NCBI GenBank assembly: GCA_900617105.1 | Contig: UYFQ01000006.1 | Location: forward strand, 62,001-126,000 | Length of the DNA stretch: 64,000 bases | Origin: Hydrurus foetidus | Lineage: Eukaryota | Reading direction: 5' to 3' | Part shown: in pieces, positions 1 through 64,000 of the stretch | How the letters are laid out: the number at the start of each line of letters is the position of its first letter | How positions within the stretch are numbered: the first letter of the stretch is position 1 | Program-made: the position numbers and the translations under genes | The notes under the pieces: generated by a model | The model's input: only the letters and a program-made list of their open reading frames with translations | Databases searched by the model: none | What the model was told of the DNA's origin: nothing

Positions 1-399
1 AGCTGGGCAAATCAGCCGAACAGAGGGAAAGTAGCTGGTGTACCGCGCTGAATCCCGCGTCAGAATCACCCAACCCTCAGACTGAGCCTGTGCGCCGATG
101 AAGAAATCGGCCAATACCCCAGTCTTGGTGCCTTTGCGTTTGCGGTAGAGCAAAAACGCCTCACCTGCAAAATAAGCGGCTGGGCGAGAAATAGGCTTCA
201 CACTGATCTTGGCACGCTTTAAGAAAGCGTCCAAAACCACCATCGTCTCAAACGCAGGCACCAACTCAGCGTAACCCACAGAGTTGATGCACAACGGGCC
301 TTTTTGCATCGCGGCAAACAGTTGCGTTGCAGACCAAGAGGCCCACACTGGGTCGTCTTGCACCAAATCAATCAGCACATTGGTATCTACCAGCGTCAT
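1..399 (-). CDS. vapC: PIN-domain (VapC-like) toxin, 3' end runs off window
   Basis: Not in ORF track. Own translation from ATG at 399: MTLVDTNVLIDLVQDDPVW...YAELV...LADFFIGAQA...ILTRD...YFPSV, with the PIN acidic motifs; ATGA overlap with upstream antitoxin stop. Confidence 0.85.
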   Translation of the reverse strand, partial: MTLVDTNVLIDLVQDDPVWASWSATQLFAAMQKGPLCINSVGYAELVPAFETMVVLDAFLKRAKISVKPISRPAAYFAGEAFLLYRKRKGTKTGVLADFFIGAQAQSEGWVILTRDSARYTSYFPSVRLICPA

Positions 400-641
400 G
401 CTTGGTTCCAATCTTCCCCTCGGGTCATTTGCATGACTTGCTCGGTGGAGATTTTGCGGTTTCCCGTTCCGCGTAGCGCCGTGAAAGGGTTCACCGTGTC
501 AACTTGGCGCACAGGCTTGGCGACCAGTCGCAAATGTTTTTCGAGCGCCTGTTGCACCACAGCAGATTTGCTAAGGTGCTGCGCTTCGCAGTACGCGGAA
601 AGCTGGATTTCCAAAGGGGAAGGTAAGCGAACTGAAAGCAT
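396..641 (-). CDS. Ribbon-helix-helix (CopG-like) antitoxin
   Basis: 81 aa, MLSVRLP...LSKSAVVQQAL RHH pattern; translationally coupled to PIN gene. Confidence 0.8.
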   Translation of the reverse strand: MLSVRLPSPLEIQLSAYCEAQHLSKSAVVQQALEKHLRLVAKPVRQVDTVNPFTALRGTGNRKISTEQVMQMTRGEDWNQA

Positions 642-657
642 GAATTAATTCACATCC

Positions 658-690
658 GTATGACAACAATGGCCTATCAGTGTATGACAA
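658..690 (-). promoter_or_regulatory. Putative TA autoregulatory operator (direct repeat GTATGACAA x2)
   Basis: GTATGACAA at 658-666 and 682-690, just upstream of the antitoxin start. Confidence 0.5.
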
Positions 691-729
691 TAAGCCCTCA
701 TTGCTCTTAACCTGAACACCGAAACCACC

Positions 730-1119
730 ATGTCCACCCCAAAAAGCGTCCTCATCATCGGCCTGCAACCTCACCTCATCGACTTCTCAGCGCCTGATTA
801 CGCTGCGTTCCCCGGTTTAGATGCTGCCAAAGTCATGGCTTCGCTGGAGGCTGATGAAGCCAACCTGATAGCGCTGGGCTACGACGCCAAAATGTGCCTG
901 ACGGATTTTGGCGACACCGCTGAAGCAGCCGTCATTGCCGCCCTCAAGCAGCAGCCTTTTGACTGCGTGCTGGTGGGTGCCGGGGTGCGAACCATCGGCA
1001 AGCATTTCATGCTGTTTGAAAAAGTCATCAACGCCATCCACGCCAACGCCCCCCAAGCCAAACTGTGCTTCAACACCAAACCCAGCGATACCGCTGAAGC
1101 GGTGCAGCGCTGGGTTTAA
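730..1119 (+). CDS. Hypothetical protein (129 aa)
   Basis: Coding-like composition and codon usage; no recognised motif. Confidence 0.75.
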   Translation: MSTPKSVLIIGLQPHLIDFSAPDYAAFPGLDAAKVMASLEADEANLIALGYDAKMCLTDFGDTAEAAVIAALKQQPFDCVLVGAGVRTIGKHFMLFEKVINAIHANAPQAKLCFNTKPSDTAEAVQRWV

Positions 1120-1129
1120 CGATCAGGTG

Positions 1130-1186
1130 GTGTAAATTCGTCCACTTGGTGGTTGAATTTACACCACCAAGTGGACGAATTTACAC
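1130..1186. repeat. Perfect 24-bp inverted repeat with 9-nt spacer
   Basis: GTGTAAATTCGTCCACTTGGTGGT (1130-1153) and exact reverse complement (1163-1186). Confidence 0.9.
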
Positions 1187-1225
1187 AGCGGCAACCCCGC
1201 CATGACCCCACGCACACCCTGAGTC

Positions 1226-2170
1226 ATGGACCACTTCAAACAACTCCAAACCTTCGCGTCCATCGCCGCCAAAGGCAGCCTGACAGCAGCCGCCAAGGCG
1301 CAAGGCGTTGCACCTGCCATCATGGGCCGCCGTCTGGACGCACTGGAGCAGCGGTTGGGCGTGAAGCTGCTGGTGCGCAGCACGCGGCGCATCAGCCTGA
1401 CGCACGAAGGCAGTGCGTTTTTGGAAGACTGCCAGCGCATCCTCGCTGATCTGGCCAACGCCGAGGCCAGCGTCTCTGCGGGCGGCATCAAGGCCAGCGG
1501 GCATTTGCGGCTGACCGCCCCTGCCGGGTTTGGCCGCCGCCACGTGGCCCCGCTGGTGCCACGTTTTCGCGAGCTTCACCCCGAAGTTACCATCTCCCTG
1601 AACTTGAGCGACCGGGTGGTGGACATTGCCGGGGAAGCCTATGACTGCGCCGTGCGGGTCGGCGACATGCCTGATTCGTCGATGGTCAGCGTGCGCTTGG
1701 CCGCGAACCGGCGCTTGTGCGTGGCAACACCCAAGTATTTACAGCAGCACGGTACGCCGCAGCACCCGAGCGAGCTGGGCAAATTCGCCTGCCTGACGCT
1801 TTCCAGCGATGCATCGCAAACCCGAGGCTGGGCGTTTTGCCTGGACGCACCAGAAAGCGAACAGAGCGATGCCAACCCCGGCACCGTCACCTACCTCAAA
1901 CCCCACGGCCCGCTGGACTGCTCAGACGGCCAAGTGCTGCACGACTGGTGCCTCGCGGGCTACGGCATCGCATGGCGCAGCACCTGGGAAGTAGAAGGCG
2001 AAATCGCTGCCGGGCAACTGGTGGCGGTGCTGGAAGCCTTTGCCGCGCCGCCCAACGGCATCTACGCCGTCTTCCCCGACCGCCGCCATATGCCGCTGCG
2101 GGTACGGCTGTGGATTGATTATTTGAAGCGCCAGTACGGGCAGAGCGACTTCTGGACGCGGGGCCGATAA
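1226..2170 (+). CDS. LysR-family transcriptional regulator (CrgA/DmlR-like)
   Basis: N-terminal HTH GSLTAAA...LEQRLGVKLLVRSTRRISLT; substrate-binding domain. Confidence 0.95.
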   Translation: MDHFKQLQTFASIAAKGSLTAAAKAQGVAPAIMGRRLDALEQRLGVKLLVRSTRRISLTHEGSAFLEDCQRILADLANAEASVSAGGIKASGHLRLTAPAGFGRRHVAPLVPRFRELHPEVTISLNLSDRVVDIAGEAYDCAVRVGDMPDSSMVSVRLAANRRLCVATPKYLQQHGTPQHPSELGKFACLTLSSDASQTRGWAFCLDAPESEQSDANPGTVTYLKPHGPLDCSDGQVLHDWCLAGYGIAWRSTWEVEGEIAAGQLVAVLEAFAAPPNGIYAVFPDRRHMPLRVRLWIDYLKRQYGQSDFWTRGR

Positions 2171-2235
2171 AATCCACCCGCTTCACCTGAGTCGGACTTG
2201 CCGCATCTCTGGAATGCGTCACCCCCAACGTCCGA

Positions 2236-3501
2236 ATGAAACTTCAAACACAACGCCTGATTGACCGCTGGATAGGCCAGTTGCTGTGCGCCGCTATCTC
2301 TGGCTGGGCCAAACTGGCGCGGCGCGGCGAGCAAGACACCCCATCCACCCGGCCACACGCCCCGCGCCCGGTGAAACACATCCTCGTCATCATGCTGTCC
2401 GAAATGGGCAGCATGGTGCTGGCCGGGCCGATGTTTGCACTGATCAGGCAACGCTTCCCCGAGGCCACCGTCCATGTGCTGCAACTCAAAAAGAACCAGC
2501 AGGTGTCCACCCTGCTGCGCATCGCCCAACCTCAGCACATGCACGCGCTGGACGACAGCTCGCTCACAGGCTTGCTCAGCAGCCTGTGGCGCGTGACCCG
2601 CGCATTGCGGGCTTTGCCGGTGGACGCGGTGATCGACTGTGAACTGTTCTCGCGCATCAGCGCCCTGATGGCCTACGCCAGTGGCGCACCGCAGCTCGTG
2701 GGCTTCACGCCGCACACGCAAGAGGGGCTGTACCGGGGCTCGTTCATGACCCACGCCATCCCCTACAACCCGTACCGCCATATCAGCCAGCAGTTCGTGG
2801 CGCTGGTGGATGCCCTGCAAGACACCCGTGCTGCGCCCACCCTGCCGCGCACCAAGTGGAGCCTGCTGCAAACCCTGCCCGAAGATTCGGGGATGCGGGT
2901 GGACTTTGAGGCTGGGGAGTTGGAAACCTTCAAAGCCCGCTTGCTGCGCGACTTTCCGCAGATCGACCAAACCAAGTTGACGTTGGTTTACGCCAGCGGC
3001 GGCATCCTGCCTGAGCGAGCGTGGCCGCAGGCGCATTACGTGGAACTGGTGCGCGGCCTGTGTGCAGCGGGTCACGCGGTGGGGTTGATTGGGCTGCCGG
3101 AAGACACACCGCTGGCGAAAAGCATTCAGGCGCAAATCGCGGGGGCATCGTCGCTGTGCATTGATTTGACGGGCTACACCAAAAGCATCCGCGAGCTGCT
3201 GATGCTGTTTCACCAAGGCAGCCTGCTGGTGACGAACGACGGTGGCCCAGGTCACTTTGCCAGCCTCACGCCCATCCGCACCTTCATGTTCTTTGGGCCT
3301 GAGACCAGCCGCCTCTACGGGCCACTTTCCAGGCGCACCACCGTGTTTGACTTGCAAATCGCCTGCTCGCCCTGCCTCAGCGCCTACAACCACCGTCAGA
3401 CGTTTTGCGACGGCGATAACCAGTGCCTAAAGCGCATTGAACCCTCACAGGTGCTGCGCATGGCGCTACAAGAATTGACGACAGAAAGCCCCGCCCCATG
3501 A
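2236..3501 (+). CDS. Glycosyltransferase family 9 (heptosyltransferase-like)
   Basis: LSEMGSMVL, ERAWP, LVTNDGGPGHFA, FGPET, CSPC motifs. Confidence 0.85.
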   Translation: MKLQTQRLIDRWIGQLLCAAISGWAKLARRGEQDTPSTRPHAPRPVKHILVIMLSEMGSMVLAGPMFALIRQRFPEATVHVLQLKKNQQVSTLLRIAQPQHMHALDDSSLTGLLSSLWRVTRALRALPVDAVIDCELFSRISALMAYASGAPQLVGFTPHTQEGLYRGSFMTHAIPYNPYRHISQQFVALVDALQDTRAAPTLPRTKWSLLQTLPEDSGMRVDFEAGELETFKARLLRDFPQIDQTKLTLVYASGGILPERAWPQAHYVELVRGLCAAGHAVGLIGLPEDTPLAKSIQAQIAGASSLCIDLTGYTKSIRELLMLFHQGSLLVTNDGGPGHFASLTPIRTFMFFGPETSRLYGPLSRRTTVFDLQIACSPCLSAYNHRQTFCDGDNQCLKRIEPSQVLRMALQELTTESPAP

Positions 3502-3956
3502 CCGAATTGCTGCGCACACTGGTGGCGCGACTGCTGAAAATCCGTTACGCCAAATTCGGCATCGTTGGCGCCAGCGGTACGGTGGTGAACATGGTGGTGC
3601 TGTACGTGGCACAAGAGCTGCTGTTCAGCGGCATCGCAGCGCCGCGTGAGCGCCTGTACGTGTCGCTCGCGCTGGCCATTTTCATCGCCACCATCAACAA
3701 CTTTTCGTGGAACCGGCTGTGGACGTGGGCTGACCGGCAAGCCCCCACCGGTACAGCGGATACGCCAGCCCCCAGCACCCTGACCTTGTTTGCCAAGTAC
3801 CTGCTCGCCTCTTGGCTGGGCATCGCGCTGCAATACGGTTTAACGCTGTGGCTGGCCCATTACATCGACTACCGCTACGCCAACCTGCTCGCCATCGTGC
3901 TGGCCAGCGTCAGCAACTTCGTCGCCAACGACCGCTGGACGTTCCGCAAAAAATGA
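3498..3956 (+). CDS. GtrA-family membrane protein (putative Und-P-sugar flippase)
   Basis: KFGIVGASGTVVN, NNFSWNRLWTW, NFVANDRWTF; four TM segments. Confidence 0.9.
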   Translation: MTELLRTLVARLLKIRYAKFGIVGASGTVVNMVVLYVAQELLFSGIAAPRERLYVSLALAIFIATINNFSWNRLWTWADRQAPTGTADTPAPSTLTLFAKYLLASWLGIALQYGLTLWLAHYIDYRYANLLAIVLASVSNFVANDRWTFRKK

Positions 3957-3968
3957 GACCGCAGCATC

Positions 3969-5807
3969 ATGACTGAAATAAGCCGTTTCAGCACACCCAC
4001 TATGCGGTGGATGCTCTTGTTTTTGATGATGGCTGCCTGCTACCTGACGGGCTTGGACAGCCTGTACCTGCCCAGCAACGGCGATGAGATGGTCTACAGC
4101 CGCATCGCCCGCCTGACAGCCCAATCCGGCCACTGGCTGCCGCTGGTGTCCGACCTTGACCACATGCGCAACACCAAACCGCCGCTGCTGTTTTGGCAGG
4201 CGATGCTGGCGGGCGACTGGGGCCAACACTGGAATTTAGCCCGGCTGCGCCTGCCTGCCGTGCTGTACTCGCTGCTGATCGCGGCTTGTGTGGGCTGGAC
4301 GACGTGGCTGGCGGCGCGTCAAAAGGACTTGGCGATCATCGCGGCCTGTGTCTACCTCGCCTTTTTCAGCAGCTTTCGCTACGGACGGCCCTACCTGACC
4401 AGCGCAGCTGAGACGTTTTGGCTGGGCCTGCCGATGTTTGGCCTGCTCTGGCGCGGCCTTGCATTTGCAGCACCCTCTGCGCTCGCCTCGCCGAATTTCT
4501 CCCTGTCCCCATCTTCCACCCTCTCCCACTGGGAGAGGGCAGGGGTGAGGGCATCCCCCGCCCCCGAATCATCCCTCCCAAGCTGGCCCCTTCTCACCCT
4601 CTGGGGACTCGCCTGGGGCTTGGGTCTCGCCTACAAATCCTTCGCCCTCATCGCCCCCGCTGGTGCCAGCCTGTGGTGCGCCATGCTGCTTATGCACCGC
4701 AATGGCAGCTGGTCACGGGTTGCCAACATCACCGTGCGTGCTGCGTGGTGCGGCATGGTGGGCTTAAGCGTGTTTGGCCTGTGGTTTGTGCTGGATCCAC
4801 AACCCCAAGCCGTATGGAACGAGTTCGTGGTGGGTGAAAACGCCGGCAAGCTGGCCACCAGCACTCAGCCCTTCAGCGTGACGGCCAAGGATGTGCTGGT
4901 GCAGGCACTGGCGACGGTGGAGAACGGGGGATTATTGGCGGGACTGGTGTTGGGTCTGATGGTGCTGGGGTTGAAGGCCGTTATCGCCCGTAAAAACACC
5001 CCCGCCCCCCAATCCTGGCTGGTGCCCGCCCTGGTCGTGTGGCTGCTGGTTTGGGGCATCGTGTTTTGCCTCCCTAGCCAACGCTCCGCCCGCTACGTGA
5101 TTCCAGCCATGCCTGCGTTGGCGGTGCTGGTGGCGCTCTATTGGCACCGGCTGGCACGGTGCTGGTTCATCGTCACCTTCGTGATGAGTCTGCCCGTGCT
5201 GCTGGTGCTGGGCCGTATTGCGCAAAGCCTGTGGACTCAAGAGATTGCGACGGACTGGGAAGCCTTTGCGGCGCTGCTGGCGCTGGCTGTGGGGGGGATC
5301 GCCGTGCTGGGTGGAATGCTCATCCGCAGCTGGACACGCGCCAGCGCCTTGGTGACGGTGGTGGCGGTTTACGCCTTGCTCAACGCCACCCTGGCCCCGC
5401 TTTCCGGCCCGGCAGGAAGGTTTGTGCTGCCTGCAAATGCATTGGCTCACAGCGCGCTGGTCGCCGTGCCCAGCACCTTCAACGCCCAGTACGAGCGCTA
5501 CCAGTTCCTGCTGCCGAACGCTGCCAACCTGCGCATCAGCCCCTACAGCCCAAAAGCAGAATCAGATCAACTCCCTGAGCTGCTGCAAACCTACGATGCG
5601 GTGGTGTGGCAGCAAACCGGTGGTCAAAGCGTGCCCGCCTGTGCGCAGCCGCCATCCACGCCCCTTCAGCCCGCCACCTGCCGCATCATCGCTACCCGCT
5701 GGGACATCAAAACCCGCCATCAGCCGGGGGAGATTCATGTGGGGAACATGCTTTACCCCGAGCAATGGTTGCTGCGGCGGGAATGGGTGCTGGTGCGGTC
5801 AAACTGA
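3969..5807 (+). CDS. ArnT/PMT-like GT-C membrane glycosyltransferase
   Basis: DEMVY...KPPLLFW, multiple TMs, RYVIPAMPALA. Confidence 0.8.
   Translation: MTEISRFSTPTMRWMLLFLMMAACYLTGLDSLYLPSNGDEMVYSRIARLTAQSGHWLPLVSDLDHMRNTKPPLLFWQAMLAGDWGQHWNLARLRLPAVLYSLLIAACVGWTTWLAARQKDLAIIAACVYLAFFSSFRYGRPYLTSAAETFWLGLPMFGLLWRGLAFAAPSALASPNFSLSPSSTLSHWERAGVRASPAPESSLPSWPLLTLWGLAWGLGLAYKSFALIAPAGASLWCAMLLMHRNGSWSRVANITVRAAWCGMVGLSVFGLWFVLDPQPQAVWNEFVVGENAGKLATSTQPFSVTAKDVLVQALATVENGGLLAGLVLGLMVLGLKAVIARKNTPAPQSWLVPALVVWLLVWGIVFCLPSQRSARYVIPAMPALAVLVALYWHRLARCWFIVTFVMSLPVLLVLGRIAQSLWTQEIATDWEAFAALLALAVGGIAVLGGMLIRSWTRASALVTVVAVYALLNATLAPLSGPAGRFVLPANALAHSALVAVPSTFNAQYERYQFLLPNAANLRISPYSPKAESDQLPELLQTYDAVVWQQTGGQSVPACAQPPSTPLQPATCRIIATRWDIKTRHQPGEIHVGNMLYPEQWLLRREWVLVRSN
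3976..4030 (-). repeat. 55-bp coding-embedded motif, degenerate copy
   Basis: minus: atcat caaaaacaa gagc atcca ccgc atagtgggtgt gctg aaac ggct tattt. Confidence 0.5.
4519..4551 (+). repeat. CCCTCTCCC-N3-GGGAGAGGG REP-like palindrome inside ArnT-like CDS
   Basis: ccctctccc act gggagaggg caggggtgaggg; translated as TLSHWERAGVR in a low-complexity loop. Confidence 0.75.
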
Positions 5808-5819
5808 CCTTAGCTTGCC

Positions 5820-6497
5820 TTAAATTGCCCGTAATCGCGCTGCTGTCAGCGCTGCCACATCGCGCACCCAAGGCTGCTGCGCCCAATGCGCCTTCGCAAA
5901 AGCGTTGATCTGGTCTTGGTAGGTAAGCGACAGGCCAATCACATCCAGCCCTTCCAAAAACATCTGCCGGTGACGCGCTGACAGCGCGAACGGGGCATCG
6001 ACGCTGGCGCTCTGCACCCGCATCGCTTCAACGTCAATGCACACGGTGCCTTGCTGGTCAGCGTCCGCCATCAGCCGGGCCATTTGGTCTTCGGGCAGCA
6101 TCACCAGCATCAAGCGGTTGTTCATCGCGTTGGAATAGAAAATTTCGCCAAAGCTGGGGGCGATCACTGCCTGGATGCCGTACTGCTGCAAGCCCCACAC
6201 GGCGTGTTCGCGGCTGGAGCCGCAGCCGAAGTTCGCACCTGCCAGCAGGATTCGGGTGGCGGCGTAGGCAGGGCGGTTCAGCACGAAATCAGGGCGGGCA
6301 AGGCCAGCCGCGTCAAAGCGCAGGTCGTAGAGCAGGCCACGGTCAAGACCGGCTTTGTCGATGCCGTGCAGGAACTGCTTGGGCATGATTTGGTCGGTGT
6401 CCAGGTTGTCGATGCGGACGCTCGCAGCACGGCCTTCCAGCACGCCAGATGGGCGTGGGCTGCTATTGTTTTTAATGCTTTTAATGTGCTCAAGCAT
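5820..6497 (-). CDS. leuD: Isopropylmalate isomerase small subunit family (LeuD paralogue)
   Basis: NLDTDQIMPK, NFGCGSSREHAVW; start taken at ATG 6497 overlapping leuC stop. Confidence 0.9.
   Translation of the reverse strand: MLEHIKSIKNNSSPRPSGVLEGRAASVRIDNLDTDQIMPKQFLHGIDKAGLDRGLLYDLRFDAAGLARPDFVLNRPAYAATRILLAGANFGCGSSREHAVWGLQQYGIQAVIAPSFGEIFYSNAMNNRLMLVMLPEDQMARLMADADQQGTVCIDVEAMRVQSASVDAPFALSARHRQMFLEGLDVIGLSLTYQDQINAFAKAHWAQQPWVRDVAALTAARLRAI
6425..6479 (-). repeat. 55-bp coding-embedded motif copy (LeuD N-terminus)
   Basis: minus: agcat taaaaacaa tagc agccc acgc ccatctggcgt gctg gaag gccg tgctg. Confidence 0.55.
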
Positions 6498-7929
6498 GGT
6501 GAAGCTCCAGGGTGCGGACATCGGTGATCGCGCCGGTAACGGCGGCTGCGGCGGCCATCGCGGGGCTCATCAGGTGGGTGATGGCACCCCGGCCTTGGCG
6601 GCCTTCAAAGTTGCGGTTGGTGGTGGACGCGCAGCGTACACCGGGGGCGAGCAGGTCGCCGTTCATCGCCAAGCACATGGAGCAACCGGGTTGCCGCCAC
6701 TCGAACCCTGCGTCCAGCAGCAGTTGGGCGATGCCCTCGGCTTCGGCTTGCGCTTTCACCGCGCCGGAGCCGGGCACGACCATCGCCCGTACACCGCTGG
6801 CCACGCGCCGCCCGCGCACCACATCGGCCACGGCACGCAGGTCTTCGATGCGGGCGTTGGTACACGAGCCGATGAACACATGCTGCACAGGCGTGCCTGC
6901 GATGGCCGCACCAGCCGTCAAGCCGGTGTAGCGCAGCGCCTGCTCGGTGCTGCGCCGCACTGAATCGCTGTTTTGGGCTTCGGGTTGGGCTTCGGGGTGG
7001 GGGATGTGCCCGCTGATGGGGATGACCTGATCCGGGCTGGTGCCCCAGGTGACGTGGGGGGCGACATCGCTGGCGTTGAAGTGGTGTTCTACGTCGAACG
7101 TCGCATCAGGGTCGCTGTGCAGCGTGGCCCAATGGGCGAGCGCAGTGGTTTGCACGGCCCCGACGATGTCCGGTGCGCGGGCCAGCACATAGGCGATGGC
7201 CGCAGCGTCCGGGGCGATCAAGGCACCGCGTGCGCCAGCTTCGACGGCCATGTTGCACAGGGTGAAGCGGGCTTCTACCGAAAGCGCGTCGATCGCACTG
7301 CCGCAAAACTCCACCACATGGCCGCGTGCGCCCTGGGCGCTTATCTGGCCTATCACCATCAAAATCACATCTTTGGCGGTGGTGCCGGGCGGCAGTGTGC
7401 CGTCAATGCGGATGCGCATGTCTTGTGCGAGCCGGTAGACCAGCGTTTGCGTGGCCAGCACATGCTCGACCTCGGAGGTGCCAATGCCAAAGCCCAAAGC
7501 GCCCAAAGCGCCGTAGGTGGTCGTGTGGCTGTCACCGCAGATCACCACCATGCCGGGGCGGATCATGCCGTGCTCTGGGGCGATGACATGCTCGATGCCT
7601 TGCAGCGCATCGTTGGTGTCAAACAGCGGGATGTGGTGGCGCTCACAGTTGCGCTGCAGGTTGCTGGCCTGCAAGGCGGGGGCCGCGTCCGGAATAGTGC
7701 GTAACTGGCCGGATTGGGGCGTGTCGGTGGGGATGACGTGGCTGACCACGGCCACGTTTTGGCCGGGCATAAGGACACCTCGGCCCTGTTCGTGCAGCCC
7801 CGCAAAAGCCTGTGGGCTCGTGTACTCGTTCATCAGGTGCAGGTCACAAAACAGGAGCACGTTTTGCACGTCCAGCTTGGCGACGGTGTGCGAAGCCACC
7901 AGTTTTTGATAAAGCGTTTGAGGGATCAT
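6490..7929 (-). CDS. leuC: Isopropylmalate isomerase large subunit family (LeuC paralogue, [4Fe-4S])
   Basis: CGDSHTTTYGA, FIGSCTN, GCSMCLAMN, STTNRNFEGRQG; likely start ATG 7929 (MIPQTLYQK). Confidence 0.9.
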   Translation of the reverse strand: MIPQTLYQKLVASHTVAKLDVQNVLLFCDLHLMNEYTSPQAFAGLHEQGRGVLMPGQNVAVVSHVIPTDTPQSGQLRTIPDAAPALQASNLQRNCERHHIPLFDTNDALQGIEHVIAPEHGMIRPGMVVICGDSHTTTYGALGALGFGIGTSEVEHVLATQTLVYRLAQDMRIRIDGTLPPGTTAKDVILMVIGQISAQGARGHVVEFCGSAIDALSVEARFTLCNMAVEAGARGALIAPDAAAIAYVLARAPDIVGAVQTTALAHWATLHSDPDATFDVEHHFNASDVAPHVTWGTSPDQVIPISGHIPHPEAQPEAQNSDSVRRSTEQALRYTGLTAGAAIAGTPVQHVFIGSCTNARIEDLRAVADVVRGRRVASGVRAMVVPGSGAVKAQAEAEGIAQLLLDAGFEWRQPGCSMCLAMNGDLLAPGVRCASTTNRNFEGRQGRGAITHLMSPAMAAAAAVTGAITDVRTLELHHA

Positions 7930-8858
7930 GGTGTGGTTTCCAGCAAAAAGGGCAGCGCTTGGGCCAGCAAGGCCTCGGGCGCTTCTTCGGCGATGTAATG
8001 GCCGCAGGGCAGCGGTTCGCCGCGCACGTCGTCGGCCACCAAGCGCCATTCGGTGAGGGGCTGAAAGCAGCGATGGACGACGCCTTGTTCGCCCCACAGC
8101 GCCAGCAGCGGCATGGCCAATGTGTGTCCTGCCGCCACATCGGCCCGGTCATGCGCCAAGTCAATGCCCGCAGCAGCACGGTAGTCCTCGCACAGGCCGT
8201 GGGCAGCACCGGGCAGGCTCAGGGCGCGGGTGTATTCGGCAAAGGCACGGGGATCGAACGGGGCCAGACCCGCGCTGCGCCCGCCCATCACATCCCGCAG
8301 ATAGGCTGTAGGGTCGGCCTCAATCAGGCGCTCAGGCAGAGGCTTGGGCTGGATCAGAAAAAACCAGTGCCAGTAGGCGCGGGCAAAGGCTTCGTTGGTC
8401 TGCGCGTACATCGCCAGCGTGGGTGCGATGTCCAGCAGCACCATGCGGCGCACAGCCTCGCCGTGGTCAGCGGCCAGCCGGTGGGCGACGCGGGCACCCC
8501 GGTCGTGGGCCAGCACGCTGAACTGCGCAAAGCCTAACGCCTGCATCACCCGCAGCATGTCACGCGCCATCACGCGCTTGCTGTAGTTGGCATGGTCTGC
8601 TGTGCCCGCAGGTTTGGACGAATCCCCATAGCCCCGCAAATCGGCCAGCACCAGCGTGAAATGGGGCTTGAGCGCAGGCACGACTTTGTGCCAAATGGCG
8701 TGAGTTTGCGGATGGCCGTGGAGCAGCAGCAAGGGTGGGCGCTCCGCGTTGGCGCTGGCGGTATCCACAGCGATGTTGATCTGCACACCGTCATCGGTGG
8801 GGATGAGGCGGGTTTGGAAGCCGGGAAAGAGCGGCGGAGGAAGGGACGGGGTGTTCAT
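7926..8858 (-). CDS. Haloacetate (fluoroacetate) dehalogenase-like alpha/beta hydrolase
   Basis: HDRGARV nucleophile motif, LDIAPT, YWHWFF, EDYRA, GHYIAEE. Confidence 0.85.
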   Translation of the reverse strand: MNTPSLPPPLFPGFQTRLIPTDDGVQINIAVDTASANAERPPLLLLHGHPQTHAIWHKVVPALKPHFTLVLADLRGYGDSSKPAGTADHANYSKRVMARDMLRVMQALGFAQFSVLAHDRGARVAHRLAADHGEAVRRMVLLDIAPTLAMYAQTNEAFARAYWHWFFLIQPKPLPERLIEADPTAYLRDVMGGRSAGLAPFDPRAFAEYTRALSLPGAAHGLCEDYRAAAGIDLAHDRADVAAGHTLAMPLLALWGEQGVVHRCFQPLTEWRLVADDVRGEPLPCGHYIAEEAPEALLAQALPFLLETTP

Positions 8859-8935
8859 GCAGTCATCGTAACCCTGCACTTCAAAAATACAATCGCTTGA
8901 ATTTCAATTCTTTCAGTCGTTTAAGTTATCAATGT

Positions 8936-9871
8936 ATGGACGGTTTCTCTGATCTGGCGTTCTTCACGCTGCTCGCCAAGCAACCCAGTCTGGCCGCTGC
9001 GGCACAGCAGTTGGGCATCACGCCGCCTGCTGTCAGCAAACGCTTGGCCGTGCTGGAGCGGCGACTGGGCGTGCGCCTGCTCAACCGCACCACGCGCCGC
9101 ACCAGCCTCACGCCCGAGGGCGAAACCTACCTGAGCGATGGGGCGCGGGTACTGGAAGACCTGGAGACGCTGGAGCGCAGCGTGGCGGGCAGCCGCGCCA
9201 CACCCAAGGGCATAGTGCGCCTGAGCGCCACGCTGGGCTTTGGGCGGCGGCACATCGCGCCCGCACTGTCACAGTTCGCCAAGGCGTACCCCGAGGTCGA
9301 AGTGCACATGCACCTGAGCGACCGCCCGGTCAATCTGGTGGAGCAGGGCTTTGATTTGCTGGTGCGCTTTGGCGATCTGCCCGATGCCCGGTTGACCGCC
9401 CGCAGCCTCGCGCACAACCGCCGCCTGCTCTGCGCCTCACCGGCATATCTGGCACGCGCAGGCCAGCCCGCCACACCGCGTGACTTGGCGCAGCACGCCT
9501 GCCTGTTCATCCGTGAAAGTGATGAAACCTTTGGCACTTGGCACCTGCACAACGGCACGCGGCAAGAAACCGTGAAGGTGCGCGGCCCGCTATCGACCAA
9601 CGACGGTGAGTCCGCGCTGACTTGGGCGCTGGCAGGCCACGGCATCCTGGTGCGCTCGCAGTGGGATGTGGCCGATGCGGTGCGGGCAGGTCAGCTGAAG
9701 GTGCTGCTGCCCGACTGGAACCTGCCCAGCGCTGAGGTTTTTTTGGTGTTCCAAGCCCATCAGACCCACCCCCTGTGCCTGCCTGCCAAGACGCGGGCGC
9801 TGGTGGACTTTTTGCTGGAAGCGTTTGCAGGCTACCGCATCAAGGGGGATGCGGTGCTGGGAGCTTGGTGA
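8936..9871 (+). CDS. LysR-family regulator (DmlR-like), divergent from dehalogenase-leuCD
   Basis: HTH SLAAAAQQLGITPPAVSKRL; start ATG 8936. Confidence 0.95.
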   Translation: MDGFSDLAFFTLLAKQPSLAAAAQQLGITPPAVSKRLAVLERRLGVRLLNRTTRRTSLTPEGETYLSDGARVLEDLETLERSVAGSRATPKGIVRLSATLGFGRRHIAPALSQFAKAYPEVEVHMHLSDRPVNLVEQGFDLLVRFGDLPDARLTARSLAHNRRLLCASPAYLARAGQPATPRDLAQHACLFIRESDETFGTWHLHNGTRQETVKVRGPLSTNDGESALTWALAGHGILVRSQWDVADAVRAGQLKVLLPDWNLPSAEVFLVFQAHQTHPLCLPAKTRALVDFLLEAFAGYRIKGDAVLGAW

Positions 9872-9971
9872 TGGTTTTGTCACCGGACTTTCACACGCCA
9901 AAGCTAAAGTTGTGCCTTAGACCAGCCTTCTTGCTGGCACAAAACTACCACGACTTTCAACCTCACACTTC

Positions 9972-10892
9972 ATGCGTGTCCTGTTTCAGACCCACCGCTC
10001 ACTGGCGATTGCGAAGGTTTTAGGACGGGTACTTGGGTTTGCGGCGCTGCTGGTAGGCTTGAGTGCCTGTTCTGCACGGCACCTGATTGTTCAGGGCATG
10101 GCCAGTGAACTTGCCGCCCAGGGAAAGGCCCCCGAAGATGATCTGGTGCTGGCACGCGAAGCCAGTGCCTTTTATCTCAAACTGTCAGAAGCGCTGCTGC
10201 GTGAAGCCCCTGACAACCTGCCTTTGTCAGAAGCCGTCGCCACAGGGTTCACCCAATATGCCTATGCCTTTGTCGCGCTAGAAGCTGACCGCCTGGACGC
10301 CAAAGACAGCCGCGCTGCGCAAGTCTTGCGCGAACGTGCAGCACGCTTGTACGGGCGGGCGCACCGCCACGCCATGAATGCACTGGAGCGCACGCAGCCC
10401 GGCTTTCGCAAGGCGTTGGAGAGTGCGAATGAGGTGGATTGGCCGCAGCTCAAACCTGCGCAAATCGGCTTGGCCTATTGGGCGGCTGCCAGCTGGGGTG
10501 GCCTGATTTCGTTGTCCAAAGACAAACCTGACACGGTGGCTGATTTGCCCTTGGCAGTGCGCCTTGCGCGTCTGGCGTATGCGCAACAGCCAGACCATGG
10601 GCGAGGCTCTCTGGCGAGTTTGATGGGCAGTTTTGAAGCAGCACGCCCTGGTGGATCTGCCGCACAGACCCTGCTGTATCTTGACCAGTCGATTGCGCTG
10701 GGCGGCGATGACAACGCCGGATTCTGGGTCGCCAAGGCCGAGAACATTGCGCAGCCCAACGCGGATCGTGCTGGCTTTGAAGCCCTGCTGCACCAAGCGC
10801 TGAAGGTGGCACAGGCACATCCTGAACTGCACAACACGGTCATGCGCGAACGTGCTTTATGGCTTCTGAGCACGGCTGAAGACTTGTTTTAA
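9972..10892 (+). CDS. tatT: TRAP-associated TPR lipoprotein (TatT component)
   Basis: Lipobox LSAC; EDDLVLAREA, GFTQYAYAFV; directly upstream of dctP; start uncertain. Confidence 0.8.
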   Translation: MRVLFQTHRSLAIAKVLGRVLGFAALLVGLSACSARHLIVQGMASELAAQGKAPEDDLVLAREASAFYLKLSEALLREAPDNLPLSEAVATGFTQYAYAFVALEADRLDAKDSRAAQVLRERAARLYGRAHRHAMNALERTQPGFRKALESANEVDWPQLKPAQIGLAYWAAASWGGLISLSKDKPDTVADLPLAVRLARLAYAQQPDHGRGSLASLMGSFEAARPGGSAAQTLLYLDQSIALGGDDNAGFWVAKAENIAQPNADRAGFEALLHQALKVAQAHPELHNTVMRERALWLLSTAEDLF

Positions 10893-10918
10893 AAAACCCT
10901 ACACACCACCCATCACCC

Positions 10919-11929
10919 ATGTCTAAACTGATTGCAGCCTTGCTGATCGCCTTGACTGGCACCCTGTCCACCGCCTTGCAGGCCGCAGACATGCAGCTGC
11001 GTGTGGGGACGCTGGCACCCAAAAATTCGCTCTACCACCGCCAGTTACTGGAGATAGGCGAAGCCTGGCGCACCGCACAAGGTGGTGCCGCCAAATACGT
11101 GGTGTATGCCGATGGCAGCCAAGGGGGTGAGGCCGAAATGGCCAGGCGCATGCGCATTGGGCAGTTGCAATCCGCGCTGTTGTCGGTGGTGGGTTTGCGC
11201 GAAATTGAACCCTCTGTTTCTGCCCTGCAAAACCTGCCCCTGCTGTTCAAAAGCTGGGAAGAGTTGGACTATGTGCGCGAAAAAATGCGTGCCAACATGG
11301 AGAAGAAGTTTCTCGACAAAGGCTTTGTGGTTTTGGCCTGGGGCGACGCGGGCTGGGTGCGCTTTTTCTCCAAGGAGGCAGCGGTGCGCCCCGAAGACTA
11401 CAAGCGCATGAAGTTCTTTGCCTGGGGCGCTGAGCAAGAGCAGCAAGCCATCATGAAGAGCCTGGGCTACACGCCCATGCCCCTGGAAACCGCCGACATC
11501 CTGCCATCGCTACAGACGGGCATGATCAATGTCGTGCCCTCAACGCCCTACTTTGCGCTGGCCAGCCAGGTCTACAACACGGCCCCGCACATGCTGGAAA
11601 TCAACTGGGCCCCCATCGTGGGGGCAATGGTGGTCACAAGCAAAGCCTGGGACGCAATGACCCCTGCGGCGCAAGACGCTTTGCGTGCAGCCGGAGAGAA
11701 AGCCGGACTGCACATGCGTGCACAAGCCCGCCGTGAGGTGGATGAAGCCGTCGAGGCCATGAAGAAGCGCGGCCTGATCGTCCATAAACCCAATGCCGCA
11801 GAAATGCAGGAATGGAACACGCTGGCCGAGGCGCTGTACCCGCGCATACGCGGAACGATGGTGCCCGCCGACACCTTTGACGACGTGTTCAAGCATGTGA
11901 AAGCCTACCGCGCGACCTCCAGCAAATGA
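10919..11929 (+). CDS. dctP: TRAP transporter substrate-binding protein (DctP/TatP)
   Basis: Signal peptide; GTLAPKNS, GGEAEMARRMRIGQL, SLQTGMIN. Confidence 0.9.
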   Translation: MSKLIAALLIALTGTLSTALQAADMQLRVGTLAPKNSLYHRQLLEIGEAWRTAQGGAAKYVVYADGSQGGEAEMARRMRIGQLQSALLSVVGLREIEPSVSALQNLPLLFKSWEELDYVREKMRANMEKKFLDKGFVVLAWGDAGWVRFFSKEAAVRPEDYKRMKFFAWGAEQEQQAIMKSLGYTPMPLETADILPSLQTGMINVVPSTPYFALASQVYNTAPHMLEINWAPIVGAMVVTSKAWDAMTPAAQDALRAAGEKAGLHMRAQARREVDEAVEAMKKRGLIVHKPNAAEMQEWNTLAEALYPRIRGTMVPADTFDDVFKHVKAYRATSSK

Positions 11930-13782
11930 GCGCGATGCTGGCTTTCAAGCAGCTGTTTCGCTTTGACGAATGGCTGGCGTCGTTGGCGCTGGTGTTGATG
12001 GCCCTGATTGCGCTGACAGAGATTGTGGTCAGACCCATTGCGGGCAGTGGCATAGCCAACGCGCCCGTGATCGTCCAGCATTTGGGTTTGGTCATGGCCA
12101 TGTTCGGCTCGGTCGCCGCACTGCGCCACGGCCATCTGAGCAGCTTAGGCAGCGGGTTCACCTCGCCCGACTGGCCGCGCCTTACCGTGGCCAGTCGGGT
12201 GTATGGCAAGGTGTTTGCGGCGCTGGTCTGCGGGGTGCTGTGCATGGCCAGCTGGCGCTTGGTGGACAGCGAGCGCCAAGTCGGTCAAACCCTGGCCTAT
12301 GGCCTGCCGGTGTGGTGGCTGCAAGCCGCTATGCCGATAGGTTTTGCGCTGCTGAGCTGGCGACTGGGCATGCTTGAGCTGGTTGGCGGCGCGAAGGCAT
12401 GGGCGCTGAAGCAAGGGCTGGGACTGCTCCCCGCGCTCGCAGGCATGGTGCTGGCATGGCAGTTCGATGGCAGCGCTTTGCCGATCTGGCCCGCCGTGCT
12501 GGTCATCCTGCTGGCCCTGCTGTGCGGTGCCCCCATCTTCAGCGTGTTGGGCGCTTTGGCACTGGCGCTGTTTTGGCAGGACGCACTGCCCCTGGCCTCC
12601 ATACCGCTCTCGCATTACCAGATCACCGTCAACCCCTCACTGCCAGCGCTGCCCCTGTTCACGATGGCAGGCTTGGTGTTTGCGCGTACCGGTGCAGCCC
12701 AACGCCTGGGGGCGGTGTTTGTCGCGCTGTTTGGCGGTGGTGCCACCGGCACCGTGGTGGCCAGTGCCGTGTTGTGCTCGGCCTTCACAGCGTTCACCGG
12801 TGGCAGTGGTGTCACCATTCTGGCGCTGGGCGGTCTGTTGTTACCCCTGTTGCGGGAGGCCGGGTTTCCAGAGCGGCGTGGCATCAGTTTGGTCACCAGT
12901 GCCAGCGCCTTGGGCGTGCTTTTGGCACCCTCGGTGCCACTCATCATGTACGCCATCATTGCCCGCGTGCCGATCAACACCATGTTTTTAGCGGGACTCT
13001 TTCCCGCTTTCATCATGGTGGCGTTTTTGCTGGTTCTGGGGGGGTATCTCAAGCGCCAAAACGCACCCTCATTCCCGGCGAACAGTCCACCAAACACGGC
13101 AACGCCACCCAGCATCAAGACGGCCATATGGGATGCCAAATGGGAGATTTTGGCCCCTGTGGTGGCCATCGGTGCCCTGGTCAGTGGTTTAGCGACCCCT
13201 ACCGAGAGTGCCGCCCTTGCAGCCGTCTATGCCATCCTGACCCAGGTGCTGGCACACCGCGAACTGGGTTGGCGCAAGCTGTTCAACATCCTGACCGATT
13301 GCACGCAACTGATTGGGGGGGTCATGCTGATTTTGGGCATGGCCTTGGGGTTGACCAATTACCTGATTGACGCGGGCATTCCTGATGCGGCTATCGACTG
13401 GGTGCAAGGCGTGATACCCAACAAATGGGTGTTTCTTCTGGTGCTCAATCTCTTCTTGTTTGCGGCTGGCGCGTTGATGGAAATCTTTGCGGCGATTGTG
13501 GTGCTGGTGCCTCTGTTGCTGCCCGTGGCACTGAGCTACGGCATCGACCCGGTTCACTTTGGCATCATCTTTTTGGCCAACATGGAGCTGGGGTTTTTAT
13601 GCCCACCAGCGGGCATGAACATCTACTTTGCATCTGCCATGTTCGGCAAACCCGTGCGCTATATAGCGTCTGCCGTGCTGCCCGCTTTGCTGGCCATCTT
13701 TCTGGGCACCATGGCGATTGCCTTGCTGCCTGCTACCGCCACGTTCTTGCCTGACTTGCTGCTGTCCAAGTCACAGAAGTGA
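11926..13782 (+). CDS. dctM: Fused TRAP small+large permease (DctQ-DctM)
   Basis: 618 aa polytopic; ALPLFTMAG, TGGSGVTILALG, TPTESAA, GIDPVHFG, PPAGMN. Confidence 0.9.
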   Translation: MSAMLAFKQLFRFDEWLASLALVLMALIALTEIVVRPIAGSGIANAPVIVQHLGLVMAMFGSVAALRHGHLSSLGSGFTSPDWPRLTVASRVYGKVFAALVCGVLCMASWRLVDSERQVGQTLAYGLPVWWLQAAMPIGFALLSWRLGMLELVGGAKAWALKQGLGLLPALAGMVLAWQFDGSALPIWPAVLVILLALLCGAPIFSVLGALALALFWQDALPLASIPLSHYQITVNPSLPALPLFTMAGLVFARTGAAQRLGAVFVALFGGGATGTVVASAVLCSAFTAFTGGSGVTILALGGLLLPLLREAGFPERRGISLVTSASALGVLLAPSVPLIMYAIIARVPINTMFLAGLFPAFIMVAFLLVLGGYLKRQNAPSFPANSPPNTATPPSIKTAIWDAKWEILAPVVAIGALVSGLATPTESAALAAVYAILTQVLAHRELGWRKLFNILTDCTQLIGGVMLILGMALGLTNYLIDAGIPDAAIDWVQGVIPNKWVFLLVLNLFLFAAGALMEIFAAIVVLVPLLLPVALSYGIDPVHFGIIFLANMELGFLCPPAGMNIYFASAMFGKPVRYIASAVLPALLAIFLGTMAIALLPATATFLPDLLLSKSQK

Positions 13783-13830
13783 AACCTGCGTGAACAAGAA
13801 TGCAGCTCTTGATGCTCCACAAAGATTGGC

Positions 13831-14049
13831 ATGTACATCCAACTGACCACAGAGATTGCCGATACCGGACTCCGGTACAAATCAAAAATTGGGGGCTCCC
13901 CTTTTCAAGGCATGGGCTCCCCCGGCGAGACCATGAGTTGCATGCAATGCGGCACCCACAAGCCCCGAAGGAAGGGGGCCATCCACCGCTTCTTGAGCGG
14001 GCGCATGTTTTTTTGCTACGAGTGCAGACCCGAAAAACAAGTTCAATGA
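13831..14049 (+). CDS. Small putative zinc-ribbon protein
   Basis: 72 aa with CMQC and CYEC pairs. Confidence 0.6.
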   Translation: MYIQLTTEIADTGLRYKSKIGGSPFQGMGSPGETMSCMQCGTHKPRRKGAIHRFLSGRMFFCYECRPEKQVQ

Positions 14050-14744
14050 TGGCGCTGCGACAGGCGCAGCCAAAGCCCCCGCACCAGCACCCCATGCGCA
14101 AACAGCCACAGCAAAGGGTCTGACAGCGCATCCCACAGGTTGCCGCTTGGCAGGCGCGTGGCGACGAAGACAAGGGCCACCAGCAAAGCCGCCACTCCCA
14201 CGCTGCGGCTGGCGGGCAAGGCGATAAGCAGCACCGCCAACACCAGCAACGCCGCCACCGCACCCGCGCTGTAACCCCAGGGGTAGAGAAACCAGGGCAG
14301 CAGCGCCAAGGTATCGAGCAACATCACCCAACCCAACACCACGGCGGCGGCGGACAAGCACAACACAGCACGCGGTGACAGCAGGGGTTGGGGCCGACCA
14401 AACCCGCGCTTGCACAGGGGTATCGCTGCAGCGCCCACAGCGAGAGCAGCCAAGCCCCCCGTGGTCAAACTGGGGATTTGAAACGCCAATCCCAGCCAAT
14501 ACCCCAGCCCCGCCGTGCCGGGCCAGAGCGCTGCCACGGCCGCCACACCAGCCAAGACACCCGCTGAAGCCATCCGCCAGCGCTGCGGCAGATAACCCGT
14601 CCCCAGCCAGCCCCGCAGCACCAAACAGGCCAGCACCAGCGCCCAACCGGCGTGGCGTGCTGCATCCATCAGCCAGGGAACGGGCAGTACCGGGGTGGTG
14701 TCGGTGAACATGGGCGTAAGCAAGGAAGTGAACAGGGCGGTCAT
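14043..14744 (-). CDS. Integral membrane hypothetical protein
   Basis: Several TMs, GNLWDALSDP; ATGA-coupled to upstream BNR gene. Confidence 0.7.
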   Translation of the reverse strand: MTALFTSLLTPMFTDTTPVLPVPWLMDAARHAGWALVLACLVLRGWLGTGYLPQRWRMASAGVLAGVAAVAALWPGTAGLGYWLGLAFQIPSLTTGGLAALAVGAAAIPLCKRGFGRPQPLLSPRAVLCLSAAAVVLGWVMLLDTLALLPWFLYPWGYSAGAVAALLVLAVLLIALPASRSVGVAALLVALVFVATRLPSGNLWDALSDPLLWLFAHGVLVRGLWLRLSQRHH

Positions 14745-15994
14745 GGTTTCACCGCCGGAGCTTGAGGGATCAAAGCCAGCCGCTGCCACGCGATGCGCTG
14801 GCGCTGATCGGTGTAGCTGACCCACAGGCTGTCATCCGCCCAGGTCAACGCAGGGTAGGAGAACTCGCTGTTGCCACCGCCTTGGGCCAGTGTGGCGACG
14901 GTGCGCCAGTCCTGGCCATTGGCCGAGGCGCTCAAGTCCAGCGTTTGCCGCCCGGTGGTGGACGGGTTGTAGGCCAGCACCATCAGGCCAGGGCGCAGGC
15001 CCAGGCCCGCCACGGAAGCGTCGGGGTTGTCCAGCGTCAAGTTGGGCAGGTCGTGCCAATCCAGACCAGCGTTGGTGGTTTGCGCCACGGCCACTTTGCG
15101 CTCTGGGCTGTGGTCGCGCAAAAAAGCCAGCCAGTGGGTCTCGTCTTGCATCACCAAGGCGGGTTGCAGAAGGCTGCCCCGACGTGACAAGCGTTGCAAC
15201 CCCAGGAACTCGCCCGCAGCCCCAAAACGCGCCGCCACCGGGTATTTGATGCCTAACTCGAAGTACAGCGGCAGCAGCATCCCGCCTTCGGCCAGCGTAA
15301 GCGGGGCATTGCGCACGAGGTGGCTGGTGTTCCACAACCACGACAAAGGAAGCACGCGAACGGATTCAAAAATCATAGCACTCACCGCCCTTGCATCAAG
15401 CGCAAGAGGCTCTTTTTGCTGTAAATGCAGCACCCGCCCCGCCGCCCAGCCACCCAATCCCGTCGCCACCACGAACAGGTGGACACGGCCCTGCGCGTCC
15501 AGCCACGCGACTGGGTTGCCCAGGCGGCGCACGCCGAAACCCAGTTCGCGGCCAACAGCGTCTTTGTTCACCACAAACCGCGCGGGCATCCACTGCGCGG
15601 AGGCGCGGTCGAACCACGAAAACGCGATCTGTACATCGGGTGCGCTCTCGCGCTGACCGGCAAACCAGAACGCCAAGACCGATGCCGCCGACGTGGCCGG
15701 CATCGCCAACAGCGTGCTCGCGTGGGCAGCGGGGGTGTTGGCGGGCATGGGGATGTGGCCGCTGGCAGTGGTGGTGAAGACCGCTTCACCGACAGCCAAA
15801 GCAGGGGATGCCAGCGCCGGGGTGGGCCACACGGCGGGTATTGCGACTGAAGCCATTGCTTCAACAGCAGTATTTTCGTGCCGTAGACGCAGATTCACAT
15901 CCCACGCCAGCAGGGCCACAGCCAACACAGCCGCTCCCACAGCTTGGTGGCGAACCTTAGCGAGAACCTTGGGGAGAAACATTACGAAGTACAC
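14741..15994 (-). CDS. BNR/Asp-box sialidase-like protein
   Basis: AAHASTLL, AFWFAGQRE, Asp-box-like TTNAGLDW and SANGQDW, EFSYP; start uncertain. Confidence 0.75.
   Translation of the reverse strand: MYFVMFLPKVLAKVRHQAVGAAVLAVALLAWDVNLRLRHENTAVEAMASVAIPAVWPTPALASPALAVGEAVFTTTASGHIPMPANTPAAHASTLLAMPATSAASVLAFWFAGQRESAPDVQIAFSWFDRASAQWMPARFVVNKDAVGRELGFGVRRLGNPVAWLDAQGRVHLFVVATGLGGWAAGRVLHLQQKEPLALDARAVSAMIFESVRVLPLSWLWNTSHLVRNAPLTLAEGGMLLPLYFELGIKYPVAARFGAAGEFLGLQRLSRRGSLLQPALVMQDETHWLAFLRDHSPERKVAVAQTTNAGLDWHDLPNLTLDNPDASVAGLGLRPGLMVLAYNPSTTGRQTLDLSASANGQDWRTVATLAQGGGNSEFSYPALTWADDSLWVSYTDQRQRIAWQRLALIPQAPAVKP
15362..15416 (+). repeat. 55-bp coding-embedded motif copy (antisense in BNR gene)
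   Basis: ggatt caaaaatca tagc actca ccgc ccttgcatcaa gcgc aaga ggct ctttt. Confidence 0.75.
15842..15896 (+). repeat. 55-bp motif, weak copy (antisense in BNR gene)
   Basis: tgcga ctgaagcca ttgc ttcaa cagc agtattttcgt gccg taga cgca gattc. Confidence 0.35.
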
Positions 15995-16049
15995 TCAAAA
16001 ACGTCATGCCGCATTCTCGCTGACGCACCCTCGCCAGCCTCTGAACCCC

Positions 16050-17069
16050 ATGTTTTCCGCACCACACCCCCCATCCCCTGCTGCCATCACCCTCTCTGTG
16101 GTGATACCGGTCTACAACGAAGAAGAAGGCCTCGCCGCCCTGCACCAACGCCTGAGCGCGGTGCTGGACGGCCTCGGCTGCACCGCCGAAGTGGTCTACA
16201 TTGACGACGGCAGCCGCGACCGCAGCGCGGCCATGCTGCGCGAACTTGCTGTGCGTGACCCGCGCGTACTGGTGCTGGGCTTGTCGCGCAACTTTGGCAA
16301 AGAAATCGCTGTCTCCGCCGGTATCGACTACGCCCACGGCGACGCCGTGGTGGTGCTGGACGCTGACCTGCAAGACCCCCCCGAGTTGATTGGCAAGATG
16401 CTGGAACAATGGCGTGCCGGGGCCGACTGCGTGCTGATGAAACGGGCTTCGCGCGAGGGCGAGACGTGGCTCAAAAAGACCACCTCATCGTGGTTCTACC
16501 GCCTGCTGCGCAAAATTGGTGATGTGGATATTCCACATGACGTGGGTGATTTCCGCTTGATGAGCCGCCGCGCTGTCGATGCGCTGCGCCGCTGCCAAGA
16601 GCGCACCCGCTACATGAAAGGCCTGTTCGCCTGGGTGGGCTTCCCCACTGTCACACTGACCTATGAGCGCGATGCCCGCCATGCAGGTACCAGCAAATGG
16701 AACTACTGGCGGCTGTGGAATTTGGCGCTGGAAGGCATCACCTCGTTCAGCACCGCGCCACTCAAAATTGCCAGCTATGTGGGGCTGTTCGTCGCGTTGG
16801 GCGCGTTTGGCTACTCGGCTTATGTATTCCTCAAAGCCGTGCTGTGGGGCGACCCTGTACCAGGCTACCCCTCGCTGATGATGGTGGTGCTGTTCCTGGG
16901 CGGCACGCAGTTGCTGGCACTGGGCATCATTGGTGAATACTTGGCGCGGATCTTTCTCGAGGTGAAGCAGCGGCCCTTGTATTTGGTGGCTGACGTGCAA
17001 GGCCAGGGCCCAACGCACCTGAGCGCCATGCCGCAGGCCAACCCCAGCTATGTCGCTGTCACACGGTGA
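16050..17069 (+). CDS. GT2 polyprenol-phosphate glycosyltransferase (GtrB/ArnC-like)
   Basis: SVVIPVYNEE, DDGSRD, SRNFGKE, DADLQDPPE, GDFRLMSR, two C-terminal TMs; start ATG 16050. Confidence 0.92.
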   Translation: MFSAPHPPSPAAITLSVVIPVYNEEEGLAALHQRLSAVLDGLGCTAEVVYIDDGSRDRSAAMLRELAVRDPRVLVLGLSRNFGKEIAVSAGIDYAHGDAVVVLDADLQDPPELIGKMLEQWRAGADCVLMKRASREGETWLKKTTSSWFYRLLRKIGDVDIPHDVGDFRLMSRRAVDALRRCQERTRYMKGLFAWVGFPTVTLTYERDARHAGTSKWNYWRLWNLALEGITSFSTAPLKIASYVGLFVALGAFGYSAYVFLKAVLWGDPVPGYPSLMMVVLFLGGTQLLALGIIGEYLARIFLEVKQRPLYLVADVQGQGPTHLSAMPQANPSYVAVTR

Positions 17070-18637
17070 ACAGCGCATCAACCTCACGCTGGCTGTGGGC
17101 GCTGCTGGGGGCCGTCATCGCCCTGCGCCTCGCCACCCTCGGCCTCTACCCGCTGACCGACACCACCGAGGCACGCTACGCCGAAATGGCGCGCAAGATG
17201 ATGGAGACGGGCAACTGGCTCACCCCGATGTTCGACGTGGACGTGCCATTCTGGGGCAAACCACCGCTGTCGTTTTGGCTGAGCGCCGTGCCCATGTGGC
17301 TGGGAGGCATCAGCGAATTCACAGCCCGGCTGGGGCCGCTGGTAACGGGATTGGCGACGATGGCCTTGCTGTGGTGCTGGCCTGCAGCAACCCAAGCCGT
17401 ACCAAGCACCTCTTCACACACACCCTCGAAGACTCCTGAATTCATAGCTAGTACAGCATATCCAGTATGCGCAGCCATCGTTTTCATGTCTGCCCCACTG
17501 GGTTTTATCGCCAGCGGTGCCGTGATGACAGACATGGCGATGGCCATGGGCACCACGCTGAGCATGGTGGCGTTTTGGCGGGTGTGGGCAGCAGACGAAA
17601 GTACCGGCCTGCCTCGCAACCCTCAGCGCAGCGTTTGGCCTTGGCTGTTCTTTGTGGGCCAGTCCATCGGTCTGATGGCCAAAGGGCCAGTGGCGGTGGT
17701 GCTGACCGGGGTTGCGCTGACGCTGTTCCTGCTGGTCTGCGTGTGGCGCGATGGTTTCATCCCTACCGCCGTCAAGCTCTGGCGCACCTTGCCCTGGCTG
17801 CGCGGCCTGCTGTTGACGGCGCTGCTCGTCGCCCCCTGGTACATCCTGGCCGAACAAGCCACGCCGGGGTTCTTACGCTACTTCATCGTAGGCGAACATT
17901 GGTTCCGCTTCACCCAAAGCGGCTGGAAAGGCGACCTCTACGGCGTGGCCCACGCCCAGCCCAAAGGCCGCATCTGGCTGCTGGCGCTGGCGTTCACCCT
18001 GCCCTGGACGCTGGTCGCCGTGGGGTGGATGGCAGCACGCCGAACCAAGCCTCCAAGCAGCGCCGCCCATGACAAGGCGCAAAGCCATGCCCCCCTCAGC
18101 ACCAACCTCAGCGCCCACCTCGGCACCAACAGCGAACGCAGCTACCTGCTGTGCTGGATGCTGGCCCCTGGCCTCTTCTTCACGATGTCGGGCAACATCT
18201 TGTTCACCTACGTGCTGCCCGGCCTGCCCGCGTTTGCGCTCTTGGTCGCAGGCTTGTGGCAAGCCCATGCGTACCGGCGTGGCACGCGGACAGTAGCGAC
18301 GCTCGCAGCCCTGCTCACGCCCGTGGCCTTTGCCGGTGTGGTGCTGTTCAACCCCGGCCTTGCCGCGCCGTTTTCGGAGTTGGCGACGTTGCAAAAGTTG
18401 ACGGGGCAGATCACCTACCTGTACGAGCGGCCTGCGTCTGCGGTGTTTTATGGGCGGGATAGAACGGGGGTGGTCAAAGAGGCTGCGACCATTCAAGCCA
18501 CGTTGACGGCACGCAAGGGCTTGATCGCCTTGCCCGTGCGCCAAGTGGCTGAGGTGCAAACGGTCTTGGTGGCGCACGGGTGGGCTGAGGTGATGCGCAG
18601 CAAAGAGTTTGTGGTGTTTGCTACCACTCAGCACTGA
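17066..18637 (+). CDS. ArnT-family glycosyltransferase
   Basis: DTTEARYAEMAR, FWGKPPLSFW, KGPVAVVL, YVLPGLPAFALL. Confidence 0.88.
   Translation: MNSASTSRWLWALLGAVIALRLATLGLYPLTDTTEARYAEMARKMMETGNWLTPMFDVDVPFWGKPPLSFWLSAVPMWLGGISEFTARLGPLVTGLATMALLWCWPAATQAVPSTSSHTPSKTPEFIASTAYPVCAAIVFMSAPLGFIASGAVMTDMAMAMGTTLSMVAFWRVWAADESTGLPRNPQRSVWPWLFFVGQSIGLMAKGPVAVVLTGVALTLFLLVCVWRDGFIPTAVKLWRTLPWLRGLLLTALLVAPWYILAEQATPGFLRYFIVGEHWFRFTQSGWKGDLYGVAHAQPKGRIWLLALAFTLPWTLVAVGWMAARRTKPPSSAAHDKAQSHAPLSTNLSAHLGTNSERSYLLCWMLAPGLFFTMSGNILFTYVLPGLPAFALLVAGLWQAHAYRRGTRTVATLAALLTPVAFAGVVLFNPGLAAPFSELATLQKLTGQITYLYERPASAVFYGRDRTGVVKEAATIQATLTARKGLIALPVRQVAEVQTVLVAHGWAEVMRSKEFVVFATTQH
17431..17485 (+). repeat. 55-bp coding-embedded motif copy (sense in ArnT)
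   Basis: gactc ctgaattca tagc tagta cagc atatccagtat gcgc agcc atcg ttttc; reads TPEFIASTAYPVCAAIVF. Confidence 0.7.
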
Positions 18638-18670
18638 AGACAAGCGCTGCCAAAGTGCGGCGTTACGCGC

Positions 18671-19084
18671 CTACCCGCCATCCCCCACCCGACCCCGCAG
18701 CTTCTTCACCGCGCCCCGGTTCGTTTTGCTGTCCATGCGTTTGCGTTGTGAGCTGCGGGTGGGCTTGGTGGCTTTGCGGCGTTTTTGCACCACAGATGCC
18801 GCATCCACCAGCTCTTGCAGCCGGGCGATGGCATCCGCTTTGTTTTGAGGCTGGCTGCGGGTGGTTTGGGCTTTGATGACGACCACACCGCCTTCGGTGA
18901 TGCGCTGGTCGCTGGTGGTCAGCAGCCGTTCCTTGATGGCATCGGGCAGGCTGGAGGCTGCGATGTCAAAGCGCAGGTGGACGGCGCTGGAGACTTTGTT
19001 GACATTCTGCCCGCCTGCCCCCTGGGCACGGATGGCGGTGAATTCGATATCGTCTTCGGTAACTTGGGGTGCGGGCAGGCTCAT
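18671..19084 (-). CDS. arfB: Alternative ribosome rescue peptidyl-tRNA hydrolase ArfB
   Basis: GAGGQNVNKVSS; basic C-terminal tail. Confidence 0.95.
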   Translation of the reverse strand: MSLPAPQVTEDDIEFTAIRAQGAGGQNVNKVSSAVHLRFDIAASSLPDAIKERLLTTSDQRITEGGVVVIKAQTTRSQPQNKADAIARLQELVDAASVVQKRRKATKPTRSSQRKRMDSKTNRGAVKKLRGRVGDGG

Positions 19085-22000
19085 GCCGCCATTTTCACCG
19101 CCTGCGGGTTGCCTTGTGGGTTACGGTAAGCCGCCATCGCCGCATCCCAGTTCGCACGGGCTGTCGTCAGATGGCGGGCTTTGACGTGTCCATAACCTTT
19201 GATTTGCTCAGGGATGCGGGCCACGTCGATGGCAGCAGCATGGTTCACCTCACTCAGCGCTTGCAGCACTTCGCGGATGCTCATTTGGTATTCGCCAATC
19301 AGTGCCCGCTCGGTTTGGCGTTCAACGCTTCGGCCAAAGATGTCGAATGCACCGCCGCGCAAGCCTTTGAGTTTGGCCAGCAGCTTGAAGCCGGTCAGCA
19401 TCGCCGGGCCGAACTGTTGCTTTTGCAGCTCGCCTTTGGCATTGGTTTTGGCAAGCAAGGGAGGTGCTAAGTGGTAGTTCAGCTTGTAGTCGCCCTCGAA
19501 CATGCTGGCGATTTTGGCGTGGAAGCTGGCATCGGTGTGCAGGCGAGCGACCTCGTACTCGTCTTTGTAGGCCATGAGTTTGAACAGGCCTTTCGCCACG
19601 GCTTCGGTCAGGCGCAGGGACTTGTTGGCGGCCCCGGCAAGCAAAGCCGTCTCCTTGGCACGCACCGTGTTCACGAACGCGGTGTAGCTGTCGGCATAGG
19701 CTTGGTTTTGGTAGGCCACCAAAAATTCAGCACGGGTGGCGATCACGCCCTCCAAGCCTTCACGCTTGGTGATCTGGATGACTTGCGCGGGGGTGAGCAG
19801 CTTTTCCACCCCAGCCCAGTCGAGCGCAGCGCGGCGGCCCCAGGCGAAGGCGGTTTTGTTTTGCGCCACAGCAACGCCGTTCAGCTCCATCGCCCGCATC
19901 AGCGCTTCCAGGCCCAGCGGCAACCAGCCTTTTTGCCATGCGTAGCCCAGCACGATGGGGTTGACGAAAATCGTGTCGCCCATCAGTTTGGCGGCCACGG
20001 CATCGGCATTGAACTGGCCTATGCCCGCCACACCGACGGTGTCCACAATGGTTTGTGCGCAGGCGGCTGCGGGGTTTTGCCACGCGCCGTCATGCACGAA
20101 CGCAGCGGTGGGCGTGCCGTGCGAATTCAGCGCGACATGGGTGCGGCCCTCAACCATGCGCAGCAGCGTCTCTTTGCCCGCCGCGACGATGGGGTCGCAG
20201 CCGATGATGAGATCAGCGCTGGCCATGGCGACGCGGGTGGTGGCGATGTCGGACTGGTTCGCCGCAATCAGCACATGGCTCCAGGTGGCGCCGCCTTTTT
20301 GGGCGAGGCCAGCAGCGTCTTGCGTGACGATACCTTTGCCCTCAATGTGCGCAGCCATACCCAGCAACTGGCCGATGGTGATGATGCCGGTGCCGCCCAC
20401 ACCTGCCACGATCACACCCCAGGGGCGGGTGAGTGCGGGCAGTACAGGCTCGGGCAAAGCTACCCCATCCAATGGGCTGGGGCGTTTGACAGATGGGCTA
20501 GAGGCGCTGTCTTTTTTGCCATCCTTCTTGAACGTGCCGCCCTCGACGGTCACAAAGCTGGGGCAAAAGCCTTTGACGCAGCTGAAGTCTTTGTTGCAGG
20601 TGCTCTGGTTGATCTGGCGCTTGCGGCCCAGCGGGGTTTCCAGTGGCTCCACCGACAGGCAATTCGACGCTTCCCCGCAATCACCACAACCTTCGCACAC
20701 CAGCTCGTTGATGACGACGCGCTTGGCCGGGTCTACCAGCTTGCCCCGCTTGCGGCGGCGGCGTTTTTCGGTGGCGCAGGTTTGGTCGTAAATGATGACG
20801 CTGGTGCCTTTGATCTCACGGAATTCGCGCTGGATATCGTCCAGCAGGTCACGGTGGTGGACGGTCACGCCCTCGACCAGTGCGACCCCTTCGTACTTCT
20901 CGGGTTCATCGGTAACGACTACGATTTTGATAGCACCCTCCGCACGCATGCTCTGCGCGATCTGCACAACGGTGTGCCCTTCGGCGCGTTCACCCACCTG
21001 TTGACCACCCGTCATCGCTACGGCATCGTTGTACAAAATTTTGTAGGTGATGTTGACACCCGCTGCAATGCTTTGGCGTACCGCCAGCAGGCCGCTGTGA
21101 AAGTAGGTGCCGTCGCCCAAATTGGCGAACATGTGCTGGTCGGTGGTGAAGGGCTGCTGGCCCACCCAAGGCACACCCTCGCCGCCCATTTGCGTGAACC
21201 CCATCGTGCTGCGGTCCATCCACAGCGCCATGTAATGGCAACCGATACCGGCCATCGCCCGCGAACCTTCGGGCACACGGGTGCTGGTGTTGTGCGGGCA
21301 GCCGGAGCAAAACCAAGGGGCGCGGTCAGCTTTGATTTCCGTCACCAGCATGGCACGTTCTTTGGCCTCGATGATGGCGAGGCGGCTGTCGATGCGGGCC
21401 AGGGTGTCGGCGTCCAGCCCCGTCAGTTTGCGCACACGGGCGGCGATGGCTTGGGCAATCAACGCAGGGGACAAATCTGCATTGGCGCGCAGCAAGGTGT
21501 GCGCCGTGGGGTTGGGCACCGACCACTCGCCGCCGGTGTTGTCGCCGGGCAGTTCGTCAAACTTGCCCAAAATGTTGGGCCGCACATCGGCGCGCCAGTT
21601 GTACAGCTCTTCCTTGAGTTGGTATTCGATGACCTGGCGCTTCTCTTCGATCACCAGAATCTCTTGCAGGCCCATCGCGAATTCGCGGGTGAGCTGAGCT
21701 TCCAGCGGCCAGACCACGCCGACTTTGTGGACGCGCAGGCCGATCTGGCGGCAAGTCGCATCGTCCAGCCCCAAATCGAGCAAGGCTTGGCGGGTGTCGT
21801 TGTAGGCTTTGCCGCTGGCGATCAGACCCAGGCGGTCATGCGGGCCTTCAATCACGTTGTGGTTCAGCCGGTTGGCACGGATGTAGGCCAGCGCGGCGTA
21901 CCACTTGTAATCAAACAACCGGGCCTCTTGCTCCAGCGCCGTATCGGGCCAACGGATATGCACGCCGCCGAGGGGCATGGCGAAATCGGTGGGGATGAGG

Positions 22001-22698
22001 GTCTGCACGCGGTCAGGGTCGATCATCGCGGTAGCGCTGGATTCGACGATCTCTTGGATCGTCTTCATGCCCGCCCACACGCCTGAAAACCGGCTCATTG
22101 CAAAAGCGTGGATGCCAAAATCCAAAATCTCTTGCACGTTGGCCGGGAAGAACACCGGCAGACCGCAAGCTTTGAAGATGTGGTCACTCTGGTGTGCGGC
22201 GGTCGAGCTTTTGGCCACATGGTCGTCCCCCGCCACCGCAATCACCCCACCCCACGCTGTGGTGCCGGCCATGTTGGCGTGCTTGAACACGTCGCTGGTG
22301 CGGTCAACGCCGGGGCCTTTGCCGTACCAGATGCCAAACACGCCATCGTATTTGTTGGTGCCAGGGGGGGAAAAACCGAGTTGCTGGCTGCCCCACACGG
22401 CGGTGGCGGCCAGCTCTTCGTTCACACCGGGTTGGAAAACGATGTGGCGCTCTTTGAGGTACTTAGAAGCCCCGACAAGCGCTTGGTCATAACCCCCCAA
22501 CGGTGAACCCCGGTAGCCACTGATGAAGCCAGCGGTGTTTTTGCCGATTTGCTGGTCGCGCATCCGCTGAAGCATCGGCAGCTTGACAAGCGCCTGAACG
22601 CCGGACATGAAGGCCCGGCCATAGTCCAGGCTGTATTTGTCGTCCAGGGTGACGGTTTCCAGGGCTTTGCGGATGTGGTCTGGCAGGGGAGCGTTCAT
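19081..22698 (-). CDS. Fused indolepyruvate ferredoxin oxidoreductase family protein
   Basis: SGYRGSPLGG, FCSGCPHN, GDGTYFHSG, CEGCGDC, MAYKDEYEVARL; start ATG 22698. Confidence 0.95.
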   Translation of the reverse strand: MNAPLPDHIRKALETVTLDDKYSLDYGRAFMSGVQALVKLPMLQRMRDQQIGKNTAGFISGYRGSPLGGYDQALVGASKYLKERHIVFQPGVNEELAATAVWGSQQLGFSPPGTNKYDGVFGIWYGKGPGVDRTSDVFKHANMAGTTAWGGVIAVAGDDHVAKSSTAAHQSDHIFKACGLPVFFPANVQEILDFGIHAFAMSRFSGVWAGMKTIQEIVESSATAMIDPDRVQTLIPTDFAMPLGGVHIRWPDTALEQEARLFDYKWYAALAYIRANRLNHNVIEGPHDRLGLIASGKAYNDTRQALLDLGLDDATCRQIGLRVHKVGVVWPLEAQLTREFAMGLQEILVIEEKRQVIEYQLKEELYNWRADVRPNILGKFDELPGDNTGGEWSVPNPTAHTLLRANADLSPALIAQAIAARVRKLTGLDADTLARIDSRLAIIEAKERAMLVTEIKADRAPWFCSGCPHNTSTRVPEGSRAMAGIGCHYMALWMDRSTMGFTQMGGEGVPWVGQQPFTTDQHMFANLGDGTYFHSGLLAVRQSIAAGVNITYKILYNDAVAMTGGQQVGERAEGHTVVQIAQSMRAEGAIKIVVVTDEPEKYEGVALVEGVTVHHRDLLDDIQREFREIKGTSVIIYDQTCATEKRRRRKRGKLVDPAKRVVINELVCEGCGDCGEASNCLSVEPLETPLGRKRQINQSTCNKDFSCVKGFCPSFVTVEGGTFKKDGKKDSASSPSVKRPSPLDGVALPEPVLPALTRPWGVIVAGVGGTGIITIGQLLGMAAHIEGKGIVTQDAAGLAQKGGATWSHVLIAANQSDIATTRVAMASADLIIGCDPIVAAGKETLLRMVEGRTHVALNSHGTPTAAFVHDGAWQNPAAACAQTIVDTVGVAGIGQFNADAVAAKLMGDTIFVNPIVLGYAWQKGWLPLGLEALMRAMELNGVAVAQNKTAFAWGRRAALDWAGVEKLLTPAQVIQITKREGLEGVIATRAEFLVAYQNQAYADSYTAFVNTVRAKETALLAGAANKSLRLTEAVAKGLFKLMAYKDEYEVARLHTDASFHAKIASMFEGDYKLNYHLAPPLLAKTNAKGELQKQQFGPAMLTGFKLLAKLKGLRGGAFDIFGRSVERQTERALIGEYQMSIREVLQALSEVNHAAAIDVARIPEQIKGYGHVKARHLTTARANWDAAMAAYRNPQGNPQAVKMAA

Positions 22699-22894
22699 GG
22701 TGGTGGCAGTCTCGTGGGTTGATCGTTGTAAGCCTTGTGGGCAATCCATACGAGGCCGCATCCGGGTAGGTTGCAACCTCTAATTTGCTGCAAAGTGTAG
22801 GCCGAATAGCCCGATATGTCTTTGCGTTATTTGTTTGATTTAAGTTATCCTAAGCAAGAATCTTGCTCGAAAATACCATATTTGAATAAACATC

Positions 22895-23368
22895 ATGCTC
22901 TCCTTAGATAAATTCGATATCGCCATCTTGGGGGAGCTGCAAAACGATGCCCGCCTGACCAACACCGAACTGGCCCAGCGCGTGGGCCTCTCCGCCGCCC
23001 CCGTCTGGCGGCGCGTGCGGGCACTGGAAGACGCAGGCTACATCCTGGCCTACCGGGCCGACATTGACCGCCACAAAATCGGTCTGGACGTGCTGGCCTT
23101 TGTGCGTCTGGATGCGGCACAAAACAGCGGGCCCGCATTGCGTGAACTGGAAGAGGCCGTCAAACACATCCCCGAGGTGGTGTCATGCCACTACATCAGC
23201 GGCACTGGCACGTTCGAGTTGCAGGTAGTGTCCCGCGACCTGAACACCTTCAGCCAGTTTGCGCGCGAGGTACTGATTAATTTGCCGAATGTGAAGGACT
23301 TGCACACCAGTTTTTCGCTGGGTGAGGTAAAGACGAACAGTGCGCTGCCACTGGGGCATTTGGGGTAG
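22895..23368 (+). CDS. Lrp/AsnC-family regulator
   Basis: LDKFDIAIL..LQNDARLTNTELAQRVGLS; divergent from ior. Confidence 0.95.
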   Translation: MLSLDKFDIAILGELQNDARLTNTELAQRVGLSAAPVWRRVRALEDAGYILAYRADIDRHKIGLDVLAFVRLDAAQNSGPALRELEEAVKHIPEVVSCHYISGTGTFELQVVSRDLNTFSQFAREVLINLPNVKDLHTSFSLGEVKTNSALPLGHLG

Positions 23369-23416
23369 ATTGAAAACGCTCGCCACCCGAAACGCACATT
23401 GCGCTAAAGTTCAAAG

Positions 23417-23698
23417 ATGACCGCACACAGCTTTCAATCCCCCCAAGCCATGGCCGACTACCAAGCTGAACGCGAAGTCGCCGAGGCGATGGCTGTGCTT
23501 GCTATGCGCCCTGACGAACGGTTTCTGTGGCTAACCAACACCTGGGGCCGCTTACAAACAGAGGCGGCAGCGATGTACTTTGATGGACAACCCGCCATGC
23601 ACACCGCACGCACGTTCGCCACGCACGATGAGAAAAACCGCTTCGACGATGACCGTGAATTGGCGTTTGCGTTGGCACTGAGTCAGAGCCGGAACTGA
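23417..23698 (+). CDS. Hypothetical protein (93 aa), partner of nucleotidyltransferase
   Basis: ORF ends 1 bp before the NTase start. Confidence 0.6.
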   Translation: MTAHSFQSPQAMADYQAEREVAEAMAVLAMRPDERFLWLTNTWGRLQTEAAAMYFDGQPAMHTARTFATHDEKNRFDDDRELAFALALSQSRN

Positions 23699-23699
23699 T

Positions 23700-24212
23700 A
23701 TGCCACCCAAGAGACCCCCCAACCAAAGCGACATCATGGCGCTGGCTCAGGCGCTACAGGTAGCGCAAGTCGAGTACGCCGTCATTGGTGGTGCCGCTAT
23801 GGCCTTGCATGGCTTCCCTCGCATGACCAAAGACATTGACTTGCTGCTGCCCATCAGCGCCAGCAATAACGCGCGTCTTTTGCAAGCATTCTCATCACTG
23901 CCTGCGACAGCCGAGGCAGTCAAAGATTTGCGCCCCGAATGGATGGACAAGGGGTTTTCGACAGCACTGGAATCTGAGATTTTTGTGGATCTGCTGTATG
24001 TAGCGGCCTCGACTTCGTTTGAGGATGTCCGCGCGCACATCCAGATCGTGATGTACCAGGGTGTTCCTGTGGTGACGCTTGACGTGGATGGCATGCTGCT
24101 GACCAAGCGAACCACACGCGAATCGGATGTGCCTGACCGCATCAAACTTGAGCGCTTGCGCAATGCACAAAGAGCCGCTGCCAAGCTAAAACAAAAGCCT
24201 AGCCCTCTTTGA
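23700..24212 (+). CDS. Pol-beta-superfamily nucleotidyltransferase (AbiEii/DUF6036-like)
   Basis: YAVIGGAAMALHGFPRMTKDIDLL, VDLL, K...R..D..D motifs. Confidence 0.75.
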   Translation: MPPKRPPNQSDIMALAQALQVAQVEYAVIGGAAMALHGFPRMTKDIDLLLPISASNNARLLQAFSSLPATAEAVKDLRPEWMDKGFSTALESEIFVDLLYVAASTSFEDVRAHIQIVMYQGVPVVTLDVDGMLLTKRTTRESDVPDRIKLERLRNAQRAAAKLKQKPSPL

Positions 24213-24225
24213 AACACTTCCCCGC

Positions 24226-24867
24226 ATGACAGACCTGCTTGTCCGCTACCCCAGTCTCGCCCACGTCAGCCCGCCGCTAGATACCTTGCCACCTGCCTGT
24301 GGCCCTCACTTGGTGCAGGCAGGCCAACGGCTGTTTGATGCGAACCAGCCTTGCCAAGGTTTTCCGCTGGTGCTGTCGGGAGAGATCAAAGTGGTCAGGC
24401 AATCGCACGATGGCCGCAGTCTGGAGCTGTACCGCGTAACACCAGGGGAGTTGTGTTTGGTGTCGTCAGCCAGCCTGTTCCACCAGCAACCGCTGACGGG
24501 CACAGGCATCACCACCCGCCCGACTCAGCTGCTGGTCGTGCCGGGCGATACGTTTCACCTCTGGCTTGACAACCATGCTTTTCGTGCCCACGTGCTGGGC
24601 TTGTTTGCTGGGCGCATGGCTGAGTTGACGGCGCTGGTGGATGCCGTGGCTTTTCACAAGCTTGACCAGCGCTTGGCCGCTGCGCTCTTGGGGCACGGCC
24701 CCGAGCTGCTCACCACGCACCAAGCGCTAGCCGATCAACTGGGCACAGTGCGCGAGATGGTCAGCCGCCTGCTCAACCGCTTTGAGCAAGATGGCTGGGT
24801 ACAGCTGTCGCGCGAGCACATCCGCATCACCAACCCTGTGGCGCTGCGCAACTTGGCAGGTACGTGA
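24226..24867 (+). CDS. Crp/Fnr-family regulator
   Basis: cNMP-type domain LYRVTPGELC; HTH THQALADQLGTVREMVSRLL. Confidence 0.92.
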   Translation: MTDLLVRYPSLAHVSPPLDTLPPACGPHLVQAGQRLFDANQPCQGFPLVLSGEIKVVRQSHDGRSLELYRVTPGELCLVSSASLFHQQPLTGTGITTRPTQLLVVPGDTFHLWLDNHAFRAHVLGLFAGRMAELTALVDAVAFHKLDQRLAAALLGHGPELLTTHQALADQLGTVREMVSRLLNRFEQDGWVQLSREHIRITNPVALRNLAGT

Positions 24868-24878
24868 CCTGGGTCACA
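24863..24878 (+). promoter_or_regulatory. CRP-type site CGTGA-N6-TCACA upstream of DUF2892 gene
   Basis: cgtga cctggg tcaca overlapping the crp stop codon. Confidence 0.65.
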
Positions 24879-24946
24879 GACAAACCGTTCGCCACTGGAT
24901 CCAATAGCGGCATCTTCAACCGTTAATCACACCCAAAGGAACCGCT

Positions 24947-25135
24947 ATGAAAATCAACGTAGGCAACATCGACCGCATCCTCCGTATCGCCGTGGGCTTG
25001 GTGCTCATGGGCTTGGCCGCAACAGGCACCGTTGGCGTGTGGGGCTGGATTGGCGTTGTGGCCTTGGGCACGGGGCTTATGAGCCGCTGCCCGGCGTATT
25101 CGATCATCGGTGCCAGCACCTGTAGCACGAAGTAA
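24947..25135 (+). CDS. DUF2892 (YgaP-like) small membrane protein
   Basis: NVGNIDRILRIAVG...RCPAYSIIGASTC; RBS-like aagga. Confidence 0.9.
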   Translation: MKINVGNIDRILRIAVGLVLMGLAATGTVGVWGWIGVVALGTGLMSRCPAYSIIGASTCSTK

Positions 25136-25159
25136 TCCCACCGCGTTCAAACGCAACCC

Positions 25160-25196
25160 AACGCCGCCGCTTCGGTTTTCCGACGGCGGCGTTTTG
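25160..25196 (+). terminator. Putative intrinsic terminator
   Basis: aacgccgccg / cggcggcgtt stem followed by short T run. Confidence 0.6.
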
Positions 25197-25219
25197 CATA
25201 GCGATCTCGACCCAAGAGC

Positions 25220-25246
25220 GTCACAAAACCTTCATCAAAACTTAAT
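25220..25246 (+). promoter_or_regulatory. Pho box (three half-sites at 11-bp period)
   Basis: GTCAC 25220, TTCAT 25231, TTAAT 25242 with A-rich spacers, upstream of the alkaline phosphatases. Confidence 0.7.
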
Positions 25247-25307
25247 CACCTTGACATACCACGACGCGAAACTCTCGATTTTCATAACTTGAACATCGAG
25301 GATTTCC

Positions 25308-26747
25308 ATGAAACGACATGTACGTCATGTGATTGCAACGGCTACTGGCCTGGCACTGGCTACCGCTTTGGTAACCGCTTGCGGCGGCAGCAACGACAGC
25401 ACCCCTGTCGCAGCCCCTAAAAACGTGCTCTTTTTCCTCGGTGACGGCATGGGCATGACCACCATGACCGCAGCCCGCATTTACGCGGTAGGCGAAGACG
25501 GTGAATTGACGCTGGACACATTGCCTGAAACGGCGTTCATCAAAACCTTCTCCGCGAACTCGCAAGTCACAGACAGCGCGCCGTCGATGTCGGCTTACAT
25601 GACCGGCGTGAAGATGAACAACGAAGTCATCTCCATGTCCGCTAACACCTCTGCCTACGATACGGCCACCAGCGGCGATTACGTCAGCGGTGCGGACTCC
25701 ACCTGCCCCACCACCGGCAACGGCACCCCTGTCACCACCCTGCTGGAACTGGCCAAAACTGCGGGTTTGGCCACAGGCGTGGTCACGACGACGCGCATCA
25801 CCCATGCCACACCCGCCGCAACCTACGCGCACATTTGCCACCGTGATGGCGAAAACGCCATTGCTGCACAGATGGTGCCCAAGGGCGTAGGCGCCAATGC
25901 CGCTTTGGGCGATGGTGTGGATGTGATTTTGGGTGGCGGCTTGCGCCACTTCCTGCCCAAAGCCACCACCGGCAGCTCACGCACCGACACCCGCGATCTT
26001 GTGGCGGAAATGAAGGCCGCTGGCTACAGCTTTGCTGGCAATAAGACCGATTTCAGCGCCTTGCCGGCAACCGGCAAACTGCTGGGCTTGTTCACCTCCA
26101 GCCACATGGCTTACGACTTAGACCGCGATGCGGCCAAGGAACCCAGCCTGTCCGAGATGACGGCCCGCGCCATTGACCAGTTGAAGACCAACAACAAAGG
26201 CATGTTCCTGATGGTCGAAGGTGGCCGCATCGACCATGCACTGCACGAAACCACCGCCCGCAAAGCGCTGCAAGACACCGCTGCCTTTGATGCGGCTATC
26301 AAAATCGCCATCGACAAGATGCAAGTGATTGACCCCGGCTTGAAGAACACCTTGATCGTCGCCACCGCTGACCATGACCATACGCTGGTTTTGAACGGCT
26401 ACGCCGCACGCACGGGCAAAACCACCGACACCAACCCCGGCGTGCTGGGTTTGCTGCGCAGCTACATCGACGGCGCACTGGGCAAAGACACCAGCGGTAA
26501 CCCGTTCAGCATCATTGGTTTTGGCAATGGCGAAAACCGTCAGGGCACACGCACGGCGCTCACTGATGCGATGGTGTTCGACAAAAACTACCACCAAGAA
26601 GCCACCATCCCGATGGCTGTGGGCAGCGAAACCCACGGGGGTGCCAATGTGTTCCTCGGGGCTATTGGCAAAGGCGCAGACAGCTTCTCTGGCGTGCTGG
26701 ACAACACCGCTGTGTTTGGCCTGATCCGCAAAGCGTCTGGTCTGTAA
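25308..26747 (+). CDS. phoA: Alkaline phosphatase PhoA family, lipoprotein
   Basis: Lipobox VTAC; GDGMG, TDSA (catalytic Ser), THATPA, EGGRIDHALH, DHDH, ETHGG. Confidence 0.92.
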   Translation: MKRHVRHVIATATGLALATALVTACGGSNDSTPVAAPKNVLFFLGDGMGMTTMTAARIYAVGEDGELTLDTLPETAFIKTFSANSQVTDSAPSMSAYMTGVKMNNEVISMSANTSAYDTATSGDYVSGADSTCPTTGNGTPVTTLLELAKTAGLATGVVTTTRITHATPAATYAHICHRDGENAIAAQMVPKGVGANAALGDGVDVILGGGLRHFLPKATTGSSRTDTRDLVAEMKAAGYSFAGNKTDFSALPATGKLLGLFTSSHMAYDLDRDAAKEPSLSEMTARAIDQLKTNNKGMFLMVEGGRIDHALHETTARKALQDTAAFDAAIKIAIDKMQVIDPGLKNTLIVATADHDHTLVLNGYAARTGKTTDTNPGVLGLLRSYIDGALGKDTSGNPFSIIGFGNGENRQGTRTALTDAMVFDKNYHQEATIPMAVGSETHGGANVFLGAIGKGADSFSGVLDNTAVFGLIRKASGL

Positions 26748-26806
26748 ACAGCAGCACTACAGCCCCGCTCCAGCACCTACCCCGTTTTAGCAAGGTTTTA
26801 TTTATC

Positions 26807-28231
26807 ATGAATTTCCCCCGCCAATCTCTCACTCCCTGGCTTGCCGCAGGCGCAGCCTGTTTGGCTGCTACCTTTGCAGCCCCCGTCTTCGCTGCTGGTG
26901 AAGCCAAAAATGTGATCTTCTTCCTGGGCGACGGCATGGGCCCTGTCACCGTGACGGCCAGCCGCATCTACAAGTACGGCGAAGCCGGCCAACTGACGAT
27001 GGAATCGCTGCCCCGTACCGCCCGCGTCAAAACCTATTCACTGGACGGCCAAACCACCGACAGCGCACCGTCAATGGCGGCGTACATGACGGGCGTGAAA
27101 TCGCGCAACGAAACGCTGTCTGTGGACGGCAACACCTTCTCCAAAGAGCCCTCCAGCGACACCAGCGTGACACCGGCGGTCTCCAATGGCATCAACAATT
27201 GCCCTGCAACAGGCAACGGCGCTTCCGTGCCCACGCTGTTGGAGCAAGCCATTGGCAAGGGCAAGGCCACAGGTGTTGTCACCACGGCCCGCTTGACCCA
27301 CGCCACACCAGCAGCCACCTACGCGCACAACTGCAACCGCAACGCCGAATACGCCATTTCGCGCCAGGCCGTGCCCGGTGGTGCGGGCTACAACAGCGCC
27401 TTGGGCGCCGGTGTGGATGTGCTGCTGGGCGGCATCAGCTACTACTGGCGGCCCTTCAACGCCACCACCACGCCCAAAGGTCGCCCTGATGGACGTGACT
27501 TGGTGGCCGAGTTGCAAGCCAAGGGCTACAGCTATGCCAGCGACTTGACCAGCATGAATGCAGCCCCCACAGGCAAACTCATCGGTCTGTTTGACCAAGC
27601 GCTGTCGCAAGGCCACATGTCATATGAACTTGACCGTGATGCCACCAAAGAACCCAGCCTGACGCAGATGACGCTCAAGGCCATCGACACCCTGTCGAAA
27701 AACACCAACGGCTATTTCTTGATGGTGGAAGGTGGCCGCATCGACCACGCGCTGCACGGCGGTAACGCCAAGCGCGCCCTGGCCGACACGATTGCGTTTG
27801 ACGATGCCATCAAGGCCGCGTTGGCCAAGGTCGATTTGAGCAATACCCTGGTCGTCGTCACCGCCGACCATGACCACACGATGGCGTTCAACGGTTACTC
27901 GCACCTGGGCAATGACATTTTGGGCAAATCCACCGATGTCAAAACCAAAGCGCTCGCCAAAGCCGCTGATGGCCTGCCCTACACCACCCTGGTGTTCGGC
28001 AATGGCGGTGGCCCCCGCAAAGCCACCCGTGACGACCTGACCAACGTGGACACCTCGGGCAACAAAGACTACCTGCAAGAAGCCGGTATAGCTTTGGGCA
28101 GCCCCGGCGCTGAAACCCACGGTGGCGGTGACGTGTACCTGTTTGCCACAGGCGCTGGCAGCAACATCTTCAAGGGAACGATAGACAACACCAAGGTTTT
28201 CACTTTGGTAAAAACAGCATCTGGTCTCTGA
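26807..28231 (+). CDS. phoA: Alkaline phosphatase PhoA family, Sec-exported paralogue
   Basis: Signal peptide ending VFA; same catalytic and metal-ligand motifs. Confidence 0.92.
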   Translation: MNFPRQSLTPWLAAGAACLAATFAAPVFAAGEAKNVIFFLGDGMGPVTVTASRIYKYGEAGQLTMESLPRTARVKTYSLDGQTTDSAPSMAAYMTGVKSRNETLSVDGNTFSKEPSSDTSVTPAVSNGINNCPATGNGASVPTLLEQAIGKGKATGVVTTARLTHATPAATYAHNCNRNAEYAISRQAVPGGAGYNSALGAGVDVLLGGISYYWRPFNATTTPKGRPDGRDLVAELQAKGYSYASDLTSMNAAPTGKLIGLFDQALSQGHMSYELDRDATKEPSLTQMTLKAIDTLSKNTNGYFLMVEGGRIDHALHGGNAKRALADTIAFDDAIKAALAKVDLSNTLVVVTADHDHTMAFNGYSHLGNDILGKSTDVKTKALAKAADGLPYTTLVFGNGGGPRKATRDDLTNVDTSGNKDYLQEAGIALGSPGAETHGGGDVYLFATGAGSNIFKGTIDNTKVFTLVKTASGL

Positions 28232-28236
28232 TAAAG

Positions 28237-28953
28237 ATGAACTGCACGATAAAAAAAGTACCGTCGCAAATCGGCAGGCGAAGCGGAGGCATGGTCCGCA
28301 CCGCTATAGCCTGTGCGGCACTGCTGGCCAGCATGTGGGCGCTACCCGCCGCTGCGCAAGACGCTGATTTGCGGGTTTCGCACACCGCTGTGTCCGCTGG
28401 GGCTGATGGCGTGAAGCGCACGACCGAGTTCACCGAACGCGTCGTGCGCCGCCAAGACCAAGTGTGGGTCGAACGTGTGGTGCCTGAAGGTTGGCACACC
28501 CATGACGAGCACAGCAAGGCCAACAAATCACACAAGCACCTGGACACCTCCGCTGCGGCACGCTGGATCACCCGCAGCGCCGATGGCACAGCCGGTGTGC
28601 GGCTGGCCTCACGAGAGGACAAAGTGCTCGTCGAGATTGCCAAGACAGATTTTGAGAACGTGGGTTTTGATGGCTCGTGGGCTGCCGCCTACTACCTGAT
28701 TGACCCCGCCGCACTCATACGCATGAAGGTCAGCGCCACGCAAGGTGACTTGGTGACGTACACCAGCGCGGAAGCCAACCGCCAACTCAAAATCGTCTGG
28801 AACGCCAAACTCAAATTGCCGCTGCTGGTGGAATCGCGCAGTGGCGCGTCAAGCAAACGCACCACCGTGGAAGTCGCAGCAGCGTCGAAAACCGTGCCCT
28901 GGGATAGCGTGAAAAGCTACGCCCGCAAGGATTACGCGGATTACTTGGATTGA
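28237..28953 (+). CDS. Exported hypothetical protein with His-rich loop
   Basis: Signal peptide (start possibly 28291); HTHDEHSKANKSHKH; 5 bp after second phoA. Confidence 0.75.
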   Translation: MNCTIKKVPSQIGRRSGGMVRTAIACAALLASMWALPAAAQDADLRVSHTAVSAGADGVKRTTEFTERVVRRQDQVWVERVVPEGWHTHDEHSKANKSHKHLDTSAAARWITRSADGTAGVRLASREDKVLVEIAKTDFENVGFDGSWAAAYYLIDPAALIRMKVSATQGDLVTYTSAEANRQLKIVWNAKLKLPLLVESRSGASSKRTTVEVAAASKTVPWDSVKSYARKDYADYLD

Positions 28954-28980
28954 GAGAGGGAGAGGGAGAGGGAGAGGGGG
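28954..28980 (+). repeat. (GAGAGG)4 polypurine tract / G-quadruplex motif
   Basis: GGG AGA GGG AGA GGG AGA GGGGG at 28958-28980 between convergent stops. Confidence 0.7.
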
Positions 28981-28999
28981 CGGAGAAGGGGACGCGGCA

Positions 29000-30151
29000 T
29001 CAAGGCAGCAGCGCCCACAGTGGAACCGCTTCAACCCCCTCTGCCAACGCATAGCGGTGCAGCCCTGGGTAGACCACATACAAGGCATCGAGTTTTAAAT
29101 CAGCTATCGCAATGCGCATGCTGGGGGTGACGCGAGGCGCATCGGCACGTTTAAATTCCACGCCGATGCGCTGGCTGCCTTTGAACATCAACAAATCAAG
29201 CTCTGCCCCTTGGTGGGTGGCCCAAAAGTAGGCTTGATCAGGCTTGGCGATACGCAAAATTTGCTCTAGCGCAAACCCCTCCCAACTGGCACCGCATTGG
29301 GGATGCGTGAGCAGCTGCGGCAAGGTCTGGATGCCCATCAAAGCGTGCAAAAAACCGGTGTCTCGAAAGTAAATTTTGGGGGCTTTGACTTGCCGTTTGC
29401 CCAAATTTTCATGCCATGGTTGCAGTTGACGCACCATCAGTGTTTGGGTCAGTGTGTCCAGGTAGCGGCGAATGGTGCTCTCAGACACGCCCATCGACTG
29501 GGCAGACGGTGCTGCCGACCACGTTTGCCCGTGATAGTGCGTCAGCATCGCCCAAAATCGCAGCATGGCGGGGGCGGCAATGTTGAGGCCAAACTGCGGC
29601 ATGTCCACCCGCACATGGTCTGTGACCGCTTGCGAACACCACACAAAACTGTTTTCATCTGAAGCCGCCAAGTAGGCACGCGGGAAACCGCCACGCAGCC
29701 ACAAGCGTTGCGCATCCTCAGCGCTGTAGCCTCCGGCATGGGCGCTGATTTCTTGCAGATCAAAGCCACCCACATCCACAGTTTCTACACGTCCCAGCAG
29801 GGACTCCCCCGCCTGACGCAGCAAGACCGGGGAGGCACTGCCCAGCAACAAAAACTGCCCTGGCGCATCACTGCGATCCATCAAGACGCGCAGCAAAGGG
29901 AATAAATCAGGTTTGAGCTGAACTTCATCAATCACCACCAAGCCTTTGAGCGACTCCAGGGTGTACACCGCTTGCTCCAGTCGTTGGGCGTGAGGAGGGT
30001 ATTCCAGATCGAAATAATTGGGGGATTCACGGCTCAAGAACACCTGCGCAAGTGTGCTTTTCCCTGATTGGCGTGGGCCGCTGAGCACCACACCACGCGA
30101 GCGATCGAGTGCTTTTCGGATGGTTTTTTCAAGGGCGCTGCGATTTATCAT
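29000..30151 (-). CDS. AAA+ ATPase (AAA_14) with DUF4143 / PD-(D/E)xK-like C-terminus
   Basis: GPRQSGKST, VVIDEVQ, LLGSAS, GGFP, PKIYFRDTG, ELDLL...GVEFK. Confidence 0.9.
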   Translation of the reverse strand: MINRSALEKTIRKALDRSRGVVLSGPRQSGKSTLAQVFLSRESPNYFDLEYPPHAQRLEQAVYTLESLKGLVVIDEVQLKPDLFPLLRVLMDRSDAPGQFLLLGSASPVLLRQAGESLLGRVETVDVGGFDLQEISAHAGGYSAEDAQRLWLRGGFPRAYLAASDENSFVWCSQAVTDHVRVDMPQFGLNIAAPAMLRFWAMLTHYHGQTWSAAPSAQSMGVSESTIRRYLDTLTQTLMVRQLQPWHENLGKRQVKAPKIYFRDTGFLHALMGIQTLPQLLTHPQCGASWEGFALEQILRIAKPDQAYFWATHQGAELDLLMFKGSQRIGVEFKRADAPRVTPSMRIAIADLKLDALYVVYPGLHRYALAEGVEAVPLWALLP

Positions 30152-30188
30152 AGCCGCATGGTAAATGAATTTAGAGAAATCCAAATCA

Positions 30189-30235
30189 AAACACCATGAA
30201 ATTCCCGCATCTCATGCTCGAATTTCATGGTGTTT
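30189..30235. repeat. Perfect 16-bp inverted repeat upstream of AAA+/DUF4143 gene
   Basis: aaacaccatgaaattc-N15-gaatttcatggtgttt. Confidence 0.85.
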
Positions 30236-30482
30236 CATAATTCAAGGTACCCGACATCTAAGGAGCAAGGTCAATCGGATCTACGCCGATGGCCATATTC
30301 CGGGCTGATTTCAAGCCGGTTTTAGCCCAAGCTTGGCTGCCGACTCTTTCCAACGCGCATCGCGCGAGGTGAGAATTTCCAGAACAGTAGCAGCGATTTC
30401 CTTCAGATCCTTGCCATTCGGGTCGTCCTGCGGTTTCAGGCTGCGCAGGCGTTCTCACTGTCTGCCCGTCCATGGCCGCTAC

Positions 30483-30626
30483 GGCGGGCAAGGCACTGTC
30501 AACGCCATCAAACAATCCGCTGAATTTGGCGTGCGAAAAGCTGACAAAATCATGGTGAAAATGCACGCCCTGCCGATCAACGACTTCATGACGACGAACG
30601 GCGAACTGCGCATAGACGGGCGCGTG
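30483..30626 (+). pseudogene. Remnant of Leu/Ile/Val-type ABC substrate-binding protein gene
   Basis: GGQGTVNAIKQSAEFGV fused directly to KMHALPINDFMTTNGELRIDGRV, two segments normally far apart; no start or signal peptide. Confidence 0.55.
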
Positions 30627-30665
30627 GCCCCTGGCACGCAGACTTTACAGCTCTGAAAGATCACC

Positions 30666-31727
30666 ATGATCAGCTATGAAATTCAAGCCTTCGGAACACC
30701 GCTAGTCCGAGCAGAACGACCAACCCCAACGCCGCAAGCCCATGAGGTTCTGCTACAGGTACAGGCGGCCGGGGTATGCCATACCGACATCCACACCTGG
30801 CACGGCTGGTATGACCTGGGCGGCGGCAAGCGCCTGACCATGGGCGACAGAGGTGTCACCCTGCCCTTGACCTTGGGCCACGAAATTGTGGGCAAGCTGG
30901 TGGCCACTGGCGCCGACAGCAAGGGTGCTGAAATGGGACGCAACTACCTGGTCTACCCCTGGCTGGGTTGCGGTACTTGCAAAGTATGCCGCCGTGGACA
31001 AGAGCAACTGTGCCCTGCACCTCGGTTTTTAGGTATCTTCCGTGCGGGCGGTTACAGCGACCATGTGATGGTTCCCGATGCCAAGTATTTGATCGACATC
31101 GGTGACATGCCCCCGGCACAAGCCGCGCCTTATGCCTGCTCAGGCCTGACCACCTTCACCGCCATCAAAAAAATTAAACCCACCATCCTGCAAGAAGAAC
31201 CCGTGGTGGTCGTGGGTGCCGGCGGCTTGGGGCTGATGTGTATCGGCTTATTGAAAGCCATGGGCAGCGTGGGTGTAGTGGTGGTTGAAACGAATGCCGA
31301 ACGGCGTGCAGCCGCTATCGCCGCCGGGGCCATAGCCGCCATCGACCCTGCGGCTCCCAATGCAGTCGCACAATGCAAAACAGCCTTGGGGAGTGCTGCC
31401 TGGGCCGTGATTGACTGTGTCGGTTCCGGCCAAACGGTGCAGCTGTCGCTCGACCTACTTATCAAAGGCGGACAGTTGATTGTGGTGGGATTGTTCGGTG
31501 GCGAAATAACCCTACCCACACCCACCCTGCCGATGCGCGCTATCAGCATGGAAGGCTCTTATGTCGGCAACATCGCTGACCTGCGCGAATTGATTGCCTT
31601 GGTCAATTCCCAAAAAATTCAGCCCCTTCCGACCCAATGCTGCGACCTGCACCAAGCCTCCTTGGCCCTCCAGGATCTGGAAATGGGCAAAGTCATTGGC
31701 CGTTTGATTCTCCAACCCGGTGCATAA
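30666..31727 (+). CDS. Zn-dependent alcohol dehydrogenase (MDR)
   Basis: GVCHTD, GHE, CGTCKVC...C, GAGGLG. Confidence 0.95.
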   Translation: MISYEIQAFGTPLVRAERPTPTPQAHEVLLQVQAAGVCHTDIHTWHGWYDLGGGKRLTMGDRGVTLPLTLGHEIVGKLVATGADSKGAEMGRNYLVYPWLGCGTCKVCRRGQEQLCPAPRFLGIFRAGGYSDHVMVPDAKYLIDIGDMPPAQAAPYACSGLTTFTAIKKIKPTILQEEPVVVVGAGGLGLMCIGLLKAMGSVGVVVVETNAERRAAAIAAGAIAAIDPAAPNAVAQCKTALGSAAWAVIDCVGSGQTVQLSLDLLIKGGQLIVVGLFGGEITLPTPTLPMRAISMEGSYVGNIADLRELIALVNSQKIQPLPTQCCDLHQASLALQDLEMGKVIGRLILQPGA

Positions 31728-31762
31728 GATCAACGCCAAAGAATGAAGCAGCACACCATGCG

Positions 31763-32293
31763 CTAAACCGCCTTAGGCGTGTGCGATGGCAGAGGGTTGG
31801 CACTGGCTGACCTCAACCGCATCGCCTGCCGAACCTCAAGGCGCAGACCCAGTCCAAAAGCCGCTTCCGCTACGATGAACAAGGGGCCAATCAACAGGCC
31901 AATCACGTCATCGACAAACGCGGGTTTTCGCCCCTCGAAGTAATGGCCGATGAACTGAATGACCCAGCCTAAGCCAAACAAGCCCACACCCCAGGCCAAC
32001 CAGACGGCCGTGCTACAACCCACCGTTTGCGCAGCCACCCAGGCACAGACGGCGAACAGCGCCACCATCACCGCGCCAAAGCGCAAATCCATGCGCAAGT
32101 AGTAAACAAGAACGGGCAGCATCACCAGAATGGCCGGGGTCAGAGGCCATTCCCCCAGCATGAACACAGGGCGTGACAGCAAAATTACCACCGCCAACAC
32201 AATCATCGGCACCCCCACAAAATGCGTGGCGATATTGCGGGCATCTTGGTGGTAAGCCGCGTATTGGCTCAAGTTTTCGGTCAATGTTTTCAC
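31763..32293 (-). CDS. DUF962 / Mpo1-like membrane protein
   Basis: YHQDARNIATHFVGVP, QFIGHYFEGRKPA. Confidence 0.9.
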   Translation of the reverse strand: MKTLTENLSQYAAYHQDARNIATHFVGVPMIVLAVVILLSRPVFMLGEWPLTPAILVMLPVLVYYLRMDLRFGAVMVALFAVCAWVAAQTVGCSTAVWLAWGVGLFGLGWVIQFIGHYFEGRKPAFVDDVIGLLIGPLFIVAEAAFGLGLRLEVRQAMRLRSASANPLPSHTPKAV

Positions 32294-32311
32294 AGCATGT
32301 GCTCCGTGTTG

Positions 32312-32803
32312 TCAAGAAACGATATACGCCCCAGCGCCAGTGGAAAGCAGCTTGCCATCTGCGCCCACAAACTCCATGCGCGTGGATGCCACCCGCGACC
32401 CCAGGCGCATCACCTCGGCCCGCAACTCAAAATAATCGCCAATGCCGGGCCGCAAGTAATCGATACGCAAGTCGATGGTACCCAGCTTGCCAAAGCGCTC
32501 CAACCGTTTGGCAGGCGATTCGTCCATGTGCCGTGCGCCGATAGCGGCCATCACCGCCAACCCACCCATCGCGTCCAGCCCCGCACTGATAACCCCACCG
32601 TGCAAACGGTGGTGGTCATAGTGGCCAATCAAGTCGTTACGCATGTCAATGCGCGCCGTCACGCGCTCGGGGGTGATGCTGGTGATCTTCAAACCCAGCA
32701 CGCGGTTGAAGACGATTTTTTCTTCAAAAATCTCACGCAAACCCTCGATGAATTCCGGTTCAAAAACAACAGTTTCGATAAGGGTCTTTTTCATGCGTTC
32801 CAT
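32312..32803 (-). CDS. PaaI-family (hotdog) thioesterase
   Basis: LHGGVISAGLD, GTIDLRIDYLRPG; start 32803 or 32794. Confidence 0.88.
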   Translation of the reverse strand: MERMKKTLIETVVFEPEFIEGLREIFEEKIVFNRVLGLKITSITPERVTARIDMRNDLIGHYDHHRLHGGVISAGLDAMGGLAVMAAIGARHMDESPAKRLERFGKLGTIDLRIDYLRPGIGDYFELRAEVMRLGSRVASTRMEFVGADGKLLSTGAGAYIVS

Positions 32804-32835
32804 TGTCGCGCAGTCCTTGCACCAGGCGCAGCACA

Positions 32836-32866
32836 TTGACACTCACGTTACGTCAGGGTTGATACT
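32836..32866 (+). promoter_or_regulatory. MerR-type promoter (19-bp spacer) of merR gene
   Basis: TTGACA-ctcacgttacgtcagggtt-GATACT with internal dyad. Confidence 0.75.
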
Positions 32867-32894
32867 TGGTGCAGCACCTTCAGGAGAATGCCCC

Positions 32895-33926
32895 TTGCTG
32901 ATCAAAGTAGGCGAGCTCGCCACCCGCACCAACCAGACGGTGCGCACCTTGCACCATTACGACGCCATTGGCCTGCTGACCCCTTCTGCACGCTCTGACG
33001 CAGGCTATCGGCTGTACGACCAGCACGACGTAGCGCGTCTGCACGCGGTATTGGCATTGCGGCAGTTTGGACTTGCACTGAACGAAATTGCCGACATGCT
33101 CAACGGCCAGGGACTCGCCTTGACCGATATTTTGTCCCGCCAGATTCGTGTGATCGACCAGCACATGGCGCAATCTGCATCCTTGCGTGGTCGGCTGGAG
33201 CTCCTGCAAAGTCAGTTGTCAAAAGGGACTGAGCCAGACATGAACGAATGGCTGCGCACGCTTGCACGCATGAACGCCTTCCACAAATACCTGACACCAC
33301 CAGAGCTCAAACGCATATTGGATCGGCAAGCGCAAACAGGGCCCGACTGGAATCACCTGTTTGTGGATGTGCAAGCAGCCATGGATCAAGGGCACGCGCC
33401 AGATTCCCCCCCAGTGCAACTGCTTGCCCAACGCTGGATCAGCTTGATGATTGACTGGATGGACGGCGATTTTGAACTCATGGAGCGCTGGGGCGAGGCC
33501 TACCGCAACGAGCCTTTGGCCTATACGCCCCAATGCCCAAGCCCTGCGATGGTGGCCTTTATTGGTACTGCCACTGAATTGCACAAGCAGGCCTATTTAC
33601 GCCACCTGAGCATGGCAGAGTTGACCCAGCTTCGTCCCCTGCCTGAAGCTGACTGGGTGAAGCTGGCTCAAAAATGCCGCGAACTGAACCGCAAAGGGGA
33701 GCCACTGAGCGGCGTGGCTGCCAAACGCTTCGTTCATGCTTGGGCAAGCGATGCCTTGGCACGGGCAGGACACAGCGCAGACCTTTTGGCCAAGATTTAC
33801 CACGCCATCCGGCAAGAGCCCTTGTTGCAGATGACCGATGGCCCGCGTGAAGAAGTGCATCGCTATTTAGGCAAAGCATTGGCAGCGCAGAACCACCCAC
33901 TGGCTTTGACGGCAAAAACCACTTGA
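32895..33926 (+). CDS. MerR-family (Mta/TipA-like) regulator with TipAS-like C-terminal region
   Basis: KVGELA...TVRTLHHYDAIGLL, GYRLY; TTG start after AGGAG. Confidence 0.9.
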   Translation: MLIKVGELATRTNQTVRTLHHYDAIGLLTPSARSDAGYRLYDQHDVARLHAVLALRQFGLALNEIADMLNGQGLALTDILSRQIRVIDQHMAQSASLRGRLELLQSQLSKGTEPDMNEWLRTLARMNAFHKYLTPPELKRILDRQAQTGPDWNHLFVDVQAAMDQGHAPDSPPVQLLAQRWISLMIDWMDGDFELMERWGEAYRNEPLAYTPQCPSPAMVAFIGTATELHKQAYLRHLSMAELTQLRPLPEADWVKLAQKCRELNRKGEPLSGVAAKRFVHAWASDALARAGHSADLLAKIYHAIRQEPLLQMTDGPREEVHRYLGKALAAQNHPLALTAKTT

Positions 33927-33953
33927 CCCTGACGCAACGTCAGTGCCCAAACT
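33923..33953 (+). promoter_or_regulatory. MerR-type promoter (19-bp spacer) of MFS gene
   Basis: TTGACC-ctgacgcaacgtcagtgcc-CAAACT; perfect dyad CTGACG-caa-CGTCAG. Confidence 0.8.
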
Positions 33954-34000
33954 CCGGGTTTTGTTGGGTATGTCACCCACACCATTGAGAAGGCACTTGC

Positions 34001-35368
34001 ATGAAATCAGACTCAACCGACCCCACTCGATCCGCCTTGATGCGGGACACCAACTACCGCTGGCTGCTGAGCGGCGCCATGATCACCAACCTCGGCGACC
34101 AATTTACCTTGGTGGCTTTGCCTTGGCTGGTGCTGCAAATGACAGGAGACACCCGCGTGCTGGGTACCGTGCTGGCGCTGATAGCCGTGCCACGCGCCAT
34201 CTTCATCCTGATCGGGGGCGCCATCGTTGACCGCTATTCCCCCAAAATGGTTCTCATGCTCACCAAGTACGTCAACACGGCGCTACTGGGTTTGTTGGCC
34301 TTTTTGGTATGGGGCGAAGAGCAAAGCCTGTGGGCTGTCTATGGACTGGCACTGGGCATTGGCGTGTCAACGGCTTTCAGCATCCCGTCCGGGAGCTCCA
34401 TCCTGCCGCAAATCATCGCGCCTCAACTGCTGCATGCAGCCAACGGCATGATGCTCGGCCTTCGCCAGCTTGCCATGTTTGCCGGGCCACTGTTGGCAGG
34501 CTTGCTGATTGCGCTCTTTGGCACGAACAGCACACACGCCATATCTGACACCCGAGGCTTAGCCATAGCGTTTGGGCTTGATGCATTGAGTTTTGCAGTG
34601 TCCGCCTGGACGCTGGCACATGTCCAGTTGATGGACAGACCATCTACAGCCGCATCCGCTGGGCCTATGGCTGTGCTTTCATCCGTGGGTGCTGGCTTGC
34701 GCCATTGCTGGAATGACCATGCACTGCGCACCAGCTTCCTCTACTGGGCCGCGATGGCTATCTTCATGATTGGGCCCTTGCAAATCGCTGTACCCGTGCT
34801 CGTCAACGCGCAAGGGCTGGGTGCTGCCGCCTTGGGCATGCTCATGGGCAGCCATGGCGCGGGCATTTTGGTTGGCATGGCGGTATCTGGGGCACGCCCT
34901 CAGTGGCGGCTGCGCACCCTGGGTATGACCATGCTCGCGGCCGATGCGGTCATTGGTCTTTTGTTCATGCCCATGGGCTTGATCAGCGCAACCTGGCAGG
35001 GCGTGGTACTGATGGTATCCATTGGTGTGCTGAACGGCTTCATTCAGGTTGCCATCTTCACCTGGTTACAGCGGCGCGTTCCCCGCGCCATGATGGGTCG
35101 GGCCATGAGCCTGTTCATGTTCATCTTCATGGGGATCGTCCCCATGGCCAGTGCGGTGACGGGGTGGTTGATGCAGGCCGTGAGCTTGGCGCATCTGTTC
35201 ATGCTCTGCGGCGGTGGCCTGATCTGCATCTGCACCTTGGCGCTGGTGTTCACCGGCATCCGCACCATGACCGAAGGTGTTGATGCCAACGCGGCTACAA
35301 ACCCAGCTGCTTTGCAGCCAGCTCCTTCATCACCTCTTCAGCCCCGCCGCCAATCATCATCACCTTGA
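34001..35368 (+). CDS. MFS efflux transporter (DHA3-like)
   Basis: LGDQFTLVALPWLV, GGAIVDRY, MGRAMSL; ~12 TMs. Confidence 0.92.
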   Translation: MKSDSTDPTRSALMRDTNYRWLLSGAMITNLGDQFTLVALPWLVLQMTGDTRVLGTVLALIAVPRAIFILIGGAIVDRYSPKMVLMLTKYVNTALLGLLAFLVWGEEQSLWAVYGLALGIGVSTAFSIPSGSSILPQIIAPQLLHAANGMMLGLRQLAMFAGPLLAGLLIALFGTNSTHAISDTRGLAIAFGLDALSFAVSAWTLAHVQLMDRPSTAASAGPMAVLSSVGAGLRHCWNDHALRTSFLYWAAMAIFMIGPLQIAVPVLVNAQGLGAAALGMLMGSHGAGILVGMAVSGARPQWRLRTLGMTMLAADAVIGLLFMPMGLISATWQGVVLMVSIGVLNGFIQVAIFTWLQRRVPRAMMGRAMSLFMFIFMGIVPMASAVTGWLMQAVSLAHLFMLCGGGLICICTLALVFTGIRTMTEGVDANAATNPAALQPAPSSPLQPRRQSSSP

Positions 35369-36458
35369 CTTCCCGGTAAATGCGCTCAGCCTTGGTGCCG
35401 CGCATGAAACCCATGCCCCCCAGGATTTGCACAGCCTGGTCGGCGCAAAACTGCATGGTTTGGGTGGCGTGGTTTTTGAGCAAACAGACTTGGGCCACCC
35501 ACTCTGGCGACATATCGCCCGCATCGGCGCGGGCGGTGATGGCGTCTACCCAGGCGGTGGTGGAGGCGATGCGCATTTGCATGTCCACCAGTTTGTGGCG
35601 GATCACCTGGTGCGTGACCAAGGCTGCGCCAAAGGTTTTGCGTTGGCGTGCCCAGTCCAGTGCCTCGTCAAAGCAGGCTTGCGAAAAGCCCAGCGCCATC
35701 ACGGACATGGCAAGGCGCTCGCTGTTGAAATTGGTCATGATGATTTTGAAACCGCCGCCCTCCTCGCCCAGCAGGTAGCGAGCGGGCACACGTACCTTGT
35801 CCATGCGCAGGTGGGCGGTGTCTGAGCACCACCAGCCCATTTTTTGCAAGGGCGAACGCGATAAACCCACAGCATCGCCGGACACCACGAGCATCGAAAT
35901 ACCACCAGCACCCTTGCTACCGGCCTCACCAGTGCGCACGGCCATGGTGATCCAGTCGGCACGCATCCCTGAGGTGATGAAGACTTTTTCGCCGTTGACG
36001 AGCCAGTCGCCACTGCCATCATCGGCGCGTACAGCCGTGGTGCGCAAACTGGCCACGTCGGAACCACCGCCCGGCTCGGTGATGGCGAGAGCGGCGATCT
36101 TGTCGCCCCGCAGCACGCCGGGAATCACCTCGTGCTGCACGGCCTCGCTGCCATGGCGCAGCACGGGCGGCAAGCCGATGTTGTGCGAAAACAAGCTGGC
36201 CATCAGCCCACCGCTGCCGCTCAGGCGGCACATCACCTGGGTGACGGCGTTGCGCAGGGCGAACGAAGCCGGTATGCCACCCAACGCTTCCGGGTAGCCC
36301 ATGCCCAACAGGCCCAGTGCGGCGGCTTGTGCGTAGAGCGCTCGTGGGAACTCCCCGGCTTCGTCCCAGGCGTTGATGTGGGGCACGATTTCATCGTGCG
36401 TGAAGCGGCGTACCGCATCGGTGAGGCTTTCAATGTCAGCGCGGAGGTCGGGTGTCAT
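35295..36458 (-). CDS. Acyl-CoA dehydrogenase
   Basis: AITEPGGGSD, NGEKVFITSG, RKTFG, IGGGAEEVMK; start ATG 36458. Confidence 0.93.
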   Translation of the reverse strand: MTPDLRADIESLTDAVRRFTHDEIVPHINAWDEAGEFPRALYAQAAALGLLGMGYPEALGGIPASFALRNAVTQVMCRLSGSGGLMASLFSHNIGLPPVLRHGSEAVQHEVIPGVLRGDKIAALAITEPGGGSDVASLRTTAVRADDGSGDWLVNGEKVFITSGMRADWITMAVRTGEAGSKGAGGISMLVVSGDAVGLSRSPLQKMGWWCSDTAHLRMDKVRVPARYLLGEEGGGFKIIMTNFNSERLAMSVMALGFSQACFDEALDWARQRKTFGAALVTHQVIRHKLVDMQMRIASTTAWVDAITARADAGDMSPEWVAQVCLLKNHATQTMQFCADQAVQILGGMGFMRGTKAERIYREVKVMMIGGGAEEVMKELAAKQLGL

Positions 36459-36486
36459 GGTGATTCGTTCTGATTCATTCAGGGGG

Positions 36487-38454
36487 TTACTCAAACCGCA
36501 GCAAGACTTGGCTGGTGGCGACTTGCTGGCCGACTTCGGCGATGACGGTGGCGACCACGGCATCGCGTGGTGCCGTCAGCGCGTGTTCCAGCTTCATGGA
36601 TTCCAGCGTCAGCAGGGTGTCGCCGCGTGCCACTTTGTCGCCAGGTTTGGCGGCGATGCGGATCACCTTGCCGTTGAAGGGCGCTCTCAATTCCGTAGCT
36701 GCTGACGATTTACCTGCAAGCACCACAGGCTCAAATGACAGGTCTTCCAGCCACAAATCGACGGCATCCACCTGCACATGCCAGCGCTGGTCTGCGGTGC
36801 GGCAGGCGTGGGCGGTGTGGCGCACGCCGTTCAGGGTGATGGCGAGGCCCGCGTCTGGTGACAGCACCAATGCCTCGTGCGTTTGATCGCTCTGCACAAC
36901 CTGCACACGGCCCTGGCCCAGCTCGCGCACGGTGAGGGCCAGCGTGTCCTCGCGGTGGCGCAGGCGCACGGGGCGGCCAAACGGGCTGGGAAGGTGCGCT
37001 GAGACCGGTTTTGAAGCAAAAACAACCGCTACCGCTGCTACCACCAGCACAGCACGCTCCTCTTTGCATAGCACTTCACGCACCGCATCGCCTTGGTGGG
37101 TCAAAAACGGAATCAGCGCCTCGCCTGCTTGAAACTGTGGATGTGCCAGCGTGGCACGCAAAAAGGCCCGGTTGGTGGGCAGGCCCAGCACGCGCAGTTG
37201 CGCCAGCGCGGCACGGAGTTTGGCGATGGCCTGTGCGCGAGTAGGCGCATGGGCGATGAGTTTGCCGAGCATGGAATCGTAAAACGCAGGCACTTCGCCG
37301 CCGCTTTGCAGGGCGTGGTCGATTCGCACACCATCCGCCTGTGCGGGGACAGGGGCTGGAGCAGAAAACGCCTGCACCCGCCCTGAATGCGGCGTGTAGT
37401 TCTCGTCCTCAGCGCACAGCCGCACCTCGATGGCATGGCCGTTGAGGTGAACTTGGTCTTGCGTCAAAGGCAGTAACTCGCCTTGGGCAACACGCAATTG
37501 CCATTCGACCAAATCGAGGCCTGTGAGCATCTCGGTGACGGGATGCTCAACTTGCAGCCGCGTGTTCATCTCCATCAGGTAGAACTCAGTGCCTTCCAGC
37601 AAAAACTCCACCGTCCCCGCGCCGACGTAGCCCGCCGCCAGTGCCAGCTCCACCGCACAAGCGCCCATCCGCTCGCGCAATTCGGCATTGACCGCAGGCG
37701 AAGGGGATTCCTCGATGATCTTTTGGTGCCGCCGCTGCACCGAGCAATCGCGCTCGCCCAGGTGGATGCCGTGACCGTGGGCGTCGGTGAACACCTGCAC
37801 CTCGACGTGGCGGGGTTGCAGCAGGGCGCGTTCGATCAGCAACTCGTCGCTGCCAAAGCCGCTCAGCGCTTCTGATCGGGCGCTTTGCAGGGCGGCGAGC
37901 AACTGTTCAGGCAATGCCACCAAACGCATGCCGCGCCCGCCGCCACCGGCGGTGGCTTTGACCATCACGGGGTAGCCGATGCGTCCGGCTTCAGCGACGA
38001 AACGCTCGTCGGATTGGTCTGCGCCTTGGTAGCCGGGCAGGCAGGGCACGCGGCGGCTGAGGGCGAGTTGTTTGGCGCTGGCTTTGTTGCCCAGGGCGCG
38101 GATGGCGGCGGGTGGCGGGCCAACCCAGGTCAAACCAGCATCCATCACCGCTTGGGCGAAGTCGGCGTTTTCGCTCAAAAACCCGTAGCCAGGGTGGACA
38201 GCATCGGCCCCTGTGGCGAGCGCCGCAGCGATGAGTTTGTCCACGCGCAAGTACGAATCAGCAGAGGAGTTACCCCCCAGCGCGACGGCGGTGGTGGCCT
38301 CGGCAACATGCAAGGCTTGCGCATCGGCATCCGAATACACGGCTACCGTCTCCATGCCCATCACGCGAGCGGTGCGAAGAATGCGGCGGGCGATCTCGCC
38401 ACGGTTGGCAATCAGCAAGCGGTGAATTGATTTGGGGTTGATTAACTTTTTCAT
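36487..38454 (-). CDS. atuF: Geranyl-CoA carboxylase alpha subunit (biotin carboxylase + BCCP), AtuF-like
   Basis: IANRGEIA, HPGYGFLSEN, EMNTRLQVEH, ESMKLE biotinyl lysine; atu context. Confidence 0.8.
   Translation of the reverse strand: MKKLINPKSIHRLLIANRGEIARRILRTARVMGMETVAVYSDADAQALHVAEATTAVALGGNSSADSYLRVDKLIAAALATGADAVHPGYGFLSENADFAQAVMDAGLTWVGPPPAAIRALGNKASAKQLALSRRVPCLPGYQGADQSDERFVAEAGRIGYPVMVKATAGGGGRGMRLVALPEQLLAALQSARSEALSGFGSDELLIERALLQPRHVEVQVFTDAHGHGIHLGERDCSVQRRHQKIIEESPSPAVNAELRERMGACAVELALAAGYVGAGTVEFLLEGTEFYLMEMNTRLQVEHPVTEMLTGLDLVEWQLRVAQGELLPLTQDQVHLNGHAIEVRLCAEDENYTPHSGRVQAFSAPAPVPAQADGVRIDHALQSGGEVPAFYDSMLGKLIAHAPTRAQAIAKLRAALAQLRVLGLPTNRAFLRATLAHPQFQAGEALIPFLTHQGDAVREVLCKEERAVLVVAAVAVVFASKPVSAHLPSPFGRPVRLRHREDTLALTVRELGQGRVQVVQSDQTHEALVLSPDAGLAITLNGVRHTAHACRTADQRWHVQVDAVDLWLEDLSFEPVVLAGKSSAATELRAPFNGKVIRIAAKPGDKVARGDTLLTLESMKLEHALTAPRDAVVATVIAEVGQQVATSQVLLRFE
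36682..36736 (+). repeat. 55-bp coding-embedded motif copy (antisense in atuF)
   Basis: cgctc tcaattccg tagc tgctg acga tttacctgcaa gcac caca ggct caaat. Confidence 0.65.
37019..37073 (-). repeat. 55-bp coding-embedded motif copy (sense in atuF)
   Basis: minus: tgcta tgcaaagag gagc gtgct gtgc tggtggtagca gcgg tagc ggtt gtttt. Confidence 0.7.
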
Positions 38455-38494
38455 AGCAGACTGTGCTTACTGGTCATGCTGGACGGGGCTTTTT
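38440..38494 (+). repeat. 55-bp motif copy spanning atuD stop and atuF start
   Basis: gatta actttttca tagc agact gtgc ttactggtcat gctg gacg gggc ttttt. Confidence 0.65.
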
Positions 38495-39667
38495 GGCAAT
38501 GCCCATGAGTTTGGCCAAAATGCCCAACATCACCTCGTCCGCACCGCCACCGATCGAGCCTAAACGGCCATCGCGGAACATGCGCGAGACTTTGTTTTCC
38601 AGCGTGAAACCCATGCCGCCCCAAAACTGCAAACAGGTGTCAGGCACCACGCGGTTCAAGCGCCCCGCTTTGAGCTTGGCCATGCTGGCCAGCTCCATCA
38701 CATCTTGGCCGCTCACATACAGCTCGCCTGCCCTGTAGGTCAGGGCGCGCAGCGATTCGACTTCGGTTTTCATCTCGGCCAGTTTGAACTGCACCCACTG
38801 CTGGTCGGCCAAGGTGGCACCGAACATCTTGCGCTCTTGCGCCCATTCCACCGTCCACTGGATGCAGTTGGAGAGCGATTGCAGGCAACTGGCCGCCGCC
38901 CACAGGCGCTCTTCCTGGAACTGCTGCATTTGGTAGATGAAGCCTGCGCCTTCCTGGCCGATGCGGTTGCGCTGGGGCACGCGCACCTCGTCAAAATAAA
39001 TCAAGCCGGTGTCGGACGAGTCCATGCCGATTTTGCGGATTTTTTGGGCGACAGAGATACCAGGGAGCAGCTTGCCGCCCTCGCGCATGGGGATCATCAC
39101 CAGCGACTTGTTTTTGTGCTGACTGCTGCCCGCTGCGCTTGAGCCCTCACTCGTGTTGACCAGCATGCACATCCAGTCGGCTTGCAGGCTGTTGGTGATC
39201 CACATTTTTTGCCCGGTGATGACGTAATCGTCGCCGTCTTTGCGGGCGAAGCTTTTGATGCCCGCCACGTCGCTGCCCGCACCGGGCTCGCTCACGCCGA
39301 TGCAGCCCACGGCATCGCCGCTGATGGCGGGGGCGAGGAATTCGCGCTTCAGTTCTTCGCTGCCAAAGCGGGCCAGCGCAGGGGTACACATGTCGGTTTG
39401 CACCCCAATCGCCATCGGTACACCGCCGCAGTGGATTTCACCCAGCGTTTCGGCCATCGCCATGCTGTAGGAATAGTCCAGGCCCGCACCACCGTAAGCC
39501 TCGGGTTTGGTCAGCCCCAGCAACCCCAAATCGCCCAAGCCTTTGAACACCTCGTGCGCCGGGAAGATTTCAGCGGCCTCCCATTCGTCCACATGCGGGT
39601 TGATCTGCTCGTCGATGTAGCGCTTCAGGGTTTTCTGGATTTCGCGGTGTTCGTGGGTGAAGTTCAT
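38474..39667 (-). CDS. atuD: Citronellyl-CoA dehydrogenase AtuD-like
   Basis: GVQTDMCTPAL, GVSEPGAGSDVA, QMQQFQEERL, SIGGGADEVML. Confidence 0.85.
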   Translation of the reverse strand: MNFTHEHREIQKTLKRYIDEQINPHVDEWEAAEIFPAHEVFKGLGDLGLLGLTKPEAYGGAGLDYSYSMAMAETLGEIHCGGVPMAIGVQTDMCTPALARFGSEELKREFLAPAISGDAVGCIGVSEPGAGSDVAGIKSFARKDGDDYVITGQKMWITNSLQADWMCMLVNTSEGSSAAGSSQHKNKSLVMIPMREGGKLLPGISVAQKIRKIGMDSSDTGLIYFDEVRVPQRNRIGQEGAGFIYQMQQFQEERLWAAASCLQSLSNCIQWTVEWAQERKMFGATLADQQWVQFKLAEMKTEVESLRALTYRAGELYVSGQDVMELASMAKLKAGRLNRVVPDTCLQFWGGMGFTLENKVSRMFRDGRLGSIGGGADEVMLGILAKLMGIAKKPRPA

Positions 39668-39704
39668 GGTGTTGTCTCCGGTTGGTTAGTTGGTGTTGGG
39701 GTCT

Positions 39705-41399
39705 CTACATCCGTGCCACGCCAAACTGCATGGGATGCAGTTCGCGCTCGGCGGCCTCTGCGCACAGGCTCAAGCACTGCGCCAGCACAGCGCGGGTATC
39801 ACGCGGGTCGATCACGCCATCGTCGAGCAACAGGCCGCTGGTGTAGAACGCATCGGCTTGCGACTCGAACACGCTGACGATCTTGTCGAACTGGGCTTGC
39901 GATGCGGCTGGATCAGGCGTAATCCCTTTGCGTGCCATCGCCGCCTCGGTGACGATTTGCATGGTGCGGGCTGCTTGCTCGCCGCCCATCACCGCCGTTT
40001 TGGCATTGGGCCAGCTGAACAGGAAACGCGGCGCGTAGCCCCGTCCGCACATGCCGTAGTTGCCCGCACCGAAGCTGGCCCCGCACTGCACGGTGATTTG
40101 CGGCACGGTGGCGCTGGTGACGGCCTGGATCATCTTGCTGCCATGCTTGATCATCCCGCCCTGCTCGCTCTCTTTGCCCACCATGTAGCCGGTGGTGTTT
40201 TGCAGGTAAATGATGGGCTGGCCGAGTTGGCATTGGCGCTGGATGAAGTGGGTGGCTTTGTTGGCACCAGCTACATCAATTGGGCCGTTGTTCGATATGA
40301 AACCGATAGCATATCCCGCAATACTGGCCTGCACGCAAAGGGTTTGGGGGCCGTAGAGGGGTTTGAATTCGAGCAGGTCAGAGTCGTCAGCCAGACGGGC
40401 CATGATTTCGCGCATGTCGATGGGTTCGCGCAGCGTTTCGGGCATGAGGGCAAGCAGGTCTTCGGCGGGGTAGCAGGGTAGGGTGCAGTCCGCAAAAGCG
40501 GGGTCAGAGCCCCAATGCGTGAACGCTCGTGAAGCTTCATTGCTGGCTGCGTGCGCAATGGGGATCTGACCCCGTTTTTGCTGCACCTGTGGCCAATCCA
40601 GCCGTGCCACCACTTCGCGGGCGATGCCCAACGCTTGACGGTCATCCTCAGCGAGGTATTCACCCAGACCCGACAAGCTGGTGTGCATCTCCGCGCCGCC
40701 CAGTTCTTCTTCTGTGGCGACTTCCCCTGTCGCCGCCATCAGCAGCGGCGGGCCAGCGAGGAAGGCGCGGGAGCGGTTGCGCACCATGATGACCACATCA
40801 CTCAGACCCGGCATGTACGCGCCACCGGCGGTGCCAGACCCATGCTGCACGGTGATGACGGGGATGCCCGCCGCAGACAGCCGTGCCAAATTGCGGAACA
40901 GCGCACCGCCGTGCACAAAGCCTTCCACCCGATAACGCATCAGGTTGGCCCCAGCGCTTTCCACCAGATGGACGAAAGGCAGTTTGTTGGCCAAGGCCAG
41001 CTCTTGGACGCGCAAAATTTTGTCCAGCCCCATCGCCTGGATGGAACCGGCTTCAATGCCCGAATCACTGGCGACCACCATGCAGCGCACACCACTGATC
41101 CAGCCGATACCGGCGATCACCCCACCACCGGGCACCGACTGCGCGGGGTCTTTGTGGTCTTGGGCGTAGCCCGCAATCGCGCACAGCGGCAAATACGGCT
41201 GGCCGGGGTCCAGCAGCAGCGCCACCCGCTCGCGGGGCAGCAACTGACCGCGTTTGTCGAACACGGGTTTGGACTTGGCCGAGGCTTGCGCGGCGCGGTC
41301 TTCAAGGGCACGCAGTTGCGCAAGACGGGCCAGCATGGCCTCGCGGCGCTGGGCGGCGAGCGGGCTTTGGGCGTTCCAGGAGGAAGCAAAAACAGTCAT
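39705..41399 (-). CDS. atuC: Geranyl-CoA carboxylase beta subunit AtuC-like
   Basis: VESAGANL, TAGGAYMPGLSD, GASFGAGNYGMCGR, DDGVIDPRDTR. Confidence 0.85.
   Translation of the reverse strand: MTVFASSWNAQSPLAAQRREAMLARLAQLRALEDRAAQASAKSKPVFDKRGQLLPRERVALLLDPGQPYLPLCAIAGYAQDHKDPAQSVPGGGVIAGIGWISGVRCMVVASDSGIEAGSIQAMGLDKILRVQELALANKLPFVHLVESAGANLMRYRVEGFVHGGALFRNLARLSAAGIPVITVQHGSGTAGGAYMPGLSDVVIMVRNRSRAFLAGPPLLMAATGEVATEEELGGAEMHTSLSGLGEYLAEDDRQALGIAREVVARLDWPQVQQKRGQIPIAHAASNEASRAFTHWGSDPAFADCTLPCYPAEDLLALMPETLREPIDMREIMARLADDSDLLEFKPLYGPQTLCVQASIAGYAIGFISNNGPIDVAGANKATHFIQRQCQLGQPIIYLQNTTGYMVGKESEQGGMIKHGSKMIQAVTSATVPQITVQCGASFGAGNYGMCGRGYAPRFLFSWPNAKTAVMGGEQAARTMQIVTEAAMARKGITPDPAASQAQFDKIVSVFESQADAFYTSGLLLDDGVIDPRDTRAVLAQCLSLCAEAAERELHPMQFGVARM
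40293..40347 (+). repeat. 55-bp coding-embedded motif copy (antisense in atuC)
   Basis: cgata tgaaaccga tagc atatc ccgc aatactggcct gcac gcaa aggg tttgg. Confidence 0.55.
40492..40581. repeat. 90-bp GGGGTCAGA/TCTGACCCC palindromic element in frame in atuC
   Basis: 28-bp arms 40492-40519 and 40554-40581 with 3 mismatches; length is a multiple of 3. Confidence 0.8.
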
Positions 41400-41414
41400 T
41401 TTTCAACCCTACCG

Positions 41415-42344
41415 TTACTGGGAAAAAACTTTGGGCACAACAGCCCGGTGGAAGCCCTCAAACGGCTTCACCGCTTCCCGCGTCTGCACAGCGGCCTTGG
41501 CGGTGAACTCGCCCCAGCCCATGCGCACCTGGGGCCGTGCGCCGTCCACCCGCAGCACGCTGCCGCTGATGAAGGACGCAGCGGGGCTGAGCAAAAACAC
41601 AATCGCCGCCGATGTTTCAGCCTCGTTGCCAAAGCGCCCCAGCGGCACGGTGTCTTTCATTTGGCGCAAGCGCTCGCCCATCTCCGGCGGGTAATGGTCC
41701 ATGCCGCTGGAGGCGATGTAGCCGGGGGCCACGGCGTTGACGCGCACCCCGGCTTTGGCCCATTCCAGCGCCGCCGTCTCGGTGAAACTCACCATGCCCG
41801 CCCGCGCCGCCCCGCTGTGGCCCATGCCGGGCATCGAGCCCCACATATCAGCCACGATGTTGACGATGGCCCCGCCGCGCTCGCGCATGGCCTGTACATA
41901 GCATTCACGCGCCATCAAAAACCCGCCAGTCAGATTGGTGTGTACCACCGCATCCCAACCCTTGGCGCTGATGGCTTCCAGCGGTGTCATGTACTGGCCG
42001 CCCGCGTTGTTGACCAGCCCGTCAATGCGGCCCTGTGCGGCGACGATGGCGGCGATGGTCTGCTTCACAGCGTCTTCTTGTCGGATGTCGCAGGTGTGAA
42101 AACTCACTGTGCCGCCAGCTTCCAGACTGTCAGCCGCGATCTCGGCAGCGGTGATTTGAAGCTTTTCCAAGTTACGCCCCACCAGCACCACATGGGCACC
42201 CAGTGCGGCCAACTCGTGCGCGGTGCAACGCCCAATGCCTGAGCCGCCACCGGTGACGATGATGACTTTGCCTGCCAACAGGCCGGGCGTGAAAATTGAG
42301 CGATAAGCGGAGCGGTCGTGTGATGAAGCTGTTGAGGTGGTCAT
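41415..42344 (-). CDS. atuB: SDR oxidoreductase AtuB-like
   Basis: TGGGSGIG, NNAGGQY, HSGAARAG; start ATG 42344 coupled to TetR stop. Confidence 0.85.
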   Translation of the reverse strand: MTTSTASSHDRSAYRSIFTPGLLAGKVIIVTGGGSGIGRCTAHELAALGAHVVLVGRNLEKLQITAAEIAADSLEAGGTVSFHTCDIRQEDAVKQTIAAIVAAQGRIDGLVNNAGGQYMTPLEAISAKGWDAVVHTNLTGGFLMARECYVQAMRERGGAIVNIVADMWGSMPGMGHSGAARAGMVSFTETAALEWAKAGVRVNAVAPGYIASSGMDHYPPEMGERLRQMKDTVPLGRFGNEAETSAAIVFLLSPAASFISGSVLRVDGARPQVRMGWGEFTAKAAVQTREAVKPFEGFHRAVVPKVFSQ

Positions 42345-43099
42345 GCGGTGTCCTTGTTCAAAAAAAGCGCGATAGCGGCGGTGGTCAAGTCGTCCAGCGA
42401 TGCCCCGCCTTGGGTGACTTTGCGCGGGTCGTACCACTGCGCCGTCCAGTTCAACGCACCAAAAATCATCAGTCGAGCCAGTTTGACCTCGCAGCCCAAA
42501 CGCCCTGCGGCATGGAGGGCCAGCAGCACCGGCGTCCACACGGCTTCGTACTCGTCTTTGATGAGGGTGATTTGCTTGCGCTGGCGCGGGTTGAGGCTGC
42601 GCCACTCGTACAGCATCACGGGGATGAAGTCCGCATCGGGGCCCAGCAAAATGTCAAGATGGTTGCGCACCAGTACCGTAAAAAGTGCTTCTTGTGTAGT
42701 TTGGACAGGTGTTGGCAGCTGCGAATTCAATAGCAGTGGAGCTGCCGAATTCAGCGCGTCAAGGGCCGTACTCTGGCGTGCGATGGCAGCCCGCATGCCC
42801 TCTTCCATCACCGCAAACAGCAGATCACCTTTGCTTTTGAAGTGGTAGAACGGCGAGCCACTGTGCATGCCCACCGCTGCGGCAATGTCGCGCGTGGTGG
42901 TGGCATCAAAACCCTGGGTACGGAACAGCTTGGCCGCAGCGCTCAGCAGCGCTTGGCGGCGGTTGCCATCATCACGCTCGTCAGACGTTTTAGGCGGGCG
43001 GCCACGGGGGCGTTTAGGCGGCGCAACAGCCGGGTCAGCGCCTTCAAGGGGGCGCTGTGCGATGTATGACGCTGAGTAAGGCGTGCTGAAGGTGTCCAT
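42341..43099 (-). CDS. atuR: TetR-family regulator AtuR-like
   Basis: TTTRDIAAAVGMHSGSPFYHFKSK, LYEWRSL, GALNWTAQWY. Confidence 0.85.
   Translation of the reverse strand: MDTFSTPYSASYIAQRPLEGADPAVAPPKRPRGRPPKTSDERDDGNRRQALLSAAAKLFRTQGFDATTTRDIAAAVGMHSGSPFYHFKSKGDLLFAVMEEGMRAAIARQSTALDALNSAAPLLLNSQLPTPVQTTQEALFTVLVRNHLDILLGPDADFIPVMLYEWRSLNPRQRKQITLIKDEYEAVWTPVLLALHAAGRLGCEVKLARLMIFGALNWTAQWYDPRKVTQGGASLDDLTTAAIALFLNKDTA
42681..42735 (-). repeat. 55-bp coding-embedded motif copy (sense in atuR)
   Basis: minus: tgcta ttgaattcg cagc tgcca acac ctgtccaaact acac aaga agca ctttt. Confidence 0.65.
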
Positions 43100-43131
43100 G
43101 ACGGTGGACGATAACAAAGGTTTTTATTTTT

Positions 43132-43145
43132 AGCAAGCGTTTGCT
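43132..43145. promoter_or_regulatory. Putative TetR/AtuR operator palindrome
   Basis: AGCAA-GCGT-TTGCT in AT-rich DNA ~35 bp upstream of atuR. Confidence 0.6.
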
Positions 43146-43245
43146 TTTTAAAAATAATTTGTTCGAAAAATGAGCCCTTTCGAGCCTGAACTGCCTATGT
43201 TGTTTTTGATTACAAAAGCACCGGAATGTGACATTCAATGAGGAC

Positions 43246-43277
43246 TTGACATTAGAGCTTACTCAAAGGTTGAAACT
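43246..43277 (+). promoter_or_regulatory. MerR-type promoter with long spacer and dyad
   Basis: TTGACA, dyad ACaTTaGAG-ctta-CTCaAAgGT, -10-like GAAACT at ~20 bp. Confidence 0.6.
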
Positions 43278-43310
43278 CGCCATTTACCTTTATCACTCCG
43301 GAACATTTCA

Positions 43311-43742
43311 ATGAAGCCTTCTCAATTTCTCAGCATCGTTCGTGCAAGCGGGTGGTATGACCTTATCGTCACATGGCTGTTTGCCACACCGTGGACTTTT
43401 GTATGGGTCTACGGCAGTCTGGTGGCAGCGGCCCAATCCCTGGGGCTGCCTGGAACAATGCACCCACTGGATGCGTCGCACATTCTGTTTGCCAACCTCT
43501 TGGGTTCTGTCGTTGTCGTGTGGTCTCTGGCACGTCTGCTAAAGCCGAGCATTCAGTTGGGGCGTTTAGACGCTGCTGCACGATTTCTGTTCGCTGCGTG
43601 GCAAATCAATGCTGTTCTGTCAGGGGTGAATGCCATCGTGCTGGCATTCACCTTGTTTGAAGTGATTTTTGGCGTTCTACAGCTTTGGCCTGTTCAGCAG
43701 CCCACGGCATCACTGCACCCGGACGAAGCCCGCAATCACTGA
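43311..43742 (+). CDS. Small four-TM membrane protein
   Basis: YDLIVTWLFATPW, ANLLGSVVVVWS; downstream of MerR-type promoter. Confidence 0.8.
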   Translation: MKPSQFLSIVRASGWYDLIVTWLFATPWTFVWVYGSLVAAAQSLGLPGTMHPLDASHILFANLLGSVVVVWSLARLLKPSIQLGRLDAAARFLFAAWQINAVLSGVNAIVLAFTLFEVIFGVLQLWPVQQPTASLHPDEARNH

Positions 43743-44191
43743 GACTTACCGCCAGATTGGCCAAAGGCTGTGCGCACCACAGCCAAGCCCGCACCACTGC
43801 TGGCAACGAGGGGTGTGCCCTGCATGGGGGACAGCACCTGGCCAGGTGCGCAGGTCAGCGATGAAAAAGTGGCTTTCAGTTCTTTTTTAAGCCCCTGCAA
43901 CTGTCGAATTTGCATATCGATCTGGATCATCTTGGCTTGAAGCTGTTGCTCTATGGCGGTACGGTCAACATTGCCTTGCGCAAATTGGGGAAGGATGGCG
44001 CGAATTTCGTTCAGCGAAAAACCTAAGCTCTGCGCACCACGCACAAAACGCAGCCGGTCAACATGGTCTTGCGTGTAGGTGCGATAGCCGTTTTCCTGCC
44101 GCTGAGGCGCATCCAATAGACCTTGTTTTTCGTAGTAACGCACGGTATCGGTCGTCACGTTATGGGCCTTGGCCAGATTACTGATGTTCAT
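43736..44191 (-). CDS. MerR-family regulator
   Basis: MNISNLAK...TVRYYEKQGLL, NGYRTY, LGFSLNEI; start ATG 44191. Confidence 0.9.
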   Translation of the reverse strand: MNISNLAKAHNVTTDTVRYYEKQGLLDAPQRQENGYRTYTQDHVDRLRFVRGAQSLGFSLNEIRAILPQFAQGNVDRTAIEQQLQAKMIQIDMQIRQLQGLKKELKATFSSLTCAPGQVLSPMQGTPLVASSGAGLAVVRTAFGQSGGKSQ

Positions 44192-44407
44192 TGCAAGCCA
44201 TCGGAAGTTTGAGGGGGGCGGCCACGAGGGCGTTGGCGGTTTCAAGCTCGAAGTACAACCGGTTGATTGTGCAGCAGTCGGCCGATGCGGTGACCATCGT
44301 CCATCCAGAGCAAGCAGGCCGGGGGCAACGCACCTTTGCTCTGGCTGCCCCAACACTGCGGCGCACATGGCGCAAATGCAAATAACCCAGGTGTCGTGAA
44401 AATAAGC

Positions 44408-44436
44408 GGAACGTGCCGGGCGCCCGCTCCATCTAA
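44408..44436 (+). promoter_or_regulatory. ECF sigma promoter (autoregulatory)
   Basis: GGAAC-N17-CATCTAA immediately upstream of the ECF gene. Confidence 0.65.
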
Positions 44437-44451
44437 TGCTCAGGAACACAC

Positions 44452-45165
44452 ATGAACACATCCAACCTTGCCACCACCCACCGATTCGAGCCCGTGAGCG
44501 ACAGCAGCACCGATGCCGAGTTGGTAGGTCTGTCGATTGCGGGCAACGATGCAGCCTTCGCCCTGATCATGCGCCGCCACAACCGGTTGCTGTTTCGCAG
44601 CGCGCGCAGCATTTTGAAAAACGACGACGACACCCAAGACGCCGTGCAAGAGGCTTATCTCAAAGCCTGGCGTGCACTGCCCAGTTTTAAGGCGGAGTCC
44701 AAGCTGTCCACCTGGCTGGTGCGCATTACGGTGAATGAGGCTTTGGGCCGGGTGCGCAAAAACGGCTCCAGCGTAGTGCCACTGAACGCCACCGTTGCGA
44801 TGGATGGCGAAACACCGGAGGTGCACATGCCTGCCAACCCCGACGAACAACCCGACTCCACAGCCATGCGTGCCCAGGTGCGCCAGCAAATAGAAGCACG
44901 CATTGACACTCTACCCGACCAGTTCCGCACGGTGTTCATGCTGCGCGGGGTGGAAGAACTCACCGTAGAAGAAACCGCTGTGGCACTGGACATACCCGAG
45001 GCCACCGTGCGTTCACGCTTCTTCAGGGCGCGCGGCATTTTGCGTGAAGGCCTATCGCACGACATTGACATGGCCATGGCCGATGCCTTTTCTTTCGCCG
45101 GCCCACGCTGCGACAAGATTGTGGCGGGCGTACTGGCCACCCTTTCTCAGGAGCGCCACACCTAG
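44452..45165 (+). CDS. ECF sigma factor with C-terminal RCD extension (ECF29-like)
   Basis: DAVQEAYLKAW, STWLVRI, TVRSRFFRAR; tail FAGPRCDKIV; no anti-sigma adjacent. Confidence 0.88.
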   Translation: MNTSNLATTHRFEPVSDSSTDAELVGLSIAGNDAAFALIMRRHNRLLFRSARSILKNDDDTQDAVQEAYLKAWRALPSFKAESKLSTWLVRITVNEALGRVRKNGSSVVPLNATVAMDGETPEVHMPANPDEQPDSTAMRAQVRQQIEARIDTLPDQFRTVFMLRGVEELTVEETAVALDIPEATVRSRFFRARGILREGLSHDIDMAMADAFSFAGPRCDKIVAGVLATLSQERHT

Positions 45166-45181
45166 GCCTTCTGGTTTGCCC

Positions 45182-45209
45182 GGGTCGCCTGGCGGTGATC
45201 CTTTTCTTT
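45182..45209 (+). terminator. Putative intrinsic terminator between ECF and ferritin-like gene
   Basis: gggtcgcc-tggc-ggtgatcc (two GU pairs) + TTTTCTTT. Confidence 0.45.
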
Positions 45210-45235
45210 CCTTCGCTTTTTCATTGGAGTTTGAT

Positions 45236-45808
45236 ATGTCTTTTTTCAAGATAGGATCCCCTGTTGCCGCTCGCAGGCTTTTTCTGGGTCAATCGGGTGG
45301 TTTAGTGCTCACGGGTGCGGCCATTGCACTCATGGCGGGCAAAGACGCCTTGGCCGCCACGGCGGGCCAGGCGGCCACGACAGATGTGCAAATTCTCAAC
45401 ACCGCCATTGGCGCTGAACTGGAAGCGATCGCTGCTTACCAGTTGGGCGCAGAAAGTGGTCTGCTGACCAAGCCGGTGCTAGAGCTGGCGCTGACCTTCC
45501 AAGGCCACCACAAAGAACACGTGGCGCTGCTGTCCAGTACCGTAGAAAAACTCGGCGGCAAGGCGGTTATTGCCAAGGCCAAATACAACTTCCCGGTGGA
45601 CCAACTCAAGTCGCAGCTGGATGTACTGAAGTTCGCGGCACAACTCGAGCGCGGTGCTGTCAGTGCCTACCTGGGCGCCGTGCCCTTGTTTGACAACCGC
45701 GACCTGTCCAAGGCTGCAGCCAGCATCTTGGGCGACGAAGCCATGCACTGGGCTGTGTTGCGCCAAGCCATTGGCGAGTCACCGGTGCCCTCGGCATTCA
45801 TGTCATGA
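45236..45808 (+). CDS. Tat-exported ferritin-like domain protein
   Basis: ARRLFL Tat-like motif; ELEAIAAY, HHKEH, LERGA, DEAMH diiron-type ligands. Confidence 0.85.
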   Translation: MSFFKIGSPVAARRLFLGQSGGLVLTGAAIALMAGKDALAATAGQAATTDVQILNTAIGAELEAIAAYQLGAESGLLTKPVLELALTFQGHHKEHVALLSSTVEKLGGKAVIAKAKYNFPVDQLKSQLDVLKFAAQLERGAVSAYLGAVPLFDNRDLSKAAASILGDEAMHWAVLRQAIGESPVPSAFMS

Positions 45809-46215
45809 GACTGGCCCGCAGTGTGCGCATGGTCGCCCTGCTGGGTGCGGGCCTGGCCAGCGCCGCATGGGCGGCCGCCCCAGCCGCACCCAACGTGGTG
45901 CGCGGCGAAGGCCTCTACAACCGTTGCTTGGCGTGCCATGCGTTGGCTTACGACCGGGTGGGCCCACGCCACTGTGGCCTGCTGGGTCGGCGCGCTGGCA
46001 GTGTGGCGGGGTTTGACTACTCGCCTGCCATGAAGCAGTCTGCGCTGGTGTGGGATGAGAAGACGCTCAACCTGTTCTTAAAGAAACCCTTAGCCTTGGT
46101 GCCAGGCAGCTCAATGACCTACGACGGCGTACCCGACGCAGCCGACCGTACAGACTTGGTCGCCTACTTGAAAGCAACCAACCAGAGTACGGCCTGCAGT
46201 CCCAAAGCCAAATAA
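45805..46215 (+). CDS. Class I cytochrome c (c2-like)
   Basis: CLACH, VGP, YSPAM, PGSSM. Confidence 0.92.
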   Translation: MRLARSVRMVALLGAGLASAAWAAAPAAPNVVRGEGLYNRCLACHALAYDRVGPRHCGLLGRRAGSVAGFDYSPAMKQSALVWDEKTLNLFLKKPLALVPGSSMTYDGVPDAADRTDLVAYLKATNQSTACSPKAK

Positions 46216-46241
46216 ATCATCTACCTAAGCGACCATTCACC

Positions 46242-46961
46242 ATGAGCCTGCACCAACTCAAACCCCTTGAAGGCCAAGTCCTGGTGGAGGGTCGCCCTCT
46301 GTCTGCGCTTATTCGTGAACGCATGGTGATGGCCAAACAGCGTTTTCACGCCAACGACAACATCAGCGATTTTTTGCAACCCGGCGAACTCGAGGGCTTG
46401 TTGGACGAAGTAGAGGGCAAGATGCAAGGTGTGCTCGACAGCCTGGTGATAGACACCAAGAGCGACCACAACACCGGCAACACCGCGCGCCGCGTGGCCA
46501 AGATGTACGTGAACGAAGTGTTCAAAGGCCGCTACCTGCCCGCACCCACCATCACCGAGTTTCCCAATGCCGAACAACTGAACGAGTTGATGATCGTGGG
46601 GCCCATCACTGTGCGCAGCGCTTGTTCGCACCATTTTTGCCCAGTCATTGGCAAGGTGTGGATCGGTGTGCTGCCCAACAAGAATACCAACGTCATTGGC
46701 CTGAGCAAATACGCTCGCTTGGCCGAGTGGGTGATGGGCCGCCCCCAGATTCAGGAAGAGGCCGTGGTGCAACTGGCCGACCTTATCCAGGCCAAAACGC
46801 AACCCGACGGCTTGGCGCTGGTGATGGAGGCCACGCACTTTTGCATGAGCTGGCGCGGGGTGAAAGACATGGACAGCAAGATGATCAATTCCGTGATGCG
46901 CGGCGCATTTTTGACCGACATGACGCTGCGCCGCGAGTTTTTGGCCTTGCTGCCTAAGTAA
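46242..46961 (+). CDS. folE: GTP cyclohydrolase I
   Basis: SACSHH, GLSKYAR, RPQIQE, HFCMSWRGV. Confidence 0.93.
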   Translation: MSLHQLKPLEGQVLVEGRPLSALIRERMVMAKQRFHANDNISDFLQPGELEGLLDEVEGKMQGVLDSLVIDTKSDHNTGNTARRVAKMYVNEVFKGRYLPAPTITEFPNAEQLNELMIVGPITVRSACSHHFCPVIGKVWIGVLPNKNTNVIGLSKYARLAEWVMGRPQIQEEAVVQLADLIQAKTQPDGLALVMEATHFCMSWRGVKDMDSKMINSVMRGAFLTDMTLRREFLALLPK

Positions 46962-47022
46962 GCCGCTGGTGAAGGGCGTATTTGAGGAAGTGACGGGTAG
47001 GGGCAAGGCTGATGTGCAAGCC

Positions 47023-47724
47023 TCACAAAGGACTGCGCTCCGACACGCCAGCATCCCCCCCTTCACCCACAGCAGCGCCTGCCCCGCGCCGCAGGTCTTG
47101 CAGCCCGAACAAGAAATCCCAAAACTGTTTGGCCTGCACCTTCAGGCGGTAGTCCGCCTGGGCGAACTGCTCTTCCACGATTTCGGTGATGCGGCTGTCC
47201 AGCGTGGCTTGGGGCACCGTCAGGTACGCCTCTGATTCGGAACCGTCGCGCTGCACCTTGGCACCGGCTTTGATGGCGATGCGCAGCATGGCGGTGTTTT
47301 CGCTCAGGGCGTGGATGAACAGCAGGTCAATGCCTTCGTTGCGGGCGTGCATCACGGCGCGGTCAAACAGGCGGCTGCCGTAGCCTTTGCCACGGGCTTT
47401 CTTGAGCACGGAGACACCGAATTCGGCGCACACCTTGTGCTGCGGGTCTTCGTTTTTGGCGAGGTGCGCCATGGCAATCATCTCTAGATTGCGGTTGTAG
47501 ATGCCAAAAATTTCGTCGCGCTCAAAGTCGAGGCCATCCACATAGCGCTGGATTTGCTCGTCCCCCGCCGCATAGCCAAAGCGCAGGTAGCGGTCTGCGG
47601 GCTCTAAATCCATAAGGTGCCGGGCAATGCGCTCACGGTGGCTGGGGCCGAGTGAGCGGATAGGCACATGGACTTTGCCGAGAACGGCAGAAGCGGCGGT
47701 AACAGGAGTGCTTGTTTCAGTCAT
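47023..47724 (-). CDS. GNAT-family acetyltransferase
   Basis: DRYLRFG, EFGVSV...RGKGYG, ENTAM. Confidence 0.85.
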   Translation of the reverse strand: MTETSTPVTAASAVLGKVHVPIRSLGPSHRERIARHLMDLEPADRYLRFGYAAGDEQIQRYVDGLDFERDEIFGIYNRNLEMIAMAHLAKNEDPQHKVCAEFGVSVLKKARGKGYGSRLFDRAVMHARNEGIDLLFIHALSENTAMLRIAIKAGAKVQRDGSESEAYLTVPQATLDSRITEIVEEQFAQADYRLKVQAKQFWDFLFGLQDLRRGAGAAVGEGGDAGVSERSPL

Positions 47725-47736
47725 AAGGCTAATATA

Positions 47737-47748
47737 AGGGTTTTCCCT
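47737..47748. promoter_or_regulatory. Short palindrome AGGG-TTTT-CCCT upstream of GNAT gene
   Basis: Dyad 12 bp upstream of the GNAT start codon. Confidence 0.35.
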
Positions 47749-47856
47749 AGTTGTTACACCCTATTACAAACCCCCCCAGGCCAAGCCCAGAGAAAACAGG
47801 GTAATCAATGCGCATTGCGTCCCATGAAGCGACGCCTTAACCCATTCCAATGGGCA

Positions 47857-48963
47857 TCACACCATCAACACAGGCTCTTGCATAGCCTCAATCTGCTGCT
47901 CCAGCATCTGCACTTGACCACGCCAGTAGTCGCTGCTGCCAAACCAGGGGAAATTGACCGGAAAAATCGGGTCTTCCCAGCGGCGGGCCAGCCATGCACT
48001 GTAGTGGATGAGGCGCAGGGTGCGCAAGGGCTCGATCAGTGCCAGCTCGTGGCGGTTGAAGTCACGGATTTGCTCGTAGCCGTCCAGCAGGGCTGACAGC
48101 TGCTGCGTGCATTCCCGGCGGTCGCCGCTCAGCAGCATCCACAGGTCTTGCACAGCAGGGCCGGTGCGGGCATCGTCCAGATCGACGAAATGCGGGCCAC
48201 CACCAGGCAACTCAGCGGGTGTCCACAGGATGTTGCCGGGGTGGCAGTCACCGTGGAGGCGGATGTTTTGAATTTTTGAATCAAATTGTGCTTTACCGCT
48301 TACACCTAGAGCGCTGGCAGCTATCAACTCAAGAGCGTTTTTGTACGCCACTTGCCACGCACTTTGCACATCCAGGGGAATCATCTCGTGCGTCAGCAGC
48401 CAATCGGCGGATTCAATGGCGAAGGTGGCGATGTCCAGCGCGGGGCGGTGGACGAAGGGCTGGGCCGCGCCCACGGTGTGGATACGGGCGAGGAAGCGGC
48501 CAATCCACTCCAGCACCTCAAAATCGTCCAACTCAGGGCGGCGGCCACCACGCCGAGGGCTGACCGAGAACGAAAACCCCCCAAACTGGTGCAACGTTTC
48601 GCCTTGCAAGCGGAGTGGGCCAATGACGGGAATGTCCGCCGCCATCAGCTCAGCGGCGAAGCCGTGTTCTTCAAGAATTTGCGCTGGCGTCCAGCGGTTG
48701 GGGCGGTAGAACTTGAGGACGACGGCATCGAGGGCATTGGCCAGTGCGCCCTGCGTGCCATCCGCGCCACCCTCTTCCAGGTGCGCGAGGTAAACCCGGT
48801 TTTCGTAGGAGCTGAGCGCCATCAGCCGCCCATCAGCGTGCAAACCGACGCTGGCAAGGGCATCGACCACCACGTCGGGCGACAAGACCTCGTAGGGGTG
48901 GCGGGCGTTGGGGGAACTTGGGAAATGGGGGGCGGCGCTGGAGGATGAGGAAACAGAGGTCAT
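47857..48963 (-). CDS. srkA: Stress response kinase SrkA/RdoA (YihE)
   Basis: SYENRVY, KFYRP, RLHGDCHPGNILW, VDLDD, QDLWMLL. Confidence 0.93.
   Translation of the reverse strand: MTSVSSSSSAAPHFPSSPNARHPYEVLSPDVVVDALASVGLHADGRLMALSSYENRVYLAHLEEGGADGTQGALANALDAVVLKFYRPNRWTPAQILEEHGFAAELMAADIPVIGPLRLQGETLHQFGGFSFSVSPRRGGRRPELDDFEVLEWIGRFLARIHTVGAAQPFVHRPALDIATFAIESADWLLTHEMIPLDVQSAWQVAYKNALELIAASALGVSGKAQFDSKIQNIRLHGDCHPGNILWTPAELPGGGPHFVDLDDARTGPAVQDLWMLLSGDRRECTQQLSALLDGYEQIRDFNRHELALIEPLRTLRLIHYSAWLARRWEDPIFPVNFPWFGSSDYWRGQVQMLEQQIEAMQEPVLMV
48283..48337 (-). repeat. 55-bp coding-embedded motif copy (sense in srkA)
   Basis: minus: cgctc ttgagttga tagc tgcca gcgc tctaggtgtaa gcgg taaa gcac aattt. 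Confidence 0.8.
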
Positions 48964-49016
48964 GGGCGATTGTCGCGCCATGCACCTTGGGGTGCTGAAA
49001 CCTTACTGAATACAGC

Positions 49017-50216
49017 CTACGTCACCCCACTGGCCTTGAGCGCGGCCAACCGCTCAGCGCTCAGCCCCAGCAGGTCGCTCAGCACCTCGGACGTGCCCTC
49101 GCCCAGCACGGGTGGGGCCAAGCGCACGGGCAGGCGTTCGCCGTTCAGCTTGTACGGTGGGGCCAACACATGGGTGCTGCCGGCCACGGGGTGGGGCTGT
49201 TTGGTGACCAAACCACTGGCCACGGCACGCTCAGAAGTCATCGCCTCGTACAGGCCCAGCACCTCACCGCAGGGAATGCCCGCCTTGGCCAGACGTGCCA
49301 ACAGCAGAGCGCGTGTGCGGGATTTGAGCTCAGCCAGGATGACGGGCACCAGCACATCCCGGTTGGCACCGCGCACCACGTTGGTTTTGAAGCGTTCGTC
49401 GTCGGCCAGATCAGGGCGGTCGATCACCTCGCGGCAAAAGCGCTCAAACTGCTTGTTGTTGCCCACCGTGATGACCAGGGGGCCGTCGGCGGCATCGAAC
49501 ACGCCGTAAGGCACGATGGACGGGTGCGCGTTGCCGTAGCGCAGCGGGTCTTTTTCCATCAGCAGGGCTTCGAGGCCGTAGTAGGCGGTAATCATCAAAC
49601 CGCAGTCAAACAGCGCCATCTCGATGTGTTTGCCTTTGCCGGTTTTTTGGCGCTCGAACAAAGCGGCCAACACGGCTTGGGCGGCGTACATGCCGGTGAA
49701 CAAATCGACGGCGGCCACGCCAAATTTGAGGGGCGGTTGCTCTGCGGTGCCGTTCATCGCCATCAAACCGGCTTCGCCTTGGATCACCAAGTCATAACCG
49801 GGCCGCGCGGCTTCTGAGCCGTGGCGGTCGTAGCCCGAGACGGAGCAGTAAATGATGTCGGGTTTGATGGCTTTGAGCTGCGCATAGCCCAGGCCCATTT
49901 TTTCGACACCACCGAACTTGAAGTTCTGGATCACAACGTCGCACTGCAAAGCCAAATCACGGGCGATTTGCTGGCCATCTTGGGTTTGCAGATCGAGCGT
50001 GACAGAGCGTTTGTTGCGGTTGACGCTGTTGAAATAGGCGGTCTCGGTGTTGCCAACGCGCAAGCCCCAGTCGCGGGTGTCGTCGCCGCGCTCGGGGTGC
50101 TCAAGCTTGATGACTTCAGCGCCAAAGTCGCCCAGCACCATGCCGCACCAGGGGCCAGCAAGCACGCGGGAAAGGTCGAGGACGCGGATGCCGTCCAGAG
50201 GAAGTGTCGTGGTCAT
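49017..50216 (-). CDS. Class III CoA-transferase (CaiB/BaiF)
   Basis: LDLSRVLAGP, NRNKRS, GYDLVIQ. Confidence 0.95.
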   Translation of the reverse strand: MTTTLPLDGIRVLDLSRVLAGPWCGMVLGDFGAEVIKLEHPERGDDTRDWGLRVGNTETAYFNSVNRNKRSVTLDLQTQDGQQIARDLALQCDVVIQNFKFGGVEKMGLGYAQLKAIKPDIIYCSVSGYDRHGSEAARPGYDLVIQGEAGLMAMNGTAEQPPLKFGVAAVDLFTGMYAAQAVLAALFERQKTGKGKHIEMALFDCGLMITAYYGLEALLMEKDPLRYGNAHPSIVPYGVFDAADGPLVITVGNNKQFERFCREVIDRPDLADDERFKTNVVRGANRDVLVPVILAELKSRTRALLLARLAKAGIPCGEVLGLYEAMTSERAVASGLVTKQPHPVAGSTHVLAPPYKLNGERLPVRLAPPVLGEGTSEVLSDLLGLSAERLAALKASGVT

Positions 50217-50245
50217 GGCTTGCTCTCTTTGCGTTTCAATCGGGT

Positions 50246-51427
50246 TCAGTAAATTTCAAACAGGCCCGCAGCCCCCATGCCCCCGGCGATGCACATCGTG
50301 ACCACGGCGTATTTGACTTTGCGGCGGCGGCCTTCGATCAGCACATGGCCGGCCAACCGGGCACCGGTCATGCCAAACGGGTGACCAATGGAGACAGCAC
50401 CGCCGTTGACGTTCAAACGCTCGTCCGGAATGCCCAGTTTTTGCTGGCAGTAAATCGACTGCGAGGCGAAAGCTTCGTTCAACTCCCACAGACCAATGTC
50501 GTCCACCGTCAGACCGTGGCGAGCCAACAGCTTGGGCACGGCGAACACCGGACCGATGCCCATTTCGTCAGGCTCGCAACCGGCGACGGCCATGCCCCGG
50601 AACGCACCCAGCGGCTGCAGCCCCAAGCGCGATGCCTCGGCCGCTTCCATCATCACGCAGGCACTGGCCCCGTCGGCCAGCTGCGAGGCGTTGCCAGCGG
50701 TGACGAAGTTGCCCGGCCCGCTGACGGGCGACAACTTGGCCAGCGCCTCGTAAGTGGTGCCCCGGCGGTTGCAGTTGTCTTCCGACACGGTGACTTCGCG
50801 GCGGGTCACAACCTTGGTTTCTTTGTCCGTCACAGCCATCGTGGTGGTGCAAGCGATGATTTCGTCTTTGTAGCGGCCCTCCAACTGCGCGGCCTCGGTT
50901 TTGCGCTGGCTTTCCGCAGAAAAGCGGTCTTGCGCTTCACGGCTGATGTTGTAACGCTGGGCCACGATGTCGGCGGTGGCGATCATCGACAGGTACAGCT
51001 CAGGCTTGTGTTCGACGATCCACGGGTCCATGCCGGTGTCGCCGTCTTCACGGGTGCGGATGGACGAGATGCTTTCCACGCCGCCCGCGATCATGGCCGG
51101 TGCGCCGTCCACCACGATGCGGCCCGCCGCGATGGCGATGGCTTGCAGGCCCGAGGCGCAAAAACGGTTCACCGTGGTGCCCGCGATCGACAGCGGCAAG
51201 CCCGCACGGATGATGCTCTGGCGCGCCACATTGCGCCCCGTGGTGCCCTCGGGGTAGCCGCAGCCGAGGATGGCATCTTCGATCATGGCCGGGTCAATGC
51301 CCGAGCGCTCGACCGCCGCACGCACCGCAAAAGCCGCCAGCGTGGGGCCGGGCGTAACGTTGAATTCGCCCCGGTGGGATTTGGTCAAAGGGGTACGGGC
51401 GGTGGATACGATGACGGCTTCGCGCAT
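50246..51427 (-). CDS. Acetyl-CoA C-acyltransferase (thiolase)
   Basis: NRFCASG, NEAF, GHPFG, CIAGG; start ATG 51427. Confidence 0.95.
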
Positions 51428-51541
51428 GGTTGTCTTTCTTGGGAGGTCTGGGGAGAGGAAAGGGGTCTGAAATAACCCCTTATTTAACAATTTCTGAGGG
51501 CTTCGCGCTGTGCTTGAGGCGACTGCGACTGCATCAGCGGT

Positions 51542-51946
51542 TCACGCCTTCGCCGCCCCATCCACCACCTCAGCCGCTGAGCGGAAGGCGTCCACCGCTG
51601 CGGGCACGCCGCAGTAGATGCTGGCGTGGAGCAGCACCTCTTGGATTTCCTCGACCGTGGCCCCGTTGTTCAACGCACCGCGCACATGGCCTTTGAGTTC
51701 GTGCTGCTTACCTAAAGCGGTCAGCATCGCCACGGTGATGAGGCTGCGGGTTTTCAAATCCAGGCCTTCGCGTTGCCACACGTCACCCCAGGCGTTGCGG
51801 GTGATGTACTGCTGCATAGGCATGGTGAATTCGGTGGCGCGGCCCAAAGCATTGGCCACGAAATCTTCGCCCATGACTTGCTTGCGCCGGGCCAAGCCTT
51901 TGTCGTAGTCTTTGTGGATATCAAGGCTATTTGCAGGGGTGTTCAT
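51542..51946 (-). CDS. Carboxymuconolactone decarboxylase family protein
   Basis: AWGDVW, RSLITVAML, HVRGALNNG, IYCGVPA. Confidence 0.9.
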   Translation of the reverse strand: MNTPANSLDIHKDYDKGLARRKQVMGEDFVANALGRATEFTMPMQQYITRNAWGDVWQREGLDLKTRSLITVAMLTALGKQHELKGHVRGALNNGATVEEIQEVLLHASIYCGVPAAVDAFRSAAEVVDGAAKA

Positions 51947-52008
51947 GGCGTTTTTCCTTTAAAAAAGCACAAGGATAACGAAGGCAAGATCCGCATCTTC
52001 ATTTCCAC

Positions 52009-52037
52009 TTGCCAAGAATAAAAGTTTGCCCTAAACT
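52009..52037 (+). promoter_or_regulatory. Putative sigma70 promoter of the catabolic operon
   Basis: TTGCCA-N17-TAAACT in the AT-rich divergent intergenic region. Confidence 0.5.
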
Positions 52038-52080
52038 GAGTCTAATTAAGAAAGTGAATAAAAAATTGGAGACAAGCCCT

Positions 52081-52569
52081 ATGCACAACCTGCCTTCGCA
52101 GTGCCCACCCTCGCTGCCCGCCAATGCCCTGCAAGGCACCTGGCATTTGCTTCGATGGGAGATCAGCTATGGAGATAACCGGCCTATCACCCTGCCCTAC
52201 GGCGACGGTGCAACCGGTTTAATCCAGTACACCGATGATGGTTGGATGAGCGCCAGCATTGCACGCAGCAACCGGAGCCAACTATCGAGCGACAGCATGC
52301 GCCGCGCACCTGCAGCCGAGCGGCTGGCAGCGTTTGAGAGCTACTTTCAGTACGCCGGGCCCTATGTGGTACGCATGAATAACGGTCGACAGCAGGTGGT
52401 GCACAGCGTCACCCATGCGCTGAACCCCAATTTCGTCGGTACGCAGCAGATCCGTAACATGAACTTTGATGATCAGGGCGATCTCACGCTGTCAGCATCA
52501 GACACCGTACCGGGCACGACCGTGGCGCGGCACCACAGTCTGATGTGGACACGCAGGAGCCCAGCATGA
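52081..52569 (+). CDS. Lipocalin-like domain protein
   Basis: LQGTWHL, PYG...GLIQYT.DGWMS, YAGPY; RBS GGAG. Confidence 0.8.
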   Translation: MHNLPSQCPPSLPANALQGTWHLLRWEISYGDNRPITLPYGDGATGLIQYTDDGWMSASIARSNRSQLSSDSMRRAPAAERLAAFESYFQYAGPYVVRMNNGRQQVVHSVTHALNPNFVGTQQIRNMNFDDQGDLTLSASDTVPGTTVARHHSLMWTRRSPA

Positions 52570-54290
52570 GCACCCATCCACTGTTCGAAAAGCACCGCGC
52601 CATCTTCGAGCGTGCCCAACGGGCTTGCCGCGAACGCCACTGCTGGAGTCCGTTCCCCGAGATGCCTTCCAAATACCCGGACACTGCAGTCGCGCAGTCA
52701 ACCGGTCTGGCAGCCTTCAATGCCCATCTTGACCGCCACTTTGCGCTGGATCAGCCCGGCACCGTCGGGGAGCTTGGTGAGGAGGTCTCGCCGTATACGC
52801 AGACCTCGCTGAACATCCGCTACACGCAAGCCAATGTGGACACGCTCTTCACTGCCGCCACGCAGGCCATGCCTTCCTGGGCCGCCGCCAGCATCAGCGC
52901 CCGCACTGGCGTGCTGATGGAGGTCATCGACGTGCTCTACCGTGAGCACCTGTTCGAGATCGCCAACGCCGTGATGCATACAGCTGGGCAAAGCTTCAAC
53001 ATGGCCTATGCCGGCTCCGGCGTGAACGCGCTGGACCGGGGCATCGAGGCGCTGGTTTACGCCCACCAAGCGATGACCGCCGTTACACCCAACGCCCGTT
53101 GGGAACGCCAGTTTGGCACTGCCACCATTGCGCTGAACAAAACCTACCGGCTCGTTCCCCGTGGTGTGGCGGTCTGCTTCAGTTGCGCCAGCTTCCCCAC
53201 TTGGAACGCCTGGCCGTCGATGATGGCGAGCCTGGCCACCGGCAACGCGGTGATCGTGAAACCCCACCCCGCCACCGTGCTGCCAATGGCGATCACCGTA
53301 CGCGTGTTCCGCCAGGTGCTGGCCGCTGCGGGCTTTGATGCCAACCTGGTCTCCATGGCGCTGGACAGCGCTGCCGAGCCGCTGGGCAAGGTGCTGGTCA
53401 AACATCCCCAAACCGCCATCGTCGATTTCACTGGTGGCGTGCGCTTTGGCCAGTGGGTCGAGCAGAACGCCCACCCGGCCCTCTGCTTCACCGAAACCGC
53501 CGGCTGCAACACTGTGGTGCTGGAATCGACCGACGACCTGGATACCGCGCTGCGCAGCTTGGCCACCACGCTGTGCATGTTCAGTGCGCAAATGTGCACC
53601 AGCCCGCAAAACATCTATGTCCCCGCCGCCGGGGTGAAAACACCTGCGGGCACGGTGCCGCTCGACGAAGTCGCCCACCGCCTGGCCGACGCTGTGCGGG
53701 CCTTGACCAGGGAGCCTAAAAAAGCCGCGATGATCCTCGCAACTGTCCAGTCCGACACCACGCTGGCCCTGCTGCTGCAACTGCAGGCCGAAGGCGCGCA
53801 GCGCGGCAAAGTACTGCTTCAGCCTCAAGCCTATCCTCATCCCGATCATCCCCAGGCCCGCACCAGCACCCCGCTGATGCTGCAAGTCAGCAAGGCCGAG
53901 CGCGACCTGTATGGCGAGGAGCGCTTCGGCCCTATCAGTTTCGTGATCGCCTGTGACGACGCTGCCGACGCACTGCGCCAGGCCACCACCGACGTGAAGC
54001 AGTTCGGCGGATTGACGGCCTTCCTGTATTCGACAGATGAAAGCTTCATCACCGAAGCCGAATCCCGCTACGCCCACGCCGGTGCCCAGCTCACCATCAA
54101 CCTGACCGGCCCGATGCCGCTGAACTTCGCTGCGGCGTACAGCGACTACCACGTCACCGGACTTAACCCCGCAGGCAACGCCAGCCTGACCGACCTGGCC
54201 TTCGTCGCCAGCCGCTTTCGCATCGTGCAGTCACGACGGCCTGCATTGACTGATTCCCCCTCACAACAAGGAGCACTTCATGGGCATTAA
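52566..54290 (+). CDS. PaaN-like aldehyde dehydrogenase
   Basis: FPTWN, VKPHP, DFTG, TETAG, QMCTSPQN, EERFGP, SDYHVTGLNPAGNA. Confidence 0.85.
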   Translation: MSTHPLFEKHRAIFERAQRACRERHCWSPFPEMPSKYPDTAVAQSTGLAAFNAHLDRHFALDQPGTVGELGEEVSPYTQTSLNIRYTQANVDTLFTAATQAMPSWAAASISARTGVLMEVIDVLYREHLFEIANAVMHTAGQSFNMAYAGSGVNALDRGIEALVYAHQAMTAVTPNARWERQFGTATIALNKTYRLVPRGVAVCFSCASFPTWNAWPSMMASLATGNAVIVKPHPATVLPMAITVRVFRQVLAAAGFDANLVSMALDSAAEPLGKVLVKHPQTAIVDFTGGVRFGQWVEQNAHPALCFTETAGCNTVVLESTDDLDTALRSLATTLCMFSAQMCTSPQNIYVPAAGVKTPAGTVPLDEVAHRLADAVRALTREPKKAAMILATVQSDTTLALLLQLQAEGAQRGKVLLQPQAYPHPDHPQARTSTPLMLQVSKAERDLYGEERFGPISFVIACDDAADALRQATTDVKQFGGLTAFLYSTDESFITEAESRYAHAGAQLTINLTGPMPLNFAAAYSDYHVTGLNPAGNASLTDLAFVASRFRIVQSRRPALTDSPSQQGALHGH

Positions 54291-55725
54291 CGAGATTCCT
54301 GTTCTGCAAGGCGGCTTTGCGCCGATTGAGCAAGAGCTGACGATGGACTTGACCGACATCGAAGGCGAGGTGCCGAAAGACCTCAACGGCATGTACGTGC
54401 GCAACGGGCCGAACCGCAAGTTCGAGGCACCGGGCCGCTACCACTGGTTTGATGGCGACGGCATGCTGCACGCGGTACGCTTTGAGGGCGGGCGCGTGCA
54501 GTACCAGAACCGTTGGGTAATGACGGACAGCTTGCGTGAGGAGGTGGTGGCCGGTGCCGCGCTGTGGCAAGGCATCAAAGACCCGCCGCGCAAGGATCGG
54601 CCCGACATGCCCATCAAAAACACCTCCAATACCGACGTGAAGTTCTACGCTGGCAACCTGGTGTCGATGTGGTATCTGGGCGGCTCGGTCTACCAGGTTC
54701 GCCCTGGCGATCTGTCCACCGTAGGCAAGCTGGCGTTTGATCCGCGCATGAAAGACCTGCCGGTTTCAGCCCACTCCAAGGTGGACGAGCGTACCGGTGA
54801 ATTCCTGTTCTTCGCCTACGGCAAAGAAGCGCCCTACATGCACTATGGCGTGATGGACCGCTTGGGTGCGCTCAAGACCTTTATGCCGGTTCAGCTGCCC
54901 GGCCCACGCCTCCCGCACGACATGGCGATCACGCCGAACTACACCATCGTGCATGACCTGCCGCTGTTCTACGACATGGATGCGTTTGCCGCAGGACGCC
55001 ACAAGCTGAAGTTCCATCACACGCTGCCTTCGCGCTTTGGCGTGATCCCGCGCCACGGCACGCCGGAGCAGATCCGCTGGTTCGAGGCCAAACCGACCTA
55101 CATGTACCACGTGTCGAATGCGTGGGAAGAGGACGACGGCCAAGGTGGCACCGAGATCGTGATGACCGGCACGCCCTTTCGCCTGCCGCGCGATGTCCGG
55201 GGTGTACTGGACGTGGAGCGTTTCCCCAAGATGCTGGCCAACCTAGAACATGACTTCATGTTCTACGAATGGCGCTTCAACCTGCGCACCGGCCAGACCA
55301 AAGAGCGCGTGATTGACGACATCGTGAACCAGGAATTTCCCGTCATCAATTCATGGATGCAGGGCTACAAGACCCGCTACTCGTGGAACGTGCTGATGGG
55401 TCGACTGAACCAGGCCGAAGACCCGCGCTTTTGCGGCTTCGCCCGTTACGACCTTGAACGCGATACCTGTACCACCTACCACGCCGGGGTTCACAAATGG
55501 TTCAGCGAAGCGCCATTCGCGCCCAAGGACAACTGGAAAGAAGAGGACGATGGCTACCTGGTCGGCTTCATGTGGGACGACCAGAAAAAGGCCTCGTTCG
55601 TCACGGTGTTTGATGCCAAGGACATCGCCAAGGGGCCGGTCGCCAAGATACGCATGCCGCAGCGCGTACCCAATGGCTTCCACGCCACCTGGGTAAGTGC
55701 CGAACGCCTCTCCAGAGGTTACTGA
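54280..55725 (+). CDS. Carotenoid/stilbene cleavage oxygenase family (RPE65 superfamily)
   Basis: RNGPN, HWFDGDGMLH; four Fe-ligand His in SAH, PHD, YH, GFH; EFP, SEAPF, EDDGYL. Confidence 0.92.
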   Translation: MGINEIPVLQGGFAPIEQELTMDLTDIEGEVPKDLNGMYVRNGPNRKFEAPGRYHWFDGDGMLHAVRFEGGRVQYQNRWVMTDSLREEVVAGAALWQGIKDPPRKDRPDMPIKNTSNTDVKFYAGNLVSMWYLGGSVYQVRPGDLSTVGKLAFDPRMKDLPVSAHSKVDERTGEFLFFAYGKEAPYMHYGVMDRLGALKTFMPVQLPGPRLPHDMAITPNYTIVHDLPLFYDMDAFAAGRHKLKFHHTLPSRFGVIPRHGTPEQIRWFEAKPTYMYHVSNAWEEDDGQGGTEIVMTGTPFRLPRDVRGVLDVERFPKMLANLEHDFMFYEWRFNLRTGQTKERVIDDIVNQEFPVINSWMQGYKTRYSWNVLMGRLNQAEDPRFCGFARYDLERDTCTTYHAGVHKWFSEAPFAPKDNWKEEDDGYLVGFMWDDQKKASFVTVFDAKDIAKGPVAKIRMPQRVPNGFHATWVSAERLSRGY

Positions 55726-55741
55726 TTGTGCAGGAGCAGCT

Positions 55742-57478
55742 ATGATTTTGATACCTCAAAGCACCATCGACGCCTACACCCGCAAAGGCTGGTGGGGCAC
55801 CACCACGCTGTGGGATCTGTTCTTGCACAACCTGCACGAACAGCCCGAGGCCGAGGCCGTCGTTGACGCGACCAACCGAACTGATTTCGCACCCGGTGCA
55901 CCGCAACGCTGGACTTGGTGCCAGTTGGGGGTACAAGCGGATCGCTGGGCCGCCTCGCTGCTGCGTCATGGCATCCAGCGCGACCAGGTGGTGGTCGTGC
56001 AACTGCCCAATTGCGTAGAGCAGTTCGCTGTCTACTTGGCGTGCGCACGGCTGGGCATTGTCATCACCCCTGTGCCCATACAGTACCGCGAGCACGAGCT
56101 GGCCCATATCCTGCACAGCACACAAGCGGTGGCGGCCATCACCTTCTCACGCATTGGCAAGGCTGACACCGGCCACGCCGTCGCCCAGATGTACCGAGAG
56201 CTGCAGCATGGCTACCCGCAGCTGAAAGCTGTGCTGGCACTCGACACGCTGGACGCCCCGTTGCCTGACGCGCAAGCCCTGACTACCGTGCAGATCGCCG
56301 AGCGCGCTGCCGCCGTCACGGCGAACGACGTGTTCAGTATCTGCTGGACCTCAGGCACCGAAGCCAACCCCAAGGGCGTGCCACGCAGCCATAACGAATG
56401 GCTCATCATCGCGCCCTCCATCATTGAGGCGGCTGAACTGGCCCCTCATTCGCGCCTGCTCAACCCCTTCCCCATGGTCAATATGGCGGGGATTTCCACC
56501 GCCTTTGTCACTTGGCTGGTGCTGGGTGCCACCGTGGTGCAACACCAGCCGTTCACGCTGCCGCTGTTCTTGCAGCAGTTGCGCGATGAACGCATCGACT
56601 ACACCGTAGCGCCCCCAGCCGTGCTCAACATGCTGCTGCAAAACGAGGCGCTGCTGGCGGGCATAGATTTTCAGCGCCTGTGGCGCATAGGCTCGGGTTC
56701 AGCCCCGCTGTCCGACTGGATGGTGCGTGGCTTTGCCGACAAGCACGGTGTGCAAATCGTCAACTACTTCGGCTCTAATGAAGGTGCGGCGCTCAGCGGC
56801 AACCGCATCGACATCCCCGACCCCGGCCTGCGCGCCCAATTCTTCCCACGCGCAGGGGTCGAGGGCTTTGAGTGGGCGGTCTCCACAGCCCTCAAGATCA
56901 AGACGCGCCTGGTCAACCTGGACACAGGCGAGGACATCACCACGCCCGGTGTCCCCGGTGAAATCCGCTTCTCTGGCCCCACCATCTTCAGCGGCTACTA
57001 CGGCACGCCTGAGTTGACAGCCCGCTCGTTCGACGCGCAGGGCTACTACAAGACAGGCGACCTGTTCGAGATCGCTGGCGACAAGAACCAGTACTACCGT
57101 TACATGGGACGCTCCAAGGATTTGGTGATACGCGGCGGTGTGAACATTTCCGCCGAAGAAATCGAAAACCTGCTGATGGCCTGCCCTGGTGTGCGCGAAG
57201 CGGCGGTGGTGGGCGTTCCCGACACCACGCTCGGCGAAAAAATCTGCGCCTGCATCGTGCCCACCACGCCAGGTGCGGTCAGCCTAGCGGAGCTGAAAGT
57301 TTTTCTGAAAGAGCAGAAAAAAGTGGCCATCTACAAACTGCCCGAGCACTTGCTGCTGCTGGACGCCCTGCCTCGTAACCCAGTGGGCAAGCTCGTCAAG
57401 CGCGACCTGCGTGAGCAAGCGAAAGCTATGGTGTCAGCAACGGCTGCTGCGGCAACCACCGGCAAGGCCAGCACATGA
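55742..57478 (+). CDS. Acyl-CoA synthetase (AMP-forming)
   Basis: WTSGTEANPKG, FGSNEG, TGD, GRSKD, RNPVGK; start ATG 55742 after AGGAG. Confidence 0.92.
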   Translation: MILIPQSTIDAYTRKGWWGTTTLWDLFLHNLHEQPEAEAVVDATNRTDFAPGAPQRWTWCQLGVQADRWAASLLRHGIQRDQVVVVQLPNCVEQFAVYLACARLGIVITPVPIQYREHELAHILHSTQAVAAITFSRIGKADTGHAVAQMYRELQHGYPQLKAVLALDTLDAPLPDAQALTTVQIAERAAAVTANDVFSICWTSGTEANPKGVPRSHNEWLIIAPSIIEAAELAPHSRLLNPFPMVNMAGISTAFVTWLVLGATVVQHQPFTLPLFLQQLRDERIDYTVAPPAVLNMLLQNEALLAGIDFQRLWRIGSGSAPLSDWMVRGFADKHGVQIVNYFGSNEGAALSGNRIDIPDPGLRAQFFPRAGVEGFEWAVSTALKIKTRLVNLDTGEDITTPGVPGEIRFSGPTIFSGYYGTPELTARSFDAQGYYKTGDLFEIAGDKNQYYRYMGRSKDLVIRGGVNISAEEIENLLMACPGVREAAVVGVPDTTLGEKICACIVPTTPGAVSLAELKVFLKEQKKVAIYKLPEHLLLLDALPRNPVGKLVKRDLREQAKAMVSATAAAATTGKAST

Positions 57479-58194
57479 AGAACCTGCCTGTACTGCTGTT
57501 GATTCCAGGCATGCTCAACACCGTTGCGGTGTGGGCACCTGTCGCCAAACGCCTGAGTGGACACGCCGAGGTGCGCATCGCCAACGTGCAAACCCAGCTC
57601 AGCATCGCCGAGATGGCGCGCGATGCCTGGGCACTGGTGGCGGACGTACCCGTCAGCACACCGCTGGTGGTCTGCGGTTTTTCAATGGGGGGCTATGTCA
57701 CTATCGAAATGATAGCTTCTTGCGCACGACCTGTAAGCGCTATCGGCCTGTTAGACACTTCCGCCAGGCCAGAAGCACCCGAAGGTGCGCTGATCCGCGA
57801 GAAAACCATCGCCGCCATCGAGCGCAACTTCATCCGGGTGGTGGACAACGTGGCACTGCTGGGCACCAGCGCTGAGGCACAGTCCCAGCCCTTGTTGATG
57901 GCCGCTATCCGCCAAACCATGCTAGATACGGGGCCTGACTGCGCCATCCGCCAGAACCGCGCCATCATGGACAGGGGTGACTACCGCGACGCACTCACCC
58001 GCATCACCATCCCCTCGCTGGTGATGTGCGGTCGTGAAGACCGCATCACCCCACCCCACCTGTCTGAAGAGCTGGTCAGCCTGATCCCCGGTGCCCGCCT
58101 CGAATGGATTGACAACGCCGGCCACATGAGCCCGCAAGAACAGCCCGACCAAGTGGCCGAACAGCTGATGAAGCTGCTGCGACACCTGACCTGA
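57475..58194 (+). CDS. Alpha/beta hydrolase
   Basis: GFSMGG nucleophile, GREDRITP, AGHMS. Confidence 0.9.
   Translation: MKNLPVLLLIPGMLNTVAVWAPVAKRLSGHAEVRIANVQTQLSIAEMARDAWALVADVPVSTPLVVCGFSMGGYVTIEMIASCARPVSAIGLLDTSARPEAPEGALIREKTIAAIERNFIRVVDNVALLGTSAEAQSQPLLMAAIRQTMLDTGPDCAIRQNRAIMDRGDYRDALTRITIPSLVMCGREDRITPPHLSEELVSLIPGARLEWIDNAGHMSPQEQPDQVAEQLMKLLRHLT
57699..57753 (+). repeat. 55-bp coding-embedded motif, best-conserved copy
   Basis: cacta tcgaaatga tagc ttctt gcgc acgacctgtaa gcgc tatc ggcc tgtta. Confidence 0.8.
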
Positions 58195-58246
58195 CCCGCG
58201 CAGGACGCTTGAGAAACACCCACCTCCATTTGAAGGAGACAAAACC

Positions 58247-58432
58247 ATGCAACGAAACCATTTCATCCGCGCACTCAGTGTCAGTCCGCTGGCGCTGCTC
58301 ACCAGCGCGGGCGGCGTGCAAGCCCAGAGTTTTCTGGCCCGACCACTGCGCGTGGTCGTGCCCTTCCCCGCCGGGAACACGCTGGACACCGCGCTGCGCC
58401 AGGTTGCCGAGGTGTTCAAGGCTTCGGAATAA
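58247..58432 (+). pseudogene. Truncated Bug/TctC (TTT) substrate-binding protein
   Basis: RBS AAGGAG; signal peptide then AQSF.ARPLRVVVPFPAGN.LD...R, the typical Bug N-terminus; stops at 61 aa. Confidence 0.75.
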
Positions 58433-58470
58433 AGCCGCACTTTTAAAACACGCCCACACTGACCGAAAAC

Positions 58471-59442
58471 ATGCTTAGAACTTTCCCACTTCGCCTCCCG
58501 GTTTTTGCCGCCCCCATGTTCCTGATCTCTGGCCCAGAACTGGTGCTGGCGGCCTGCAAGGCCGGAATCGTTGGGGCCTTCCCCACGCCCAATGCCCGTC
58601 CCATCGCGCAACTCAACGCGTGGATGAAGCAGATCACGGAGGGGCTGGCTCAGGCGCGCGATGAACAGTCCGCCACCAGCACGGAAGGTGCCCCCAACGC
58701 TCTCGGCCCCTGGTGTGCCAACCTGGTCACACATTCTTCCAACACTCGCTTGGCAGAAGACTTGGCACTGGTTGCCAAATACAAGCCTCCCATCGTCGTC
58801 ACCGCCCTGGGCAGTCCAAAGCCTGCCATCGAGGTCGTGCACGCCTACGGCGGTCAGGTGTTTGCCGATGTCATCAGCATTGGCCTGGCCAAGAAGGCCG
58901 TGGCGGCAGGGGCCGATGGACTGGCTTGCGTGTCGGCTGGCGCGGGCGGGCATACGGGTTTTCTGTCGCCGTTCGCATTCGTAAGTGCCGTGCGTGAGTT
59001 TTTTGACGGCACGGTGATCGTAGGTGGGGGCATCAGTGACGGCTGGGGCATTGCCGGTGCCATCGCTTGCGGGGCCGACTACGTCTACATGGGTACGCGC
59101 TTCATCTCGGTGCTGGAAAGCATGGCCCCACCCGACTACAAACAGATGCTGGTGGACAGCAGCGTCGATGATTTGGTGGTGAGTGCAGGCATTACCGGCA
59201 CCCCCGCGAGCTGGCTCAAGCCATCGCTGCTCGCCAATGGGTTGGATCCGGACAACATGCCCTCCGCACCGTCACGCCAGTACGACAGCAGCCAGTCTTT
59301 CAAAGGCAAAAAATGGACCGATGTTTGGGCGGCTGGCCAAGGTGTAGGTGCGGTAAAAGCCATTGAATCGGTTGCAACCGTGGTGAACCGCTTGGCCCAT
59401 GAATACCAACAGGCTAGAGTGCGTCTCGTGGCTTTGAGTTGA
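58471..59442 (+). CDS. Nitronate monooxygenase / FMN-dependent enoyl reductase family
   Basis: AAPMFLIS, GAGGHTG, YMGTRF, WAAGQG. Confidence 0.9.
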   Translation: MLRTFPLRLPVFAAPMFLISGPELVLAACKAGIVGAFPTPNARPIAQLNAWMKQITEGLAQARDEQSATSTEGAPNALGPWCANLVTHSSNTRLAEDLALVAKYKPPIVVTALGSPKPAIEVVHAYGGQVFADVISIGLAKKAVAAGADGLACVSAGAGGHTGFLSPFAFVSAVREFFDGTVIVGGGISDGWGIAGAIACGADYVYMGTRFISVLESMAPPDYKQMLVDSSVDDLVVSAGITGTPASWLKPSLLANGLDPDNMPSAPSRQYDSSQSFKGKKWTDVWAAGQGVGAVKAIESVATVVNRLAHEYQQARVRLVALS

Positions 59443-59469
59443 ATTTTTAATACACCAAGGAACACAACC

Positions 59470-60696
59470 ATGACTGAACCCGTTTACATCCTCGGCGGCT
59501 ACCAGACCGATTTTGCCCTGGCGTGGTCGCGCCAAGGCAATGATATTTCCGACATGGTGCGCGAATCCACGCTAGGCGCACTGGAAAACGCGCGGCTGGA
59601 CGCCTCAGCCATCAAGAGCATTCATGTCGGCAACGCCTTTGGCGAGTTGCAGCGCCAGCAGGCACACCTGGGTGCGATGGTCGCGCAGGTAGTGCCCGCG
59701 TTGTGGGGTGTACCGGCGATGCGGCATGAGGGTGCCTGTGCCTCATCCTCGCTGGCGGTGCTGAGTGCGATGGCTGAGATTGAGGCCGGGCGTTACGACT
59801 GCATCCTGGTGGTCGGCGCAGAAGAACTAAAGAACCTACCGGGCGACGCAGCCTCGCAAAACCAGAATGCCGCAGCCTGGCAAGGTCATGAAGACATTGA
59901 ATGCAAGTTCATGTGGCCGGCAGGCTTTGGCCTGGTCGCGCAAGAGTACGAGCGCCGCTACGGGCTCGACCGCAAATACCTTAACCGCATCGCCGAAATC
60001 AACTATGGCAACGCCAAACGCAACCCGCTGGCGCAGACGCGTCAATGGCAATTTGACCCTTTGAGTTTCACCGACGATGACGAAGCCAATCCGGTGATCG
60101 AGCCCGGCAGCCGTCGCCAGGACTGCGGCCAGATTACCGACGGGGCTTGCGCCGTGGTGTTGGCATCGGCCCGCTTTGTGCAGGAGCAGGGGCTGGTAGC
60201 GGACAAGCTGGCACGCATCACAGGTTGGGGACATCGCAATGCAGGCTTGCGGCTTAAGGACAAGTTCGAACGCAGCCAAGGCCAAGCTTACGTGTTCCCC
60301 CACCTGCGACAAACCCTGGAAGACACCTGGCGCAGGGCAGGCGTACCCGGTGTGACGGCGATGGATGGCATCGAGACCCACGACTGCTTCACCACCACCG
60401 AGTACGTGGCCATCGACCACCTCGGCCTTACCCCGCCCGGGCAGAGCTGGCAGGCGGTGGAAGACGGCAGCATTGAGCCGGGCGGCCGCTGCCCCGTGAA
60501 CATGAGTGGTGGCCTGATCGGATGTGGTCACCCCGTCGGCGCCACCGGTACACGCATGCTGTGGGACGCTGCTCGACAGGTTACGGGCCAGGCGGACGAT
60601 TGCCAGATTGAAGGGGCGAAGCGCATACAGACGCTGAACATCGGCGGCTCTTTTGCGACAGTGGTGAGCTTTGTGGTTGAAACTGCCCCAGCCTGA
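59470..60696 (+). CDS. SCP2-type thiolase
   Basis: EGACASS, HDCF, GHPVGATG, NIGG. Confidence 0.88.
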   Translation: MTEPVYILGGYQTDFALAWSRQGNDISDMVRESTLGALENARLDASAIKSIHVGNAFGELQRQQAHLGAMVAQVVPALWGVPAMRHEGACASSSLAVLSAMAEIEAGRYDCILVVGAEELKNLPGDAASQNQNAAAWQGHEDIECKFMWPAGFGLVAQEYERRYGLDRKYLNRIAEINYGNAKRNPLAQTRQWQFDPLSFTDDDEANPVIEPGSRRQDCGQITDGACAVVLASARFVQEQGLVADKLARITGWGHRNAGLRLKDKFERSQGQAYVFPHLRQTLEDTWRRAGVPGVTAMDGIETHDCFTTTEYVAIDHLGLTPPGQSWQAVEDGSIEPGGRCPVNMSGGLIGCGHPVGATGTRMLWDAARQVTGQADDCQIEGAKRIQTLNIGGSFATVVSFVVETAPA

Positions 60697-60753
60697 CAGC
60701 ACGCCCAGGCCGTAAACGCTTGGACGATTAAGATCGGAGGCTATGGACATGGC

Positions 60754-61686
60754 ATGACCCCCCTCCCCGATCTCGACTTGACCCGTGATGCGCTGGCCAC
60801 CAGCACGCTCAGTCACGGCCTTCATCTTGTGGGCGACCGTTGGACAGTCGCCTTGATTTTGGGAGCTTATCTGGGCATACGCCGATTCAACGATTGGCAA
60901 ACACAACTTGGGATTCCACGGCACACGCTGACCGAACGGCTCAAATCACTGATGGCACTCGGCGTGCTGTGCCAGCGACCCTACCAAGAACGGCCCCTGC
61001 GCCACAGCTACCACCTGACGCAAAAAGGACTCGCGCTCTACGACCATGTGCTGATGATGTGGGCCTGGGAGCGGCGCTGGGGCTCACGCGATTTAACGCT
61101 ACCGCAGCAATTGCGCCACACCAGCTGCGGTCACACCTTTGTGCCCGAACTGCGTTGCACCGCGTGCAGCCACAAAGTGGGGATCACCGACCTGACGTTC
61201 TCGCTTCAGGTGGAGCCTTTGCTGAAAGCGCTACCCCCAAGTCGTCTGCGCGCCGCACGCCTACCAGCAGACGCAGGTCAGCAGCAAATAGGCTTGGGCT
61301 TGCTGGTAGACCGTTGGGCGGTGTTAATCATCTCTGCCGTCATGCTCGGTTGCCATTATTTCGATCAACTCAGCCATGTATTGAGCATTGGCAGCAGCGT
61401 GCTGTCAGGTCGCTTGGCAAGTATGGTGGACACAGGGCTGTTGCTGTGCCAGTCCGACTTGCGCGATGCCCGACGCAAAGTTTATCGACTCACGCCCGCC
61501 AGCAATGATTTGTTTGGCTACATCATCTGTTTTTCCAGCTGGGCCAGTCTCCACCACTTCCATGCGCCTAGTGCGATAGTGCCCACCCACAAAGGCTGTG
61601 GGCAGCCTTTTACGCCCACAGTGGGTTGCAGCCATTGCCAAGCAGGCCTGAAACCCTGGGATGTTCTGCCTTCATTTCAAGAGTGA
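60754..61686 (+). CDS. Tandem double HxlR-type winged-helix regulator
   Basis: Two DRW...RL..L...Y.LT units, each followed by H..CG / CxxC. Confidence 0.85.
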   Translation: MTPLPDLDLTRDALATSTLSHGLHLVGDRWTVALILGAYLGIRRFNDWQTQLGIPRHTLTERLKSLMALGVLCQRPYQERPLRHSYHLTQKGLALYDHVLMMWAWERRWGSRDLTLPQQLRHTSCGHTFVPELRCTACSHKVGITDLTFSLQVEPLLKALPPSRLRAARLPADAGQQQIGLGLLVDRWAVLIISAVMLGCHYFDQLSHVLSIGSSVLSGRLASMVDTGLLLCQSDLRDARRKVYRLTPASNDLFGYIICFSSWASLHHFHAPSAIVPTHKGCGQPFTPTVGCSHCQAGLKPWDVLPSFQE

Positions 61687-62820
61687 AAGCACATGCCCGG
61701 TACGCGGATCGCCCCGCCCGGCCAGCACTTGGGCATAGGCGGCTTGCACGGCATCCACACCGGCGTGGTATTCCACGGTCAGCCACGGGGCATCACCCTG
61801 GCAGACTTTCGCGCTGAAGTTGCGCCATGCCCCAACCAAGCGTTTGCCCAAGCCCTCGCCACCCCAATCGGCACTGCGCTTCTTGATCTGGGCAGGGGCA
61901 AAAAACAGCGTGGCGCGTGGGCCTGGCAGGTCTTTGGCGCCACCGAGTTGCTCGACGTGGGTGCCGCCGATGGAGCTGCTGTGCTTCAAGTTCACAAAGC
62001 GGGTGTGGATGGCGCGGCGCAACTCGGCGTTGCCTGCGAAGTCGATGTAGACGGCGGCGGCATCGGCGTTGATCTGGTCTAACTGGTCGTAGCGCAACAC
62101 GCGGTGGTAGCAACCCAGGCTTTCGCAAAAGGCCACATTGCCCGCAGAGGTCAGCCCGATGACTTCAATGCCATCGCGCTTAGCGAGCTGGAAGGCGGTG
62201 CCGTAGGCGGTTTTGCTGGACGCGCTGGAAAGCAGCATCACGCCCCGCTGGGGAGATTGCGCGCTGGCCACAGCACCGAAAAAGCTGTTGTCGTCCAGAA
62301 AGTCGTCAATCAGCCACGAGGTGATGAACAAGGGACGCAGCAGCGCTTGGATGGCCTCGGTGTCTGCGGTGTAGAACGGGTCGGCGCTGCACCGCATGTA
62401 CTGGTTGTACACAGCAGCCAGCGGGGCGCGGTGGGCAGCGCCATCGACAAAGCTGCTGGTCGAAGTACGCGTGGGGGTCAGCACCACGCTGGAGGCCATC
62501 GGGTAGTAGCCGTAGAATTTTTCGCCCACAGCGACACCCTCGGCGTGGCTTTCCACCACCGTCGCGAAGCCCCAAACAGGGATGCGACCCCAGGCAGCGG
62601 GCGTGCCATCCGACTGCGCTGCCACAGGGTAAAAACCCCAGTAGTTCATCGCATCGCCAAATGCAGCGTAGGTGATGTTGTTGGACGTGAGCGCGAAGGA
62701 TTCGATAGCGAGGCGGATTTGACCGTCGGCGATAACCCCGTCGGGCAACTCGCGCACGGCAGTTTGGGCAAGCTGGGTTTTGTGGACTTGGAAATCAAGG
62801 CTGGTAGCGTTGGTGGTCAT
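61672..62820 (-). CDS. DUF2855 family protein
   Basis: FALTSNNITYA, RIPVWGFA, SSASSKTA, FFAP. Confidence 0.85.
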   Translation of the reverse strand: MTTNATSLDFQVHKTQLAQTAVRELPDGVIADGQIRLAIESFALTSNNITYAAFGDAMNYWGFYPVAAQSDGTPAAWGRIPVWGFATVVESHAEGVAVGEKFYGYYPMASSVVLTPTRTSTSSFVDGAAHRAPLAAVYNQYMRCSADPFYTADTEAIQALLRPLFITSWLIDDFLDDNSFFGAVASAQSPQRGVMLLSSASSKTAYGTAFQLAKRDGIEVIGLTSAGNVAFCESLGCYHRVLRYDQLDQINADAAAVYIDFAGNAELRRAIHTRFVNLKHSSSIGGTHVEQLGGAKDLPGPRATLFFAPAQIKKRSADWGGEGLGKRLVGAWRNFSAKVCQGDAPWLTVEYHAGVDAVQAAYAQVLAGRGDPRTGHVLSLLK

Positions 62821-62869
62821 GGCAAAAGGGCTTTAAGGGGTTGTATTTTTCAAAGCCTGATGAGGCCAC

Positions 62870-62911
62870 AAAAAAGAAAACCCCCGTGTAACCAATGCAA
62901 CACGGGGGTTT
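62870..62911 (-). terminator. Intrinsic terminator (minus strand)
   Basis: 12-bp stem aaacccccgtgt / acacgggggttt followed on the minus strand by a U-rich tail. Confidence 0.8.
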
Positions 62912-63026
62912 CAAACAGCCACAGACTGGAGGTTAGCCGCATTGACATAACCCGTCAAAGTGCGCTCGACTGACCCGTCGCCTGCGCAACAGTAACTGAC
63001 TTTTAAGCGGCTAAAGGCCGCCTGAT

Positions 63027-63455
63027 TTAAGCCAAAGTCAGCGTTACGTCGATGTTACCGCGAGTTGCGTTGGAATAAGGGCACACGCCATGCGCCGTTT
63101 CAATCAAATCTTGAGCGACAGCACGGTCCATACCGGGCAGGCTCACCACCAGCTTGGCAGCGATGCCAAAGCCTGCGGGGATGGGGCCCAAGTCAACGCT
63201 GGCGTCGATAGCCGCATCAGCAGGGATGACCAGCTTTTTCATGCCCGCAACGTGCTTCATCGCACCCATGAAGCAAGCCGAGTAGCCTGCTGCGAACAAT
63301 TGCTCAGGGTTGGTGGCATCGCCCTTGCCGCCGAGTTCTTTAGGAGGGGCCAAACGCACGTCCAGCATGCCATCGCTGCTGCGGGAAGTGCCTTCGCGGC
63401 CACCGGTGGTGCGGGCGTGGGCGGTGTAGAGAACTTTATCGAGATGGGTGGTCAT
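63027..63455 (-). CDS. ohr: Organic hydroperoxide resistance protein Ohr
   Basis: [31 protein letters not shown]. Confidence 0.97.
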
Positions 63456-63961
63456 AGCGGACTCCTGGGGGTTGAATGCTTCAGGATTGAAGCGGGGGGT
63501 GAAAAAGCAAAACGCTGGCGCAGGGCTTGCACTTGTTGCGTCAGCGCGACGAGTTCAGGCAGCGGACACTGGGTGATGCTGAGGATGCATTCGGGAATCT
63601 TGGCGGCGCGGGCTTGCAGGGCACGCCCCGCAGCGGTCAGGGTGATGTGGACACGCCGCTCGTCGTCCACCGCACGGAGGCGGGCCACCCAGCCCGCAGC
63701 TTCCATGCGCTTGAGCAACGGCGTAAGGGTGCCGGAATCCAAAAACAGGCGCTCGCCCAACTCAGACACCATCAGCCCATCACGCTCCCACAGCACCAGC
63801 ATCACCAAATACTGCGGATAGGTAAGACCCAAATCGGCCAGCAAAGGCTTGTAAAGCTTGGTCATCGCCAGCGAGGTGGAATACAGCGCAAAGCACAGCT
63901 GGTTGTCGAGCAGCAAGGCTGGGTTGGGTTGGGCTGTGGGTACGGGCGTTGGCGATGACAT
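63452..63961 (-). CDS. ohrR: MarR-family OhrR
   Basis: [34 protein letters not shown]. Confidence 0.95.
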
Positions 63962-63977
63962 GGTTAAATTATAGTTG

Positions 63978-63990
63978 ACAATTTAATTGT
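63978..63990. promoter_or_regulatory. OhrR operator
   Basis: ACAATT-T-AATTGT upstream of ohrR. Confidence 0.75.
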
Positions 63991-64000
63991 GTGCAATATA

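Follow-up and report, generated by a model that had tools for sequence, protein, structure and literature searches.

Results

The window, that is, the whole 64-kb stretch of DNA analysed here, encodes among others a biotin carboxylase, a carboxyl transferase, an acyl-CoA dehydrogenase, and the kinase gene srkA, and it carries 14 copies of a 56-base motif lying within or across the ends of its genes (Table 1). Twelve of these had been listed in the original prediction; their coordinates proved correct, the alignment is gap-free for all 12, and their leave-one-out scores range from 13 to 37 bits. Two copies had been overlooked, at 20917-20972(+) and at 55701-55756(-), the latter scoring 31.8 bits as a held-out match to the first matrix. 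Besides these two, the remaining window positions all scored at most about 11 bits with the full matrix. A matrix retrained from the family matrix as seed (three rounds, 111 sites on other contigs of G001 and G002) found 13 window sites of at least 15 bits, in comparison to a mean of 0.74 (maximum 3) in 100 shuffles that preserved the proteins and resampled synonymous codons, confirming that the motif is real. Eleven of the 12 listed copies passed 15 bits, the exception being 15842(+), at 12.4 bits.

Table 1. Motif copies in the 64-kb window (bits, retrained matrix).
Position	Strand	Copy	Context	Bits	Orthologues and homologues
3975..4030	-	motif copy	straddles start of unannotated membrane-type ORF (3969/4011-5807 +)	25.1	retained in G001, weakly in G002
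6424..6479	-	motif copy	sense, N-terminus of Aconitase_C (LeuD-like) gene	24.0	~40-base gap in G002 orthologue
15362..15417	+	motif copy	antisense, within BNR_2 gene	38.1	in register in G001, G002
15842..15897	+	weak, decayed	antisense, near BNR_2 gene start	12.4	G001 orthologue 21.6; absent in G002
17431..17486	+	motif copy	sense, within PMT-family glycosyltransferase gene	40.7	retained in G001
20917..20972	+	overlooked earlier	antisense, pyruvate:ferredoxin oxidoreductase-like gene (POR, TPP, DUF6537)	20.8	equal length in G001, G002
36682..36737	+	motif copy	antisense, biotin carboxylase gene, directly upstream of biotinyl domain; overprinted	30.0	length difference 0 in 107/120 homologues, maximum 1
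37018..37073	-	motif copy	sense, biotin carboxylase gene; overprinted	23.2	0/120 homologues >1 residue shorter
38440..38495	+	motif copy	antisense, spans acyl-CoA dehydrogenase stop / biotin carboxylase start	23.4	retained in G001, G002
40293..40348	+	motif copy	antisense, conserved part of carboxyl transferase gene; overprinted	20.0	length difference 0 in 120/120 homologues
42680..42735	-	motif copy	sense, linker of TetR-family gene	34.5	stronger in G001; G002 has equal-length non-matching sequence
48282..48337	-	motif copy	sense, srkA (APH-family kinase)	32.9	site common to motif-rich genera
55701..55756	-	overlooked earlier	spans RPE65-family / AMP-binding enzyme gene junction	30.2	retained in G002
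57699..57754	+	near-consensus	sense, alpha/beta hydrolase gene directly after nucleophile elbow; overprinted	41.6	length difference 0 in 107/120 homologues; remainder longer

With CDS calls from a simple purpose-made gene caller, 11 of the 14 sites fall fully within a CDS (6 sense and 5 antisense), the other 3 running across gene ends. The earlier statement that all copies overlap CDS thus holds for the window lineage but not as a family trait: sites within CDS number 41/78 in the window plus G001, 13/63 in five Acidovorax, and 2/25 in two Rhodoferax stretches, the majority being intergenic in the latter two genera. Likewise, all six reading registers occur, as had been claimed, but 58 of 72 CDS copies are confined to two of them. 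An Rfam search of the window gave no family on the motif and three weak snoRNA matches, all off it.

The motif is degenerate, with three sub-sites and without a long invariant core. Its left part is a dyad, GCTAT-N7-ATAGC, centred on an A/T run; it further comprises a pair of GC blocks 11 bases apart, a GGC block, and another A/T run, in phase with the left one at a distance of some four helical turns. The spacing between blocks is rigid, in agreement with the fixed spacing originally described, with an offset of 0 in 107/109, 75/76, and 108/108 sites. Dialects differ by lineage, and the srkA copy scored best with the dialect of its own lineage in only 19 of 30 genomes (including 11/13 for Acidovorax, 2/2 for Aalborgiella, and 3/10 for Rhodoferax). 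In the Acidovorax and Rhodoferax dialects, an (A/G)TAG tag precedes sequence able to fold into a long, imperfect hairpin, and the Aalborgiella dialect has no central dyad. The 14 window copies had folding z-scores from -1.9 to +1.7. No excess of pairing covariation was found within the Acidovorax, window-lineage, and Aalborgiella sets, and of 18 central pairs in Rhodoferax, two gave nominal signals (P = 0.005 and 0.025). Some reverse-orientation matches in the Acidovorax and Rhodoferax sets led to spurious negative values.

Genome-level tests, performed on relatives of the window DNA, placed about one copy per 5 to 9 kb in many Comamonadaceae genomes, with copy numbers in the hundreds for Acidovorax, Rhodoferax, and their kin and at background level for Limnohabitans and most Variovorax; the motif was not found outside the family in a 401-genome sample of the class. 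Exact left dyads number 189 and 282 in genomes under the names A. temperans and A. facilis, respectively. One motif-rich genome stands amid motif-free Variovorax, and Acidovorax sp. Root219 is motif-free, unlike its sisters. Motif-free genomes branch off in no fewer than four distinct parts of a srkA tree from which the motif codons were left out, and genome-wide loss has occurred in several lineages.

Along a 400-kb stretch, 75 sites were more evenly spaced (CV of 0.73) than under random intergenic placement (0.96; P = 0.002), with a largest gap of 17 kb. The genome G499 has a 744-kb stretch and small contigs without a match to the strict pattern, and a Verminephrobacter plasmid carries no copy. 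Four near-identical copies were observed in one mosaic of G003. Strand bias, for which a test had been suggested in the original prediction, was not seen (35/30 in G499 and 142/153 in G003), and neither macrodomain restriction nor replichore polarity was seen with strict patterns, origin and terminus positions not being mapped. Intergenic placement was selective, with 13 sites in 24 convergent regions versus 0 in 46 divergent ones, and co-directional gaps held 12 sites along transcription and 15 against it. Close pairs number one to three per genome in five genomes, and neither doublets nor arrays were found; site clusters were rejected as a marker of a cognate gene, as such pairs are rare and lie beside unrelated genes.

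To separate insertion from overprinting, host proteins at four window sites were aligned with 120 homologues each. Since none of the 480 comparisons revealed a homologue shorter by more than one residue, the motif is not an insertion at these sites; it was written over existing codons, and its spacer codons encode the usual residues of the protein family. The domesticated miniature mobile element proposed earlier fits poorly with codons replaced without added length at four sites, with copies that all differ from one another (mean pairwise identity of 0.63 in G533), and with the lack of a transposase tracking the motif. A RAYT/Y1 transposase was rejected as mobiliser, as the motif does not flank Y1 genes of RAYT size, which are missing in motif-rich G003 and present in motif-free G005. 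Elsewhere, some sites carry 6 to 107 extra bases compared with motif-free relatives, the srkA site having 6 to 10 extra residues versus Limnohabitans and G503.

Silent positions of the srkA site were held across genus-level distances. The rare Ile codon ATA is found there in 33/33 motif-rich and 0/16 motif-free genomes, 11 of the latter retaining Ile as ATC or ATT, and the motif is therefore actively kept at silent positions; elsewhere in these genes of the motif-rich genomes, ATA accounts for 22 of 391 Ile codons. Where both flanks could be aligned, 72 of 74 orthologous sites were present in both genomes, with a divergence of 9% at contact positions and 29% at spacers. Motif-bearing Acidovorax showed no presence/absence differences among themselves (110 present and 19 absent, all 19 absences being versus G503). 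Rigid spacing, silent-site retention, orthologue comparison, folding scores, and absent covariation together support the original view of a DNA-level signal that is neither a protein motif nor a simple hairpin.

Temperate phages also carry near-consensus copies, within or next to their genes for terminase, portal, RecE/RecT, primase, and antirepressor. In 36 virus records, each selected for having a left dyad, 79 exact left dyads were counted versus 14 for the reversed pattern; the two richest phages carry one copy per 8 to 15 kb, and BLAST against cultured phages returned chance matches only. Integron cassettes annotated as DUF1010 hold one motif copy each, and the first part of the Pfam DUF1010 model (PF06231) matches ordinary chromosomal copies on the opposite strand. 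Judging from these matches, the conserved content of DUF1010 appears to be the DNA motif plus the attC end of the cassette, and DUF1010 is likely a spurious protein family.

None of the candidate readers screened by presence/absence (ComP_DUS and ComEC in 48 genomes; HHH_3, H-NS, and ParB_N in 5) separated motif-rich from motif-free genomes: ComEC and ComP-family pilins are present alike in both (45/48 each), as are ComEA-like HhH (HHH_3), H-NS, and ParB (ParB_N) proteins (5/5). A. temperans and A. facilis are reported to be naturally transformable, Verminephrobacter takes up DNA by way of type IV pili, salmon DNA competing little, and no transformants were obtained from A. defluvii and A. delafieldii (PMC4212676), both of which we found to be motif-rich. 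Evidence that uptake is selective exists for a single member of the family, Verminephrobacter eiseniae, and the 2017 motif table gives one unrelated pair only for this species (PMC5217627).

Discussion

We tentatively propose, at somewhat short of even confidence, that the motif is a 56-base, fixed-geometry signal in duplex DNA that a multi-contact protein reads, most likely for uptake in natural transformation, and that is spread by molecular drive. Uptake, which the original prediction had not considered, would be the best-fitting reading of our analysis. The double-stranded motif would be contacted by a protein of the type IV pilus/competence apparatus, and the in-phase A/T runs may help the DNA to bend. 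Sites would arise and be renewed through biased uptake and recombination at any position where the encoded protein can accommodate them, and maintenance would come from drive rather than host benefit, the signal most plausibly serving the choice of kin DNA. Overprinting, silent-site maintenance, orthologous retention, rigid spacing, even spread, lack of polarity, permissive placement, dialects, and transformable motif-rich hosts would all argue for an uptake signal. Against it, none of the candidate readers screened tracks the motif, which is longer and sparser than the DNA uptake sequence (DUS) and forms no inverted-pair terminators; the motif table and plasmid of Verminephrobacter, the lack of transformants from A. 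defluvii and A. delafieldii (PMC4212676), the length gains at some sites, and the partial dialect tracking at srkA also count against it, and phage and cassette copies sit uneasily with the DUS pattern. A broader proposal, to which we give rather less credence, is that the motif is a genome-wide "kin" barcode of the Comamonadaceae, strong enough to rewrite enzyme codons and also carried by temperate phages, with an uptake receptor or self/non-self sensor as its predicted reader. DUF1010 cassettes of clinical class 1 integrons would then be gene-less barcode carriers inherited from Comamonadaceae hosts rather than protein genes, offering an explanation for a very common and so far unexplained cassette family.

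The main rival, which we consider unlikely yet worth weighing, is a binding site for an oligomeric cytoplasmic protein that organises the nucleoid or chromosome, with three sub-sites about two turns apart and retained because regular spacing is selected for, as proposed for HIP1. A T-N11-A geometry, typical of LysR-type regulators, is seen in the left dyad, and even spacing, orientation independence, rigid multi-block geometry with in-phase A/T runs, conservation at orthologous sites, and avoidance of divergent promoter regions would suit such a protein. HIP1 has been argued to act in this way on similar evidence (PMC5861425). However, a chromosome-organising site is harder to reconcile with the absence of macrodomain restriction and replichore polarity, with wholesale loss in several lineages, and with H-NS and ParB not tracking the motif in five genomes, and hundreds of 37- to 70-bit, enzyme-altering sites would be difficult to build by weak per-site selection. 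We find it improbable that the motif is a "self" mark for a translocating nuclease, recombinase, or defence machine following a Chi-like logic, whereby DNA without a site for some kilobases would be taken as foreign and resident phages and integron cassettes would acquire copies as camouflage. The 17-kb maximal gap, the copies at phage genes and excess of dyads in the (preselected) virus records, the single copy per DUF1010 cassette, and a patchy loss usual for defence systems are consistent with such a mark. Nevertheless, Chi-like marks are short and strand-polar, whereas the motif is long and non-polar, and the site-free parts of G499 and the Verminephrobacter plasmid also speak against such a mark.

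A REP/MITE-like element that entered by insertion or by templated rewriting and has since decayed, for which Rickettsia palindromic elements provide a model, is more improbable still, and we regard it as largely refuted. The hairpin potential of two dialects, the length gains, and the near-identical G003 copies would agree with it, as would the mainly intergenic, convergent placement in Acidovorax and Rhodoferax (also in PMC5217627), but four tested sites show no length gain and keep host residues in their spacer codons, silent positions are held across genera, and motif-bearing Acidovorax do not differ in site presence. The absence of excess covariation, of a central dyad in Aalborgiella, of doublets or arrays, and of an association with RAYT-sized Y1 genes also speaks against mobility. 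Least probable by far is an RNA-level terminator or stability hairpin, as enrichment between convergent genes (also in PMC5217627) is offset by the indifference of co-directional sites to transcription, the 5 of 11 antisense CDS copies in the window, the unremarkable folding scores, and the absence of an Rfam family.

So far, sequence-specific DNA uptake has been established for only two families (PMC4212676, PMC3630211), and it is debated whether drive or benefit accounts for the spread of such signals (PMC2397512). If the uptake reading is true, the Comamonadaceae would be a third such family, offering a long, information-rich candidate signal in culturable, transformable environmental bacteria. 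Gain-and-loss pairs, such as Root219 versus its sisters or the motif-rich genome among Variovorax, would allow the reader to be tracked down by phylogenetic profiling and the drive question to be put to the test. Were it a nucleoid or self mark instead, it would be a type of site without known counterpart at such length and number.

Among known systems, matS, KOPS, and Chi are restricted to one chromosome domain or strand-polar by replichore, and the motif, as judged from strict patterns with origin and terminus not mapped, shows neither trait. MITEs and Rickettsia-type intragenic palindromic elements are characterised by full-length insertions versus empty orthologous sites and by near-identical young copies, in place of which we found partial length gains at some sites. 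The motif resembles REP/REPIN-RAYT elements of the GTAG family (PMC3733652) in that two of its dialects have an (A/G)TAG ahead of an imperfect palindrome, and in its convergent intergenic preference, but differs in lacking doublets, flanked RAYT genes, pairing covariation, and families of near-identical copies and in its heavy coding use; a search of PMC3733652 for six Burkholderiales names gave no match. Two repeats resemble it in occurring in the same bacterial family and were rejected as different: the Burkholderiales-1 RNA motif (PMC2864571), GC-rich and unrelated in sequence, and BRE (PMC3110155; 75 to 91 bases, 69% GC, 1 to 29 copies per genome), set apart by description rather than by sequence comparison.

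The literature searched, which covered few subscription journals, held no description of the whole element, in line with the earlier statement that it has no named family; its pieces, however, are listed by Tong, Schliekelman and Mrazek (2017; PMC5217627), who gave GCTTAT(N)5AAGCG in Acidovorax ebreus and ATAGCT(N)22CAAAAG in Polaromonas naphthalenivorans as potential novel motifs. The offsets of these pairs, and of the other Polaromonas and Rhodoferax pairs examined, coincide with coordinates of the 56-base motif, identifying them as fragments of it. The pairs are treated there as separate single-genome motifs, with a likeness remarked in section 13 without joining them, and the portions of that paper cited here contain nothing on overprinting, maintenance, dialects, phages, or cassettes.

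Like HIP1 of cyanobacteria (PMC5861425), the motif is genome-wide, conserved within and between ORFs, regularly spaced, and without a peptide or RNA role, and the function of HIP1 is itself debated between chromosome structure and gene transfer (PMC5861425). HIP1 is, however, an 8-base palindrome, GCGATCGC, and the motif is seven times longer, degenerate, and divided into dialects, with no such palindrome in its consensus. The closest parallels are DUS of Neisseriaceae and the uptake signal sequence (USS) of Pasteurellaceae, which likewise occur in hundreds to thousands of copies on both strands, in and between genes, without replichore polarity (PMC2397512, PMC3630211, PMC2346458), show lineage dialects, and are retained at permissive sites of orthologous genes down to silent codon positions. 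Their hosts are competent and have type IV pili, as hosts of the motif probably are and do; the reported properties of neisserial DUS (PMC2397512, PMC3630211) match the conservation, spread, strand use, and dialects of the motif. In contrast, DUS and USS have near-invariant cores of 9 to 12 bases at about one per kb, and the 56-base motif is degenerate, occurs once per 5 to 9 kb, and, unlike DUS, forms no inverted-pair terminators. DUS are reported to be absent from recently acquired genes, whereas the motif occurs in prophage genes and integron cassettes, though not in one plasmid or parts of G499. On this comparison, the motif would work like DUS and USS while being best kept apart from them as a class.

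RESULTS

Motif copies and their anatomy

The original prediction listed 12 copies of a gap-free, fixed-spacing motif in the window, and all 12 were found at the positions it gave and aligned gap-free, one of them matching the motif matrix only weakly (see table). Using a matrix retrained with 111 sites on other contigs of the closest relatives, G001 and G002, 13 window sites scored at least 15 bits, compared with a mean of 0.74 (maximum 3) in 100 protein-preserving shuffles, and two further copies were located. The host genes encode unrelated enzymes, one kinase and one regulator. The kinase gene, srkA, places the window in the Comamonadaceae, where both metagenome-assembled relatives show 88-89% identity. 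A TetR-led cluster comprising SDR, carboxyl transferase, two acyl-CoA dehydrogenases and biotin carboxylase contains five copies in a 6-kb span; its homologues carry the name geranyl-CoA carboxylase (atu-like). The window also holds a LeuC/LeuD-like aconitase-family pair, adjoining an alpha/beta hydrolase and a LysR gene; G001 and G002 contain more paralogues.

Across 80 srkA loci, 142 matches defined a left dyad, GCTAT-N7-ATAGC, with an A/T run at its centre. Seven bases beyond this dyad come two GC blocks separated by 11 bases, and after them GGC and another A/T run, which lies about 43 bases from the one in the dyad. This spacing is rigid, the offset between the left dyad and the remainder being 0 in 107/109, 75/76 and 108/108 cases, whereas gaps occurred in 37 of the 142 forty-base flanks compared between orthologous sites. 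The centre varies by lineage: it is palindromic in Acidovorax (TT..AA) and Rhodoferax (AG..CT), eroded in the lineage of the window and, in Ca. Aalborgiella, not symmetric about the axis of the other dialects. Pairing across dyads within lineages was scarcely above the level given by the consensus, and window copies folded no better than shuffles; we therefore infer that the motif is read as duplex DNA. Occasional double-headed copies, both arms in the left-hand form, make a perfect hairpin with a T tail and are likely usable as terminators.

Features of the motif and its surroundings
Feature	Location	Strand
Weakly matching listed copy	window 15842	+
Additional copy	window 20917	+
Additional copy	window 55701	-
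TetR-led cluster	window 35295-43117	-
LeuC/LeuD-like pair	window 6355-8097 and 5820-6497	-
DUF1010 cassettes (strand: that of the full motif copy in each)	L386:156-446 and 1334-1651; L394:840-1130	opposite
Decayed relative	L388:1480-1545	
Mosaic with four motif copies	L215:6870-9420	
Double-headed copies	L230:3791-3827; L234:17452-17488; G499:C1:654583-654621	

Range and genomic placement

Exact left dyads were counted in 50 of the 80 srkA genomes, with the reversed pattern as control. Counts reached 520 in Rhodoferax/Albidiferax, 177-378 in Acidovorax, 359 in Ca. Aalborgiella, 682 in one Variovorax-labelled genome and 56-126 in the remaining motif-rich genomes. They did not exceed the control in Limnohabitans (0-3), five other Variovorax (14-53), Pseudorhodoferax, Ramlibacter and Acidovorax sp. 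Root219. The Limnohabitans values are below chance (control, 22-35), possibly just through codon bias against TA. The matrix found 65 sites across 393 kb of G001, and another genome, G533, had 75 across 400 kb. At least 15 matches occurred in 25/201 genomes of a family sample and 3/301 of an order sample, and among 401 genomes of a class sample only G001 had more than 11. Further dialects may be hidden among family-sample genomes scored motif-free; one genome (G258, L221-L223) has 227 exact left dyads, but its GC-rich central dialect is missed by the family pattern.

According to a simple gene caller built for this analysis, sites lie within CDS in 41/78 cases for the window plus G001, 13/17 for G002 and 34/75 for G533, but in just 13/63 for Acidovorax and 2/25 for Rhodoferax. 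Between G533 genes, 13 sites occupy 24 convergent gaps, 27 occupy 150 co-directional gaps (12 with transcription, 15 against) and none occupies the 46 divergent gaps. Sites in G533 are spaced more evenly than at random (CV 0.73 versus 0.96, P=0.002), and exact-match lists gave CVs of 0.69 and 0.70. We looked for strand polarity and saw none; doublets are almost absent. At large scale G499 is uneven, a strict pattern having no match across 744 kb or on the small contigs.

Overprinting and upkeep at silent positions

Host proteins were aligned to homologues, as had been proposed for separating insertion from overprinting, at four window sites (120 homologues each, unsorted by motif-rich or motif-free host). 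The motif is not an insertion at these sites: a 56-base insert would equal about 19 residues, and the length difference was 0 in 107/120, 107/120 and 120/120 homologues at three sites, homologues at the fourth being within one residue or longer. A near-consensus site in a hydrolase directly follows the nucleophile elbow, its spacer coding residues typical of the family, and an antisense site in a carboxyl transferase falls on residues common to nearly all homologues. There is contrary evidence: relative to motif-free G503, some sites carry 6-107 extra bases (19 pairings, about five sites), and srkA exceeds its Limnohabitans and G503 counterparts by 6-10 residues; loops and intergenic gaps therefore also gain or lose bases around sites.

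The motif is actively kept. The Ile codon of the srkA site is ATA in 33/33 motif-rich genomes (including unpublished G447) versus 22/391 other Ile codons of those genes, and 16 motif-free genomes have ATC or ATT in 11 and Val in 5, these counts not being independent as the genomes are kin (49 of the 50 counted genomes; L043, with a stop in the extracted frame, excluded). Variovorax retains a motif-like peptide with ordinary codons, which matches expectation if upkeep ceased. In a single-gene srkA tree built without motif codons, motif-free genomes occupy at least four positions, with weakly supported deep nodes. Over 11 genome pairs (some genomes used twice), 72/74 orthologous sites with both flanks aligned were present in both genomes, and differences affected 9% of contact positions versus 29% of spacers. 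The srkA copy scored best on its own lineage's dialect in 19/30 genomes, clearly in Acidovorax and Aalborgiella and poorly in Rhodoferax.

Mobile DNA

A viral scan returned at least 120 loci with the motif; among the matches listed, 90 scored at least 25 bits, 76 of them distinct. Scanning 90 ORFs near viral copies gave matches to terminase, portal, RecE/RecT, antirepressor, primase, methylase and tail families, and no one family stood out as the partner. Each of the two richest records fetched has 4 sites, in 60 kb and 32 kb respectively, about half the density of hosts. In temperate phages (IMG/VR loci L235-L354; L396-L400), near-consensus copies lie within or adjoining core genes, some with a right end common to phages.

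Class 1 integron cassettes annotated DUF1010 carry one copy each (47-51 bits), which runs opposite to the annotated ORF and sits in an internal block that is among the best conserved. Carriers include the cassette between dfrA12 and aadA2, known as gcuF/orfF, and one such cassette has matches at 60-80% identity in 1797 plasmid records. The Pfam DUF1010 model also matches ordinary chromosomal copies, and DUF1010 appears to be the motif plus attC read in antisense. Motif-free G503 has a decayed relative without attC. In G004, several of about 35 IS200-like copies (Y1_Tnp, 153 aa) directly abut the motif's right end (L093, L098, L099, L103), which suggests a target preference. In G003, four near-identical copies, the sole young-looking copy family seen, are interspersed, as a mosaic, with a different palindromic repeat that is GC-rich; the mosaic surrounds a small toxin-antitoxin-like gene pair.

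DISCUSSION

The many high-information, insertion-free codon sites, which are even, orientation-free, silently held, dialect-drifting and lost genome-wide, suggest that a protein reads the sequence and that a force acts on all sites. Such a putative protein would recognise the motif, and biased uptake with recombination, the known process giving such a set of properties (PMC2397512; PMC3630211), could build and renew sites. Our leading but tentative reading, by analogy, is that the motif may be a DNA uptake signal of natural transformation. The family is biologically equipped for this: sections of one study describe natural transformation in A. temperans and A. facilis and pilus-dependent uptake in Verminephrobacter, with which salmon DNA scarcely competes, and name no uptake sequence (PMC4212676). 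Several points weigh against this reading: among candidate proteins screened, no reader tracking the motif was found, the accessible 2017 motif table gives no evidence of the motif in Verminephrobacter, and the motif differs from DUS in length and density.

We consider a nucleoid site somewhat less likely than an uptake signal, and a self mark and a mobile relic both improbable, the relic in view of the insertion-free alignments.

For A. ebreus and P. naphthalenivorans, Tong et al. 2017 had listed pieces of the motif as potential novel motifs, giving no function in the portion available, and the accessible supplement gives 106 pairs for Polaromonas and 140 for Rhodoferax (PMC5217627). In the open-access literature searched, we found no description of the element as a whole, of its overprinting or of its occurrence in phages and cassettes. 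The motif is real, was glimpsed earlier without explanation, and is best grouped with genome-wide DNA signals of the uptake-signal and HIP1 kind.
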